From NCBI GenBank assembly GCA_043228905.1, contig JBHGNT010000011.1:4464001-4528000 (forward strand): a stretch of 64,000 nucleotides of DNA. The letters run 5' to 3'. The translations under genes were made by a program, and so were the position numbers. Shown here piece after piece: positions 1 through 64,000 of the stretch. The notes below the pieces were generated by a model. The model was not told the origin of the DNA. It worked only from the letters and a program-made list of their open reading frames with translations, and ran no database searches. How positions within the stretch are numbered: position 1 is the stretch's first letter; every line of letters begins with the position of its first letter. The DNA is from Azolla caroliniana (lineage: Eukaryota > Plantae > Polypodiophyta).

Positions 1-1357
1 CGGAAGAGAGAAAGAGAGAGACAGGTATAAGGAGAGGGAGAGAGAGAGGGAAAGAGAGAGAGAGAGAGAAAGAGAAAGAGAAAGAGAGAGAGCAAGAGAA
101 AGAGAAAGGGAAAGAGAAAGAGAAAGAGAAAGAGACAGAAACAGAGACAGGGACAGGGACAGAGATAGAGATAGAGATAGGGATAGGGATATGGTAAGAG
201 ACAAAGAAAGAGAGAGAGAGAGGAGGGAGAGAGACGAGAGAGATAGGAGGATTCGAGATTGGGATCGAGACAGAGAGAAAGTGAGGGAGAGAGGGAAAGT
301 TAGGGAGAGACTAAGAGATAAGGATTCTGAAAGAGAGAGACGGTCAGGGAGGGATCGTTTAAGTAGGCATAGGCATTGGGATAGTGTAGAAACAGATCAT
401 GGTAGTAGAGGAAGCCGACATTGGCATCGGTATCCTCATTCCCGGTCACGTTCTAGGACTCCAAGCAATCGTGATCGATCACCATCTCACCGATCAGAAA
501 GGTATCATGGTAGATATCATCGCTCTTCTCAATACTCCAGATCTTCTTCTCATTCACCTGATTTAGATCATGGATCAGAACGTTTTCAAACCCGGGCGGA
601 AAGTAGAGAACTAAGCAAGGATAGTTCTGCCCCAGAAGGGAAGTCGCCAGATATTATTTCTGGGATAAGAGATGGTTCAAAGAAGAAAGCAGTCAGTAGA
701 AAACTCTCGGCTGCAGATGACCAAGGTAACTTCTCTCAGAGGGGGAGCACTAGTGATTATGTATATCCAGCAAATAGGCTTGGCTCAAAGGATGAGAAAC
801 TGCCTGTTGCGGATCTGAACCTTAGTCCAGAAGTTGAGGATAATGAAGAGAATGATATGGCTACGTACCAAGTAGTGACACCTCTCACCAATTTCACACG
901 TGGATCTAATGCTGAAACAGGGGAATGTTCTATTAGTGCTGACAGAATAGTCAGTTATCATGGTTCAATCGACTTGATGTCAGTTGACGAGAGAAATGAT
1001 CATCTTTCACAATGCTTAGCACATGATTCAAAAGAGTCATCCATGTATCGGTTAAGTAATCCTCCGGAGCCCTCGTCTTCATGCCTTCAGTTCTTCCCAT
1101 CAGTGCTTGATCCAATTGTTGGAGCTCCTGATCTCAATCTTGGACTAATAACTAGTGTGAAAGTGGACACAACTGCATCCAGGGACCAAATAGAAATGCC
1201 TTTATATATGCAGCTTCTTGGTTCCGAAAGTAGTCAATGTCCACTTTCGGATGTATACAAGGTCTCCTCCGACCATGCTGATTTATCGTTATCGTTGTCC
1301 CTTCCAGAACATTCCAAGAGGCCAAAAGTCAACACATCGCTCCAGTTATTTGGCTGA
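1..1357 (+). CDS. 3' part (last exon) of a nuclear protein gene, probably AIPP2/PAIPP2-like PHD-finger protein with Arg/Glu- and Arg/Ser-rich region and EAR-like motifs
   Basis: Frame is open from base 2 (GREKERDRYKERE...) to TGA ending at 1357. C-terminus PDLNLGL...DLSLSLSLP...KVNTSLQLFG resembles, from memory, the 'SLSLSLSFP...VNTSLLLFG' tail of plant AIPP2/PAIPP2 proteins. The 5' end lies outside the window. Confidence 0.65.
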   Translation, partial: GREKERDRYKERERERERERERERERERERARERERERERERERDRNRDRDRDRDRDRDRDRDMVRDKERERERRERDERDRRIRDWDRDREKVRERGKVRERLRDKDSERERRSGRDRLSRHRHWDSVETDHGSRGSRHWHRYPHSRSRSRTPSNRDRSPSHRSERYHGRYHRSSQYSRSSSHSPDLDHGSERFQTRAESRELSKDSSAPEGKSPDIISGIRDGSKKKAVSRKLSAADDQGNFSQRGSTSDYVYPANRLGSKDEKLPVADLNLSPEVEDNEENDMATYQVVTPLTNFTRGSNAETGECSISADRIVSYHGSIDLMSVDERNDHLSQCLAHDSKESSMYRLSNPPEPSSSCLQFFPSVLDPIVGAPDLNLGLITSVKVDTTASRDQIEMPLYMQLLGSESSQCPLSDVYKVSSDHADLSLSLSLPEHSKRPKVNTSLQLFG

Positions 1358-1936
1358 TGTAATAATTGCTGTTGTACAGGGATTAACTAATGCAGACTGG
1401 TACAGAACCTACATATGTTTTATGAGAGCTTGATTTGCTGGTGTTAAGGATGGGTCACAAGTCTGCTATATAATTATGTATTTATGTATATCATCTTTCA
1501 TCCTTGATGAAGAATGTGCTGATTATCACTACTTATCCTGCATTATTGTTTCAAATGCAGTATTTTGAGAAACGGGGATAATCTAACTGATGTTATTGGA
1601 TAATCCTCGATGTAGATGTACCTATTATGTATTTGTTCTTTACTGGACATGTTTCAGTATCTTATTTTGCTTTGATCAATCAAGGATGTAAATATGAATG
1701 AACCTTCATAAGCAAAAATTTGAGTCATGTTGCTCAAATGTTGTCAATCTTCATTTTGCTCTGGAGGTAAGAAAAAAAACCTCTAGTAAATTCCCCGTTT
1801 AATGTATGAATTGTCCAAATTAATGGAAAAGATGTAACTGTTTTCAGAGGAATGTAATGTGTTATCAGAAAGAAGCTTTCATTGTGCTCTGGAATTGTTG
1901 AGATCTTTAATGATGAGCTTGAATGCGAAGAGGGGA

Positions 1937-2130
1937 GATTTTCTGTAATCAAAGAAGGTATTTCAAAGAATTTGAACAACAGTGTGCATTGTCTTTTAAT
2001 CATTATAAAACTCGAACTATATAATTGAGCGGGATTTTCTGTAATCAATGAAAGTATTTCGAACAATTTGAAGAACAGTGTGCATTGTATTTTAATCATT
2101 ATAGAACTCTTATGTAATTGGGTGGGATTT
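1937..2130. repeat. Imperfect tandem duplication, about 96-bp unit x2
   Basis: gattttctgtaatcaa...aacagtgtgcattgt.ttttaatcattata occurs at ~1937 and ~2033. Confidence 0.75.
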
Positions 2131-2869
2131 ATCTACTATGGTTTTGGCCCCTACACCCTACGGAATGACCTACATATAACAAAATATCTCAACTAACAAG
2201 CAGTAATTCGATATATGTATGCGATGCTGATGTTAAATACATGTTGCCTAGTGTGTATATGCATGAATTTTAGTAGTATTGATGTGAAAATGTGAAGATA
2301 TTAAGTATAATAATAACGTGAAAAACTTATCCCAAGCATGTGGTAATTATCCACATTAATGAGGTACTATTGTGGAAGCAAAGGGTGACAAGTGAGAAAG
2401 ATATATTTAAAAAAGAATTAGAAGCTTCAAACAAACTTCATGTCTTTTGGTAAGACACCTGATTTTAAATCTTGTAGAATTGAGTCCAATATTTTACATA
2501 CCTTTACAAACATAGTAGCTTCCATAAAATAAATCTTTCAAATGTTGTATCAATTATTGGAGAGTGATGCTTTTAGGGTCCATGTGATTGAGGATCAAGA
2601 AATGGTGTTGCTTCATAATACTAGAGCGATATAGGAAAGTGACGGTTGTTATGGATAATGGAAGGCAACATTGGTCGGTGAAATTTGAGAAATCTTGGGG
2701 ATTAATGTTGAATTGTTGGAATCAAGTAATTCCCAAAATTCTTAGGATTTATCCATTTGCTTGAATTGATAATATTGAAGATATTCCTTGATATTGAGGA
2801 ATTTACTTACCTCAATGAAGTTATTTGTACAAATATTTGATCAACCCAAAAAAATCCTGAATCAGAAAT

Positions 2870-3328
2870 AAAGATAAACTCAATATTTTATTTGAAGTTT
2901 TGATCGTTCGAAATCATTTTATTTGAAGTTTTGGATATTTGCAAATCCTACAAAATCCAAACATTATATTGAAAAATAATAGAATCTAACTTTGTTTTCT
3001 CAAATTGCAAAAAGAGGGCAAAATGTTATCTAGGTGTTAGAATGAAGTGGTATGTGAACCAAGGTTATCTACAAACCTAATTGTGCCTAACAACAAAGAT
3101 AAACTCCATATTTTATTTGAAGTTTGATAGTTCCAAATCATTTCATTTGAAGTTTTGGATATTTTCAAATCCTACAAAATCCAAAAATTATTTCGAAAAA
3201 TAATAGAATCCAACTTTGTTTTCTATAATTGCAAAAAAGAGGGCAAAAGGTTATCTAGGTGTTAGAATGAAGTGGTATGTGAACCAAGGTTATCTACAAA
3301 CCTAATTGTGCCTAACAACAAAGATAAA
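2870..3328. repeat. Imperfect tandem duplication, about 225-230-bp unit x2
   Basis: aaagataaact...ttatctaggtgttagaatgaagtggtatgtgaaccaaggttatctacaaacctaattgtgcctaacaac is repeated at ~2870 and ~3095. Confidence 0.85.
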
Positions 3329-4834
3329 CCTATTAACAAAGCTTACCCACAACGCCTATTGAGCCTAACAATGAAGCCGAACGATTAAGCCAACTGTACC
3401 TAACAACAAATCCTATCTACCAATGAAACCTACATATGAGCCCATTTAAACCTACACATGAAGCCAAATCAAAATACTTTTAAAGCCTACGTACAAATAA
3501 ACTTGAGACTACATATGAAGACACTTCCTAGCTTGTCCACAAAGCCTAATTGGGTGAAAGCATGGGAATGGGAACAATGAATTGAGTCCTTCACATAACT
3601 TACTAGCTATACAAAAAGCTATATGTAATTTAGTTGTTTGAACTTTATGGTGATTATCCAAATGTGATCTCAAATAAAGGCATAAATAAATGTGTATTAT
3701 AAATAGTAATGATAATATATTAATAATTTCACAAATTTGTTGGTGGATTCAATGCCCTATTATGCATGATCAATCACATTGGCAATGTCAATGGCATTAC
3801 TGCATTCTTGTTTTTCCTATATTATCATTCCTTATATATGCTACCTTCCTACCTTCATTCTTGTTTGTATTTGCCATTATAGCTCCTTTGTGCATTCTTG
3901 TTTGTATCTGCCCATAGTGGTATTGTTGTCGTTGCTCCTCATTGCCTTCACATATAGTATTGCCACCATCGTTCCTTTGGCCTGCTTTTGCACATGGCAT
4001 TGCCGCCATCGCTCCTTATTGCCTACAAGTAGTACTGCTGCCATCCCTCCTTTGTGTATACCTTTGCACATGGTATTGCTGCATTGCTCCTTATCGCCTC
4101 TACAAGTAGTATTGTTTCATCACTACAAACTGATTTTGCACATTATACCATTGTTATTGCTCCTTCATGCGTGCTAGTTCTGCATTTTCCTTTTTAGCGA
4201 TATTGCCACTAGGCAGTCCATTGGATTGCCTTTCCCCCCCTAATGGCTACGTCTATTCCCCTTTTGTATATCTAGTACGAGAACCATTCCTTGTGGCTTG
4301 TCATATGATTTGACGCTCCGGAGTCAACATACCACACCTCGTTCGGTTTCGAGGTGTTCACTACCATCGAGTTGCTTGATATCATTTGTTGATGCACTCT
4401 TTTTCACGGCCAATGTGTGTTACATTCCAGACGCTTAACATCCCCCCAACCTATTGATTGCACACTCCTAGATGCACTGTGGGAGGTGAGCATGGGGCGT
4501 CGGGGGCGAGTAGAACGGAGTACGACGGGGTGAGGAGGGCGTCGAAGTCGGGGATGTCGGCGGAGGAATCAAATGTTGAGGGAGGTAGGCGTATGTCTTG
4601 CATCTGGTCTGTGGTTCTGAAGAAATATTTGTTCTTGTCGGCGAGCCACGTGGAGAGAGGGTGGGGTCCTAGTAAAACTTATATAAGAGAGTGAAGCATA
4701 ATAGAGAAAGGGTGAGAAGAGAGTGAGGGAGAGAAACAAAGCAAGATATAGAGAATGAGAGCGAGAACTTAGAAGGGGAAAAGACAAAAAACACAAAGAA
4801 AGGGAGGGGGAGGGTGGGGGGTATGAAAAAGTAG

Positions 4835-4913
4835 TGTGCAAAACCTAAACACAGATCACAACCTGCTCAACCGGATCGCAACAAAAAACACAGAGAATGG
4901 AATACGCAAAGTA

Positions 4914-4952
<39 letters not shown>

Positions 4953-7188
4953 AGAAAACCATTTAAACCTTAATTCAAAATAAACTCAATACTCTGTATA
5001 CATACAATGTGCTCTATGGCCACTTTTATACAATGTACTCTGTGAGACTAGCAAAAGTATTGATAAGTACTTCAATGCTCGTATCGAGCGACTGACATCG
5101 ACTCTTGAAAGTATGCCTATGTACTAGGCTAGGATCGTAGGCCTCTACTGGCCTACCGGTTACACTCAGATCCGAACACCGATATGACTCTTTGTTCTAG
5201 ACAACGATCTGGCTCTTCGTTTTGGATACCGATCTGGCTCTTGGCTTATTCAGCTGATCTGATCATGTTGAGCTTGCTCGCTCAACACTCCCCCTCAAAC
5301 TCAACTTGAGGTCGGATCGTAGTGTGAGTGTTTGCTGATCCTTCCCTCCAGCTCCTCCTGGTGTCTTCTCGCCTTGCTCATGCTCCTCGTCCCGTCCGGT
5401 TCTGCGCACCTCGACCTTCTTCGTCGACTTGTTTTCTGATAAGGCCCATCTTAGCTCTTTCACTGCTGTGGCTTCGGTGCTTCTCGACCCGTCGGTTCCT
5501 CCATGTCGGTGTCGACTTCTGCTGGCTTCTCGTCCATTTGGTCTTCAGTTGATTCAGCTCCTCTGAATCGAACACCTCTTCCGAATCAGCTACCTCCAAT
5601 TCATTCCAACTCTTGTCCGAATTGGTTGTCTCCAATTTGTCCCCAACCTTTAGGCCCTTTACCACATCAGACCATGTCCGGGTCTTGGCCTTCTTCTTCC
5701 CTCGGCTTTGTCCTTCTTGACTCTGCTGCCGTTATCGCTTGTTCCGACTTTTTTAGATATGCCGACTTCTTCAGTCGACTTTGCTCCCTTTTTCTTCTTG
5801 TCTCCCCTTGTTTCGGTCTTTCCCTCCTTGTCTCCGACTTCTCTGGTTCCTTTACCTGTTCTACCACCGGTTCTCCCCCTCAAGTGCGGCACGTCGAGAT
5901 GCTGTAGCCCAAGCATCTCTGAAAAGTGTTGCAACTTGTCTGATCTGAGTGGCTTGAGGAAGATGTCGGCAACCTGCCGATCAGTTCGAACATACTGGAG
6001 TTCGACTTGACAACTCAGGACCCACTCGCGCACAAAGTGATAATGCACTTCTATGTGCTTTGTCCGAGCATGGAACACAAGGTTTTTGGCCAGCTGCATG
6101 CTACTTATGTGGTTGCAGTAGATGGGGATCGGAGTCGATACTTTGATCCCGAGGTCCTGTAGCAGCCCCTTAAGCCATATGGCTTCATAGGTAGCGACGG
6201 TAGTGCCTCAATGCTCGATAGAGCCACTATCGGTTGTTTCTTACTACTCCACGCAACAACCATGTTACCAAGAGAAAACATGAATCCGGATGTTGATCGA
6301 CAATCCGACACATCACCTGCCTAGTCGGCATCTGTATAACCGACTAATTGTTCGGTCACACCATGTTGGGAAAACAATCCCAGATCTTGAGTTATGCTCA
6401 CATATCGCAGTTGCCAATGCGCACATTGAAGGTGCTTGATAGTTGGTCGCTGCATAAATTGACTTATCACCCCAGGCAGATAGATGATGTCGGGTCGGGT
6501 GATAGTAAGATAGATCATGCTTCTGACAATTTGTTAGAACCGTTTCTCGTTGCCGGCCAGTTCGGAGTCGGGACGTAAGTTCTGATTCCAGTCAAGGGGT
6601 GTTGATTTTGGGTGGCAATCAGTCATGCCGAACTTGTACAACATATTCAACACATAATGTCGTTGAGATACCAATATGTCGTCGGGGGTGTGGATCACTT
6701 CGATCTCGAGGAAGTAGTGAAGGTCCCCTAGGTCCTTCATCTAAAATGTTTCCGACAATTGGGACTTGACTCGACTAATTTCAATGAGATCGGGTCTAGT
6801 GACGACCAAGTTGTCGACATATAGCAAAATGCACACCGGACCTTTCAGACCTTTCTGGATGAACAATGAAGAGTCGAACTTGGAGGCTTCAAACCCCATC
6901 TTACGCAACCAGTGCGTGATCTTCAAGTTCCAAGCACGAGGAGCTTGGTTCAGGCTGTAAATTGACTTCTTGAATCGGCGCATTGCTGACTTGTTCATCT
7001 CCGATTGAAATGCGGGGGGTTGGAGCATATGTACTTGTTCTTCAAGGTATCCTTGAAGAAACACATTCTTCACATCCATTTAGTGGAGATGCCACCCCCT
7101 CGCCGTTGCAACTTCCAACACCACACGAACCGTTCACATCTTCGCTAATGGAGCGAAGGTCTCGTTGTAGTCGATTCCGTGGATCTAT
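4835..7188 (-). mobile_element. Degenerate Ty1/copia 3' half (RT, RNase H, C-terminal extension, PPT, 3' LTR ~4835-5287)
   Basis: Fragmented RT/RH motifs (MDVKNVFLQG, LLYVDNL, GYTDAD, HARTKHIEVHYHFVRE). PPT ttgagggggag abuts LTR start TGTTGAG at 5287. Same family as the elements at 15244 and 61363. Distal LTR end is approximate. Confidence 0.9.
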
Positions 7189-8554
7189 GGGCTGTTCCGG
7201 GCATTAAATTTGGATAAACCGAAAACGATATTCTTTGTCTGCATTTCTCGAAGTCGTGGGAAGTTGATATGGCCGAATCGCTTGTGCCATAACTATCAGT
7301 ACTAAGTAATTGTAGATATTTTTTAAAAAAATCGGAAAAAATTAAAATCTTTTTAGGAATGGGGTGGGGGTAGTACACGTTGCATTAAAGTCAGGGAATG
7401 GGGGGAGACAATTGTTGCTTATTCAGGACTGTTTTGGGGGCTATTTCCCCCTCACTTTTTATTTAGGATGCCATGTTAATTGATTTTGGTGCTTCTCACT
7501 GTCGTCTCCTCTTCCTCCTTCCAACGAGCCCATCTTAGATTCGAAATGTCAGCATCTCATGTATTCGCAACACATTAATGTCCTCATCGTTTTGCTGTTC
7601 TCTGCGTCACTCATCTTCCCCATCTTCTCCTTCCCTCGGTATGTCTTCTCCATCGTCTCCTTCACTCGGTATGACTCTTACATTTCTGTAGCATAAGTTC
7701 TCCAGTGTTGTTCAGAGCTATGATTTATGGCGTAGGTTATTTCAGAATAGTTTTTAGGCTTTAATATTTATAGTTTATCCTTTCGAATGTAAGCTGTAAG
7801 ATTAATTTATGCTGAACAGATTACATCTTCATCTTCATCATGATTATTATTGTCATTATCATCTCCATCTACTTCTTCATCGTTACCATATTACATTGAT
7901 CATACTATTGTTTGTATTATTTCTTGATCTTAATGGAATCATGGTCTTTTGCCTATTCTATCATGCACATGTGGATAACCTCAACACAAATTTTCCAAAG
8001 TTGTGGCAACTTACTATAAAGACTTTTGCATTGCTCTCCTCTCTTCCTAACTCCCATAAAGTCTATGTTTGATTGTTCATTGTTTCTAGCCACAAAACCT
8101 AAAACCTGACTTTTATATTAGCCTAATGTTATGGTCAAACAAGTAATCTAGGTAAGCGTTCTAGAAGAGATAACAACATAGAAATATGAAATTCAAAGTA
8201 TATGATGAAAATGAAAAGTGAGATATATTTTTTTGTGATACTTCAGTTTTATGTTTTAGATTGCCTAAAGTCGTGGTTTTATGGTTTAGATTTGGTTCAT
8301 TTTCGGTTATCCATTTCAAAATAGTCTAACTTAAATGATAGTTGTCTTTCTTAAAAATTAATTGGTTTGGAAAAGGAATATATGAGTGTGGCATAATTGT
8401 ACATGTTTATCCGAAAACCGGTTGATGTTTATGCTATGGTGTATTAAGTATGTTTATTCTACGATGTATTAAGCACTTATTTTGATTAATTAGGTGCTGA
8501 AATAACAAGAAAATCTATTTTGATTAATTAGGTGGGTGCTCATGTAGCAAATCT

Positions 8555-10162
8555 ATGTCTGAGAGGAGTAAGAGACAAGTGGTTCTTCACATAGTCCGTT
8601 ATTTACTAGAAGTAATTGAGAGATTTACCAAGGAGGATCGTAGGCATATTATCTCTAGAGTGTTGCACCATCAACTTTTGAATGAAGACATGGAGAATAT
8701 TAAGTTTAGGGACCAATGTGTTTCAGAGGAGATTGTAGAGTCTATGAAGTCATCCCTACACTTAGCCAAAAGGGGTAGAGAGCATAGATAAGCTTGGTGC
8801 AAAGAGAGCAGCCCTTCACATGGTTGTAAATGGCACAACAACCAAAAAATATAATGATACTACTAAAGTTGCCTTAGCCCTTGGTATTCAAAGAAGGAAC
8901 TTGAGAAAGCATCAGACAAATATACAGTCAAATCAATTTAAGTGGTTGGGGTTAGGCCGTAGACAACGATGTGATACATTGTCTCATGAGATTATTGAGA
9001 AAGTGGATTCTTTTTGGGCAAAAAACACACGTGCCTCACTGAATAAAAAAGATGTATGTAGACAACGTATAAGTCGGGGTAGGTACCAGATTCACCCGAG
9101 ACACTTCTTGGAGATGACTAAGGTACTTCATTTTATTTTATGTATTTGGTTTTAAATATTTCATGTTTACTAAAGGATTCTATTAATGTTACCTATTTCT
9201 TGAGTGATGTAGGCTAAATTGTTCATGAACTTCAAAGACCAACATCCTAGCATCAATCTTGGATTTCGCAAGTTCAAAGGTTTGAAACCATTTTTTGTTA
9301 GAAAGTTAAAAGAGAGGAACACATGTTGTTGTGTGTACCACATTAAAATGGACATGTTAAGGCTTGGCGTGAACATTATGCGTACTAATTCGAAGGGTAT
9401 ACATGGGGATGGGTGTGCTTGCACTTGTGAGGTATGTAGACCAAATGGGAGTGATAATAGATGTAATACGCAAAACATGACTTATGCATCAATTTCTGAG
9501 TTATGGAGGTCTTTTGTTTGTGAAAAACAACCATCATCTGAGTGGCATAAGCGTACATGTCTTCTAAGAACATGCAAGGTTTGCCCACGACCGCTATTTT
9601 GTAGAGAGGAGCTTGATGTGGATAACTGTCATATTGTGAAATGGAAATATTTAGAGTATGTGACAGAAAATATAGGTAAGGGTCTCATTAGTAAGTGCAT
9701 CAAGGAAGTATATAAGGAGACATGTGGTGCTACCCTTGTCTCAAAGTTTAAGAAGCAACTCGGGGAGTTCATTCCACATAACTTTAGGAGTTATTGGCAA
9801 AATTCACACTTCAAGGAATGTATAAATAACTTACCACCAGATGTTATGGTATTTGTTATTGACTTTGCAGAGAACTATACGTTTAAAGTTCAAAATGAGA
9901 TTCATTCAATGCATTGGTACAATGACCAATGTACAATACTTGTACATATTTGCTACTGGAGAGAAGACGGTAAGTTACATAACAAATCAATATTCTACAT
10001 TTTAGATGATAAAAAGCATGATACACTATTTGTTCAACATTGTTTCAAGCTTCACCACACATATTTATTGTCCTTGGGTGTTAACTTTAATTGCCATTGG
10101 GTTTGGTCTGATGGTGTTGCCTCACAATTTAAGGCGTCTCAGTCCTTCTACTTCATTGCAAG
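8555..10162 (+). pseudogene. Sola2-type DDD transposase, spliced and degenerate
   Basis: Motifs TCCCVYH, IDFAENYTFKVQNEIHSMHW, DDKKHD and WSDGVASQFK match the Sola2 signature (DFAENY...SDG..QFK). GT-AG intron ~9123-9212 and donor AG/GTGAGG at ~10163. The exon carrying the third Asp (HGKG..DG) is not in the window. Confidence 0.75.
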
Positions 10163-10369
10163 GTGAGGAAATAATTCATATGTTTGGTACTTATAAATGG
10201 AAGTCTATTTTGGTAATACTCCATAGTACTTTACCTATTGCTTTAGTTTCCTACCAGTACGAATATTCTATGAACACTCATAAAAAATGTTTGTATAAAA
10301 TACAATTAGTAATTCTCCTACTACATGCACCGGTAATGTCTTGAAATATGAATCTGAATTGATTGGCCA

Positions 10370-10920
10370 TTTAGTACTAATTATGGTAATAACCATGTTA
10401 AGTAAACTTAATTGCAAACTTAGTACTGTCCTCCTAGGTGCACAAGTACTATTTAAGGTTCAGGCCTTGTAATGTATCCTTAATTTACAACATAGTATTG
10501 TCCTCTCTGGTGCACATGCACAAGTACTAACTATGGTTTACAACTAAGTACTCAAATCCCACATGCACAAGTACTAATTTATAACTTAGGACTGTCATCC
10601 CGCAAGCATGCGTACTAATTTATAACTCAACATTGTCCTCTCTTGTGCATATAACGTAGTACTATCTTGTTTTGTTCATTAGTACTAATTTATAACTTTG
10701 GACTACCATGAGGCAAGCACGAGCACTAATTTAATACTTAGAATTGTCCTCTCTCATACATTTGTACTATCCCCTCTCGTGCATTAGTACTAATTTCCAA
10801 CTTAGTATTGTCCTCTCTCGTGCATTAATACCAATCAATAACTTAGTACTATCCTCTCTCGTTCATTTGTACTAATCAATAACTTAGTACTGTCCTCTCT
10901 TGTGCATTAGTAATAATTAT
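10370..10920. repeat. Degenerate AGTACT-rich tandem repeat (about 40-45-bp unit)
   Basis: Recurrent ttagtactgtcctctctcgtgcattagtactaat-like units. Confidence 0.7.
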
Positions 10921-10923
10921 GGT

Positions 10924-11015
10924 TGTCATGAATAGTACTAAGACAAAGAGGGAATTAGTACTAAGAGATGAATATTAGTACTAAGAGTAAAAGAAGGTGT
11001 GGAACACTCGAGAGA

Positions 11016-11103
<88 letters not shown>

Positions 11104-11143
11104 TGATGATAGCTCGACCCATGTAACATAAGGTCATGGGTTC
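10924..11143 (-). mobile_element. Internally deleted Tcn1-like gypsy LTR remnant containing a long (GA)n tract
   Basis: Matches the reverse complement of both ends of LTR 50794-51221 (ttagtactattc.tgaca; gaacccatgaccttatg..acatgggtcgagct). (GA)n at ~11018-11098. Confidence 0.75.
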
Positions 11144-11149
11144 CTTACA

Positions 11150-11322
11150 CAGAATGAGGCGACACCAGATATTAACGTGGAAAACCCTAAATGTGGAAAA
11201 ACCACGGGAGCCCACTAGCTCCAACTATCACTATAAGAAGAGGATACCAAGCGAGACTCGGAGGCAACGACGTCGAGCTCTATGTCTTCTCCAACCGGCG
11301 GTTACAACAGAAGAGCTTTCTG

Positions 11323-11362
<40 letters not shown>

Positions 11363-11613
11363 CACCACACAATCATAACAACAACTCTAATAACATATAT
11401 AAAAGATAAGTGGTTTCCCTAAGTCATATTTATACTTATATGACTTTAGGACTATTTACAAATATGGCCTTGATAGGCCCTCTAGAAACATATTTACAAA
11501 TATGTCCCTAGATCCGGTTCACACTGGATTCATCCGGATATTTTCCGGATACATCCGATCCGGTTCGTCCGGTTCTCATTTGGATCCCATTCGGAGGGAC
11601 CGAATTCCCAACA
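11150..11613 (-). mobile_element. Partial copia LTR related to the LTRs at 23928 and 39114
   Basis: Shares acgtggaaaaccctaa..ggaaaaaccacgggagcccac...ggagggaccga.ttcccaaca. Confidence 0.8.
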
Positions 11614-11619
11614 AGAACG

Positions 11620-14600
11620 ACTCTCAATGAGTCATCATGGACGATCAACCAAGAAAATCTGAAAATCTGGAATGGATACTAGTACAATAACTTGTACCCA
11701 CTAATGGCGACCAGTCCAGAAGGGGTCGTGAACATAGACTAATCGTGGGGGTCAAACCTATGGCATGGCCGACTCAGTCATATGTAACAAGCCGGACTAG
11801 ACTGGCTGATTGTGATCGGCTACATCCCGAAACTCCAGTCGAAAATGAACTTTTGAGAGCATTGTCATTATGGGAAATAGACCCGAAGTGCGCACTCTCT
11901 CCACTACGAGATGGTACGACAACCCCTAGAACTGGTCCACACCGATATATGTGGGCCGATGCTTGAAAGGAGGAGGCTCATGGTACTTCATCATATTCGT
12001 AGATGATTGTAGTCGGAAAGTTTGGGCCTTTTCAATTAGGTCAAAAGACGAAGCATTGGAGGTCTTCACTTGCAGGATAGTCAAAGTGGAGAACTGGACA
12101 GGATACCGAGTGAAGACACTCCAATCCGACAACGGAGGTGGATACACCTCCTGAGCCTTCAAACAATACTTGTCCAACAAAGGGATCTAGCATCAACCGG
12201 CTCGAAGTGCTAGAGGGACTATGGTTAGGCAAACCTTTGACCTACAACAGGGTCCACATATTTGGATGCGAAGCCGATGCCTTCATACCCAGGGACAAAA
12301 GGACCAAGTTGGCACCCCATGCAACAAAGTGCATATTTCTTGGTTATGGAATTAATGGGGAATTCGGCTATAGATTATGGAACCCAGAGAACTGGAATTT
12401 GATCCAGAGCAGTGATGTAGTCCTCAATGAAGACTCCATTATGTCCTCGAACCCATCCCAGCCTAAGAGAAGTGGGAAAAAGGTCTCCTTCGACGAAGAT
12501 ATTGTAGAAAGACCGACCGACCAGACTGAATTGGCGATTCGACAAACAGTCGAAACCGACCAAGCCAATCCCCCTGCCAAATTTGAATCGGCAAGCGGTC
12601 CACTAGTCAAATTCGATTCGACTAAGCGATTGACAGGTGGTGAAAATGACAGAGTTGAAATGACCAAACTGCCCAAACAGGCTAAAGGGCCAAAAGATAG
12701 AGCCGAATTGGATAACACACTAATCCCTTTGTCAATCAATCCCGAAGAAGGGGGGGATGACCAAACACCGCCGAAATCCCATTGTAGGGGTGAGTCATCC
12801 TAGAGGACTCCTGAAGATGGTTCAAGGAATACTGATAAACCAACATAGATGATTGAAGAATCCGAACCAAACAAGTCAGCACCCATGAGATCTAGACGAG
12901 TCCAAAAGTCAACAGGGTTTTACCAATAGGGCCTTGATTACGTCAACTACACGAACGCAACTGAACCAAGATCCCACGAGGAAGCTATATTTGTGCGGAA
13001 TGTGGACACATGGCTACAAGCCATGAGATCTGAAATGGACTCCATACATGAGAATCACACATGGGAGTTGGTCGAATTACCAGCCGGAAGGAAGCCGATG
13101 CCTTGCAAATGGGTCTTCAGATACAAATATGTATCTGATTCGGAAAAATCCAAATACAAAGCTCGGCTCATCGCAAACGGATTCAAACAAGAACACGGGG
13201 TTGACTATGACGAGATATTCTCAACAAGAGTCAAGGTGACGACCCTTCGACTTCTACTAGGGGTCGTGGCAACTGAAGTCCTAGGGGTCAAGAATACCCT
13301 ACGCATCGGCTGTAGGAAGTCTCATGTACGCAATGGTGGCGACCCAACCAGACGTTGCATATGTCGTAGGGGTTGTCAGTTGATACATGTCAAAACCTGG
13401 ATGGAAGCACTAGGAGGCTGTAAAAAACATATTCCAGTACCTATGAGGCACCGAAGACTTGTTGTTGATATTCAAATCGGATAATCCGACCGAAGTCCAA
13501 GGCTTCATGGACTCTGACTATGCCGGAAATCGGGACAATCGAAAGTCGACATCAGGTTATGTCTGCATCTATGGTGGTGGCGCCATATCTTGGAGGTTAA
13601 AATTACAAGACTGCACGACACTCTCGACAATAGAGGCCGAATACATAGATATATCAGAAGCAACCAAGGAAGCCATCTGGTTGCATCGACTATCGGTTGA
13701 CTTTTCGGCTAAAGGCCGAATGGACCATCTGGTGGCAATCCTCTATTGCAACTCACAAAGCACAATACACCTCATTAGGAATCCGATATACCATGCTAAG
13801 ACGAAGCATATTGAGGGGAGGTACCATCACATTCGGGAGCTTGTCACTAACAAGTAGCTCGAAGTCCAAAAGTGGATACCGAGGTGAACATTGCCAAGAG
13901 CTTGACAAAGCAACTCCTAGATCAACACTTCAACGCACTAAGAGGACATATGGGACTACAACAAGCGACTGAGCAAAGAAGAGCCAAAAGGAAAGTAGAA
14001 GGTACGTCAAAGAATGGCATGACTAGACAAGTTGAAGGAACCAACCAGCCTGAAGGTTGAAGATGCAGTTGAATGCAAAGGAACCGAAAGCCGATCAACG
14101 ATCCATTGGAAATCACGGGAAACAATGCGCACGAAGAGCTGACGACAACTTAAAAGATGAAAGGTCAAATCGAGTATTGTTTGATTCAAACATCAGCCGA
14201 CTCGACAAGAATTAGAACAAGACAACTTGATCTCTACCTAATCGGCCACCAATCGATTGGCTTGTAACATACATTATAGTTTAAATTTAAGTTGTAATTT
14301 AAGCTTATAGGGGAGATAATCTGATATCATTGTATGTAGACAGAGTAGTCCTTTTACGGGGGAGTTTGTTGGGATAAAAGTCCCACTCCGCCCACCTTGT
14401 ATCTCTAGTGTGAACACATATTTAACCTAACTACATAAGTGGGTTACTTACCTTGTAAAGATAGAGTTTGAAGGTTAATGTAAGATAATCTCTTGTTGAG
14501 CATCTGTGTGTGTGTGTGCAACTGTCTACTTTCATCTCTTGAATTTCCTCACAGTGCATATCTTTATCTTGATCACTACTTGTGTTGTTTGCTAGACTTA
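11620..14600 (+). mobile_element. Degenerate, internally deleted Ty1/copia (IN, partial RT, RNase H, PPT, 3' LTR from 14367)
   Basis: Motifs YFIIFVDDCSRKVW, KCIFLGY, WELVELPAGRK, DSDYAG, TKHIEGRYHHIRE. PPT gggggag precedes TGTTGGG at 14367. LTR end uncertain. Confidence 0.85.
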
Positions 14601-15789
14601 CTGATATGTCCTTAATCTCACTTCCGCACCAACCGTTTCTTCAAGGCACTCGAGGAAAAGGTGTGCATGCAAAGGTGGGAAATCTAAATCCCACTCCTCT
14701 AAAGAAACCAAGTATGAAATGTGGTACTTCATGCTCACTATTCCTGAAATTTCGGCGCTCCTATCCTCTTTGGTCAAGTCTCCCGTGGTTCCACTTACGT
14801 TTCACATGCATGCACGTAACTTCGCGACAACATAAAACCTTATCTTGCCCAACTTGTGCTTTAATGTTCTATAGTTTTTGAAGAGGAGTAAAACTAGTTT
14901 TCACTGTATTTTCTATTAGATGCAAGTATGATTTTGGCAAATAATGCAAACTATTGGAGATGAGGCCATCAATGCAAAAATAGAAACACCATCATAGTGA
15001 CAGTGAAGATCAACAAGTTGATAGATTAAATCAAGATGAACAACCAAAGACAACTTGATAAAGATCAAAATCAAGGAAACACAATGCGAGAGAGAGATAG
15101 AGAGTCACACAATGTAAATGTCTTATTCAAAACGTTACAATATAAAGAATGGCAACAACGCGTACAAACTAGTTACAAACTCAGTTATATACAAATTGAG
15201 TTAGGGCAACTGCCCTTTGATCATATTACAAATATGTCCTAGTTGTAGAAAATAGCGTGCGGAAGCAAGTATAAAGACTGAACAGAAGGGAGGAAACTCA
15301 GGTTTAATGGAGAGCTTGAGCTTACACGGTGTACGCAAGAGAGACAGAGAGAGAGAGACACAAAAAACTATATTCAATAATAATACTCAGTCTGTATTCA
15401 CCACTCTATACACATGTGTGTTCCATGAACACTTTTATACAAGTCCTAGAAGGACTGACAGAAGCACTGACACTACTCTAATGCTCATCAAGAGCTCCTA
15501 CACTAACTCCCAAATATATTCCTCACGGAATATCTTTCCTAACGACTTCCCGGTTTACACACTCGGCCTAACCGATCGGTCCCAACCGATCCGGTCCTCG
15601 GCTTCTTCAGCCGATCCGGCCGATGTTGAGCTTGTCTCTCAACACTCCCCCTCAAGCTCAACTTGAGGCTCTTTGGGATCTTCACAGCGCCGGTTCCTCC
15701 TGGCTTCTCGCCTTGCTCGCGCTCCTCGACCTGTTCGACTACGCGCGCTTCGACCCTTCCGGTCGGCTTGTCTGCTCATGTGGCCCTTA

Positions 15790-18700
15790 TCAGCTCTTCT
15801 GCTGTTGCGGTGTCGACGCTTCTCCTGCTGCCTTTTCTTCCGCTTGGGCCTCGATTGATTCAGCGTATCCTCGGTACTCAGCTTCGGTGCTCGACAGTGC
15901 AACTATCGGCTGCTTCTTACTGCTCCATGCGATCGCGGCACTCCCGAGGGAGAACGCGTATCCGGACGTGGATCGGCGATCGGCGGCGTTGCCAGCCCAA
16001 TCAGCATCGGTGTAGCCGACTAGCTGCGTGGCTGCACCAGTCCGATATAGCAGTCCACGGTCCTTAGTGCCGCTTACGTACCGCAGTACGTGTTGCGCAC
16101 ACTGAAGGTCGGGTCGCGCCATGAACTGACTGATCACCCCGACTCGATAACTGAGGTCGGGTTGGGTGATGGTCAAGTATATGAGGCTTCCGACAATTTG
16201 TCGGAATCTCGTCGGGTCGCATACCTTTCCCATATCGGGACGAAGCTTGATGGTTCTGTCCAGAGTAGTTGAGACGGACTTACAGTCGGCCATCCCGAGT
16301 TTGAAGAGCATACCCAGCACGTAATGACGTTGGCTGATCAATATGCCTTCGGGGGTACGGATCACTTCGATCCCGAGGAAGTAATGAAGGTCCCCCAGAT
16401 CCTTCATGTCGAACGATGCCGCAAGCTGGAGCTTCACGTGGTCGATTTCACCTAGGTCGGCGCTGGTGATGACCAAGTCATCAACATACAGTAAAATACT
16501 AACCGGTCCAAGTCGACCTTTCCGGATGAACAGGGAAGAGTCCGATTTTGACGTGACGAAGCCCATCCGACGCAGTTGTTGCGTGATCTTCACGTTCCAG
16601 GCACGCGGAGCTTGCTTCAGTCCATAAAGGGACTTCTTCAGTCGGCATACTGCCGAGGAGTTCGTTCCGGAGTGAAATCCGGGGGGCTGTACCATGTACA
16701 CCTGTTCCTCAAGGTCACCTTGCAGGAACGCATTCTTTACATCCATCTGATGTAAGTGCCACCCCTTCGCCGCAGCTACTGCGAGTAAAACACGGACGAT
16801 CGTCATTTTCGCGACCGGCGCAAACGTCTCATCGTAGTCGATGCCGTGTTTCTGCGCGTAGCCCTTTGCCACTAGCCGAGCCTTATACCGGTTGACCGAG
16901 CCATCAGTGTTGTACTTGACCTTGTACACCCACCTACACCCGATCGGCTTCACACCCTTCGGTGCGTCAACCAGGTCCCAGGTCTCGTTCTCCGCCAATG
17001 CGTGCATCTCTTCCTTCATCGCGGCACGCCAATTCGCGTCTTTAGCCGCTTCTGCGTAGCTCTCCGGCTCACGCACTTCCGCTACACGGGTCATGTACGC
17101 ATAGTGATGCGCCATGTACTCGTTGTATCCGAACCGCAAAACAGGATTCTTCTGGCAGGTAGATCGGCGTAACCTCACATTAGCCGATGTCGAGGCCTTC
17201 TCGGTCGACGCGGTCTTCACCTTTAAAGACCCATCACCGGTTCCCTCAGAGTCGGACTTGCATCGGTCTGACTCGTTCCTTTCCATGCCGGAATCCGACA
17301 CCTTGTTCTTCCCTTTCTCTTTGCGCATAAGCCGTCTCCTCGGCTTCCTGCGTGGGGAATGCACGACCGAGTCTCCACTACTCGCCGGCTCTTCATTGGA
17401 CTGGTCGTACCGACTCAGTCGTCCAATCGGTCCACTTAACCGGAGTGAAATCGGACTCTCTTCACGGGTCTCGATTTCGGGCTCATCCGGAGGCATCTCG
17501 GCTTCGCTGACCTCATCATCAGAGCTCGGATTGGAGTTGGGGTTCGGAGTCGGGGGCTGGTACCAGGACGCGGACTCGTCAAACACAACGTCGCGGCTGA
17601 CACGCGCTTGTTTGGTGCGAGGGTTATAGCACTTATAACCCTTCTGCTCGTCCGAGTAACTGACCAAGATGCATTTCTCGGCCTTTGCGTCCAGCTTCCT
17701 CCTTTTCTCCTTCGGTATATGCACATACGCAATGCTACCGAACACCCTCAAGTGTCGCAAGTTCGGCTTCGTTCCGAAATATAGCTCGTGCGTCGACACT
17801 TTGTCTCCGATCCGGTTCTGGATGTATACCGCGGTCCTTACCGCCTCGGCCCAGTAGAACTTGGGCAAGCTCTTCTCCTCCAGCATTGCCCGTGCCGCTT
17901 CCACAACTGACCGATTCTTCCTCTCGGCCACGCCGTTCTGCTCTGGCGTGTATCTACAACTGAATTCGCGCCGAATTCCCATTTGTTGTAGATAACCGTT
18001 GAATTGACCGGAAAAGTACTCTTTCCCGCCATCCGACCGCAGGCACTTGATCTTTCGTCCCGTTTCAGTTTCCATGAACCCTTTGAGGTCCTGGAAACAG
18101 TCGAAGACTTCGCTCTTCCTCTCAATGAGGTAGATCCACGTGTGCCGCGTGTGGTCGTCGATGAAGGAGATGAAATATCGGCTCCCGCCAAGACTAACGT
18201 TTTGTGCCGTCCCCCATACATCGGAGTGTATAAGGTCGAGCTTGTTCCGGCTCCGGTTTCGCTCGTTCGGGAAAGGAAGTCGGGGTTGCTTCCCGAGCTG
18301 GCAGGCTTCACAAATTTGTGCCTTTCGGCCACTAAATTTGGGCAATCCGAACACTACCTGTTTCAATTGCAGATCTTGAAGCCGCTGGTAGTTGACGTGG
18401 CCTATCCGCTTGTGCCACAAGTCGATGTCCGACTTGGTCTTTTGTCCCTTCGCGAACATTGCGGTGCCGCCGTCAGTGGAGTCGAGGATGAACATCCTCC
18501 CGTCTCTGCGCCCTTGCGCGATCACACGGCCTTCTTCCTCAATGAAGCACCCGAGGTGTGTAAACCGAACCTCCATCCCTTGGTCGACGATCTGTCCGAC
18601 CGAGACCAAGTTCTTCGTGATTGTCGGAACGTGCAACACGTTCATGAGTTTCCCTTTCTGCCCGACATGGCTAAGGGGAACTTCTCCGACATTCGCGATC

Positions 18701-18798
18701 GGATGCGGAGTGTCGTCTCCTGTTGCGACTACTTCAGGTTGTATCGGTTTTTCAAGGTATGAGAACCACTCCTTATGGCTCGTCATGTGGTTTGACGT
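15790..18798 (-). CDS. Copia Pol (protease C-part, GAG-pre-integrase, integrase, RT, truncated RNase H)
   Basis: 998-aa ORF with LWHKRIGH, DLIHSDVWG, NGVAERKNR, YVDD and YTDADWAG. RNase H is cut after STEAEYRG. Confidence 0.93.
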   Translation of the reverse strand, partial: TSNHMTSHKEWFSYLEKPIQPEVVATGDDTPHPIANVGEVPLSHVGQKGKLMNVLHVPTITKNLVSVGQIVDQGMEVRFTHLGCFIEEEGRVIAQGRRDGRMFILDSTDGGTAMFAKGQKTKSDIDLWHKRIGHVNYQRLQDLQLKQVVFGLPKFSGRKAQICEACQLGKQPRLPFPNERNRSRNKLDLIHSDVWGTAQNVSLGGSRYFISFIDDHTRHTWIYLIERKSEVFDCFQDLKGFMETETGRKIKCLRSDGGKEYFSGQFNGYLQQMGIRREFSCRYTPEQNGVAERKNRSVVEAARAMLEEKSLPKFYWAEAVRTAVYIQNRIGDKVSTHELYFGTKPNLRHLRVFGSIAYVHIPKEKRRKLDAKAEKCILVSYSDEQKGYKCYNPRTKQARVSRDVVFDESASWYQPPTPNPNSNPSSDDEVSEAEMPPDEPEIETREESPISLRLSGPIGRLSRYDQSNEEPASSGDSVVHSPRRKPRRRLMRKEKGKNKVSDSGMERNESDRCKSDSEGTGDGSLKVKTASTEKASTSANVRLRRSTCQKNPVLRFGYNEYMAHHYAYMTRVAEVREPESYAEAAKDANWRAAMKEEMHALAENETWDLVDAPKGVKPIGCRWVYKVKYNTDGSVNRYKARLVAKGYAQKHGIDYDETFAPVAKMTIVRVLLAVAAAKGWHLHQMDVKNAFLQGDLEEQVYMVQPPGFHSGTNSSAVCRLKKSLYGLKQAPRAWNVKITQQLRRMGFVTSKSDSSLFIRKGRLGPVSILLYVDDLVITSADLGEIDHVKLQLAASFDMKDLGDLHYFLGIEVIRTPEGILISQRHYVLGMLFKLGMADCKSVSTTLDRTIKLRPDMGKVCDPTRFRQIVGSLIYLTITQPDLSYRVGVISQFMARPDLQCAQHVLRYVSGTKDRGLLYRTGAATQLVGYTDADWAGNAADRRSTSGYAFSLGSAAIAWSSKKQPIVALSSTEAEYRGYAESIEAQAEEKAAGEASTPQQQKS

Positions 18799-18900
18799 TG
18801 TCGTAGTGTATTTCGTACACTACGTGAAAAAGTAAAAATAATATAACCGATTTAATTACATATAAATAAATAAAATAAGAAAATCAAGATATTTATCACG

Positions 18901-18967
18901 TGCATAGGGCAAGATTTGAACCTTGTACCTCCACGTAGCCAAACCTCAACTTTACCATTATGCTACC
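18901..18967 (-). promoter_or_regulatory. tRNA-derived Pol III A/B-box cassette in LTR (second copy 21390-21456)
   Basis: Reverse complement reads TAGCATAATGGTAA...GAGGTACAAGGTTCAAATC with tRNA spacing, followed by TTTT about 25 nt downstream. Confidence 0.7.
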
Positions 18968-19706
18968 TTATCTTTAGTGTTTTATAAATAGATTTAATAA
19001 CTATAAGTGCTTTATTTGCGCCTACCTTTATTAAAAGGTAAATCATGTATTTTTAGAGTGCGTGAATATTTTATAGAAAAACGCAAGCGACTAAAAAGTG
19101 ACTCATGCACATCTAGCGTGCATGAGCACTATATTTAGCAAATAAAAGCAAGGATTAGAAAAGCATCACATGCACATTTAGTGTGCATGAACATATTAGA
19201 AAAAAAAGCATGTAGCTATGCTTAGTCTCTCCCATCACTACATAAGGATGGGGAGCACAATGTAATAGGTGTGTGAAAAATATTTGGGAAATTGGATATA
19301 TTTCCTAAAACACCAACAATCAATAAAATATACTCGTGGGATTCACGAAGTTTAAGATAATCTATCTCTTTCAATCTAAATTCATATTCTTACATAAATA
19401 TTGATTAATGTAATACTTGTGGGATTCACAAGGTTTGATCTCTTTTCTCAATCTACTCTAATCTATTCTAAATTATTTCAATTTATTACTACGATTTAGA
19501 TAAACTAAAACAATTATACTTGTGGGATTCACAAGTTTCTATATCTCTTTCTTATAATCTATTCATATTCATAACTAGATTAGCCTCAAATTCTTCCTCC
19601 TCCTAGTCCAAAACCCCGGTGGTTCCCACCCGACTCATGCAAACGATCCGGAGCCGAAAGGCACGACACAGTTGGTGAACCCGACGTGAAGGCGGGTGGC
19701 AAGGAG

Positions 19707-21335
19707 ATGGAGAATCAACAAGAGGCGATGAACATGATGATGATGATGTTCGAGAGAATGCTACAAGAACAACGCGAGATGTCGGAGATCACGACAGTAG
19801 TACAACGGCTCGTGCAACAGAACGGGCAATTCGATGGAAAGGACGTGTCACGCTATCTACGTGACTACAAAATGGAGATGTTGCGATATGGTATCTCAGA
19901 AAGATTGCAAGTGTTATCTTTCAACCGGGTGGCTACGGATGAGCTTCAAGAGAGAATCCACGAGATACGACAACAAAGCCCGATGTGGGAGTCCTTTGAA
20001 GAAGCTATACGAGACACATATGACTATCTAAGACCGAAGCGGACGAGGACATGGTCCACGAACGGCGGTCAACAGTGGGTGAAAAGCGGCCACCGACTAC
20101 CACCGAAGGAGAGCTTGATGCGGAAGGGTTCGGAGATGCATGAAAAGTCGCAAGTCGACATTGAAGGGGAGCTTAAAACCGAACCAAAGTTGAGGCCAAC
20201 AAAGGACGAGGAGGAGGAAGATCGAGGACGAAAGGGTATCCCCACACCGGTTCCAGAGACTTCGGCGGTTGTGCCCGTGCACCAACGTGAGACCGGAGAG
20301 ACGGAATGTGTCGGTGGAAAAGTGGAGGACCGGAAGGGCAACGAGGAAGACAAAGTAAATGAGCACGAACGAAGGGATTCCTTCACCATTGTTTCGGAGA
20401 CTTCGGTACTGGAGCCCGGGTGTCGACATAACACCGAAGATAAGGAAAGTGGCGGCAACGAAACGAAGGTCGAAGCCGATGCATACGAAGGAGAGATAGC
20501 CAAGGAGAACATGGCTATGGGTGAAACAACGGAAGATGATAATACCGAGGATTCCTACCCACTAATTCTAGAGACTTCGGCGGTTGTGTCCGAGAACCAA
20601 CGTGAGACCGGAGAGACGGGAGGTGGCAACAAGGAAGGTAAAGTCGGAAGCCGGTTCGGATGGAAGATGATCCGTCTGAAATTCCGATGTAAACAAAAGC
20701 ATGACAACGCGAAGGTCGGGTCTACGATGGGAGAAGCATGTAATACGGAGCACGCACTACGGCACCAAAAGAAGCACGTGCTACGGCGTAAAGAGAAGCA
20801 CACGCTACGGCGCAAAAAGAAGCACGCGCTACGGTGCAAAAATAAGTATGCACTACGGGGTAATACGGCGCATGCACTACGATGGAATACGAAGCATGTG
20901 CTACGGCCTAATACGACGCATGCGCAACATCGAGAAATAAAGCATGCATTAAAGCCGCACAAGGACCTAACAGCGAGCGCGTATTCGGAGGTCGACATCG
21001 ACGCGTGGGTAGAACCTACGGAAGACAAGCGCGGAGTGGAGAGAGACAACACACCGAGATGCTCAAGAGTACCACAAGGGACCATGACAACCACTCATGG
21101 CAATGCAAAGAATGAACAAAGAATATGGTGGATCGGATGGCGACAATGGTTCGGGTGGAAAGAATGGGTCTACTCAAAATGGAGAGACAAAGTTGACATA
21201 GCGGGACAAACGGAGGATGAAGGGGAGACAACGAGCATCGGCAACTTCGGCACATACCGGAGGATGTGCGGGTTCGGAGGGGGCGAGTGTCGTAGTGTAT
21301 TTCGTACACTACGTGAAAAAGTAAAAATAATATAA
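19707..21335 (+). CDS. Gag-derived protein with acidic PETSAVV repeats, 8-aa basic repeats and a Trp-rich motif
   Basis: N-terminus (QNGQFDGKDVSRYLRDYK...WESFEEAI) aligns with the Gag of the gypsy at 36595. No pol domains. The ORF ends inside the 3' LTR. Confidence 0.8.
   Translation: MENQQEAMNMMMMMFERMLQEQREMSEITTVVQRLVQQNGQFDGKDVSRYLRDYKMEMLRYGISERLQVLSFNRVATDELQERIHEIRQQSPMWESFEEAIRDTYDYLRPKRTRTWSTNGGQQWVKSGHRLPPKESLMRKGSEMHEKSQVDIEGELKTEPKLRPTKDEEEEDRGRKGIPTPVPETSAVVPVHQRETGETECVGGKVEDRKGNEEDKVNEHERRDSFTIVSETSVLEPGCRHNTEDKESGGNETKVEADAYEGEIAKENMAMGETTEDDNTEDSYPLILETSAVVSENQRETGETGGGNKEGKVGSRFGWKMIRLKFRCKQKHDNAKVGSTMGEACNTEHALRHQKKHVLRRKEKHTLRRKKKHALRCKNKYALRGNTAHALRWNTKHVLRPNTTHAQHREIKHALKPHKDLTASAYSEVDIDAWVEPTEDKRGVERDNTPRCSRVPQGTMTTTHGNAKNEQRIWWIGWRQWFGWKEWVYSKWRDKVDIAGQTEDEGETTSIGNFGTYRRMCGFGGGECRSVFRTLREKVKII
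20741..20956 (+). repeat. Coding tandem repeat, 24 bp x about 9 (xKHALRxx)
   Basis: Units such as taaagagaagcacacgctacggcg. Confidence 0.85.
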
Positions 21336-22161
21336 CCGATTTAATTACATATAAATAAATAAAATAAGAAAATCAAGATATTTATCACGTGCATAGGGCA
21401 AGATTTGAACCTTGTACCTCCACGTAGCCAAACCTCAACTTTACCATTATGCTACCTTATCTTTAGTGTTTTATAAATAGATTTAATAACTATAAGTGCT
21501 TTATTTGCGCCTACCTTTATTAAAAGGTAAATCATGTATTTTTAGAGTGCGTGAATATTTTATAAAAAAACGCAAGCGACTAAAAAGTGACTCATGCACA
21601 TCTAGCGTGCATGAGCACTATATTTAGCAAATAAAAGCAAGGATTAGAAAAGCATCACATGCACATTTAGTGTGCATGAACATATTAGAAAAAAAAGCAT
21701 GTAGCTATGCTTAGTCTCTCCCATCACTACATAAGGATGGGGAGCACAATGTAATAGGTGTGTGAAAAATATTTGGGAAATTGGATATATTTCCTAAAAC
21801 ACCAACAATCAATAAAATATACTCGTGGGATTCACGAAGTTTAAGATAATCTATCTCTTTCAATCTAAATTCATATTCTTACATAAATATTGATTAATGT
21901 AATACTTGTGGGATTCACAAGGTTTGATCTCTTTTCTCAATCTACTCTAATCTATTCTAAATTATTTCAATTTATTACTACGATTTAGATAAACTAAAAC
22001 AATTATACTTGTGGGATTCACAAGTTTCTATATCTCTTTCTTATAATCTATTCATATTCATAACTAGATTAGCCTCAAATTCTTCCTCCTCCTAGTCCAA
22101 AACCCCGGTGGTTCCCACCCGACTCACGCAAACGATCCGGAGCCGAAAGGCACGACAACGT

Positions 22162-23180
22162 GCCGGAGTCTACGTACCACACCTCGTCCGATCTCGGGGT
22201 GCTTTGTTTCATTGAGTTTGCTTCGTGTCTCATCACGAAGACAGACCCTTCTCCGGCTCTCCCGGAGTCTTCGGCGTAATGCGGTCGCTGCCGATTTCCC
22301 TTGTGGGTATGTCCAGAGCCGTTTCCGGAACCAGTTCTCTCCAAATCGGCACGCGTCTTCCAGCACTCACTTTCCCTGTGGCCTTTATTGCCACAGTACC
22401 AACACCCCGCGATGGCCTTCCCTTGCCGGTTCTCATCGCTTCGACTCCCCCTGTTTCCGGAGGGTCCGGAGTTGCTGTTGGCATCACTTCGGTGCCTTCT
22501 TCCTTGATCTCGTTGGCCGCCTTCATTGCGCCCCGACTCGCCTCGTCCTCCACGTCCACGGGGCCTATCTCCCTCCGTGTACAACATTCTGTTGTCGGTG
22601 TGCGTGCTCGTCGACGCACCCGCGTGGTTCTCCTCTACCAGGAGCATCGACTGTAAGTCGAAAAAGGACGGCGTATTCTCTCGGGTACACACAGCCGTTC
22701 GGAACGCTCCGAACTTCGACGCCAAACCTTCGAGACAGAGCTGAACCATCTCGCTCTCCTCGATGTTCACGTCTATGGAGGCGAGGGAGTCGCAAATATC
22801 CTTGATCTTCGAGGTATAGTCCGCCACCGACAAGTCGCGTTGTCGTAGGTTGCTCAACTCCTGTCGAAGCTGAAGCTTCCTGGCTGTGGTGCTTGCGGCG
22901 AAAATCTTCTTCAGATTTTCCCACGCACCCTTCGGCGTCTTTGCATCCCGAACATAGCTCAATAGTTGTTCGCCCACACACGACGCGAAGCAGTACAATA
23001 CCCTGCTCGCCGATTGCTGCCACGACGGGAAGTCTCTGTGTGTCAATTCGGGTGCCGCGTCATTAGCTCCTTCGACATAACTCTAGTAGCCGTGTCCGAG
23101 CAGGTACTGGTGCATCTTGTAGGAACAAGACGCGTAGTTGGTTCTGTCGAGCTTCTCTGTTGGAAGCGAGCTCGCCATGC
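22162..23180 (-). pseudogene. Copia Gag (CCHC knuckle) and protease N-part of the 15244 element
   Basis: AWENLKKIFAAS, CWYCGNKGHRESEC and WYVDSGT. The 5' part is disrupted. Confidence 0.88.
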
Positions 23181-26100
23181 CTCTATCCATCGTTCTTCTT
23201 GTTCTTCTTCGTCAAGCTGTGTCGGCTGCAGAGAGGTTCTCAACCCTCGCGCTCTGATACCATGTAGAAAATAGCGTGCGGAAGCAAGTATAAAGACCGA
23301 ACAAAAGGGAGGAAACTCAGGTTTAATGGAGAGCTTGAGCTTACACGGTGTACGCAGGAGAGACAGAGAGAGAGAGACAAAAAACTATATTCAATAATAA
23401 TACTCAGTCTGTATTCACCACTCTATACACATGTGTGTTCCATGAACACTTTTATACAAGTCCTAGAAGGACTGATAGAAGTACTGACAGTACTTCAATG
23501 CTCATCAAGAGCTCCTACACTAACTCCCAAATATATTCCTCACGGAATATCTTTCCTAACGACTTCCCGGTTTACGCACTCGGCCTAACCGATCGGTCCC
23601 AACCGATCCGGTCCTCGGCTTCTTCAGCCGATCCGGTCGATGTTGAGCTTGTCTCTCAACACTAGTCTAGTTTTTCCAAATGGGACAATGTGAATACGAC
23701 CATTATGTACCCGTATTCGACACAAACATGATCTCAACTCTTTGTCAATGGTTATGTTATCGAATAATTCTTTTCTTCAGTAATATATTCTCTAGGGCAT
23801 GCCATAGGATCACTACAAAATCTCAACTTGCACACAACACATTAATTAAGATAAAATCAATTTGCAATATATTATGCCACATCATAGCCCTAAAGCAAGT
23901 ACATGCCCACCCTTGAGCTGTCATTTGTGTTGGAAATAGCGTGGAATAATTCTCCGCCACAACCGAGTCTTGAATCACTTTGTTGAGAATCAAACACAGA
24001 AATGGGGTTGGAGATTAGTACATGTACACACACGAACAATAGAGAGTACACAGGATGTTTACGTGGAAAACCCTAATGGGGAAAAACCACGGGAGCCCAC
24101 AGACTCCAAACTATCACTATATAAGAAAGGTACAATCAGAGACTCGGAGGCAACGAGCTCGAGCTCTGTATCTTCGCCAAGCGGCGGTTACAACAAAGTA
24201 TCTCTCTGCATCACCTCTCTCTCTATACAACAATTATGCACATACAACAATATGACAACACTACCTTTTGTGATTGCCTTAAGTCATATTTATACTCATA
24301 TGAACTTAGGGCTATTTACAAATACAATGCATAAAAATCGGCATTGCTAGTAAAACTAGGATTTCCAGGATGACGGTACTATCCCTCCTCACCGAACTAG
24401 CCTCAATAGGCTTACTCAAAACATATTTACAAATATTTCTTCTCTTCCGGTTCTCACTGGGTCCATCCGATCTGGTTTCCAGATCTCTTCTGGTTCTCAC
24501 TGGGTCCTCTTCATTCATAACCGGATCCCAGCCGGAGGGACTGACTTCCCAACAATCTCCCCCTTCACTCTGGCATGGGATGTCACGTCAACCCGATTTG
24601 CTTTCGGCATGCATCCAGCTTGTCAGTTATCAACACCTCGGTTAGCATATCCGACCTGTTCTCCTCTGTGTGGATCTTCGTTATCACGAACTCTTGATTT
24701 TCTACTCTCTCCCGGAACTAGTGGTTCCTCTGCTGGATATGTTTTGTCCAAGAATGGTAGGCCGCGTTCCTCGCAAGGTGGATGGCACTTTGATTGTCGC
24801 AGTAGAGTTGATATTCCTCATGTTGGGTCCCTCGCTCTCCGATGAATTCCTTCATCCAGATTATCTGCTTGCCGGCTTCCACAACTGCCATGTACTCCGC
24901 CTCCGTGGTTGACAACGCAACCGTCTTCTACAGCCTCGACTGCCACGAAACAGCTCCCCCTGCATAAGCATGACATATTCGGATGTAGACCGGCTAGTAT
25001 CTGAATCAGCCGACATATCCAAATCAGTGAAGCCTTCCAAGAGGGTTTTACCGGAGCCAAATCAGAGGCACATACTCGAGGTGCCTTTCAAATACCGGAG
25101 TACCCACTTTACCGCGTTCTAGTGCTCTCTTCCGGGATTGCTCATGAACCGGCTCACCACTCCGATTGCATATCCGATATCCGGCTGGATACATACCATC
25201 GCGTACATCAAGCTTCCGACGGCAAAGGCATATGGTATTTTCATCATATTTGTCTTCTCTGCCTTTGTCCTCGGACTTTGTTTTCCGAAAGTGTCGATTC
25301 GACGGGTTTCGCCTCCGACATGTTGAACCGTTGAAGCACCTTTGCCACGTACTTCTCCAGTGACAACCACAACAACTTCTTCGACCGGTCCCAGATGATG
25401 TGCATTCCCAATATCTGTCTTGTCGGACCCAAGTCTATCATTGAGAACGTCTGGTTTAGAGCCTTCTTTAGCATCCAAATCTTGTCTTGGTCTCGTCCAA
25501 CGATCAACATATCATCCACATATAGGAGTATCAGGAAATATTCTCCATCAAATTTCTTCACAAACATGCAGTGATCAGCTTGCGTCTTGTGGTACCCTTG
25601 GTCGATCATGAAGGAGTCGAACTTCCGGTACCATTGCCGGGGATCTTGCTTCAGTTCGTATAAGCTCTTCTTCAACCGGCACACCAAATGCTCCTTCCCT
25701 TTCTTCACAAATCCTTCTGGTTGCTACATGTAGATATCCTCTTCCAGGTTACCATGGAGGAACGCCGTCTTTACGTTGTCGTGCCTTTCGGCTCCGGATC
25801 GTTTGCGTGAGTCGGGTGGGAACCACTGGGGTTTTGGACTAGGAAGAGGAGAGTTTTAAGGCTAATAAGAATATAAATATGTTGTAAGAAAGAGTTATAG
25901 CAAACTCGTGAATCCCACGAGTGTATTGTATTAGATTAATCAATATGAATATAAGAATATAAACTTCGGTTGAAAGAGAATGATATAGAATTCTCGTGAA
26001 TCCCACGAGTATAGTTTATTAATTGGTGTTTTTTTAGAAACATATCTAGTTTCCAAATATTTTTCACACACAATTACATTGTGCTCCCCATCCTTATGTA

Positions 26101-26343
26101 GTGATGAGGAAGTCTTAGTAATCCATGCTTTTTCTCTAACTATAGACCCCATGCTTTTCCTATAGATAGACTATATGCTTTATCTAAAGTGATCATGCTT
26201 TTTTCTAACTTGTGCGTTTTTTATCATGCACGCTAGATGTGTATGTGTAGGTTTTTCTTTTGTTATGCGTTTTTCTAATGTTTATCCTAGCGTGAATTTA
26301 CCTTTCTATGTGGGACATCTATGCTTTAACACTAATGAAATGC

Positions 26344-26402
26344 TAGTGTAATGGTAAGACATTACATTATTAACATGGAAGTGCAAGGTTCAAATCTTGC
26401 CC
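26344..26402 (+). promoter_or_regulatory. tRNA-derived Pol III A/B-box cassette in LTR (second copy 29100-29158)
   Basis: TAGTGTAATGGTAAG...GAAGTGCAAGGTTCAAATC, followed by TTTT at ~26419. Confidence 0.7.
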
Positions 26403-26562
26403 TATGCATGTTCCATTTATTTTGCTATTTTCTTCTATTTCTTCATTTTTTATTGAATCTAATACTATATACGTTTTTCACGTAGTGTACAAAATACACT
26501 ACGACACTCACCCCCTCCAAACCCGCACATCCTCCGGTATGTGCCGAAGTTGTTGGTGTTTG

Positions 26563-28494
26563 TTAGTCTCCTCCTTCATCCTCCGTTTGTCCCGCTATGT
26601 CAACTTTGTCTCTCCATTTTGAGTAGACCCATTCTTTCCACCCGAACCATTGTCGCCATCCGATCCACCATATTCTATGTTCGCTTTTTGCATGGCCCGC
26701 TTGGTCCTTGTCATCCGCGGTAGTATCTTTTCTTGCCCTCTTTCTTTTCTTCATCAATCTCGACTTCTTTTCGGATTTTCGGTTTAGTCGGATTAGCTTA
26801 CTTCCGATTCGGTCTCGTCGGATCGTCTTTCGTTTAGTTCGGCTTCCTTTCCGATTTGTATTCGGTCGATCCGGACTCGGTTGATCGGTTTTTACCGATT
26901 CAGTGCTCTTTCGGGTCGGTTTCTTTTCTTTTCTTTTCGTCCGGATTTGCTTTCTTTTCTTCGTTTTCACCTGCCTTGTCCGGTTCGACTTTCGGCACTT
27001 CTTTCCGTTGTTCGCCACGTAGGTCCTCCGATATGTGCTCGTTGTTCGGTCCTCGTGTGGTTGTAATGCATGCTTCTTTTCTCGCCGTAGCGCGTGCTTC
27101 TTTATTCGCCATAACACGCGTTTCTTTATTCGCCGTAGAGCGTGCTCTGTATTACGCGCTTCTCCCGTCGTAAACCCGACCTCCGCATTGTCGCACTTTC
27201 TTTTAGATTGGAATTTCGGATGGATCATTTTCCATCCGAACCGACTTCCGACTTTACCTTCCTCGCCGCCATCTCCCGTCTCTCCGGTCTCACGTTGGTT
27301 CTCGGACACAACCGCCGAAGTCTCTAGATATTGTTGGCATGAATCCTCGGTATTACCTTCTTTCGTAGTTTCACCCTTAGCATTCTTCTCGGCTATCTCT
27401 TCATCGTATTCGTCGGCTTCGACATTCGTTTTCTCTCCGCCACCTTCCGTCTCTTCGGTCTCACGTTGCCTTTCGATCGCAACCGCCGGAGTCTCTGGAA
27501 TCAGTGGTGGGGAAGTCTCGATATGGAAATCCGCCATTGATTCGTCCATAGCCACCTCCGATTCGATTTCGTCTTTTGTGGCTACCTCCTTAATCACATC
27601 CGCTTCACACTCTTTATCTGCATCAATTATGCAAACATCTATTATGCTTACCCCTTTTTGACCCGATGTCTCGGGCACTTGTATCTCGAAATTTCCTTCT
27701 ACACTTGAATTATCGGCCTTATCCTTCGCCATCGTTCTTTCACAAGACGAGTGGGTGTCTTGTTCCACTCTTTCTCCCGTGGTACCATCATGTTGTATTT
27801 CGGCCTTCATATTGGCTTCATCGTTTTTCCTCAATCGACCATCCTTCATGGGCCATGTCGTTGTTGACGAGATTCTCAGCTTCCTTTCATCATGTCTTCG
27901 GCATACCCTTTCGACTTTAGCCCAATCCTCGGTAAGGCCGTTCGCACCGTCATCATCTTCGAGTTCGATCCCAATGTCCATCCTTTCTTTCCGATCGATC
28001 GATCTTACGAACATTAAGACTTTATCTCCTCCCACCAATCTTCGTTCCCGCTCCGAGAGTCGAGCAAAACGATGCTCGAACTCTAGGAACGCTTGCGTTG
28101 CACTTCGGTGAGTCTTCTCCGACGCCACCCATTAGTCGAATTCTCGTCGATCTCGTCCCGTCCATCTCTCATAGTCATATGCCTCCCGTAAAGCTTCTTC
28201 AAAGGACTCCCATGTCGAGTTTTGTTGTTGTATCTTGTGGATTCTCTCTTGTAGTTCGTCCGAGGCCACCCGACTAAAGGATATCACTTGCAATCCTTCC
28301 GGTATCCGATATTGCATCATCTCCGCCTTATATTCACGTAGGTAGCGTGACACACCCTTACCGTTGAATTCCCCGTTTCGTCGCAGAAGCTGCTCTACTG
28401 CCGCCTTCATCTCCGACATCGCTCGTTGTTCTTGTAGCATCCGCTCGAACATCATCATCATCGTTATGCTCATTGCCTCTTGTTGATTCTCCAT
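26563..28494 (-). pseudogene. Gag-derived ORF of about 640 codons with one in-frame TAA (28132-28134)
   Basis: ORFs 28132-28515 and 26563-28128 are in the same frame and homologous to 19707-21335 and to the gypsy Gag (LEDD..ANGL..DW..V). Confidence 0.8.
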
Positions 28495-31400
28495 CTCCTT
28501 GCCACCCGCCTTCACGTCGGGTTCACCAACTGTGTCGTGCCTTTCGGCTCCGGATCGTTTGCGTGAGTCGGGTGGGAACCACTGGGGTTTTGGACTAGGA
28601 AGAGGAGAGTTTTAAGGCTAATAAGAATATAAATATGTTGTAAGAAAGAGTTATAGCAAACTCGTGAATCCCACGAGTGTATTGTATTAGATTAATCAAT
28701 ATGAATATAAGAATATAAACTTCGGTTGAAAGAGAATGATATAGAATTCTCGTGAATCCCACGAGTATAGTTTATTAATTGGTGTTTTTTTAGAAACATA
28801 TCTAGTTTCCAAATATTTTTCACACACAATTACATTGTGCTCCCCATCCTTATGTAGTGATGAGGAAGTCTTAGTAATCCATGCTTTTTCTCTAACTATA
28901 GACCCCATGCTTTTCCTATAGATAGACTATATGCTTTATCTAAAGTGATCATGCTTTTTTCTAACTTGTGCGTTTTTTATCATGCACGCTAGATGTGTAT
29001 GTGTAGGTTTTTCTTTTGTTATGCGTTTTTCTAATGTTTATCCTAGCGTGAATTTACCTTTCTATGTGGGACATCTATGCTTTAACACTAATGAAATGCT
29101 AGTGTAATGGTAAGACATTACATTATTAACATGGAGGTGCATGGTTCAAATCTTGCCCTATGCATGTTCCATTTATTTTGCTATTTTCTTCTATTTCTTC
29201 ATTTTTTATTGAATCTAATACTATATACGTTTTTCACGTAGTGTACAAAATACACTACGACAACGTCTAGTTGCTCTACCTCGAGGTCCATGCTTGCCGC
29301 TATGGTCAGCACTGTCCGGATGGAAGTCATCTTAACTACCAGGGCAAAGATCTCGTCGAAATCCACTCCTTTCTTTTGCTGGAACCCCTTCAACACGATC
29401 CAGCCTTTGTACCTCGGTGGGTTTCCGGCATCTCCCGGTTTTAGCTTGTACACCAACTTGTTCTGGAGTGCCCTCTTTCCTTTCGGCAACTCCGTCAGTT
29501 CATACGTGTGGTTCTCATGCAGGGAATCCATCTTGTCCTGCATGGAACTCAACCACTTGCGACTGTGGGTATCTTTCTTTGCTTCTTCGAAGCTTTCCAG
29601 CTCCCCCTCATCGGTCAACAATATGTGGTCTGCATCTGGAAATCTCCGAGGGGCTCTTTTCTCTCGGAAAGGATATCTCCGTCCTTGGTTTCTGACTTCC
29701 GGTTCCTTCATTTGTTCTTCATCCGAATCCGATTCGGGATCTTGTCCGATTCTGGTGTCTTCTTCTTCTTCGGTCGGTTCGGTTTCTTGTCCGTATCCGG
29801 CCGGTTCGTCGAGTGTCATCTGGTTGCCGGCCAACATCCGGTTTTCAACCGGATAGGACCTTGTGTCCTCAAACCGGTTTTCATTGGATGATCTGGAGTT
29901 CATCATCATCTTCTCTGACTCCCAGTCTGCAATGGTCTTGTCTTCCATGAAGACTATGTCCTGACTCTGGAACACCTTCTTGTCGACCACATCCCACACC
30001 TGGTAACCGAACTCATCATCGCCGTATCCAAGGAATATGCATGGCCTGGACTTCGGATCCAACTTTGCTCTCTTGTCCTTTGCCACATGCACATAGGCGA
30101 GACACCCGAAGACCTTCAGATGCCGGTAAGATACATCTTTACCGGTCCATACTTTCTGCGGTGAGTCTCCTTCCAAGGGTGTTGAGGGTGATCTGTTTAT
30201 CACATAGGTCGCCATCATCAGCGCCTTAACCCAAAACGTCTTGGGTAACTTTGCATATGCCAGCATGCTCCATACTCTCTCCATCACAGTCTGGTTCATC
30301 TGTTCGGCCAACACGTTCAATTCCAGCGTCCTTGGCACGGTAAATTCGAGCCGGATTCCCTTCGACCGGTGTCGTGAAGATCCGTCACTACACGCGGATC
30401 GTGAGGCGGAACTGCCGGGGTTCTGGACCGGAAGGATTCAAAGTCGGTACAAGCTTTGGCGCAAGCTTTAGCCATCGTCGGTCCGGTTTTGGTTGGCCAA
30501 AACCCTTTACGAGTAGCTAGCCCACCTCCACTCTTAGTTCAAGTTACCTTGAACTCTCTATGCTCCATACATAGACACAAAGATAATAGTTTTTACTCTA
30601 CCTTATATATGATGAGAGCCGTATTTGTCGTGCCTATGTGTGATATCTCACAATTTTCTCTTTTCCTTTCACAAACTTTATACCCTCATATCTTGACATT
30701 TAGTTATCCGTTTCTTGTGTAATAAAGTGCATTCGAAACCTCCATCATTTTGTACTTAGATATTAAATTTATTTAAAATGTTATCTTCACAATTTTGTAT
30801 TATGTGATTCATACTCGATTTTGTACGTTTTATGGGATTTTCACACTATTGCCGAAAATCTTCACGACATCCACCCCCACCAAACCGCACGTCCTCCGGT
30901 ACGTGCCAAGAAGAGAGAAAGTGAGATTTCGGCTACGGTGATCAATTAGATTCCTCCATGCCTTCATTTACATCCGCCCTATTATGTTCATTGTCGAGGT
31001 GATCGAGGTCAGGATCCTTGTCTTGTCTTTTCTTGAAAATCTTTACTCTTTTTCCCGCAATGGGTACGACCAACCTTGATCCGTCTAGTTCCGCAAGGTG
31101 GTATGTGGCATTATCGTTGGCACTTGTCACCACATACGGCCCGAACCATCTTCTTGCGAACTTCCTTGTTGTCCTGTGTTGATTGTCAAGGGTGCTGTCG
31201 TAAACCAAAACCCAATCCCCTTCTTCAATCTTCTTGGGATGAAGTCGATGCGTGTTGTCGAACCGAACTTTGTTCTTCAGTCGGGCTGCCTCCATCATCT
31301 TTCGCGCTTTTTCTAAATCTTCAGGTCTTCTTTCAAGTTGCCTTATCCGCACCGCTAATAACTCTTCTCGGCTCATCTCGTTCTCCCACGGTATCGCTAC

Positions 31401-32247
31401 CCATGAGGCGATCGTCCTTTCGATGGGCATAATCGGCTTTTGTCCATACATAAGCTCTGTCGGCATATACCCTATCACCGAGCTATGTGTCGTTCTATCG
31501 GCCCACAAGGCATAGGGTAATAGTCGTGGCCCGACCGTTGCACGCCCGTACGATGGCTTTAACGATAGGTCCATGCCCTCGCTCGATCTTCCCATTCGCT
31601 TCGGGATTGTAGGCAGTCGTGAGGGAGAGCTTCACGCCTAGTCTTTCGAAGAGCTCCGTCGCTTCGTGTGCGTCCAACTCCCCTCGGTCGGCCACTATCT
31701 TCCCTACACATCCATATCGGCAAACAACCTCTTCAAGCAGAAATTTGCAAACGGCTGAAGTCGTCTTATTTGTCAAGGCTTGTCCTTCCACTTGATTTGT
31801 CAAGTCTTCCCTTGCCAGCGCTAAGTACTTCATTTGTCCCACTCCCATTGGCATCGAGACCAGATCCACCATCCATTTGAAGTGTATGGTGAGTGGGTAT
31901 GTCGGCTGTAACTCATCACGATGACGTATATTTGAATATATTTGGCAAGTTTTGCATGTGGACACGAAATGGAGTACATCTTTGTACATGCTTGGCCACC
32001 AATACTTCTCCTTCAACTTTTCGAACGTCGCCCATGTTCCTCTATGACTTGCCCAGGCACTCTCGTGGAATTCGGTCATCAGCGTCTCTTGCTCTTCTTT
32101 CTTTACCACCACTCGATGTGGTATTCCTGTCCTTCTTTTTGGATGTCGCCAAAGGAATCCTCCCTTCAAGAAGTATTGGTAGGTAAGCTTTCTTTCGGAT
32201 TCGTGGGGCCTCCTCCTTTATCAACGAAGCATCTGTCGTCAATGTTC

Positions 32248-33837
32248 TTAGAATCTACCAATGAGTAACCACTCTCCTTCGTACTTGTTCTCGTTGAAGG
32301 CGTGGAGGGTTTGCGTGTCCTGGTCTTCCGCCGACAATCGAGCCATCTTGAAGAAGTCGAGGGCGACATCTTCATCTTCCGAAACCATGTTACTTCCATT
32401 TGAAAATCTTGCCCTCGACAGCATGTCAGCCATGGCGTTCTTCTTCCCTGCAATGTGACGGATCTCTGGGTTTAAAGACTTGATGTAGGCGATCCACCTT
32501 AGCATAGCAAGATCTGGGGTCGCACATCCCGAGACCATTCCGAGAATTGGGAGACAATCTATCTCTATTATCACTTCTGACCTGATCAGGTAATCTTCGT
32601 CCGTCTTTACTGCCAACACAATACCCCAAAGTTCCCGCTTGACTTGGGCATATCTTTGTTGTCGTTCACTGAGAACCTTTGCTCCGAACCGGACGGCATA
32701 TCGCGCATTATCTTCACCTTCTTGATTGATGACCCACCCGATTCCGGTTGGGCTCGTATCTACGGTCACGTAAATTGGTTTCCCTTCGGCATAGTCGGCC
32801 TTCCATAGTGCCGGAGCTTCAAGAAGCAATTTCTTTAATCTTTGCATCGCATTTGTGTGCTCATCTCGCCATTCGAACTTCATTCTTTTCTTTATTAGTC
32901 CATATAATGGTTCGGTGACATGAGCGTAGTGAGGAATCCATATATGATAAAATGCGCACGCTCCAAGGAACCTTCGAACCTCCGTTTGGTTTTCGCATTC
33001 TTCTTTCATGTCTTGGATTGCGTTCACTTTGGATGGCGAGGGCTTCTGGACGTATGCTCCACACAAGTGACCTACCACCAAGATCTCCGGTTGCCCGAAT
33101 GCGGATTTTTCTCCCGAAAATGTCAAATTCGCATCTTCGAGCCTTTGAAGCACCTTCTCGCAATCTTTCATATGATCTGCAACGAACTTTCTACAACCTT
33201 CCTTATCTTTCGATTCATCTTTCTCCTCATCAGACCATCCTTTTATCGGAATATCATCCAAGAATGGCATCGTGATGTCCGGGATGCAATCCTTCAAGAC
33301 TTTATTCATGGCATTCACCATATGAGCCACCGAGTTCGTTGCGCCTTGGGGTAAGGTACACATCCGCACAAGCCCGATCGGAGTCCTCATGGTTGTAATG
33401 TCCCGACTGTCCATCGCCAATTGGAATTGGTCATATCCGGAGTAGAGATCGCCAATGGAGTAGATGAACCGGCCCGCAAACGCTTCGGCAAATTTGTCCA
33501 CGCTCGGACCGATTCCGGCATTTCTAATTGTCACCTTGTTGACGGGTTGAAGATCTTGGATGAATCGCAATGATCCATTCTTCTTCGGCACCGTGAACCA
33601 CCTATTGGAATAAGGAGCATTCGACAGTTCTAGAATTCCCATACTCACCTTCTCCTTTAAGAGCTTGATCAGCTTCGGAAGCTGTGCTCTCGGAACCGGT
33701 ATCGGTTTCAAATTCCAAGGCACATGAGGCACCGTGAAGATCACCATCGGCTCTATAACCTTTGGGTCGGCGCATCCGATTTCTCGTGGGAAGAATGCGA
33801 AAGCCTTCCCATGTCTCTCAAGCATATCGCGAAACAT
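32248..33837 (-). CDS. Gypsy reverse transcriptase and RNase H fragment
   Basis: 529-aa ORF with KKNGSLRFIQDLQPVN, DLYSGYDQ, FLDD and VDTSPTGIG. Confidence 0.9.
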   Translation of the reverse strand: MFRDMLERHGKAFAFFPREIGCADPKVIEPMVIFTVPHVPWNLKPIPVPRAQLPKLIKLLKEKVSMGILELSNAPYSNRWFTVPKKNGSLRFIQDLQPVNKVTIRNAGIGPSVDKFAEAFAGRFIYSIGDLYSGYDQFQLAMDSRDITTMRTPIGLVRMCTLPQGATNSVAHMVNAMNKVLKDCIPDITMPFLDDIPIKGWSDEEKDESKDKEGCRKFVADHMKDCEKVLQRLEDANLTFSGEKSAFGQPEILVVGHLCGAYVQKPSPSKVNAIQDMKEECENQTEVRRFLGACAFYHIWIPHYAHVTEPLYGLIKKRMKFEWRDEHTNAMQRLKKLLLEAPALWKADYAEGKPIYVTVDTSPTGIGWVINQEGEDNARYAVRFGAKVLSERQQRYAQVKRELWGIVLAVKTDEDYLIRSEVIIEIDCLPILGMVSGCATPDLAMLRWIAYIKSLNPEIRHIAGKKNAMADMLSRARFSNGSNMVSEDEDVALDFFKMARLSAEDQDTQTLHAFNENKYEGEWLLIGRF

Positions 33838-36800
33838 TCGCTCCTCTTCAGGGAGAAGGAAATCCTCCTTTCCAACTCATAGCTTCCCCTTCATCTCTTT
33901 GGTGAAGAAATGACCTATCTTCTTTGGATCTCTTAAGCTTGGATCGTTAGCGACTTCCTTCATCTTTTGCCAGCTATCTTCCGGTAGTGGAACCGCAACT
34001 GGCTTGATCTTCTTATCCACCGTTTTATATTTCGTGTTGATGTCAGCTTCTTTCATCGAGATGCCACGACGGTATTCGTCGATGATAGCGTACATGTTGA
34101 CGGAGTTAACCGAAATCACGTGTTGGTTGTGAAGATAGCTCAAGTCCACGACGTCCTCGATTTCACCGATGGTGTCGTTAAATGAGGCTTCTTCCATAAT
34201 ATGAGTCACGAACTCTCCTTCTTCTATTATGTTTTCTTCTTTCAGCATCTTCTCGAATTCTTGTATCCGGCGCTTGTGCTTCTTGTCGGGTAGTACTAGT
34301 TTACATGCACCACTAGGTGTGACACATGTTGCTTCTCCTCGCAATCCACGTACTCTTCTTTCTTGTGGGGTCTTGTGATTGCTCAGACTATTTGTGCCCC
34401 ATGCTTCAATAGTCCGCTCTAAAAATCCGAGGATTCGCCTCCGAGACTATCTCGATTCCTTTCATGATTGGCTCGCACCGTTAGGAATTGGACTGATCTT
34501 TGGTTGTCAAGACTCTTTATTCGTGCGAAGGTTGCTCCATTATCGAACACTTTGGTCTCCATTCGAGATGATGTGATATAAGGTTGCCCTAGGATGACAG
34601 GATGCGAGGTCGATTCTTGTACGAAGAAGTGTTGTTCCATCTCCACATCCCCGATCGTGACTTTGATATTGGGACAAGCTCCGTACAAGTCCTCCGTAGA
34701 CTTTGTTGCCGCGCGAATCTTCCATCCGTGGTTTGTATTGATTGGCCATCTTCCTTTTTTGTAGAAGTTGGTTGATATGAGGTTGATCTCTGAGCCGTGG
34801 TCGATCAAGGCTACCACGGTCTCTTTCTTCTCCCCTATCTTCACCGGCGTCTCCGTTGTCGCTCGTGCCCAATGAGGTCAAGTATAGTGGCTGTCCACCA
34901 TATCTTCATCGACTTCGTCTCTTGCCATCGTTATGGCATTCATTTTTGCTTTTTGCGGCTTCTCTTCTTCCTCGTCCGATTGTTGTCTCTTTCTCTTTAC
35001 AAGGTCCACGATCGTGTCATGGAACTCCTTCTTCGTAATGCCAAGCAATTCCCTCAAGGACAAAGTTATGTGGCTATCAATAACTCGTTCTTCGAGAATC
35101 TTCTTTAGGTCCGTCGTCTGCTCTATGTCCGACCTTAGCTTATAGGTAGGTATAGTCCTTGTCCTCCGAGCGAGGTCTTCGACACCAACCTTCACGGGCC
35201 GAACCGTTTCTTCAACTCGTATGCTCGGCTCCCCTTTTCGGCTTGATTCTCGTTCCTCCGTTTGTAAAGGTCGACTCGTCTCCGCATCATCCTTCTTTTT
35301 CGCGTTCCTTGTTTCATGTCTTTTTTATGGGAATTGCTCTTCTATTCTCTTTCTCTTTTCTTCGACGAACACCTCGTGGTTGTCGCACATCACCTCTGCG
35401 AGTATGGTGTTGTCGTCCACCGGATCCAACCACCCGGTTATGCTTTGCACGCTTCGGTCCGCAAGCTCTACCTCGTTCGATGTGACTTTTCCCTTCTTCT
35501 CATATTCGAGAACGGAAGTCCAAAACTTTGCTCCCGCTCTAGCAGCTTCAGTCTTGTCTTTCCCGACTCTTATTCCGGCCGACGCAGCATAGTGCATCGC
35601 ATCCACATGAGTCGCTTCGGCATCCTCCATAGATTTCTTCATTCCTCCTCTCCCGAAATTCACCTGTAGGGGTCTTCTAGTCTCACTTGAGCAGATCATG
35701 TTGTCCTCTATGTATACGATATTTTGTCGAATCGCCTCTCGAAGGCTCGCACAATCCCTTCTCATGTGGTCCATGCTATCGCACCACACGCATCTAAAGA
35801 GTTCTTTTCCTTTACGGCCCCGACGATTCATGTTGGCTAGCATGACCTTCTCGAACTTCTTCGCTAGCTCTTCAATGATGTCATCATCAATCTTCTTTTC
35901 TTCCACATTACTTTGTCTTGGCGGCTCAGCTACTTTTGGCGGTCTTGCTTTCTCCGCGATAGTCGATCTCGTCAAGTCGGTGTCATCAACCCATTGGCGA
36001 TGCTTGTCAAGCCTATTGCATGCCCACTTCACCGCGATCCAGTCCGCTACGAGCCCATTTGCTTGGGTATCATCTTCGAGAAGAGTCCCCAACTCCCGTC
36101 AATCCTTTATGTCCACGGCCTTCAAGAAGTACAAAGTCTTGTCCTCTTCAAGCAACACTTGGTCCGTATTGGGGAGACGACTAATCAGGGCATGTTCTTA
36201 TTCTTCTTATTCTTCTTCTCTATCCACTTCATCAGGGCATGTCGAGTCATCCTCGTTGAGTCTTCAGTCACAAACTCCGCTAGTATCGTTTTCTCGAACT
36301 CGGACCATGTTGTCTTACCTTCTTGAAGCTCGATGACGCGTCTTTGGATGTTGTTGGCGACAACTCTCTTGAAGCTTGCGATTTGACGTGCCTCGGACAC
36401 GTCCCTCTGATTCATCTCCCTTCTATATGCATCAAGGAACTTCGTAACGTTCCTTCCATCGAATTGGCCCTCGAGCTCTATGACACGATCGATAGCTTTC
36501 TCCACGCTCGCGTCGTTGTCCCGAGATCTCATCATTTGCTCGACGATTAGCATCATCCTTTCGAGCTCTCCCGCTTGGTTGCTTGAGGACGCCATCTCCA
36601 AGTATTAATCTCGACTTGATCCTTCCTACCGCCTCTTTCACGTCGGGTTCACCACTTAATTATGTCGTGAAGATCCATCACTACGCGCGGATCATGAGGC
36701 GGAACCGCCGGGGTTCTGGACTGGAAGGATTCAAAGTCGGTACAAGCTTTGGCGCAAGCTTTAGCGAGAAAGTACTTAAGATAGATTGGGAAAGAGAGAA

Positions 36801-37133
36801 GTTGAGATTAAACAATTGAGAGAGATTGATTGAACTTTTATCTTTGGATTTAAGAAACAAGTTACACGATCAATTTGATAACGAATTTCTTCTTCTTAAT
36901 TTCATAACAAAAAAAAACGTGTTTTTCCTCCTCCCCCTTCCTTCTTTTATAGATGCTCTCATGCATATGATGCATGTGAGGGTACAAGACATGCATAAAA
37001 TGCATGTTTGCCATTTGGCGCTTATGTATTACATGTGGTGCATGATAACCATGTCAGTGACACTCATTTTAGCTCTCATGTATGAGAATTTTACATCTAA
37101 AAGTACAATGATAGAAATATAAATTCAACTAAA

Positions 37134-37203
37134 TGGCACGGCTTAATGGTAAGCCAATTTACTCCTAACTCGGAGGTGCAAGGTTTGAATCCTTACTTGC
37201 CCT
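37134..37203 (+). promoter_or_regulatory. tRNA-derived Pol III A/B-box cassette in the gypsy 5' LTR
   Basis: CGGCTTAATGGTAAG...GAGGTGCAAGGTTTGAATCCTT with residual acceptor-stem pairing (ggca...tgcc). Confidence 0.65.
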
Positions 37204-37249
37204 CCTTGTATATGTATATATGTATATATATTTATATATTTATTTATCT

Positions 37250-37460
37250 AGTCACCGGACGCCGGTTCGTCGGATGTCGGTGCCTCGCCAGATGCCGTCA
37301 CCTCGTCGTTGCCAGTTGTCGCCGGATACTGATGTCGTCACCTCACCGGCGTCGGATGTCGTCGGTTACCGGTGCCTCGCCAGATGCCGTCACCGGATGC
37401 CGCCGAATGTCGTCGTCTCACCGGCGCCGAATGCCGCCGGATCACCGGCTCCATCGTCGG
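37250..37460. repeat. GC-rich degenerate tandem repeats within the gypsy 5' LTR
   Basis: Recurrent tcaccgg, ggatgtcgtc and cggtgcctcgccagatgccgtcacc. Confidence 0.7.
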
Positions 37461-40401
37461 TTCGGTTTTGGTTGGCCAAAACCCTTTACGAGTAGCTAGC
37501 CCACCTCCACTCTTAGTTCAAGTTACCTTGAACTCTCTATGCTCCACACATAGACACAAAGATAATAGTTTTTACTCTACCTTATATATGATGAGAGCCG
37601 TATTTGTCGTGCCTATGTGGGATATCTCACAATTTTCTCTTTTCCTTTCACAAACTTTATACCCTCATATCTTGACATTTAGTTATCCGTTTCTCGTGTA
37701 ATAAAGTGCATTCGAAACCTCCATCATTTTGTACTTAGATATTAAATTTACTTAAAATGTTATCTTCACAATTTTGTATTATGTGATTCATACTGGATTT
37801 TGTACGTTTTATGGGATTTTCACACTATTGCCGAAAATCTTCACGACACCGGTAGTACTCCTCGAACTGCCCCCGGTATTCTCCTCCGTTATCTGCTTGA
37901 ACCGCCTTCAGCTTCCGGCCGGTTTCTCTTTCCACTCTCGCGTGGCACTCCTTGAAGACGGATAGCGCACCTGATCCTTTGTCTTCAGCGGTGAGACCCA
38001 CATCTTCCGACTGTGGTAGTCTATGAACGTCACAAAGTACTACGATCCGGCATGTGACATCATGTCCACTTGACACACATCGGTATGCACCAGCTCTAGT
38101 GGTGCATTCCGTCTCATCGGTGGTCATGACTAGAAGGAGGTTCGGTTTTGCTTTCCGGCCAAGCAATCGGAGCACTTCTCAAGATGCACGTCTTTCACCT
38201 CCGGAATGAGGTTGTCTTCGGCAAGTCTTCTCATCCCCTTCTAGCTCATATAACACAGTCTCTTGTGCCACAGCTCACCGGAAGTGTCAGATGCTACGTT
38301 CACTTCTTCCTAGCATATCCGGGCATGCAGAAGATATAGCGTGTTGATCTTCCGGGCTCGAGCCACAATGAGGCTTCCTTTTCTGAATTTCATGACTCCG
38401 TTTCGGATGCTACCCGTGTAGACTTTTACCGGTTATGGGGACTCCGGTTTCGTTGTCTTCCTCTCTGTGCTTCCGATTCGGTAAGGAGGGTTTTAGAGTC
38501 AGAGATCACTTCTTTGTCTTTCCGACACGCCTCTTCATCTAGCAAGCTTGACTTAACTCTTGCTAGGGACAACTGTTTTCCTTCCGGCCCGGCGTTGCCC
38601 AACATGACAACTAGCGTCTCCCAACTATCCGGGAGGGAACCGAGCAAGAGTAATGTGAGTACCTCATCGGTGAGAGGTACTTCCAACGAGGTTGCCTGGT
38701 TTATCAGTCCCTGGAAGGCATTCATGTGCTTTGCCATACTAGAGCCGTCCTAGTACCGGAGCCTCACTAGCTTCCGGAATACAGAAACCCAATTAACAAC
38801 ATTCTTGTTCAGGAACGTGATGCCGATATTCTCCCAAAGTTCATGAGCCTTGCTCTCTTCATTGAAATTGTTGTACAGGCTCATGTGATGAAGCACTGGA
38901 TTATACCGTCGTCTTCATGTGCATCACCTCCCACACTATGGCGTTGATCTTATCCGGTCTCTTGTCCCCGAACTGAACCGGCAACCAAAGATCTTTAACC
39001 ACTAGCATATCCTGCATCTTCGACTTCCACATTGAGTAGTTGGAGCCGGTGAGCTTGAACATGCCGCCGAACGATTCTTCCATTTTCCTATGTTGTTCGC
39101 TTTGATACCAGTTTGTAGGAAATAGCGCGGAATATTGCTCGTCCACAACCGAGACTTGAATCACTTCTTTGAGAATCAAACACAGAAATGGGGTTAGAGA
39201 TTAGTACACGTACACACACAAACAATAGAGTGTACACAAGATGTTTACGTGGAAAATCCAAATAGGGAAAAACCACGGGAGCCCACAGACTCCAAACTAT
39301 CACTATATAAGAAAGGTACAATCACAGACTCGAAGGAAATGAGCTCGAGCTCTGTATCTTCGCCAAGTGGACGTTACAACAAAGTATCGCTCTGTATCTC
39401 CTCTCTCTCTATACAACAGTTATGCACATACAACAATATGACAACACTACCTTCTATGATTGCCCTAGGTCATATTTATACTCATATGAACTTAGGGCTA
39501 TTTACAAATATGTCTTCTCTTCCGGTTCTCACGGGGTTCATCCGATCCGGTTTCCAGATCTCTTCCTGTTCTCACCGGGTCCTCTTCATTTAGAAATGGA
39601 TCCCATCCGGAGGGACCGACTTCCCAACAATTTGCATGAGGAACCAAACACTACTATGAAAGTTTGAGATGTGGAGGTTGATCGTATGGTTGAGACATTA
39701 ACCCTTGATGGGTAAGCTAACAAATATTAACACCTATTGTTAAGACTATGGTTTGGATTACGAGTAGTGTGCATGTTGAGAATACCTTGGAGTTAAGCTA
39801 ACGATGCATGTGTTGACTCTTAAGATAGAGGGGTCAACTATAACTTACAAAAACTTAGTTGCTCAATCATGATCCATACAACTACTCGATAATATTGATA
39901 TAAAAATGGTGATGAAAATATCCTTGAAACCAAGGGTGAAAGAATTTTGAATGGCATTCTACTAGAATGGAATATGAAAATAAAAGGACATATAATTATC
40001 ATAGGTCAAACACAAAGTTCTCAGTCCTTTGAGATGTATACTTTTGAAAGTTGAGGTTGTGATTGCTCTTCAGTGCAAGGGTGCAAAGTGAGTTGATGTA
40101 AGCAATCATTGAGGCGTAGTTAACAAGAATCTGGTGTTATTCACTGTTGTCAACTCAACATATTGGTGGGATTGACCCATCAACACATACTCAAGCCTAG
40201 AAACTGTGGTGTTAGAGATCAAGGTCCAAGGACGAGTTGCATTTATCTATAACAAGTGTCTAGTACTTATGTTATGGGTTCATAGATCCATTGACACATT
40301 TTTTATGCGCGGGTGATGACTACATACTAACAAAGATGTCTTAAATATGTGGCCAGTGGAGAAGAAGAACACCCCGGAGTCCTCCTCCCCCAAACGAACC
40401 T

Positions 40402-40467
40402 AAGAAAGAAAGAAAGATATATATATTAATATCTTCTAAGACCAAATTTGGCCCATAAGACAGGTGG
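40402..40467 (-). mobile_element. Heavily 5'-truncated copy (3' tail only) of the LINE family at 53990-58277
   Basis: Reverse complement tgtcttatgggccaaatttggtcttagaagatattaatatatatatc(tttc)n matches 58212-58270. Confidence 0.8.
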
Positions 40468-40947
40468 CAATTAGCAACGGGTTGGTTTGAACCGAACAAA
40501 ACTATGAAACCGCGGCTTAATGGTTTCAACGGTTAACAGTTCAGTTCAGTTCGTTTCGAGCCTTTATCGGTTGAATGGTTTTCAATTTAGGATTGACACT
40601 TAATAATTTCCTTAAAACATTGTAAGCCTAATTTTTGATATTTTAACAAAATTCTTTAAATTTTGAAATATTGAAAATTTTAAAATTAAAATGCGAAAAT
40701 TTAAAATTTGACCTAATTTGAAAACCAAAAACTGAACTGCGAAATTTGCGGTTTTAACGATGTAAAAGGTCTGAAAGTATGTAAAACCATTTGGTTTGAG
40801 CTTGAATTTTTTTTGTAACGGTTCGGTTTGAACGGTTTGCGTTTGATTCTCTCGAACCGAACCAAAGCTTTGTCGATTGCTAAAGATAGGCAGGGTTTAA
40901 CAAGGTAAAACAAAGAAAATTGAGCAGAAATATAACGTTAGAGAAGG

Positions 40948-42207
40948 ATGAAATTAGCGAGGTTCCCACACCCATTCAAAACCTGCATCCCACCCAACTC
41001 AAAACACACAGTGGACACCCTAATTAGGGTTAGGTTTAGGGTTTGGGTTTGCTTTCTCTCTAACCCCGCCTTGGAAAAAATATGGCCTTCCGACCCTGTG
41101 AGCGACATCTTGCAGCAAGAATTTGGGCGTTCCCATGGCGCCTCATCGCTCCCTATTATACAGAGCAGAAGCCAATTCTACAGGAAGACAGCAGAGGCAA
41201 GGAAGGGTTTTGTGGATTATGAAGGGAATGATCATTCGCAGGGGGTTAAAGAGGTGCCTGTTGATGCTGTTGAAGTACGTGGTTACGATGGTGTAGATGA
41301 TGTACATGGAGATAGACATGCCAATTATAATGATGTACATAGTTGCAGATGGGCCAATGCTGATACGATAAATGCTCATTATGATCTGGATTTTGTACAT
41401 GGTCACAATGTTCATCGTGGACATGGCAATGATGGTGTCTTACATAGTCATAGATATTCCAATGATGATGGTATTTATGATCATGATGATGTTGATGGTT
41501 TACATGAACATAAAGATGCCAATAATGGTGATGCACATGGCCGTGTGTCTGGGAATGCCACTGAAGATCATGTACAGAACCATGGCTATGGACATGTGAA
41601 TGGTGATGACGTAAATGATAAGAGTAAAGACAGTCCATCAAAGAAATCTAGTCAAGAAATCATCAAGATTTTGATGGATAGAGTCCATACCAAGAGTTGG
41701 ATTGAGCTTGGCAGAGATATAGACAAGTATAGAATCGAACTCACACCCAAAGAAGTGGCATGGGTACTTAAAGTGCAAAAGTGTGCCTCGAGAGCATGGA
41801 GTTTATTCAATTGGGCATCTCGACAACCAAGGTACACTCACGATTCATCATGTTTTGCCATCATGATTGAAATCCTTTCGAAAAATGCAAATTATAGCCT
41901 TCTTGAGAATCTCCTATTGGAAATGGAAAGGGTTCAAATCCCTTATACCGTGTCGATGATCAATAGGTTGATTGGAGTCTATTCTTCTGGTGACAATATT
42001 GAGAAAGCTGAGAAATATTATGACAAGTTGGAGAAACTTGGTATCAAGCCTAATGCTTATACGTACAAGTGCATGCTGCAAGCATTTGCGAAGTCTGGAA
42101 AGTGTGAAAAGGCCATGGAAATCTATGAATTAGCTCAGAAAAGGAACCAACCACTCGATATCATTGCTTATAATATGCTCCTGGACGGGCTCTCAAGGAA
42201 CGGTCAG
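40948..42207 (+). CDS. P-type pentatricopeptide repeat protein, ABO5 (At1g51965)-like, exon 1
   Basis: PPR motifs NAYTYKCMLQAFAK and LDIIAYNMLLDGL. Phase-0 donor CAG/GTATTG at 42208. Start codon uncertain. Confidence 0.85.
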
Positions 42208-42391
42208 GTATTGCCCCCACTTGACTTCTAGTTCTATCTATTTTGTGCTTTGTATATGAGAAATGTAGTCATGGGAATGGTCCATTACAGCATTTGAAAT
42301 GTATTTAGAACTCGTAATTAGGGCCTATTTAGAAAACCCATTACCTGTGGTTTTTCCATGAACTATTCAATATTTGTAAACCTCATTTGTG

Positions 42392-43238
42392 TAAATAACA
42401 GGGAAAAAAGGAGCCTTAAAATCACTGATATTGAACTTGCATGGTATGTCTTAGTACTTTTGTGACTAAATAAATTTGGAACATCAGTGATGTCAACGCT
42501 AATAGCATTGCTTTCACATAATTGGATCAGTGTATACCATAGCTTGTCCTCTTTATATCATTCCAATGTTGATTTCTCATTCCTGGAGTGCTTGAATTTT
42601 GATAAATAACAGGGAAAAAAGGAGCCTTAAAATCACTGATATTGAACTTGCATGGTATGTCTTAGTACTTTTGTGACTAAATAAATTTGGAACATCAGTG
42701 ATGTCAACGCTAATAGCATTGCTTTCACATAATTGGATCAGTGTATACCATAGCTTGTCCTCTTTATATCATTCCAATGTTGATTTCTCATTCCTGGAGT
42801 GCTTGAATTTTGATAAATAACAGGGAAAAAAGGAGCCTTAAAATCACTGATATTGAACTTGCATGGTATGTCTTAGTACTTTTGTGACTAAATAAATTTG
42901 GAACATCAGTGATGTCAACGCTAATAGCATTGCTTTCACATAATTGGATCAGTGTATACCATAGCTTGTCCTCTTTATATCATTCCAATGTTGATTTCTC
43001 ATTCCTGGAGTGCTTGAATTTTGATAAATAACAGGGAAAAAAGGAGCCTTAAAATCACTGATATTGAACTTGCATGGTATGTCTTAGTACTTTTGTGACT
43101 AAATAAATTTGGAACATCAGTGATGTCAACGCTAATAGCATTGCTTTCACATAATTGGATCAGTGTATACCATAGCTTGTCCTCTTTATATCATTCCAAT
43201 GTTGATTTCTCATTCCTGGAGTGCTTGAATTTTGATAA
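42392..43238. repeat. Perfect tandem repeat, 211 bp x4, in the PPR intron
   Basis: Units start at 42392, 42603, 42814 and 43025. No differences seen by eye. Confidence 0.95.
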
Positions 43239-43243
43239 TCTAG

Positions 43244-44464
43244 GTGGAGCAAGTGCTAGATATTTTTGAAAAGATCAAGAAGAGTGGAAATATGGCTGAT
43301 GTATATACCTATACGATTGTTGCACGCACACTTGGACATGCCGGAAATGCTACAAGAGCCATTCAGCTCTTGGACGAAATGGAACAGAAAGGGGTGGAGC
43401 CAAACAGGCACACCTACAATACAATATTAGATGTCATTGCAAACCAGAATAGGCTTGACGATGGCATTAAGCTTTTCAAGAGCATGTTAGAACATGGTGT
43501 CCATCCAGATGTTTCTTCTTGCCTTGCTATAGTGAAACTTCTTTGCAAAGAGCGCCAAGTTGGGAGGACACTTGATTTGACTCGTTGGATAAAGGGAAAA
43601 ATCATGAAGAAGGAAGTATATGAATGTTTCATCAAGCTCCTTGGTAAAATGGGTTATTTACAAGAAGCAAGGGCCTTATTCAATGGGATGAAGATTGATG
43701 GTATAAGGCCTAATCACTTGACATGCCTTAGTATGATTAGCTTGCTATGCCGAGCCTCAGAGCCTGACGAAGCTTTGGCTATTGTGAAGGAAAGAGAGAA
43801 TAGTGGCCACAATTTGCCCATAAACACATACAATTCCATCATTGCAGCATTTCGAAATAACAAAAGGTTTGAAGCAGCTTATGAGCTTTTCAAGGAGGTG
43901 AAAGAAAAGGGTCCATCTCTTGATGTAATCTCGTATAATATCATAATTGCCGGATTGGCAAAGGCTGGCAAACTAGCACTCGCACAAAATTTATTTGATG
44001 AGATGGATGACTGTGGTTGCCTCCCCAATGTGATAACATTCAATTCATTGCTTCATAGTTTTGCACGCCTTGGTGATATTGAATCTACTCGAAAGCTTCT
44101 TCAACGAATGAAAGCAAAGGAAATCTCACCTGATATCGTTACTTATAATTGCACCATTGAATGTTTTGGCAAAGCTGGAAAGCCCAATGTAGCTCTAAAA
44201 GTGTTCAAGGAGATGAGTGAGAAGGGTTGCTCTCCTTCCTTTGTTACGTACAACAATTTACTTTTGTCAATGGAAAAGGCCAATATGACAGATGCTGCGT
44301 TGTCTCTTTTTGAGCAAATGAAAGAGCAAGGGTTTGTGCCAGATGCAATGACATTTACAGTGCTTTCGCGAATCTATGATAGTTGTCCTCAATTGGATAA
44401 ACGAGAACTTGTAGCCGAAATTCGTAATGCAGGTTTAGCTTATGAGCTAAAGGTTTCTTTGTAA
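43244..44464 (+). CDS. ABO5-like PPR protein, exon 2
   Basis: Acceptor TAG at 43241-43243 joins RNGQ|VEQVL in frame. About 11 further 35-aa PPR repeats, colinear with ABO5 as I recall it (ECFGK, MEK, FVPDAMTFTVL). Confidence 0.9.
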   Translation: MEQVLDIFEKIKKSGNMADVYTYTIVARTLGHAGNATRAIQLLDEMEQKGVEPNRHTYNTILDVIANQNRLDDGIKLFKSMLEHGVHPDVSSCLAIVKLLCKERQVGRTLDLTRWIKGKIMKKEVYECFIKLLGKMGYLQEARALFNGMKIDGIRPNHLTCLSMISLLCRASEPDEALAIVKERENSGHNLPINTYNSIIAAFRNNKRFEAAYELFKEVKEKGPSLDVISYNIIIAGLAKAGKLALAQNLFDEMDDCGCLPNVITFNSLLHSFARLGDIESTRKLLQRMKAKEISPDIVTYNCTIECFGKAGKPNVALKVFKEMSEKGCSPSFVTYNNLLLSMEKANMTDAALSLFEQMKEQGFVPDAMTFTVLSRIYDSCPQLDKRELVAEIRNAGLAYELKVSL

Positions 44465-45317
44465 GTGCGTTTCTTCCATTTTGTTATGGAAAATTCACTT
44501 TTTACATCAATGGTTTCTCTCCAATTGGCTCTATCAATCTATACATGCTCCATGCTTTGGATGTGAAATTTGTACATGTGGAAACCTTGCTGATATAAAA
44601 ATGATAAATTCTTGTATGAGAATATTAATCAACGATACCAGAGTGGCAAGCTTTGTGAGGGAGGAGGAATGAAGTAATTTTGTCAATAACATTAGTCAAA
44701 TTAAGAAATACTAGTGATAATTAGTACAGGGTACCACGAAGTTTACAGTGCATTAGCTGACTGACTGCTCAAAAAGAAAATTGCCCAAAGGAATTTTCTT
44801 TGCATTGGAGTCAATTGGTGATTGCTTTGGAATCTCAAGATTGTCACATGGTAATCACCAAAATGTCAATGAATTGTAGTGTAGCAATATCAGAGTTAGA
44901 CTAAAGTGAATGAGATGAAATGTCATTGTGCAAAGTTGTGCAAGTCTTTAAGTTACATAACTTGCATGTGTTGTGATCTCTTGGATCAATAATGTTAGTT
45001 TGTTGCTACTTGCAACAGCACAAATGAGCATATTTTGTTGGAGTTGTGCGAAGTGTCCAATCCTCATGTATATACATTTGGATCTTATTGACATCATTTA
45101 CGTACGTCATTTGTCATGTCTCTATTTTATAACTGTGGTTAAACACACAAGAAAACGCAAATGGAAAAATAATCTTTGGACAAAAATGCTTTTATATTAT
45201 ATTATCAACCTAAGATAGTTACAACAGTCACAAAGTTGATACTAAAAATCCAAAACCCAGAGTTGGGACAAGTCAAGACAAATCTTCGAGCCATCTTCTT
45301 TGCTCTCAGACCTCTCG

Positions 45318-45985
45318 CTATTCCTCCTCCCTAATCGAGTTGGGATGTCTATTGTGTGTTGCTTCCACATAGGAATTTGGAGGGCATGACTTGATGATTG
45401 GATTTGTTAGGCTCCAATTCATTGCTCGATCATATGGTCTCAAGGTTCTCCTTTCTTCCATGACATTTTGCTTTTGTTTGACAACCTCCCAATCATCCAC
45501 ATGCTTTGCTACTTGAACCGCTTCCTCCAATGTTGTTGGTTCCATTTTCTCTCTCTCTTTCTATGAAGGATGCAACCCGTAGAGAAATCCTTGCACCCCG
45601 TCAAAATCACTTATCATAGTTATTTGCAACATCAATTTTCTATACTTAGAGATACAACTCCTTGACCCTCTCCTTTTGGCTCCTCCTTGGTGAGCGTCGT
45701 TCCCTCATTTGCGCAATCAAGCTTTCCGCCAACTATGCAATTGTGATCTCCATCAAGTTTCCTCCCTTCCCTAGTGCTTTGATCGCCTCTAATTCTTATT
45801 TTGATCCACTTCCCTCGTAAGCTTTCTCCTTTAGCATCCCCCCCTGCTTCAATTTGTGTTTGTGCTTTGATACCAAATATCACATGCCTATTTTATGGGT
45901 GAGCTTAAACACACAAGAAAACATATATGGAAATGTTATGAAATGAAGTCTCTCTTTATGGGAGAAGAGTTGATTCGGCTAAGGG
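45318..45985 (-). mobile_element. Degenerate 5' fragment of an LTR retrotransposon (tRNA-Met PBS, gag remnant)
   Basis: PBS tggtatcaaagc at 45864-45875 and gag-like EPTTLEEAVQVAKHVD. Confidence 0.55.
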
Positions 45986-46364
45986 CTGTTATGTGTTGGC
46001 CAAATACAAAGGGGTTGGCTATGAGCCGATTGTGTTGACTAAGATCTGGCTATGATAGGCTAGGAGATGATCTGGTAGAGGGCCATTATAATCGGCCAGG
46101 GAAAAATATGTAAATACATACATATATGTATGTATAAACCCTAGATGTCTGATCATCTGAAAATGTGAGAACAAGTGAGGAAGCATTTGAAAAGAGAAGA
46201 GAATTGCGTGTTGAGGAGGTTGAGCTTGTGTGACAGACGACCTGTGAATCCAATCTGCTAAGATCGACGGCTTACCACATACTAGGTGTTAGCATTCTCT
46301 CTGTTTTGTTTACCTTTGTTCTCTATGTATATTCGTCTATTGTGATGAAGTTCTTACCAAGGTT

Positions 46365-47853
46365 GTGGCCTGATGATCGTTTGGAGCGGCTACATAAGAT
46401 ACAGGCGGATTTATCTACTCATCTACAACAAGCTCAACAAACACACAAGGTTTACGCGGATCGTCATCGGCTTCCATCTAGTTTTAACATTGGAGATCGG
46501 GTGTGGCTACTACGACGACACATGAAGACTACTCTACTCGCCCATGTGAGAAGTTGGATTATCGGCGATTAGGTCCTTTCCGTATTATTGGAAAGATTAA
46601 TGATGTCGCTTTTCGTCTCGATCTACCTCCACAGCTACGGATACATCCGGTGTTCCATAGTTCTCTCCTAGAACCCTATCAGGATAGCACCATCCCAGGT
46701 CGTATTAAACCACCTCCACCCCCGATCGAACTTGAAGATGGACCTAAGTACGAGGTTGCTACCATCCTCGATTCCAAGATTGTTCGCAACAAGCTCTACT
46801 ATTTAGTTGATTGGCTAGGATATAGTCCCAACGAGCGCACCTGGGAACTGATAGAGAATGTGACCAATGCTCGTGCTCTTCTTGAAGACTTCCATTGTCA
46901 ATATCTAGACAAATAAGGTCTTCAATCCAAAACAACTCGTGACATTCATCGTTTTAAAGGGGGGATAGTGTCATGATATGACAAAACTCAAACCCATGAC
47001 CTTATGTTACATAGGTCGAGCTCTTACCATTAGGCTATGTATTGTAATACGAAAGATATTATTTTCATTTAAGTTTAAATATAGAAAATTGATGTATATT
47101 CCAAATTTCTTTGTAACATTCTAGAAACTTCAGGAGTACTCCTGAGAACACTATAAAGGAGGCACAAGGCATTATTTCGAACCAAATCAATTCAACGCCA
47201 GTCTTAAGCCTCCTAGTTACTATTGTATATTCCCTTAACATAATATATCTTTTGTTATCCTCATTCTGTCTCTCTTGATCTCTCTCACTCACTCACTCTT
47301 TCCTTCCCTCGAGAGCTCTACACCTCCCTTAGTACTAATCCTCATCTTTTAGTTCTAATTCCTTCTGTCAGAACCAAGAGAGAAGGTAAAGTGATAGAAG
47401 AAAGATATAAAGAGATCACAAGAAGAGGAATGAAATGATAAGAGAAGAATGAATGTATTAAAGTAGAATAAGAATGGATACAAGATAGGCGATGAGAGCT
47501 TAAGACTGGTGTTGATTCGAATTGGTTTTGAGAAGAATTATATGTCCATATTTATAGGTTCCTATAGAATAACCTAGTGATTTCTATAATGTTCTAGAAT
47601 GTTCTAGACCTAGAATATTCTAAGATGTTCTAGGATGTTCTAGAATATTTACAATATCAGTCTATTACAAGAAGTAGCTTTTATTATTTTATATAATCAT
47701 ATGTTATCTTAATGGTTAGGTTCTTGATTATGTATTACAAGGTCTTGGGTTCAAGCCCAAGTGAAGCCACATAATGTTCATGGATTCATGACACCTTCTC
47801 TATTTTAGTATTGTTCCTGACAGTACTTGTTTGTCTTAGTACTGCTCCTGACA
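46365..47853 (+). mobile_element. Tcn1-like chromovirus 3' fragment: integrase C-terminus, chromodomain, PPT, 3' LTR 46969-~47853
   Basis: KLDYRRLGPF, IHPVFHSSLLEPY, YEVATILDSK...YYLVDWLGY..NERTWE. PPT aaggggggatag precedes TGTCATGA. Confidence 0.9.
47366..47793 (-). mobile_element. Solo LTR (Tcn1-related) inserted in the LTR at 46969; TSD CCTTC
   Basis: TGTCAG...ATGACA with CCTTC at 47361-47365 and 47794-47798. tRNA-like cassette at 47705-47762. Confidence 0.85.
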
Positions 47854-49372
47854 GGTACGACTCGATGCCACGGGATGGTATGGGACGCCGATCGAGGCTC
47901 GAGTCCGTCTCGGTCCCTTCGCTCGGGGGTGGTCGGGTGGATCGGCACCATTCTTTCTCTCTCTCCTTTCTATCTATCTATCTTTTATCCTTATGATATA
48001 CTTACATTAGATCATATCTCTAATAATTGACATCTTCATTGTTAATGGGTTGTTGTACATCATTTCTAGCCTTGTACTTTCTTTCTCCTCAAACAACAAC
48101 CCACTCCACGCCATCACATCATCTCTCTTTCAACTGGCATAAGAGCGAGAGGGTTTCATTGTTAAGAATTTTTGTCTCATCAAGTGATTGTGCACACAAC
48201 AACATGCGATTTTATCTTTTTTGGTGAATTTGTTTTTTAAACTATAATTTGCAAACATGACTATTACCTCATCTAATCTCAAAAGCTTGTTTGAGATCAA
48301 GAGATTTCAAGGTAGTGGTTTTCATTTATGGAAAGAGAGAATGTTAAGCATTCTCTTTCTTAAAGATTGTGAAGGGGCACTTCTTGAAGTCAAGCCTATG
48401 TAAATCAAGTACATCTCATATGTAAGTTGGTGTGTATGAAACTTGATGAGTCAAAAAGTGTAGTTGAGCACTTATCTCCCTCTACAACTACTCTCTCATT
48501 ATTACAAGACTCTAGATTACCTCCCTTTGATGAAGCAAATAACAAGTTTAAGGAAAAGGCCAAAGAGAAAGCCAATGTAACCTCTACAGTCATCGTTGAG
48601 GAGCCATCAAATGTAGAAGATATTCTTTGTGCTACCATGACAACAAATCACGCTGAAGTTAATGGTGCTTCTATTTTTATTGAAGCACAGGATATGCAAA
48701 TTACAAAGAGAAATTTAATTGATGCCTTGCTTACACTCAATGATGCTTTGCCACAAACATGGATCAAGTGGATTTAGGTACATCATTCCTATTAAAAAGT
48801 GTTTTACTACCTTTCATGCAGGCAACCATGTACATGTATATCTTGGAAATAACCATGCTTGTTCTATACAAGGTATTGGCGTAATGCATATCATTGCGAA
48901 TGGGCTACCTCAACTCAAGAAGGCAATAGGCAACCGAGATGTTGTATTTGATGAGCCAAGTGTACTTAAAAATGATTGTGCCTCTAAGTGTGACCATATA
49001 AGAGTCAAACTTAAATATGATATGAACCCTTGGGATGCACCTCGTTTGGTTGGAAATAATATTGAACTAGTGGTTATTGAGCTAGATATTGTTGGACAAC
49101 AAAATGACACTCCTAATGGGTACATGCAACTACCTACTCATGCTGAAAACAAGGCTAGAAATGATGTACAACAACCCATTAACAATGAAGATGTCAATTA
49201 TTAGAGATATGATCTAATGTAAGTATATCATAAGGATAAAAGATAGATAGAGAGAAAGGAGAGAGAGAAAGAAGGGTGTTGATCCACCCGACCACCCCCG
49301 AGCGAAGGGATCGAGACGGACTCGAGCCTCGATCGGCGTCCCATACCACCCCCGTGACGTTGAGCCGTATCT
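47854..49372. repeat. Inverted repeat of about 220 bp (47854-48075 and 49149-49372) flanking a collapsed copia relic
   Basis: Direct reverse-complement match. The spacer holds copia gag and protease remnants (RFQGSGFHLWKERM, VYLGNNHACSIQGIG). Confidence 0.9.
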
Positions 49373-50793
49373 GGTGTTGGCGTGCTCGCTACAAAAGTGG
49401 ACCCACCACGAAATAGAGTGTCGACGTAGTCAAAGAATGATCAAATGAGGGTAGTTATGCCTCATATTTATAGCGATACCCAAGGGCCCCATGCAAGTTC
49501 ACACTTGGCCTAATGGGTTGTCTCAATCCCGAGGATTAATGTAATCCTCCCTTTCTTTACACTCTCGTTTAACCCTCACACTTATCCACGTGTATAGGAT
49601 TTTAAATTCTCGGATTTCTTTAGTACGCAAATTTTTTGTTTTAACATCAAGAATTCTTTCTGGTACATGTGGTTTAGAAGATAATTCTACAGAAGTAACC
49701 ACAGTTTCAATTGTAACTGTATTGTTGCCAGAACCTAGAAGTTCTTTTAGACAACTTACATGAAAGACTGGATGAATTTCAACACCGTCGGGAAGAGCAA
49801 GACAATAAGCTAATGAACTAATGCGTTTGAGGACTGTAAAAGGTTCACAAAACCGTGGGGCTAACTTAGCACACTTACCCGTAGACAATGTCTTAGAATT
49901 GTGAGGTACACGTAAAAATACCTTCTGTCTAGGGTTGAATACACAAGGTTGCTTATGATGATCGACATAAAAACATGCTCTATCTTGAGTTGTTTTTATA
50001 TTATCTCGTGCAATATGCAACATATCTTGCATATCGCGAAGAAAGTTTTGCATACTTCGCAACTCATCATGATGTATATTAATATCAATCGGGACTCGTG
50101 GCTGAAAACCATACATCAAAATAAAAGGACTATATCCCGTCGATGTATGCTTGGAGCTGTTATAAAAAAATTCCGAAATTGGGAGATAACGTTCCCATTT
50201 TGTTGGTTTTGCACAAACGTATGCTCGAAGCATGTCCTCAATAATTTGATTTATTCGTTCTGTCTGTCCATCGGATTGAGCATGATTCGTGGAGCTCATG
50301 CTCAACGTAGTTTCTAACTACTTAAAGACTTGCGCCCAGAAGTCACTAGTAAACTTTAGATCTCAATCACTCACGATATCCATCGGCAACCCATAAAAAT
50401 GAAATAACTCGTTAACGAATTGGTAAGCCAATTCAGGAGTTGTCAACCACAACCCATATGGCATCATGACCTTTTTGGGTGCAAGGAAGGCTAACAATAA
50501 AATCCATGGATATACTTTCCCATTTATTATTGGGAATGTCCAATGCATGTAAAAGTCTTGCGACTTTAAGTCTCTCGGCTTTGTTAACCTGACACTTGTG
50601 ACATTTAGTCACATAGCTATGTATGTCAGGACGCATCTTAGGCCAATAGAATTGAGTGGAGATGAGAACGAGTGTACGATGTATTCCAGGGTGCCCTATT
50701 GAAGGTGCATCATGGCAAATCTGGAACACAAACCTTCCCATTACGGTAGAGCAGACAGTTGGCAATGTGGAAGTATTCCTTTGAGGATGTGGT
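49218..50793 (-). mobile_element. Degenerate gypsy (chromovirus-like) integrase region and partial 3' LTR ending at 49218
   Basis: CHDAPSIGHPG, WESISMDFI, SDGQTERINQ, IHPVFHVSCLK and PERILD. LTR with TATA ends ...tacttaca on the minus strand. Confidence 0.85.
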
Positions 50794-50802
50794 TGTCATG
50801 AG

Positions 50803-50863
50803 ATGGCAAGACTCGAACCCATGACCTTATGGTATATGGGTCGAGCTCTTAACCATCTCACCA
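50803..50863 (-). promoter_or_regulatory. tRNA-derived Pol III A/B-box cassette at the U3 edge (homolog 46978-47038)
   Basis: Reverse complement TGGTGAGATGGTTAAGAGC...AAGGTCATGGGTTCGAGTC. The homolog reads TAGCCTAATGGTAAGAGC...AAGGTCATGGGTTTGAG. Confidence 0.7.
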
Positions 50864-51291
50864 TCTATTGTAATTCATAGAATATTATTTTCATTTATGT
50901 TTTATTATAAGAAAGTAATGTATATTCCAGATTTCTCTGGAACATTCTAGAAGCTTCAGGATTATTCCTGAGAACACTATAAAAGAAGGCACTAAGCATT
51001 ATGTTGAACCAAATTGGTTCAACACCAGTCTTAAGCCTCTTAGTCGATTTGTACTTATCTTTCATATAATATAAGAGCTGCTGTCATCATCCTATTTCCC
51101 TCTCTCTCTCCTCTTCTCACTTCCTCTCTCTCGGGAATCTTACGCAGTCCCGTCCTCTTAGTACTAATAGTACTACTCTTCTTAGTACTAATTCCATCTC
51201 TGTTTTAGTACTATTCTGACAGTTTGAACCAATTTCCTTCCTCTAGCCTACTTGTCACTCTCCCTCATCCTCCTACCCTTTCCCCTATACT

Positions 51292-52449
51292 ATGGCTACT
51301 GTTAGCGCCCAAGAATACCAATCCGTTTTCTCCGAGCTACAGTGCCTAAAAGAAAAGTTTGTTGCCTTGGAACAAGAAAACCAACGGCTGATAGGGGATC
51401 TGCAACAAATCGCTCTAGAAAAACAACAAACGCAACAACAACATGGGGAGTTAGCGTTACGGGTACAACAACTCGAAGCAGCGTTGCAACAACAAGGATC
51501 CAGTCCTCAAGGATTTCATAAAGAGCCCAAGATTGGACTTCCTGTGAAATTTGATGGAACGCGTTCGCAATTTCGGGGATTCCTTAATCAGGTACGCTTA
51601 GTCATCCAGATGCATCCTTCCCGATATCCCACTGATGCATCTCGAGTCGGCCTAATAGGCACGCTACTTAGCGGCTCAGCCTTGGCATGGTTCGCTCCGC
51701 TTCTAGAAAAACAATCGCCCTTGCTTAATAACTTTGAAGATTTTATTGGTGAGTTTAAAGCCTGCTTTGGAGACACCGACAGCATCAGGACGGCGATCAA
51801 CAAGATCCGGCGATTGCGTCAAGGCGATCGTCCAGCCTCTGCCTACGCGGCGGATTTCCGCCTACTTGCTTCAGATATACCCTGGGATGATCAAGCACTA
51901 ATGGAGCAGTTTCGCTATGGCTTGCGAAACGATGTCAAAGATCTACTTCTAACTTTCCCCGAAGAACCAAAGTCTCTTACGGAGGCAATCAGTCGAGCAG
52001 TTCGATGTGACAACCGCCTTTTTGAACGGCGTTCAGAACGTCAATTACAGATACCACGCTCTAGGCCAGAGCCCACTTACGCCGCAGTCGCGGCTAAACC
52101 GTTTGCACGAGACATACCTCAAGCAAATACTTCGACACCGATGGAGATCGATACCATGCGTCGACGCGGCCCGTTATCGGAAGAAGAAAAGCAACGACGA
52201 CGTGCCAATCGATTATGCCTTTATTGCGGTGGACCAGGACATATCGCCATCAATTGTCCCCATAGGCCAAGAAGACAGGTAAATCAAATTGTCGCCTGTA
52301 CTAAACCTGAGTCAATTCTTCCCTTCGGAGTGTCTGATAGTAGTAATAGTACTAATAGAGTGTCAGATAGTATTCATAGTACTAATAGCCCAAGTATCTC
52401 AAATAAATTTGAAATCCTTAGTCAATTAGATGAAGAGTTAAACGATTGA
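51292..52449 (+). CDS. Gypsy Gag (PEG10/Tf1-sushi-like, coiled coil, CCHC knuckle)
   Basis: EPKIGLPVKFDG, FRYGLRNDVKD, PMEID and CLYCGGPGHIAINCP. Confidence 0.93.
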   Translation: MATVSAQEYQSVFSELQCLKEKFVALEQENQRLIGDLQQIALEKQQTQQQHGELALRVQQLEAALQQQGSSPQGFHKEPKIGLPVKFDGTRSQFRGFLNQVRLVIQMHPSRYPTDASRVGLIGTLLSGSALAWFAPLLEKQSPLLNNFEDFIGEFKACFGDTDSIRTAINKIRRLRQGDRPASAYAADFRLLASDIPWDDQALMEQFRYGLRNDVKDLLLTFPEEPKSLTEAISRAVRCDNRLFERRSERQLQIPRSRPEPTYAAVAAKPFARDIPQANTSTPMEIDTMRRRGPLSEEEKQRRRANRLCLYCGGPGHIAINCPHRPRRQVNQIVACTKPESILPFGVSDSSNSTNRVSDSIHSTNSPSISNKFEILSQLDEELND

Positions 52450-53889
52450 GTCCAGCCAAAATAGGAGCCATTTGGTTGGACAGCAGCCCTAGATCTGTAC
52501 AGCCCATTAGTGGTTCCATTCCTTCCAAGCAAGTTAGCAATGTGTTCCTAGCCCAAGTCATTGTTAGTACTAAAAGTACTCCCCCAGTACCCGTCCTAGC
52601 ACTTTTAGATTCCGGAGCTAATTCCTGTTTCATGGATCGAAATTTTGCCCAAGCTTCTCAGATATCCTTAAGAAAACTTCCTTGTCCCGCATCTGTAGTG
52701 GTCATTGATGGTCGTCCCATTGCTTCCGGGAATATTGTAGAAGAATCAGAACCCATTCAAGTTGTCCTAGGTAGTTTTGTGTGTATAATATCATTTAATA
52801 TAATTAGTAGTCCAGAGCATCCCATTGTCCTAGGATTACCTTGGCTTGAGTTACATAATCCAGCCATAGATTGGAGAACAAGAGAAGTCCGATATCGACC
52901 ACCCCAAGAATCAACTCGCCGAGTTTCGACCATTTCACTCCATCAACTACGCGAAGAAGGACCCAAGGAGGCAATGTTCCTATTTTCCATATCAGTACAT
53001 CCTTCCAGCACTATTAAGAAGGACTCCTCAGTACAACTTCCGGCAAAATATCATCCTTATGCCGATGTATTTGACAAGGTAAAAGCCGGTACCCTTCCTC
53101 ATCACCGTCCCTATGACTGTCCCATCGATCTACAACCAGGAACCGAGCCACCATGGGGACCAATTTACAACCTGTCACCCACCGAGTTAGAAGTCCTTCG
53201 AGCCTACATAGAGGAGAACTTGGCAAGCGGGTTCATCCGTCATTCGAAATCTCCGGCCGGTGCACCCATCTTCTTTGTCAAGAAGAAAGATGGCTCACTT
53301 CGTCTTGTCGTTGATTACCGCGGATTAAATAAAGTCACCATCCGGAATAGGTATGCACTTCCTCTTATATCAAGTCTTTTAGAGCGAGTTAATGGTGCCA
53401 AGTTTTTTACTAAAATCGACCTACGCGGAGCGTATAATCTCGTGCGGATCCGACCGGGAGATGAGTGGAAGACCGCTTTTCGCACGCGGTATGGGCATTT
53501 TGAGTATACTGTTATGCCGTTTGGCCTAACCAATGCACCCGCAGTCTTCCAACACATGGCAAATGATATATTCAGAGACCTCTTGGATATCTGTTTGATC
53601 ATTTATCTGGATGATCTGTTGATTTATTCGAAGACCCAGGAAGAGCACGACTCTCATGTACTATTAGTACTAAAGCGACTCCGCGAGAATGGTCTTTATG
53701 CCAAGCTAGAAAAATGTAGCTTTGACTGCAAGCAAGTGGAATTTCTAGGCTACGTCATCTCCTCAAAGGGCATCGCCATGGATCCAGCTAAGATCCAAAC
53801 TGTACTAGAGTGGCAAATTCCACGGTCGGTACGAGATGTACAATGTTTTCTAGGTTTTGCTAACTTCTACCGTAAGTTTATACAGGATT
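52434..53889 (+). CDS. Gypsy Pol (protease, RT), partial, in the -1 frame relative to gag
   Basis: ALLDSGANSCF, KIDLRGAYNL, MPFGLTNAPA and YLDD. Confidence 0.92.
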
Positions 53890-53989
53890 NNNNNNNNNNN
53901 NNNNNNNNNNNNNNNNNNNNNNNNNNNNNNNNNNNNNNNNNNNNNNNNNNNNNNNNNNNNNNNNNNNNNNNNNNNNNNNNNNNNNNNNN
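53890..53989. other. Assembly gap (100 N)
   Basis: Run of N. Confidence 1.
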
Positions 53990-56900
53990 ATTGGGTAAAA
54001 TGTTGGGATATGAAGCCCTACCAATCACTAAAACTTGGAGGGTAGGGCGTGACACCACTAGGAAAAGAGCTTTAGTTCTTCAATTTAAGGACTCGGAATC
54101 TAGAATCGCCTTTTTAAAAAGAGACCAATTCTTCGAGGATTGGGCGGGGAGCCCATCTACCTCGATGAAGACTTGACCAAGATGCAAATTGAGCATCGTA
54201 AAACTTGTATGCCGCGAGTCATACAAGCTCGTAAAGAGGGGCATCGTGCCTTCTACCGAGACGGACGGGTCATAATAAATGATCGCGCTGCCAATTGACG
54301 GCGTGTGGCCCATGTGACAAATAATAGACTTAGGATGAGTTTATGGAATTGTAACGGTGCACTTTGGACACACCCTGGCCGTCTAGAGGAGATTTTGAGG
54401 GTATCTGATATACTTTTTTTGGTAGAAACACATCAAAGTCCAAATCGAGGATTACCACGAGTTGATGGTTTTCGTTGGGAATCTGTCTTTAGACAAACCT
54501 CACGTCGACACACTACTAGAGGGTCTGGAGGGGTTGCGATATTATTTCGGAGAGAGATACATAGTAGGATAGAAATACTAAAGAAAGACCCAGAAGCCCG
54601 TTTTATGTGGGTGAAAGTACTCACTAGCAAAGATCAGGTGATATTTATTGCCATTTGTTACTTCCCCCCGAAAGGATCTCGGTATAATATGGCTGGAGTG
54701 GCGAGTATAGTTGATGAAGGAACGCCACATGGGCCTTCTCCATACGAACCTTTATCGGATGACATAATCCGATATTCTTCTCAAGGGGAAGTCTTCCTTG
54801 TAGGAGATTTCAATGCGAGAACCCAATCCCGCCAATGCACAATATTTCAGATGGATAGAAACCTAGAAATGGTGAATGTCGACCCTTTAGCCTTAGGCAT
54901 AACACGTACATCAAAAGATCAAGGTGCGGACGCCACAAGCTTTGGCCATCATCTGCTTGAACTTGGAAGCCGACACCAGATGATCATATATAATGGCTTA
55001 GCCAAGTGGCCGGGCTCGGAAGAGCTCACATGTTTCCCACATGGAGGAGGGGAAAGCACAGTTGATTACCTAATAGGACGCCCTGAAGCTACCCACATGG
55101 TTAGCTCCTTCCGGGTGGCCCCATGCCCCATTGGCGCAGACCATAGCTTCCTATACTTTGAGCTAAAATGTGACGCCTCCCACGCCACCAACTCTAGTAA
55201 ACCAACCCATCGCACTATAATACATTTCACGCATGAGCTCGCTGACATCTATTCTCGACATGTTCAAGCGCATCTCTCCTCTTTTGATTCTTCCTTGCCT
55301 TTAGAGCACCTCACTACAGAACTCACACACATCCTCCACTCAGCAGCAACTAGTAGCTTCCCATACACGAAAGACTCCAATCATAGTAGAGTTGGGTCTA
55401 TGCCACAGAACAAGTGGTATGATGAGGATTGTAGAGAGTTGTATAGACAACTTAAAGTATCGCGGCTTAGTGGTACTATTTCCTCAGTACAGGCTCGCAA
55501 AGAGATGCGCAAGATGACACGTCGTAAAAGACGGGCTTGGGAAGCATCTCAATATTGGGAACTCTACCATATGCTCATGAGTAGGGATTGTGCCCTCGCA
55601 TGGAAGAGGCTACGGGAACCGAGACCACAAACACCCATCGAGGATCCCAATATTTGGCACACATATATTGAGAGACTCTACCATGTCCCGAACCAACCAC
55701 CCATTCCAATGCCCTCCACACCTCGACCTACCATGGGGACACTTTTCACGACCTCTAGGGTCACGAAGGTCATCAAAAAATTACAACATAGGAAATCCAT
55801 GGACCACACAGGATTGTGTGCCGAGCACATCATATATGCTCGAGAGTGCCTAGCCCCCCTTCTCGCTCTAATCTTCAACCGCGCCCTCGCCGAGGGTTTT
55901 CCACCACAATGGGCCATGAACACAGTGGCCCCTATACATAAAGGCGGGGACTCAATGGACCCAAATACATATAGGACCGTTATGATAGGTCATACGCTCG
56001 CTAAACTATATGGTGCAGTAATGGAAGCGGAGCTCAGTGATTATATGGAAACATTAAGTCTTCGAGCACCTGAGCAAGCTGGCTTTAGACGAGCCTTCTC
56101 CACTATTGACCATATCTTCACACTCAGGTGCTTAATTGACCAGACAAAGGCTCGTAAGAAGAAACTATATTGTTGCTTTGTGGACTTTCGCAAGGCCTTT
56201 GACACGGTTCCTAGGGAAAGGTTGTTTGATAGACTTAAGAGCTTGGAGATACCAGATGACATGATCTGGGCCATTTATGCCCTATATGAGCAAGTCTCTG
56301 GGTGTGTAAGATGCCCAGGTGGCCTATCCGATTGTTTCACTAGCACCATTGGTGTAAAACAGGGTTGCCCCCTATCACCGACTCTTTTTGGGATCTACAT
56401 TGATGAGATCACTGATTTTATTGCTCGTAAGGGAGGCAAGGGAGTAGCTATTGGGGAGACGCAAGTTAGTCTCTTACTCTACGCAGACGACATTGTCTTG
56501 CTCTCAGAGTCGGAACACGACCTACAAAAGCATCTTAATGCCCTGGATGACTTTTGTACACAACGAGGACTGGTAGTGAATTTAGCGAAAACTAAAGTCC
56601 TTATCTTTCATACATCGTCCCGAGTTAGGAGTCAATGTCACCTAATCCTCTCTCATAAACCAGTTGAGGTAGTGGGATCGTATGTATACTTGGGAGTCAC
56701 CTTTAGTGCTCGCTCAGGTAAATTCTCGATGACCCAGGCAGCCAAAGATAGGCTAACGAGAGGGTATGCATCCCTCTCGCTCTTAGAGAGACAATGCCAT
56801 CAGGCATACTTTCAAGAGCCACGGACTAAGGGATGGCTTTTTGACTCATTAGTGACCCCGTCCCTCATGTATGCATCAGTAGTATGGGCTCCAGGTTTAC

Positions 56901-58277
56901 CATCTTTCATGTGGACGCAATTAGAGAGACCTTTAGTGACAATGTTATCACGTCAACTCCGAAGCAAATCGACAGTACCACATGACATTATTAGAGCTGA
57001 GTTCAGTCTACCCCCGATGTTAGTAGAAGCACTCTTTCAAGTGGTAGTTTTTATTCATCGGATACATAGCCAACCACAAGATAGGATATCCCGTCGAGCC
57101 TTTGAGGCGTCTCGATCTTTATATGTGTCTGGCGACACTAGCTCTTGGTATAGCATCGTGGTGAGTTGGCTCCGTGCGAACGGCATAGACATTAATAACC
57201 TACCTCCCCTTAAGTACAACCATGGGACTGATCAAACTTTAATCTCTCACGAAGATCGTAATAAAGTGATACGCCAAGAAATATGGCAAATTTACACTCG
57301 ATACAAATGGATCACCCCACGAGAACCACTCCCATCTAAAATGGTGTACTATAAGGAACACTTCTTGCGCTTCTCTACGCTAGGCTTTATTACACGACCA
57401 AGATATTTAGATACATTCTTATCAAATGCACTAAGGGTGGCCATTGGACAACTTAGGATATCATCTCACCAACTTGAGATTGAGAATGGTCGGGCTAATA
57501 GAGTCCCTAGAGAGGAAAGGTTATGTAGGTTATGCCACATAGAGATAGAGGATGAGTATCACTTCACATGCAAATGCCCAACTTATGCCGAGATACGAGC
57601 GGAATACCAAGACATACTAGGACCCTCTCCCACCCTCTCCAAACTATTAGATACCCCGAATGTAAAGAGACTAGGTAGATATATCTTAGACCTAAAACAA
57701 CATAGGGAGAATAAATTACAAAGTGCTAACGATAACCCTCTTAGTATTCATCACCATGTAACTAGTGTAATTTTTCAGGAACAAGGGGAGACGATGAATG
57801 TGGATACACTTACGCCGCTCAGCCTCTCCCTTGAGGAAGCAGAAATGCAAAGAACAACGAAACGCCCTCGAATGTTGGGCTTCAAAACAAGTCAACGTGG
57901 AGTAGACAAGATTAAGAAGATAAGGGAACGTGAGCTACGTCGACTAGAAGCTATGGTTGGGGTACCTCTTACATGGGGACCACGGGCCACATCCACATCG
58001 CAACCCTTTGACCTTCCGCTTCTTTTCGAGAGACTTGGATGGAAATGAAAATAACAATTGTATAACACCATTTTCATTGTAGTAGAACATGTTTCTATAT
58101 AAAACATGTTTGTTATTTTTTAGAACTATTTAGCTTAAACTCTATTTTTCATCTTATTTTTATTTTTACTTCGATGAATGGGTAAATATCCCATTTTTGT
58201 TGTAAACCATTTGTCTCATGGGCCAATTTTGGCCTTAGAAGACGTTAATATATCTTTCTTTCTTTCTTTCTTCTTTC
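53990..58277 (+). mobile_element. Non-LTR retrotransposon (RTEX/L2-CR1-like LINE) with a (TTTC)n tail
   Basis: ORF1 C-terminus (IYLDEDLT...FYRDGRVIIND, stop 54296-54298, one apparent frameshift in the A-run at ~54116), intact ORF2, 3' UTR ending in TTTC repeats. Confidence 0.88.
54299..58048 (+). CDS. LINE ORF2: AP endonuclease, reverse transcriptase, C-terminal CCHC-type zinc finger
   Basis: WNCNG, LVETH, GDFNAR, VDY, DH; FVDFRKAFDTV, GVKQGCPLSP, YADD, YLGV; RLCRLC..EDEYHFTCKC. Confidence 0.95.
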   Translation, partial: RRVAHVTNNRLRMSLWNCNGALWTHPGRLEEILRVSDILFLVETHQSPNRGLPRVDGFRWESVFRQTSRRHTTRGSGGVAILFRREIHSRIEILKKDPEARFMWVKVLTSKDQVIFIAICYFPPKGSRYNMAGVASIVDEGTPHGPSPYEPLSDDIIRYSSQGEVFLVGDFNARTQSRQCTIFQMDRNLEMVNVDPLALGITRTSKDQGADATSFGHHLLELGSRHQMIIYNGLAKWPGSEELTCFPHGGGESTVDYLIGRPEATHMVSSFRVAPCPIGADHSFLYFELKCDASHATNSSKPTHRTIIHFTHELADIYSRHVQAHLSSFDSSLPLEHLTTELTHILHSAATSSFPYTKDSNHSRVGSMPQNKWYDEDCRELYRQLKVSRLSGTISSVQARKEMRKMTRRKRRAWEASQYWELYHMLMSRDCALAWKRLREPRPQTPIEDPNIWHTYIERLYHVPNQPPIPMPSTPRPTMGTLFTTSRVTKVIKKLQHRKSMDHTGLCAEHIIYARECLAPLLALIFNRALAEGFPPQWAMNTVAPIHKGGDSMDPNTYRTVMIGHTLAKLYGAVMEAELSDYMETLSLRAPEQAGFRRAFSTIDHIFTLRCLIDQTKARKKKLYCCFVDFRKAFDTVPRERLFDRLKSLEIPDDMIWAIYALYEQVSGCVRCPGGLSDCFTSTIGVKQGCPLSPTLFGIYIDEITDFIARKGGKGVAIGETQVSLLLYADDIVLLSESEHDLQKHLNALDDFCTQRGLVVNLAKTKVLIFHTSSRVRSQCHLILSHKPVEVVGSYVYLGVTFSARSGKFSMTQAAKDRLTRGYASLSLLERQCHQAYFQEPRTKGWLFDSLVTPSLMYASVVWAPGLPSFMWTQLERPLVTMLSRQLRSKSTVPHDIIRAEFSLPPMLVEALFQVVVFIHRIHSQPQDRISRRAFEASRSLYVSGDTSSWYSIVVSWLRANGIDINNLPPLKYNHGTDQTLISHEDRNKVIRQEIWQIYTRYKWITPREPLPSKMVYYKEHFLRFSTLGFITRPRYLDTFLSNALRVAIGQLRISSHQLEIENGRANRVPREERLCRLCHIEIEDEYHFTCKCPTYAEIRAEYQDILGPSPTLSKLLDTPNVKRLGRYILDLKQHRENKLQSANDNPLSIHHHVTSVIFQEQGETMNVDTLTPLSLSLEEAEMQRTTKRPRMLGFKTSQRGVDKIKKIRERELRRLEAMVGVPLTWGPRATSTSQPFDLPLLFERLGWK

Positions 58278-61047
58278 TTTGGCAAGTAAGGATGCGCGCG
58301 ATCATTGTGCAGAACGGAGTTCAGAAGGCTTTAGATGTAAGGCCCGACGGTATGACGGACACCATGTGGGAGGATATAGACGAGAAGGCCCGCTCAGCGA
58401 TTCAACTGTCTTTGGCAAATGAAGTTTTGCAGGAGGTAATCTCTAAGAAGACAGCGAAGGCACTATGGGAAAATTTGGAGTCTCTCTATCTGAAAAAAAC
58501 TCTAACGAACAAACTTTATAAGAAACAGTGCTTATATTCACTACGGATGAGTGAAGGTACATCGCTCAGTTTTCATATTGATGAGTTTGAATCTATTATC
58601 ATGGATTTGCAAAATCTCGATGTTACTATTGATGATGAAGATAAGGCATTGTTGTTGTTGTGTTCATTACCCCATTCATATAGACATTTTAGAGAAACTA
58701 TGTTGTATGGGAAAAATACTATTTCTCTAAAAGATGTTAAATTTTCTTTGGAAACTAAAGAAAAGATTGATCATGATATCATTGTACAAACTAATGATAG
58801 TCAGGCACAGGGTTTATAAGTAAGGGGTAGATCTAAACAAAAAGGGAACAATAGAGATAGGCCTAAATCTAGATCTAAATCCAGAAGTAGATCTGTTGTG
58901 TGTTGGCATTGTAAGGAACTAGGCCATGTTCACAAGAATTGTGATAAGTTGCAGAGAAAAAAGAATACTCCACAAGATAGAAATGAGGATGCAGGAAAAG
59001 CTATTGTTGTTGAAGTGGGAGGCGATGTTGATGTGCTCCTTGTGACGGAAAAGTCAATCACGCTGAATAATGAGTGGATTATGGATACTGGTTGTTCTTA
59101 TCATATGTGTCCCAATCGGGACTAGTTTTCATCATACGAGTCTATTGATGGAGGAGTAGTTTTGATGGGGAATAATGCTCCATGCAAAACTATTGGAATA
59201 GGAACAGTACGGATCCGGATGTTTGATAGGATTGTCAAAACATTGACTGATGTGAGGCATGTTCCTAATCTGAAGAAGAATCTCATCTCATTAGGCACCC
59301 TTGATGCCAACAGGTGCAAGTTCTCAGCTGAAGGTGGAGTATTAAAAGTTAGCAAAGGTGCGTTGGTTGTGATGAAGGCTAGAAAAGTAGGAAGCCTGTA
59401 TGTATTACATGGCTCGACAATGACGGCTTCTGTAGCAGTTTCTTCATCGTCTATGTCAGATTTTGATGTTACGAAGTTATGGCACATGAGGCTCGGGCAT
59501 ATGAGAGAAAAAGGTTTAACCTTATTGAGAAAACGAGGACTACTTTGTGGCCAAAGTACGGGAAAGATGGATTTTTGTGAGCACTGTGTATTTGGAAAGC
59601 AGAAGAGACTCAGCGTTGGCACTAGAATCCATAAGACTAGAGGTTCTTTGGATTATATTCACTTTGATTTGTGGGGACCAACACCAGTTCCATCAAAAGG
59701 AGGACCTCGATATCTTTTGACTTTTATTGATGATTTTTCAAGAAAAGTCTGGGTCTATTTTCTTAAACACAAAAGTTATGTGTTTGATACTTTTAAGAAG
59801 TGGAAAATTCTGGTCGAGAAGCAAACGGGAAAGCAGATTAGAAGTATTCGAACTAATAATGATTTGGAATTCTGCGGAGGAGATTTTAACAGGTTTTGCG
59901 AGGCTGAAGGAATTTCCAAACATCGCACAATAGTTAAAACACCGCAGCAGAATGGCGTAGCTGAGCGCATGAACAGAATTCTTTTGGAAAGGGCTCGTTG
60001 TATGCTTTCCAATGTTGGGTTGTCCAAACACTTTTGGGCTGAAGCAGTTTCCACGACATGTTTCCTAGTGAATTGTTCACCGTCAACGGCAATTGAGTTT
60101 AAAACTCCTAAAGAGGTATGGTCCGGTAAACTTGCAAATTATTCAAATTTGAGAATATTTGGATGTCCTACTTATATGCATATTAGTGAAGGAAAATTGG
60201 AGCCTCGAGCTAGAAAATGTATTTTTCTTGGTTATGCTTTTGGGGTGAAAGGATATAGGTTGTGGTGTCCTGATCCTAAGTCACCTAAATTCGTAATTAG
60301 TAGAGATGTTACTTTTGATGAATCTGCTCTACTAAATCCTCGAAAGGAGCTTGTGTTTTCTTCTGATACATATAAGACATGAAGTACATCAAAGCAGGTG
60401 GAACTTGAAGTTCTAAGTCCACCAGTGATGGCTGAAACACCTGATCCTGAATCTGTAGAAAAGGAGCCTGATGTTGTGGAAGAAGCACCTCCTAAGGAAG
60501 AACAAAGTATTGCAAGAGATAGACCAAGAAGAGAAATTAGACCACCATAGAGATATGTTGATATTGTTGCATATGCTTTATCAGTTGGAGAAGAAACAAA
60601 TTCTATTGGCGAGCCAACTTCTTACTCTGAAGCCGTTTCTTCTGTTGATTCCACCAAGTGGTTGTTTTCTATGCAAGAAGAAATTGAGTCTCTTTATAAA
60701 AACAAAACTTGGGTACTTGTGAAGCCGCCAGCTAGAAAAAGGATTGTTGGCTATAAATGGATCTTCAAAATAAAGGTAGAAATTCTTGGAGTGGAGAACG
60801 CAAGGTACAAGGCATGGTTAGTAGCTAAAGGCTACAGTCAAGTACCAGGTGTTGATTTTAATGATATTTTCTCACCTGTTGTGAAACATAGTTCTATTTG
60901 TGTCTTGCTTGCATTAGTTGCTATGCATGATTTGGAGTTAGAACAACTTGATGTAAAAACCGCATTTTTGCATGGTGAACTTCAAGAAGACATTTACATG
61001 AAACAACCAGAAGGGTTTGTTGTTGAAGGAAAAGAAGATCATGTTTG
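58278..61047 (+). mobile_element. Degenerate Tork-like Ty1/copia internal region (gag, PR, IN, RT N-part)
   Basis: [38 protein letters not shown] and LDVKTAFLHG with several stops. The 5' end is cut by the LINE and the 3' end by an LTR. Confidence 0.92.
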
Positions 61048-61358
61048 TGTCGAATACGAATGTATAATGGCTGTATTCACACTGTCCCTTTGGACAGCCC
61101 AAGTTTGGGCTATTTCTGTAAATATCATAAAGGGCAGTTGCCCTAAGATTGTCACTATATAAAGTGACTCTGTAACCTTTAGTTAAGGTTGTTGGTTGTC
61201 ATTTGTAACTGTTGCTATTAAGAAATAAAACGTTTCTTTGTGCCTATCTGTGTGTGTGGGTGTGTGCGTGTGTGTGTGTCTTGTTCATTCTCATACGCAG
61301 GTTCTTCTCCATAACTGACGTTGTTTGTTCTTTCGCACTGACGACCTTGTCCCCAACA
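61048..61358 (+). mobile_element. LTR of the same family as the split solo LTR at 14952-23722
   Basis: TGTCGAATACG...CCCCAACA, sharing aaagggcagttgccctaa. Confidence 0.8.
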
Positions 61359-61362
61359 TTTG

Positions 61363-61412
61363 TGTAAACGTAAGTGTTTGCGCAAGCGTAAAACAGAGAA
61401 CAACACAGAGAC

Positions 61413-61445
<33 letters not shown>

Positions 61446-64000
61446 CAGAGAGAGCAGAACACAATTTCAAAATTATATCAAGACTCTGTACACACACTGT
61501 GCTAAGTAGCACTATTTATACAAGTCCTCTTGGGACTGACAGAAGTACCATGTACTTCAATGCTCACACGAGCATCTGACACTTACTACGAGACTATAGC
61601 TACCTAGTAGTCTATCCTATACTAGGCTTCCGACTGGTCTTCCGGTTACAGATTGCACCCGGCCTCCACTGCTTGCCGGTTCGGTTGCTCATCGTCATAC
61701 CGATCCGTTTCGCCCGATCCGTCTCGCTTACCGGCTCCGGCTTATTCAGCCGATCCGGCTCCGATTGAGCTTGCCGCTCAACACTCCCCCTCAAGCTCAA
61801 CCTGAGGTGGGGTCGTAGTGTCGACCTCTGTGGCAGTCGATTCTTCCAACCGACTTCTCCTGGCGTCACTCCGCCTTGCTCGCGCTCCTCGTCCGGTCCG
61901 GTCCCGTTTGCCGCGACCCCTTTGGTTCTGCGCGCCTCGACCCTCTCGGTCGGCATGTCTACTCAATAGGCCCATCTCAGCACTCACGTTGTTGTGACTC
62001 CGGCGCTTGCCGATCCGTCGGTTCTCCCACGATGGCATCGACTTCCGCTGTGTCCGTGTCCCCTTGGCCTTCAGTCGATCCGACTCATCCGGATCCATCT
62101 GTTGATTCGAGTCAGCTGTCTCCGACTCGTTCCAGCTCTTGTCCGAATCGGTACACTCCGATTCGACTTCCGGCTTCAGGCCTCTCACCACATCGGACCA
62201 CTTCCATGTCTTGGCCTTCTCCATGCTTCCCTCGGCTTCTTCAGCCGGTGAACCGAAATCGAATTCTTCATTCAACTCCGCATCATGGTCAGTACCGTCG
62301 TGATGACCTCCGCACAGCATGCACTTCTCTTCCTGAGTGCACAACTCTTCTTCACAGCCGCTTGCTCTGACCTGTTCGGATGTGTCGACTTCCTTCCTCG
62401 ACTCGGCTTCCTTCATCTCCTTGTCTCCTCTTCTTCCGGCTCTCCTCTTACCGACGGGTTCAACAGTTTTTTGGCCTTTGCCCGTTTCGGTAGAGACTTT
62501 GCCCTTGCTTCTCCCCCTCAAGTGCGGCACGTCGAGATGCTGAATACCAAGCATGTCGGTAAAGTGCTGCAACTTGTCCGATCCGAGCGGCTTGGTGAAG
62601 ATGTCGGCAAGTTGCCGATCCGTATGAACATACCGTAGGTCAACTTCACCGCTCAGGACCCGCTCACGCACGAAGTGGTAGTGCACCTCGATGTGCTTTG
62701 TGCGAGCATGGAACACGGGGTTCCTGGCGAGCTGCAGGCTGCTCATGTTATCGCAGTAAATCGGGATCGGGTTCGGTACCTCGATCCGCAAGTCTCACAG
62801 CAGTCGCCGAAGCCAAATGGCTTCACAAGTGGCAACGGTAGCGGCCCGGTACTCAGCCTCAGTGCTTGACAAAGCCACTGTGGGTTGCTTCTTGCTGCTC
62901 CACGCAACGGCCGCGCTACCTATGGAGAACATGTATCCGGAAGTGGAGCGGCGATCAGACGCATCGCCGGCCCAGTCAGCATCTGTGTAACCGACAAGCT
63001 CTTCGGGTATACCTCGCCGGTATAGCAGTCCCCGGTCCTTAGTGCCGCTGACATACCGTAATATATGTTGCGCGCACTGAAGGTGTTCCACAGTCGGCTT
63101 CTGCATGAACTGACTTACCATGCCGACCGGATAGCTGATGTCGGGTCGGGTGATGGTTAAGTAGATCAGGCTTCCGACAACCTGTTGGAACCGTTTCTCA
63201 TTGCAGGTCGGTCCGGAGTTGGGACGGAGCTTCTGGTTCCGATCCAGGGGTGTGGAGACAGGTCGGCAATCCGACATGCCGAACTTATACAGCATATTCA
63301 ACACGTAATGTCGTTGTGAGAGCAAAATGTCGTCGGGGGTCCGGATCACTTCGATTCCAAGAAAATAATGAAGGTCCCCCAGGTCCTTCATTTCGAATGC
63401 GTCCGACAACTGGGACTTGACGCAGTTGATTTCAAGAAGACCCGGTCCGGTGATGACTAAATCATCCACATACAAGAGTATACATACCGGACCGTCAGAG
63501 CCTTGCCGGATGAACAACGAAGAGTCCAACTTAGAGACAGCAAACCCCAGCTTACGCAACCGGTGCGTGATCTTCGCATTCCAAGCTCGGGGGGCTTGCT
63601 TCAAGCCGTAAAGCGACTTCTTCAATCGGCATACCACCGATTTGTTCATCTCCGATTGAAATCCGGGGGGCTGAGTCATAAAGACTTCTTCTTCAAGCTC
63701 TCCTTGAAGGAAGGCATTCTTCACATCCATCTGGAGAAGATGCCACCCCCTTGCCGCAGCAACCGCCAGTACCACACGAACCGTCGTCATCTTCGCCACA
63801 GGAGCGAAGGTCTCGTCGTAGTCGATTCCATGGGTCTGCGCGTATCCCTTCGCCACTAACCGGGCTTTGTACCGGTTAACAGAACCGTCGGCGTTGTACT
63901 TGACCTTGTACACCCACTTGCATCCGATCGGTTTACAGTGACGGGGAGGATCAACTAGGTCCCAAGTTTCGTTGGCATCGAGTGCCCGCATTTCTTCGTC
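61363..64000 (-). mobile_element. Ty1/copia 3' half (RT, RNase H, long C-terminal extension, 3' LTR 61363-61783)
   Basis: ORFs 62795-63991 and 61778-62791 are in one frame with a single TGA (likely CGA>TGA). PPT ttgagggggag abuts TGTTGAG. Confidence 0.93.

Follow-up and report, generated by a model that had tools for sequence, protein, structure and literature searches.

Antisense A/B-box units of tRNA type in the LTRs of Phygy-like and Tcn1-like gypsy elements of Azolla caroliniana

For Pol III promoters carried in LTRs, two uses have been known so far: in TRIMs they drive the element, and in some retroviruses they make miRNAs. The closest known system is that of the Helenus TRIMs (TRIMp3; Kojima 2024), for which excerpts of the source describe tRNA-derived sequence in both LTRs, with conserved boxes A and B and no functional tRNA (PMC10886601). 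These elements are non-coding and 311-1263 bp long, and include one plant family (Selaginella). Their unit, read as the element's own promoter, is in sense orientation in three LTR consensus sequences of the supplement, and SINE capture was proposed as its origin. According to the same excerpts, LTRs of this kind are not expected in autonomous partners, which depend on Pol II, and "not a few LTRs" in Repbase contain tRNA-like portions. Cassandra and Ajax carry 5S-derived Pol III promoters in TRIM LTRs (PMC10886601, in part). The LTR of simian foamy virus holds Pol III miRNA genes in which hairpin and terminator are defined and the RNA has been proven (PMC3993851, in part). In yeast, TFIIIB and TFIIIC act as barriers (PMC9540200, in part). 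Pol III complexes change neighboring Pol II transcription (PMC4228148, in part).

Here, tRNA-derived A/B boxes were likewise found in LTRs. Unlike in Helenus, the intact unit lies antisense in U3, and the elements that carry it are 3.4-7.5 kb long, contain gag or gag-pol and retain a TATA-like motif; membership in Helenus/TRIMp3 was rejected because the elements are too long and coding and their intact units are not sense. Cassandra and Ajax share an internal Pol III promoter within the LTR, but theirs is a 5S type-1 promoter that sits in TRIMs and drives the element's transcript. The foamy virus is likewise an autonomous retroelement whose LTR carries Pol III units with A and B boxes, whereas the units here have a tRNA-shaped 44-nt geometry and no common hairpin or terminator; an LTR miRNA gene of that type was rejected, as no conserved hairpin with terminator is present in the units. 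In HIV-1, the tRNA-Lys3-like sequence of U3-R reportedly matches the primer tRNA. That embedded sequence (cited in PMC6468702, in part) is comparable in placing a tRNA complement in the U3 of the genomic RNA, but no match to the inferred Trp primer exists in the units described here, which are also present in a self-priming lineage. Yeast tDNA/TFIIIC barriers, ETC sites and B2 SINE boundaries are alike in their proposed action on chromatin and Pol II. They are, however, host loci or SINEs and not a built-in LTR module, and plants are not covered in the excerpts of PMC9540200, PMC4228148 and PMC8136502. For Phygy and Tcn1, the excerpted text of Neumann 2019 (PMC6317226) does not mention polymerase III, tRNA-like parts, promoters or SINEs, and no prior description of such units was found in open-access text. 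The preliminary description knew of no published account of the arrangement; tRNA-derived boxes in LTRs are in fact known from Helenus, but those are sense and in TRIMs (PMC10886601, in part).

The window analyzed is a 64,000-nt stretch of Azolla caroliniana (GCA_043228905.1, contig JBHGNT010000011.1, positions 4,464,001-4,528,000, forward strand). The eight A/B-box units and one remnant listed in the preliminary description were recovered at their places and on their strands, with T8 at 18965 and 21454 (-), 26344 and 29100 (+), 37139 (+), 47037 (-), 47705 (+) and 50863 (-). The T8-to-G53 spacing, claimed as 44-45 nt, measured 44 nt, and 45 in the unit at 50863. Alignment of the six distinct units needs one single 1-nt gap. 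A generic A/B-box pattern (RVTGG, tRNA spacing, GTTYRA), which involved no training on the window, matched eight times in the 64 kb, exactly at the eight units, compared with a mean of 1.46 and a maximum of 5 matches in 100 local dinucleotide shuffles. All eight units lie inside gypsy LTRs, antisense and upstream of the Pol II TATA-like motif. The distance between unit and motif ranges from 113 to 272 bp. They occupy both tRNA-Trp-primed Phygy-like non-chromoviruses and Tcn1-like chromoviruses, as proposed, and the copia-type LTR stretches of the window lack them, as judged from six that were scanned and from whole-window profiles. The presence of the unit in these LTRs is real and not sporadic. 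The anticodon arm was said to differ completely between families, which is correct for distant ones (identity 7/18 for E1/E2 and 8/18 for E4/E4b) but not for E4/E5, at 15/18.

Phygy elements are short non-chromoviruses with a 4-bp NCGN TSD (Neumann 2019; PMC6317226, in part), and three elements of the window, E1 to E3, show such a TSD, a short element and no chromodomain (Pfam). E1 (18799..22157, +; 3.4 kb) is non-autonomous, with one gag-derived ORF (19584-21335), a tRNA-Trp-type PBS, a PPT and the TSD ACGT. Its LTRs (18799-19668 and 21288-22157) are 99.8% identical and hold the same unit, at 18913..18965 (-; A box 18955-18965, B box 18913-18922, with a T4 run at about 18880-18883) in the 5' LTR and at 21402..21454 (-) in the 3' LTR. 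Its relative E2 (25777..29262, -; 3.5 kb; TSD ACGT) has a gag-derived ORF with a stop and LTRs 99.7% identical, with the unit at 29100..29152 (+) in the 5' LTR (28533-29262) and at 26344..26396 (+) in the 3' LTR (25777-26506). E3 (30370..37848, -; 7.5 kb; TSD CCGG) is a gag-pol element with PR, RT, RH and IN in several broken frames, and a Pfam search found no chromodomain in it. Its unit (37139..37191, +; C56>T), 186 bp upstream of the TATA-like motif and 710 bp from the LTR edge, is present only in the 5' LTR (36663-37848); the 3' LTR (30370-30869) lacks a 685-bp segment equivalent to 36766-37450, the segment holding the unit. Named homologues of the Phygy-like elements are from Riccia and Adiantum.

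The Tcn1 lineage is characterized by a chromodomain and self-priming (Neumann 2019; PMC6317226, in part), both of which were found in E4/E5 together with a Tf1/Sushi-like Pol. E4 and E5 carry pol domains, whose homologues are fungal and vertebrate. The 3' LTR of E4 (46969..47822, +) follows a PPT and a chromodomain ORF (46488-46916; PF00385, with Y-W-Y cage residues by eye). Its unit (46985..47037, -) lies 113 bp upstream of the TATA-like motif, with the B box beginning about 16 bp from the LTR tip. This LTR is interrupted by the solo LTR E4b (47366..47793, -; 5-bp TSD CCTTC), which carries a unit at 47705..47757 (+) and, judged from its LTR ends only, probably represents a more distant Tcn1-type family. 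The 5' LTR of E5 (50794..51221, +), with a unit at 50810..50863 (-), is followed by gag-pol, and its leader (51224-51235) pairs with the LTR over 12 nt, as in the self-priming type. The remnant (11110..11143, +) extends from the anticodon arm to GGTTC, without an A box, in a truncated E4/E5-type LTR (10924-11143, -). The B box had been placed near the LTR end in Tcn1-like LTRs, and it indeed lies 16-26 bp from the tip there; in Phygy-type LTRs, the unit-to-tip distance is 119-710 bp.

In addition, six LTRs contain a second tRNA-like unit, in sense orientation and more decayed, about 75 bp downstream of the TATA, which is a new observation of this analysis. The claim that all copies are antisense is therefore correct for the intact units upstream, whereas these weaker ones depart from it. 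In E3, the decayed element-sense unit is at 36826..36880 (-), downstream of the TATA-like motif (score 42.8; shuffle maximum 5.8). It was absent from the preliminary list.

Across 17 units, 273/289 box positions fit TRGYnnARYGG / GGTTCRAnnC, a consensus taken partly from PMC10886601 (in part) and partly from general knowledge; the units have A and B boxes at the spacing of a tRNA, one mark of a type-2 Pol III promoter. In eleven pairwise LTR alignments, which share sequences and whose units were located by a profile covering the box columns as well, identity was 170/204 (83%) for the boxes, 45/48 for AGGT, 160/216 (74%) for the anticodon arm, 635/879 (72%) for the flanks and 4604/6382 (72%) for the rest. 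The excess in the boxes is modest. Gapped columns numbered 0/636 in the unit versus 1713/8095 in the rest. In the deep-group comparison, the boxes and AGGT alone scored, and with the other columns at background common descent of the Tcn1 and Phygy units received no support. C56>T at a CpG was seen in 3/18 units, and CpG content gave no sign of protection.

The tRNA fold, by comparison, has been lost. Pairs remain at 40/126 acceptor, 37/72 D, 43/90 anticodon and 67/90 T-stem positions, RNAalifold on the units returned 3 pairs at -0.04 kcal/mol, and ARAGORN reported 0 tRNAs on them. A covariance-model signal had been anticipated, but Rfam RF00005 had no match to any of the units at a cutoff as loose as E<=10, which a lost fold would lead one to expect. 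A sequence-only model detects the units, and true tRNAs in two metagenome loci (L068 and L050) were detected in the tRNA search. With broken cloverleaf stems and no RF00005 or ARAGORN match, the unit was rejected as a tRNA gene. Alignment, consensus and stem counts agree that promoter boxes and spacing were kept instead of the fold, as had been proposed. For the donor tRNA, the units scored alike against tRNA-Arg and tRNA-iMet-like genes of the loci. Their D arms and some loops presumably resemble Arg, Lys or Glu types.

Beyond the window, metagenome loci of the Phygy type were chosen by PBS alone. Among the 65 counted, each with at least 400 nt upstream (42 short-flank loci lay outside the count), the antisense unit was present in nine, with scores of 18-51 on the window-trained profile and a maximum of 13.7 among 325 shuffles. 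In a tenth locus, a 3' LTR carries it. Two loci hold a tandem duplicate in which neither set of boxes has been lost, and one (L040) has a decayed unit. Conversely, 25 complete Phygy-type LTRs are without the unit (27 candidates, less L033 and L060 with doubtful 5' ends), and on the Phygy-type tree it is scattered (6 changes, 27/40 rows, L033 being entered there as unit-less). The unit is therefore dispensable. In the E5 family, four runs (440-1326 contigs each), which are the sole Tcn1-type evidence from outside the window, showed no variant of at least 8% across 50794-50829 (B box, AGGT), and A-box variants fell at degenerate positions or restored A14. In the E1 family, G57, which gives a full-consensus B box, made up 65-84% of depth among the matches listed (40/155 variant rows). 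The share of contigs matching the E5 unit that run on into unlike sequence was 0-0.01, and free SINE copies are thus not evident; none was present in the window, and one weak non-LTR match (L083) occurred among 80 loci. Family-wide inheritance of the units is supported over sporadic SINE insertions. In viral contigs, the PBS pattern gave 31 matches, all unrelated phage DNA, the Tcn1 chromodomain query gave no match and the PPT pattern gave 0; in genome contigs, the PPT pattern gave 9 matches, all in prokaryote records, of which the one inspected (L159) is not an LTR.

Since the fold is lost while boxes and spacing are kept, the unit likely docks the tRNA-gene transcription machinery. With a chance of being right that we put at nearly even, it would act at the DNA level, as a type-2 Pol III promoter that is portable and whose TFIIIC/TFIIIB platform shields or opens the LTR's Pol II promoter. 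A tRNA gene or the head of a tRNA-SINE may have been captured into U3, then spread and lost by U3 exchange. The B and A boxes would be bound by TFIIIC, and TFIIIB, as the retained A box and spacing suggest, would be loaded upstream of the unit, where it faces the Pol II promoter, and Pol III would transcribe in the outward direction. Each new copy might then gain a nucleosome-poor, barrier-like edge within repeat-dense chromatin, and in some Phygy LTRs the second unit would flank the promoter on its opposite side. Counted in favor are the excess over chance, the PBS-chosen loci, the kept boxes, the lost cloverleaf, the E5/E1 variants and the tandem duplicates, together with the precedents of TFIIIB/TFIIIC barriers in yeast (PMC9540200, in part) and of Pol III complexes acting on adjacent Pol II transcription (PMC4228148, in part). 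Counted against are the 3'-LTR unit, which stands head-on to the genomic Pol II transcript (yeast tDNAs stop Pol II progression; PMC4228148, in part), and the mouse B2 boundaries, which lower neighboring expression, an effect of opposite sign (PMC8136502, in part). The Tcn1-like B box also adjoins the LTR tip, which is conserved in any case; the model leaves unexplained that AGGT is better preserved than the boxes; and C56>T, the decayed unit, local hairpins and dispensability weigh on the same side. An insulator or anti-silencing function thus remains an inference.

Instead, the effect could come from an outward or antisense Pol III RNA that tunes the element or host silencing, serving as a precursor of small RNAs, as a decoy or as an antisense regulator of the stretch with U3, PPT and the integrase end; we consider this unlikely. 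A transcribing promoter requires the A box and spacing that are kept, and foamy virus offers a precedent (PMC3993851, in part). As claimed for the Gag-only elements, a TTTT follows the unit in E1 and E2 and predicts an RNA of 87-93 nt, and T4 lies within about 100 nt of T8 in 11/18 units. However, the terminator is not conserved across families: its distance varies from 59 to 327 nt, or it is missing, so a defined RNA of about 90 nt is not a common product. Local hairpins that enclose the B box occur in some units (lowest z -6), but with a mean z of -1.3 and both strands alike the unit strand folds no better than its opposite, and no pre-miRNA-like hairpin common to families was found among the units. 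From Tcn1-like 5' LTRs, moreover, the RNA would be mostly flanking DNA. Pairing of a tRNA complement in U3 with the primer tRNA, as an aid to strand transfer, is scarcely credible. The antisense orientation is what pairing needs and HIV-1 U3-R is a precedent (PMC6468702, in part), yet self-priming E5 has the unit, the PBS implies a primer T-stem 49-53 of RCGTG where the units have G52 in 17/18 and CAAGG/ATGGG-type stems, and variation tracks a protein-binding consensus, not one tRNA.

The proximity of the B box to the LTR tip in Tcn1-like elements would suit a role in integration, with TFIIIC tethering cDNA to chromatin or LTR Pol III sites serving as landing pads for Pol III-targeting elements. 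E4b is inserted about 330 bp upstream of the E4 unit, and the Phygy-type LTR L068 stands likewise back to back with a true tRNA-Arg gene, at about 200 bp on the gene's upstream side. These cases are single anecdotes, though; E1, E2 and E3 entered other elements at NCGN sites that have neither a unit nor a tRNA in their vicinity, and Phygy-type units are remote from the tip, which makes such a role improbable. If the unit were the neutral remains of an ancient SINE or tRNA insertion in U3, this would account for an anticodon arm no more identical than the rest of the LTR, for the patchy presence and for the AT-rich or T-rich tails behind some units, and SINE capture was proposed for Helenus (PMC10886601, in part). 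This explanation is largely refuted and highly improbable, as boxes and exact spacing persist in two lineages where all else is at background, E5/E1 family variants are confined to degenerate positions (for E1, among the matches listed) and contigs matching the E5 unit almost never continue into unlike sequence.

More broadly, we propose tentatively, and with more doubt than belief, that two distant plant lineages of autonomous LTR retrotransposons independently built host tRNA-gene promoters, facing outward, into their LTRs and in some cases flanked the TATA with them. Such promoters would form a portable anti-silencing boundary of TFIIIC/TFIIIB, a cis-acting counter-defence that makes use of the Pol III machinery, and the first sign of working tDNA barriers in plants. 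Neither known use of Pol III promoters in LTRs accounts for a unit that faces backward and is kept by selection in coding gypsy elements. A direct test case for plant tDNA-type barriers is offered by sister families that differ in having the unit, together with E3, which has it in one LTR only. If TFIIIC is recruited, thousands of LTRs would be Pol III factor sites, and chromatin, replication and antisense transcription would be affected.

All eight intact tRNA-like units, as well as one remnant, that the preliminary description had placed in gypsy LTRs were confirmed in the window sequence. Each intact unit carries an A box and a B box and is a candidate type-2 Pol III promoter. The claimed tRNA-type spacing was also recovered: the distance from T8 to G53 (tRNA numbering) was 44 nt in the units and 45 nt in element E5. 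The units fitted tRNA positions 8 to 61 without gaps, the E5 spacing being due to one extra D-loop base. When a general pattern for the boxes, derived independently of the window, was applied to the 64 kb, it gave 8 matches, exactly the eight units; 100 local shuffles gave a mean of 1.46 and at most 5. No unit was found in six copia-type LTR stretches of the window, in line with the earlier statement. ARAGORN called no tRNA on the units, and the suggested covariance-model check was negative, with no match of Rfam RF00005 on any unit at an E value of ≤10. True tRNAs in the fetched loci were detected by the same Rfam model.

The window comprises copia, gypsy, and LINE elements nested round a PPR gene. 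E1 and E2 (3.4 to 3.5 kb) have near-identical LTR pairs, a gag-derived ORF, and a primer binding site (PBS) that we take to be of the tRNA-Trp type. This ORF was related to the start of gag (31% over 99 amino acids) in E3, a gag-pol element with broken frames, whose named RT homologues were from Riccia and Adiantum. The target duplications of E1, E2, and E3 were all 4-bp NCGN, described as a mark of Phygy (PMC6317226). E4 ends in a chromodomain and contains an inserted solo LTR, E4b. In E5, 12 nt of the leader pair with its own LTR and the Pol homologues are found in fungi and vertebrates. These features of E4 and E5 match those of Tcn1. Judging by the element lineages, the host is likely a non-seed plant, for instance a moss. 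The E5 pol is interrupted by a 100-N gap (53890-53989), beyond which a LINE ORF2 (endonuclease, RT) is open over 1249 amino acids (54299-58048). In the E1 and E2 LTRs (19330-19530, 28620-28780), a short hairpin motif is repeated three to four times in R/U5. The PPR gene region (42385-43238) holds perfect 211-bp tandem repeats, which may have arisen through assembly error or recent expansion. Inverted repeats of 204 to 225 bp, 95 to 97% alike, lie about 1.07 kb apart (47852-48075 and 49149-49373).

Intact units were all antisense and lay 113 to 272 bp upstream of a TATA-like motif, as measured in the 14 of 15 LTRs where this motif was found. Thus, unit and presumed Pol II promoter are arranged back-to-back. 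The earlier statement that every copy is antisense held for the intact units and failed for a second, more decayed unit with a spacing of 45, which was element-sense in six LTRs (metagenome loci L085, L089, L097, L065, and L081, and E3). It was revealed in these LTRs by model R1 and a box scan; in E3, it lies at 36826-36880 on the minus strand. Its T8 lay 73 to 76 bp downstream of the TATA-like motif in three loci, and leave-group-out scores were 18 to 45, versus shuffle maxima of 9 to 12. Five of the six LTRs also had the antisense unit, so that an outward-facing unit lies on either side of their promoter; the sense unit may instead be a relic resembling Helenus, a group of short plant TRIMs. 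The antisense E3 unit falls within a 685-bp segment missing from the 3' LTR of the window copy. The long form is the family norm, since L065 aligns colinearly with it. Compared with 36663-37848, the E3 3' LTR (30370-30869) lacks, along with these 685 bp, the antisense and the sense unit as well as the inner TATA-like motif; the long LTR, with two TATA-like motifs, has a compound look.

Other sense B boxes were observed in Phygy-type LTRs. In one family without the antisense unit, the 3' half of the LTR held one or two sense B-box units whose A-B spacing was longer (L067:1591-1794 and L057:2275-2328, both plus strand). In seven GC-rich, unit-less LTRs (L051, L072, L044, L045, L062, L068, and L090), a lone sense GGTTCRAGRC, B-box-like and without an A box, occupied a constant position in U5, 58 nt before the 3' end of the LTR.

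A metagenome scan by LTR end and PBS, blind to the unit, yielded 122 loci, 80 of them with long flanks. With a profile built from five window units (shuffle maximum of 13.7 in 325 shuffles), the antisense unit was found in 9 of the 65 loci having at least 400 nt upstream, with scores of 18 to 51. The best two sense scores, 20.4 (L050, a tRNA-iMet-like gene) and 16.8 (L083), both came from outside the LTRs. L093 carried its unit in the 3' LTR, and L085 and L089 had two units each. Of 27 candidate unit-less LTRs examined, L033 and L060 were removed; the other 25, whose 5' end was credible, lacked the unit. On a tree of U5-PBS-gag DNA, for which 27 of 40 rows had sufficient sequence, unit presence needed 6 changes; at least 4 were forced by well-supported branches, one of these owing to the doubtful L033. 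Therefore, the unit is a U3 module that was gained and lost.

The 15 unit-bearing LTRs were AT-rich (GC content of 0.31 to 0.43) and the largest families among 27 unit-less LTRs were GC- and CpG-rich (0.50 to 0.55), possibly reflecting two promoter strategies, the LTRs compared being phylogenetically non-independent. In L068 (1151-1223), a tRNA-Arg(CCG) gene lies beyond the outer edge of a Phygy-type 5' LTR, at a distance of about 200 bp, and is directed away from it, with the geometry of captured units. Upstream of a Phygy-type LTR end, L050 has three decayed copies resembling tRNA-iMet (2244-2315, 2614-2685, and 2983-3042), spaced by about 370 bp.

As predicted, box columns were more often identical than those of the anticodon arm (170/204 versus 160/216) in 11 pairwise LTR alignments, whose pairs share sequences. 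In these alignments, AGGT was identical in 45/48 columns, the flanks in 635/879, and the remaining LTR in 4604/6382; Fisher P values for the column classes were 0.0003 to 0.02, subject to the same sharing. Gapped columns numbered 0/636 within units versus 1713/8095 elsewhere. In the deep-group comparison, the score was confined to the boxes and AGGT. The box consensus was fitted at 273 of 289 positions in 17 units, a count that excludes E5 because of its spacing and covers units found by a profile that includes box columns. For the E5 unit, contigs of four runs (four organisms; 1085, 1326, 559, and 440) showed 12 variants at ≥8%, none in 50794-50829 and four rows in the anticodon arm. A-box variants occurred only at positions 9, 12, and 13 or reverted to A14, in a comparison with an 80% likeness filter in which the B box adjoins the LTR tip. 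On E1, G57 made up 65 to 84% of depth (among the 40 of 155 variant rows listed).

The tRNA fold was lost. Stem pairing in the units was 40/126 (acceptor), 37/72 (D), 43/90 (anticodon), and 67/90 (T), and their consensus fold had 3 pairs at -0.04 kcal/mol. A defined RNA of about 90 nt, earlier predicted, did not emerge as a common product, the first T4 occurring 59 to 327 nt past T8 or not at all. Hairpins formed round the B box in some units, and the other strand folded equally well. The units are neither a tRNA nor one common RNA; the conserved part consists of a promoter consensus of the DNA type and of AGGT, which is strongly conserved. That a unit acts through an RNA product is unlikely.

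A tRNA complement has reportedly been found in HIV-1 U3-R. In a Culex element, tRNA copies lie at the PBS (PMC3286476). Helenus shares the A and B boxes; as characterized in PMC10886601, it is a short, noncoding TRIM with a sense unit, whereas the window elements differ in both features, their intact units being antisense, and are thus not members. The miRNA genes of foamy-virus LTRs have a hairpin and terminator (PMC3993851), neither of which is common to the units. For such LTR motifs, the available portion of a 2026 sugar-beet paper cites just Cassandra and Helenus/Ajax (PMC13570524). Searches of the open-access literature yielded no description of A/B-box units lying antisense in the LTRs of Phygy or Tcn1 elements.

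Position, orientation, inheritance, kept boxes, and lost fold are established for the unit. By established Pol III biology, the A box and spacing place TFIIIB. By analogy, we tentatively regard the unit, at somewhat less than even odds, as a putative TFIIIC/TFIIIB platform that opens or shields the Pol II promoter. TFIIIC would bind the unit, and TFIIIB would load on its Pol II promoter side, because the A box and spacing are kept; the promoter would thereby be opened or shielded, like the TFIIIB/TFIIIC barriers of yeast (PMC9540200). Pol III factors in plants have been described (PMC10533338). Against such a platform, many families lack the unit, and its 3'-LTR copy opposes oncoming Pol II, whose progress is blocked by tDNAs in yeast (PMC4228148); in addition, B2 boundaries lowered neighbouring expression (PMC8136502). 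Integration targeting is improbable, about as much so as all explanations not named here together; a neutral relic is slightly less probable still, and primer pairing is the least probable. The units are a real LTR module kept by selection, with a putative role.
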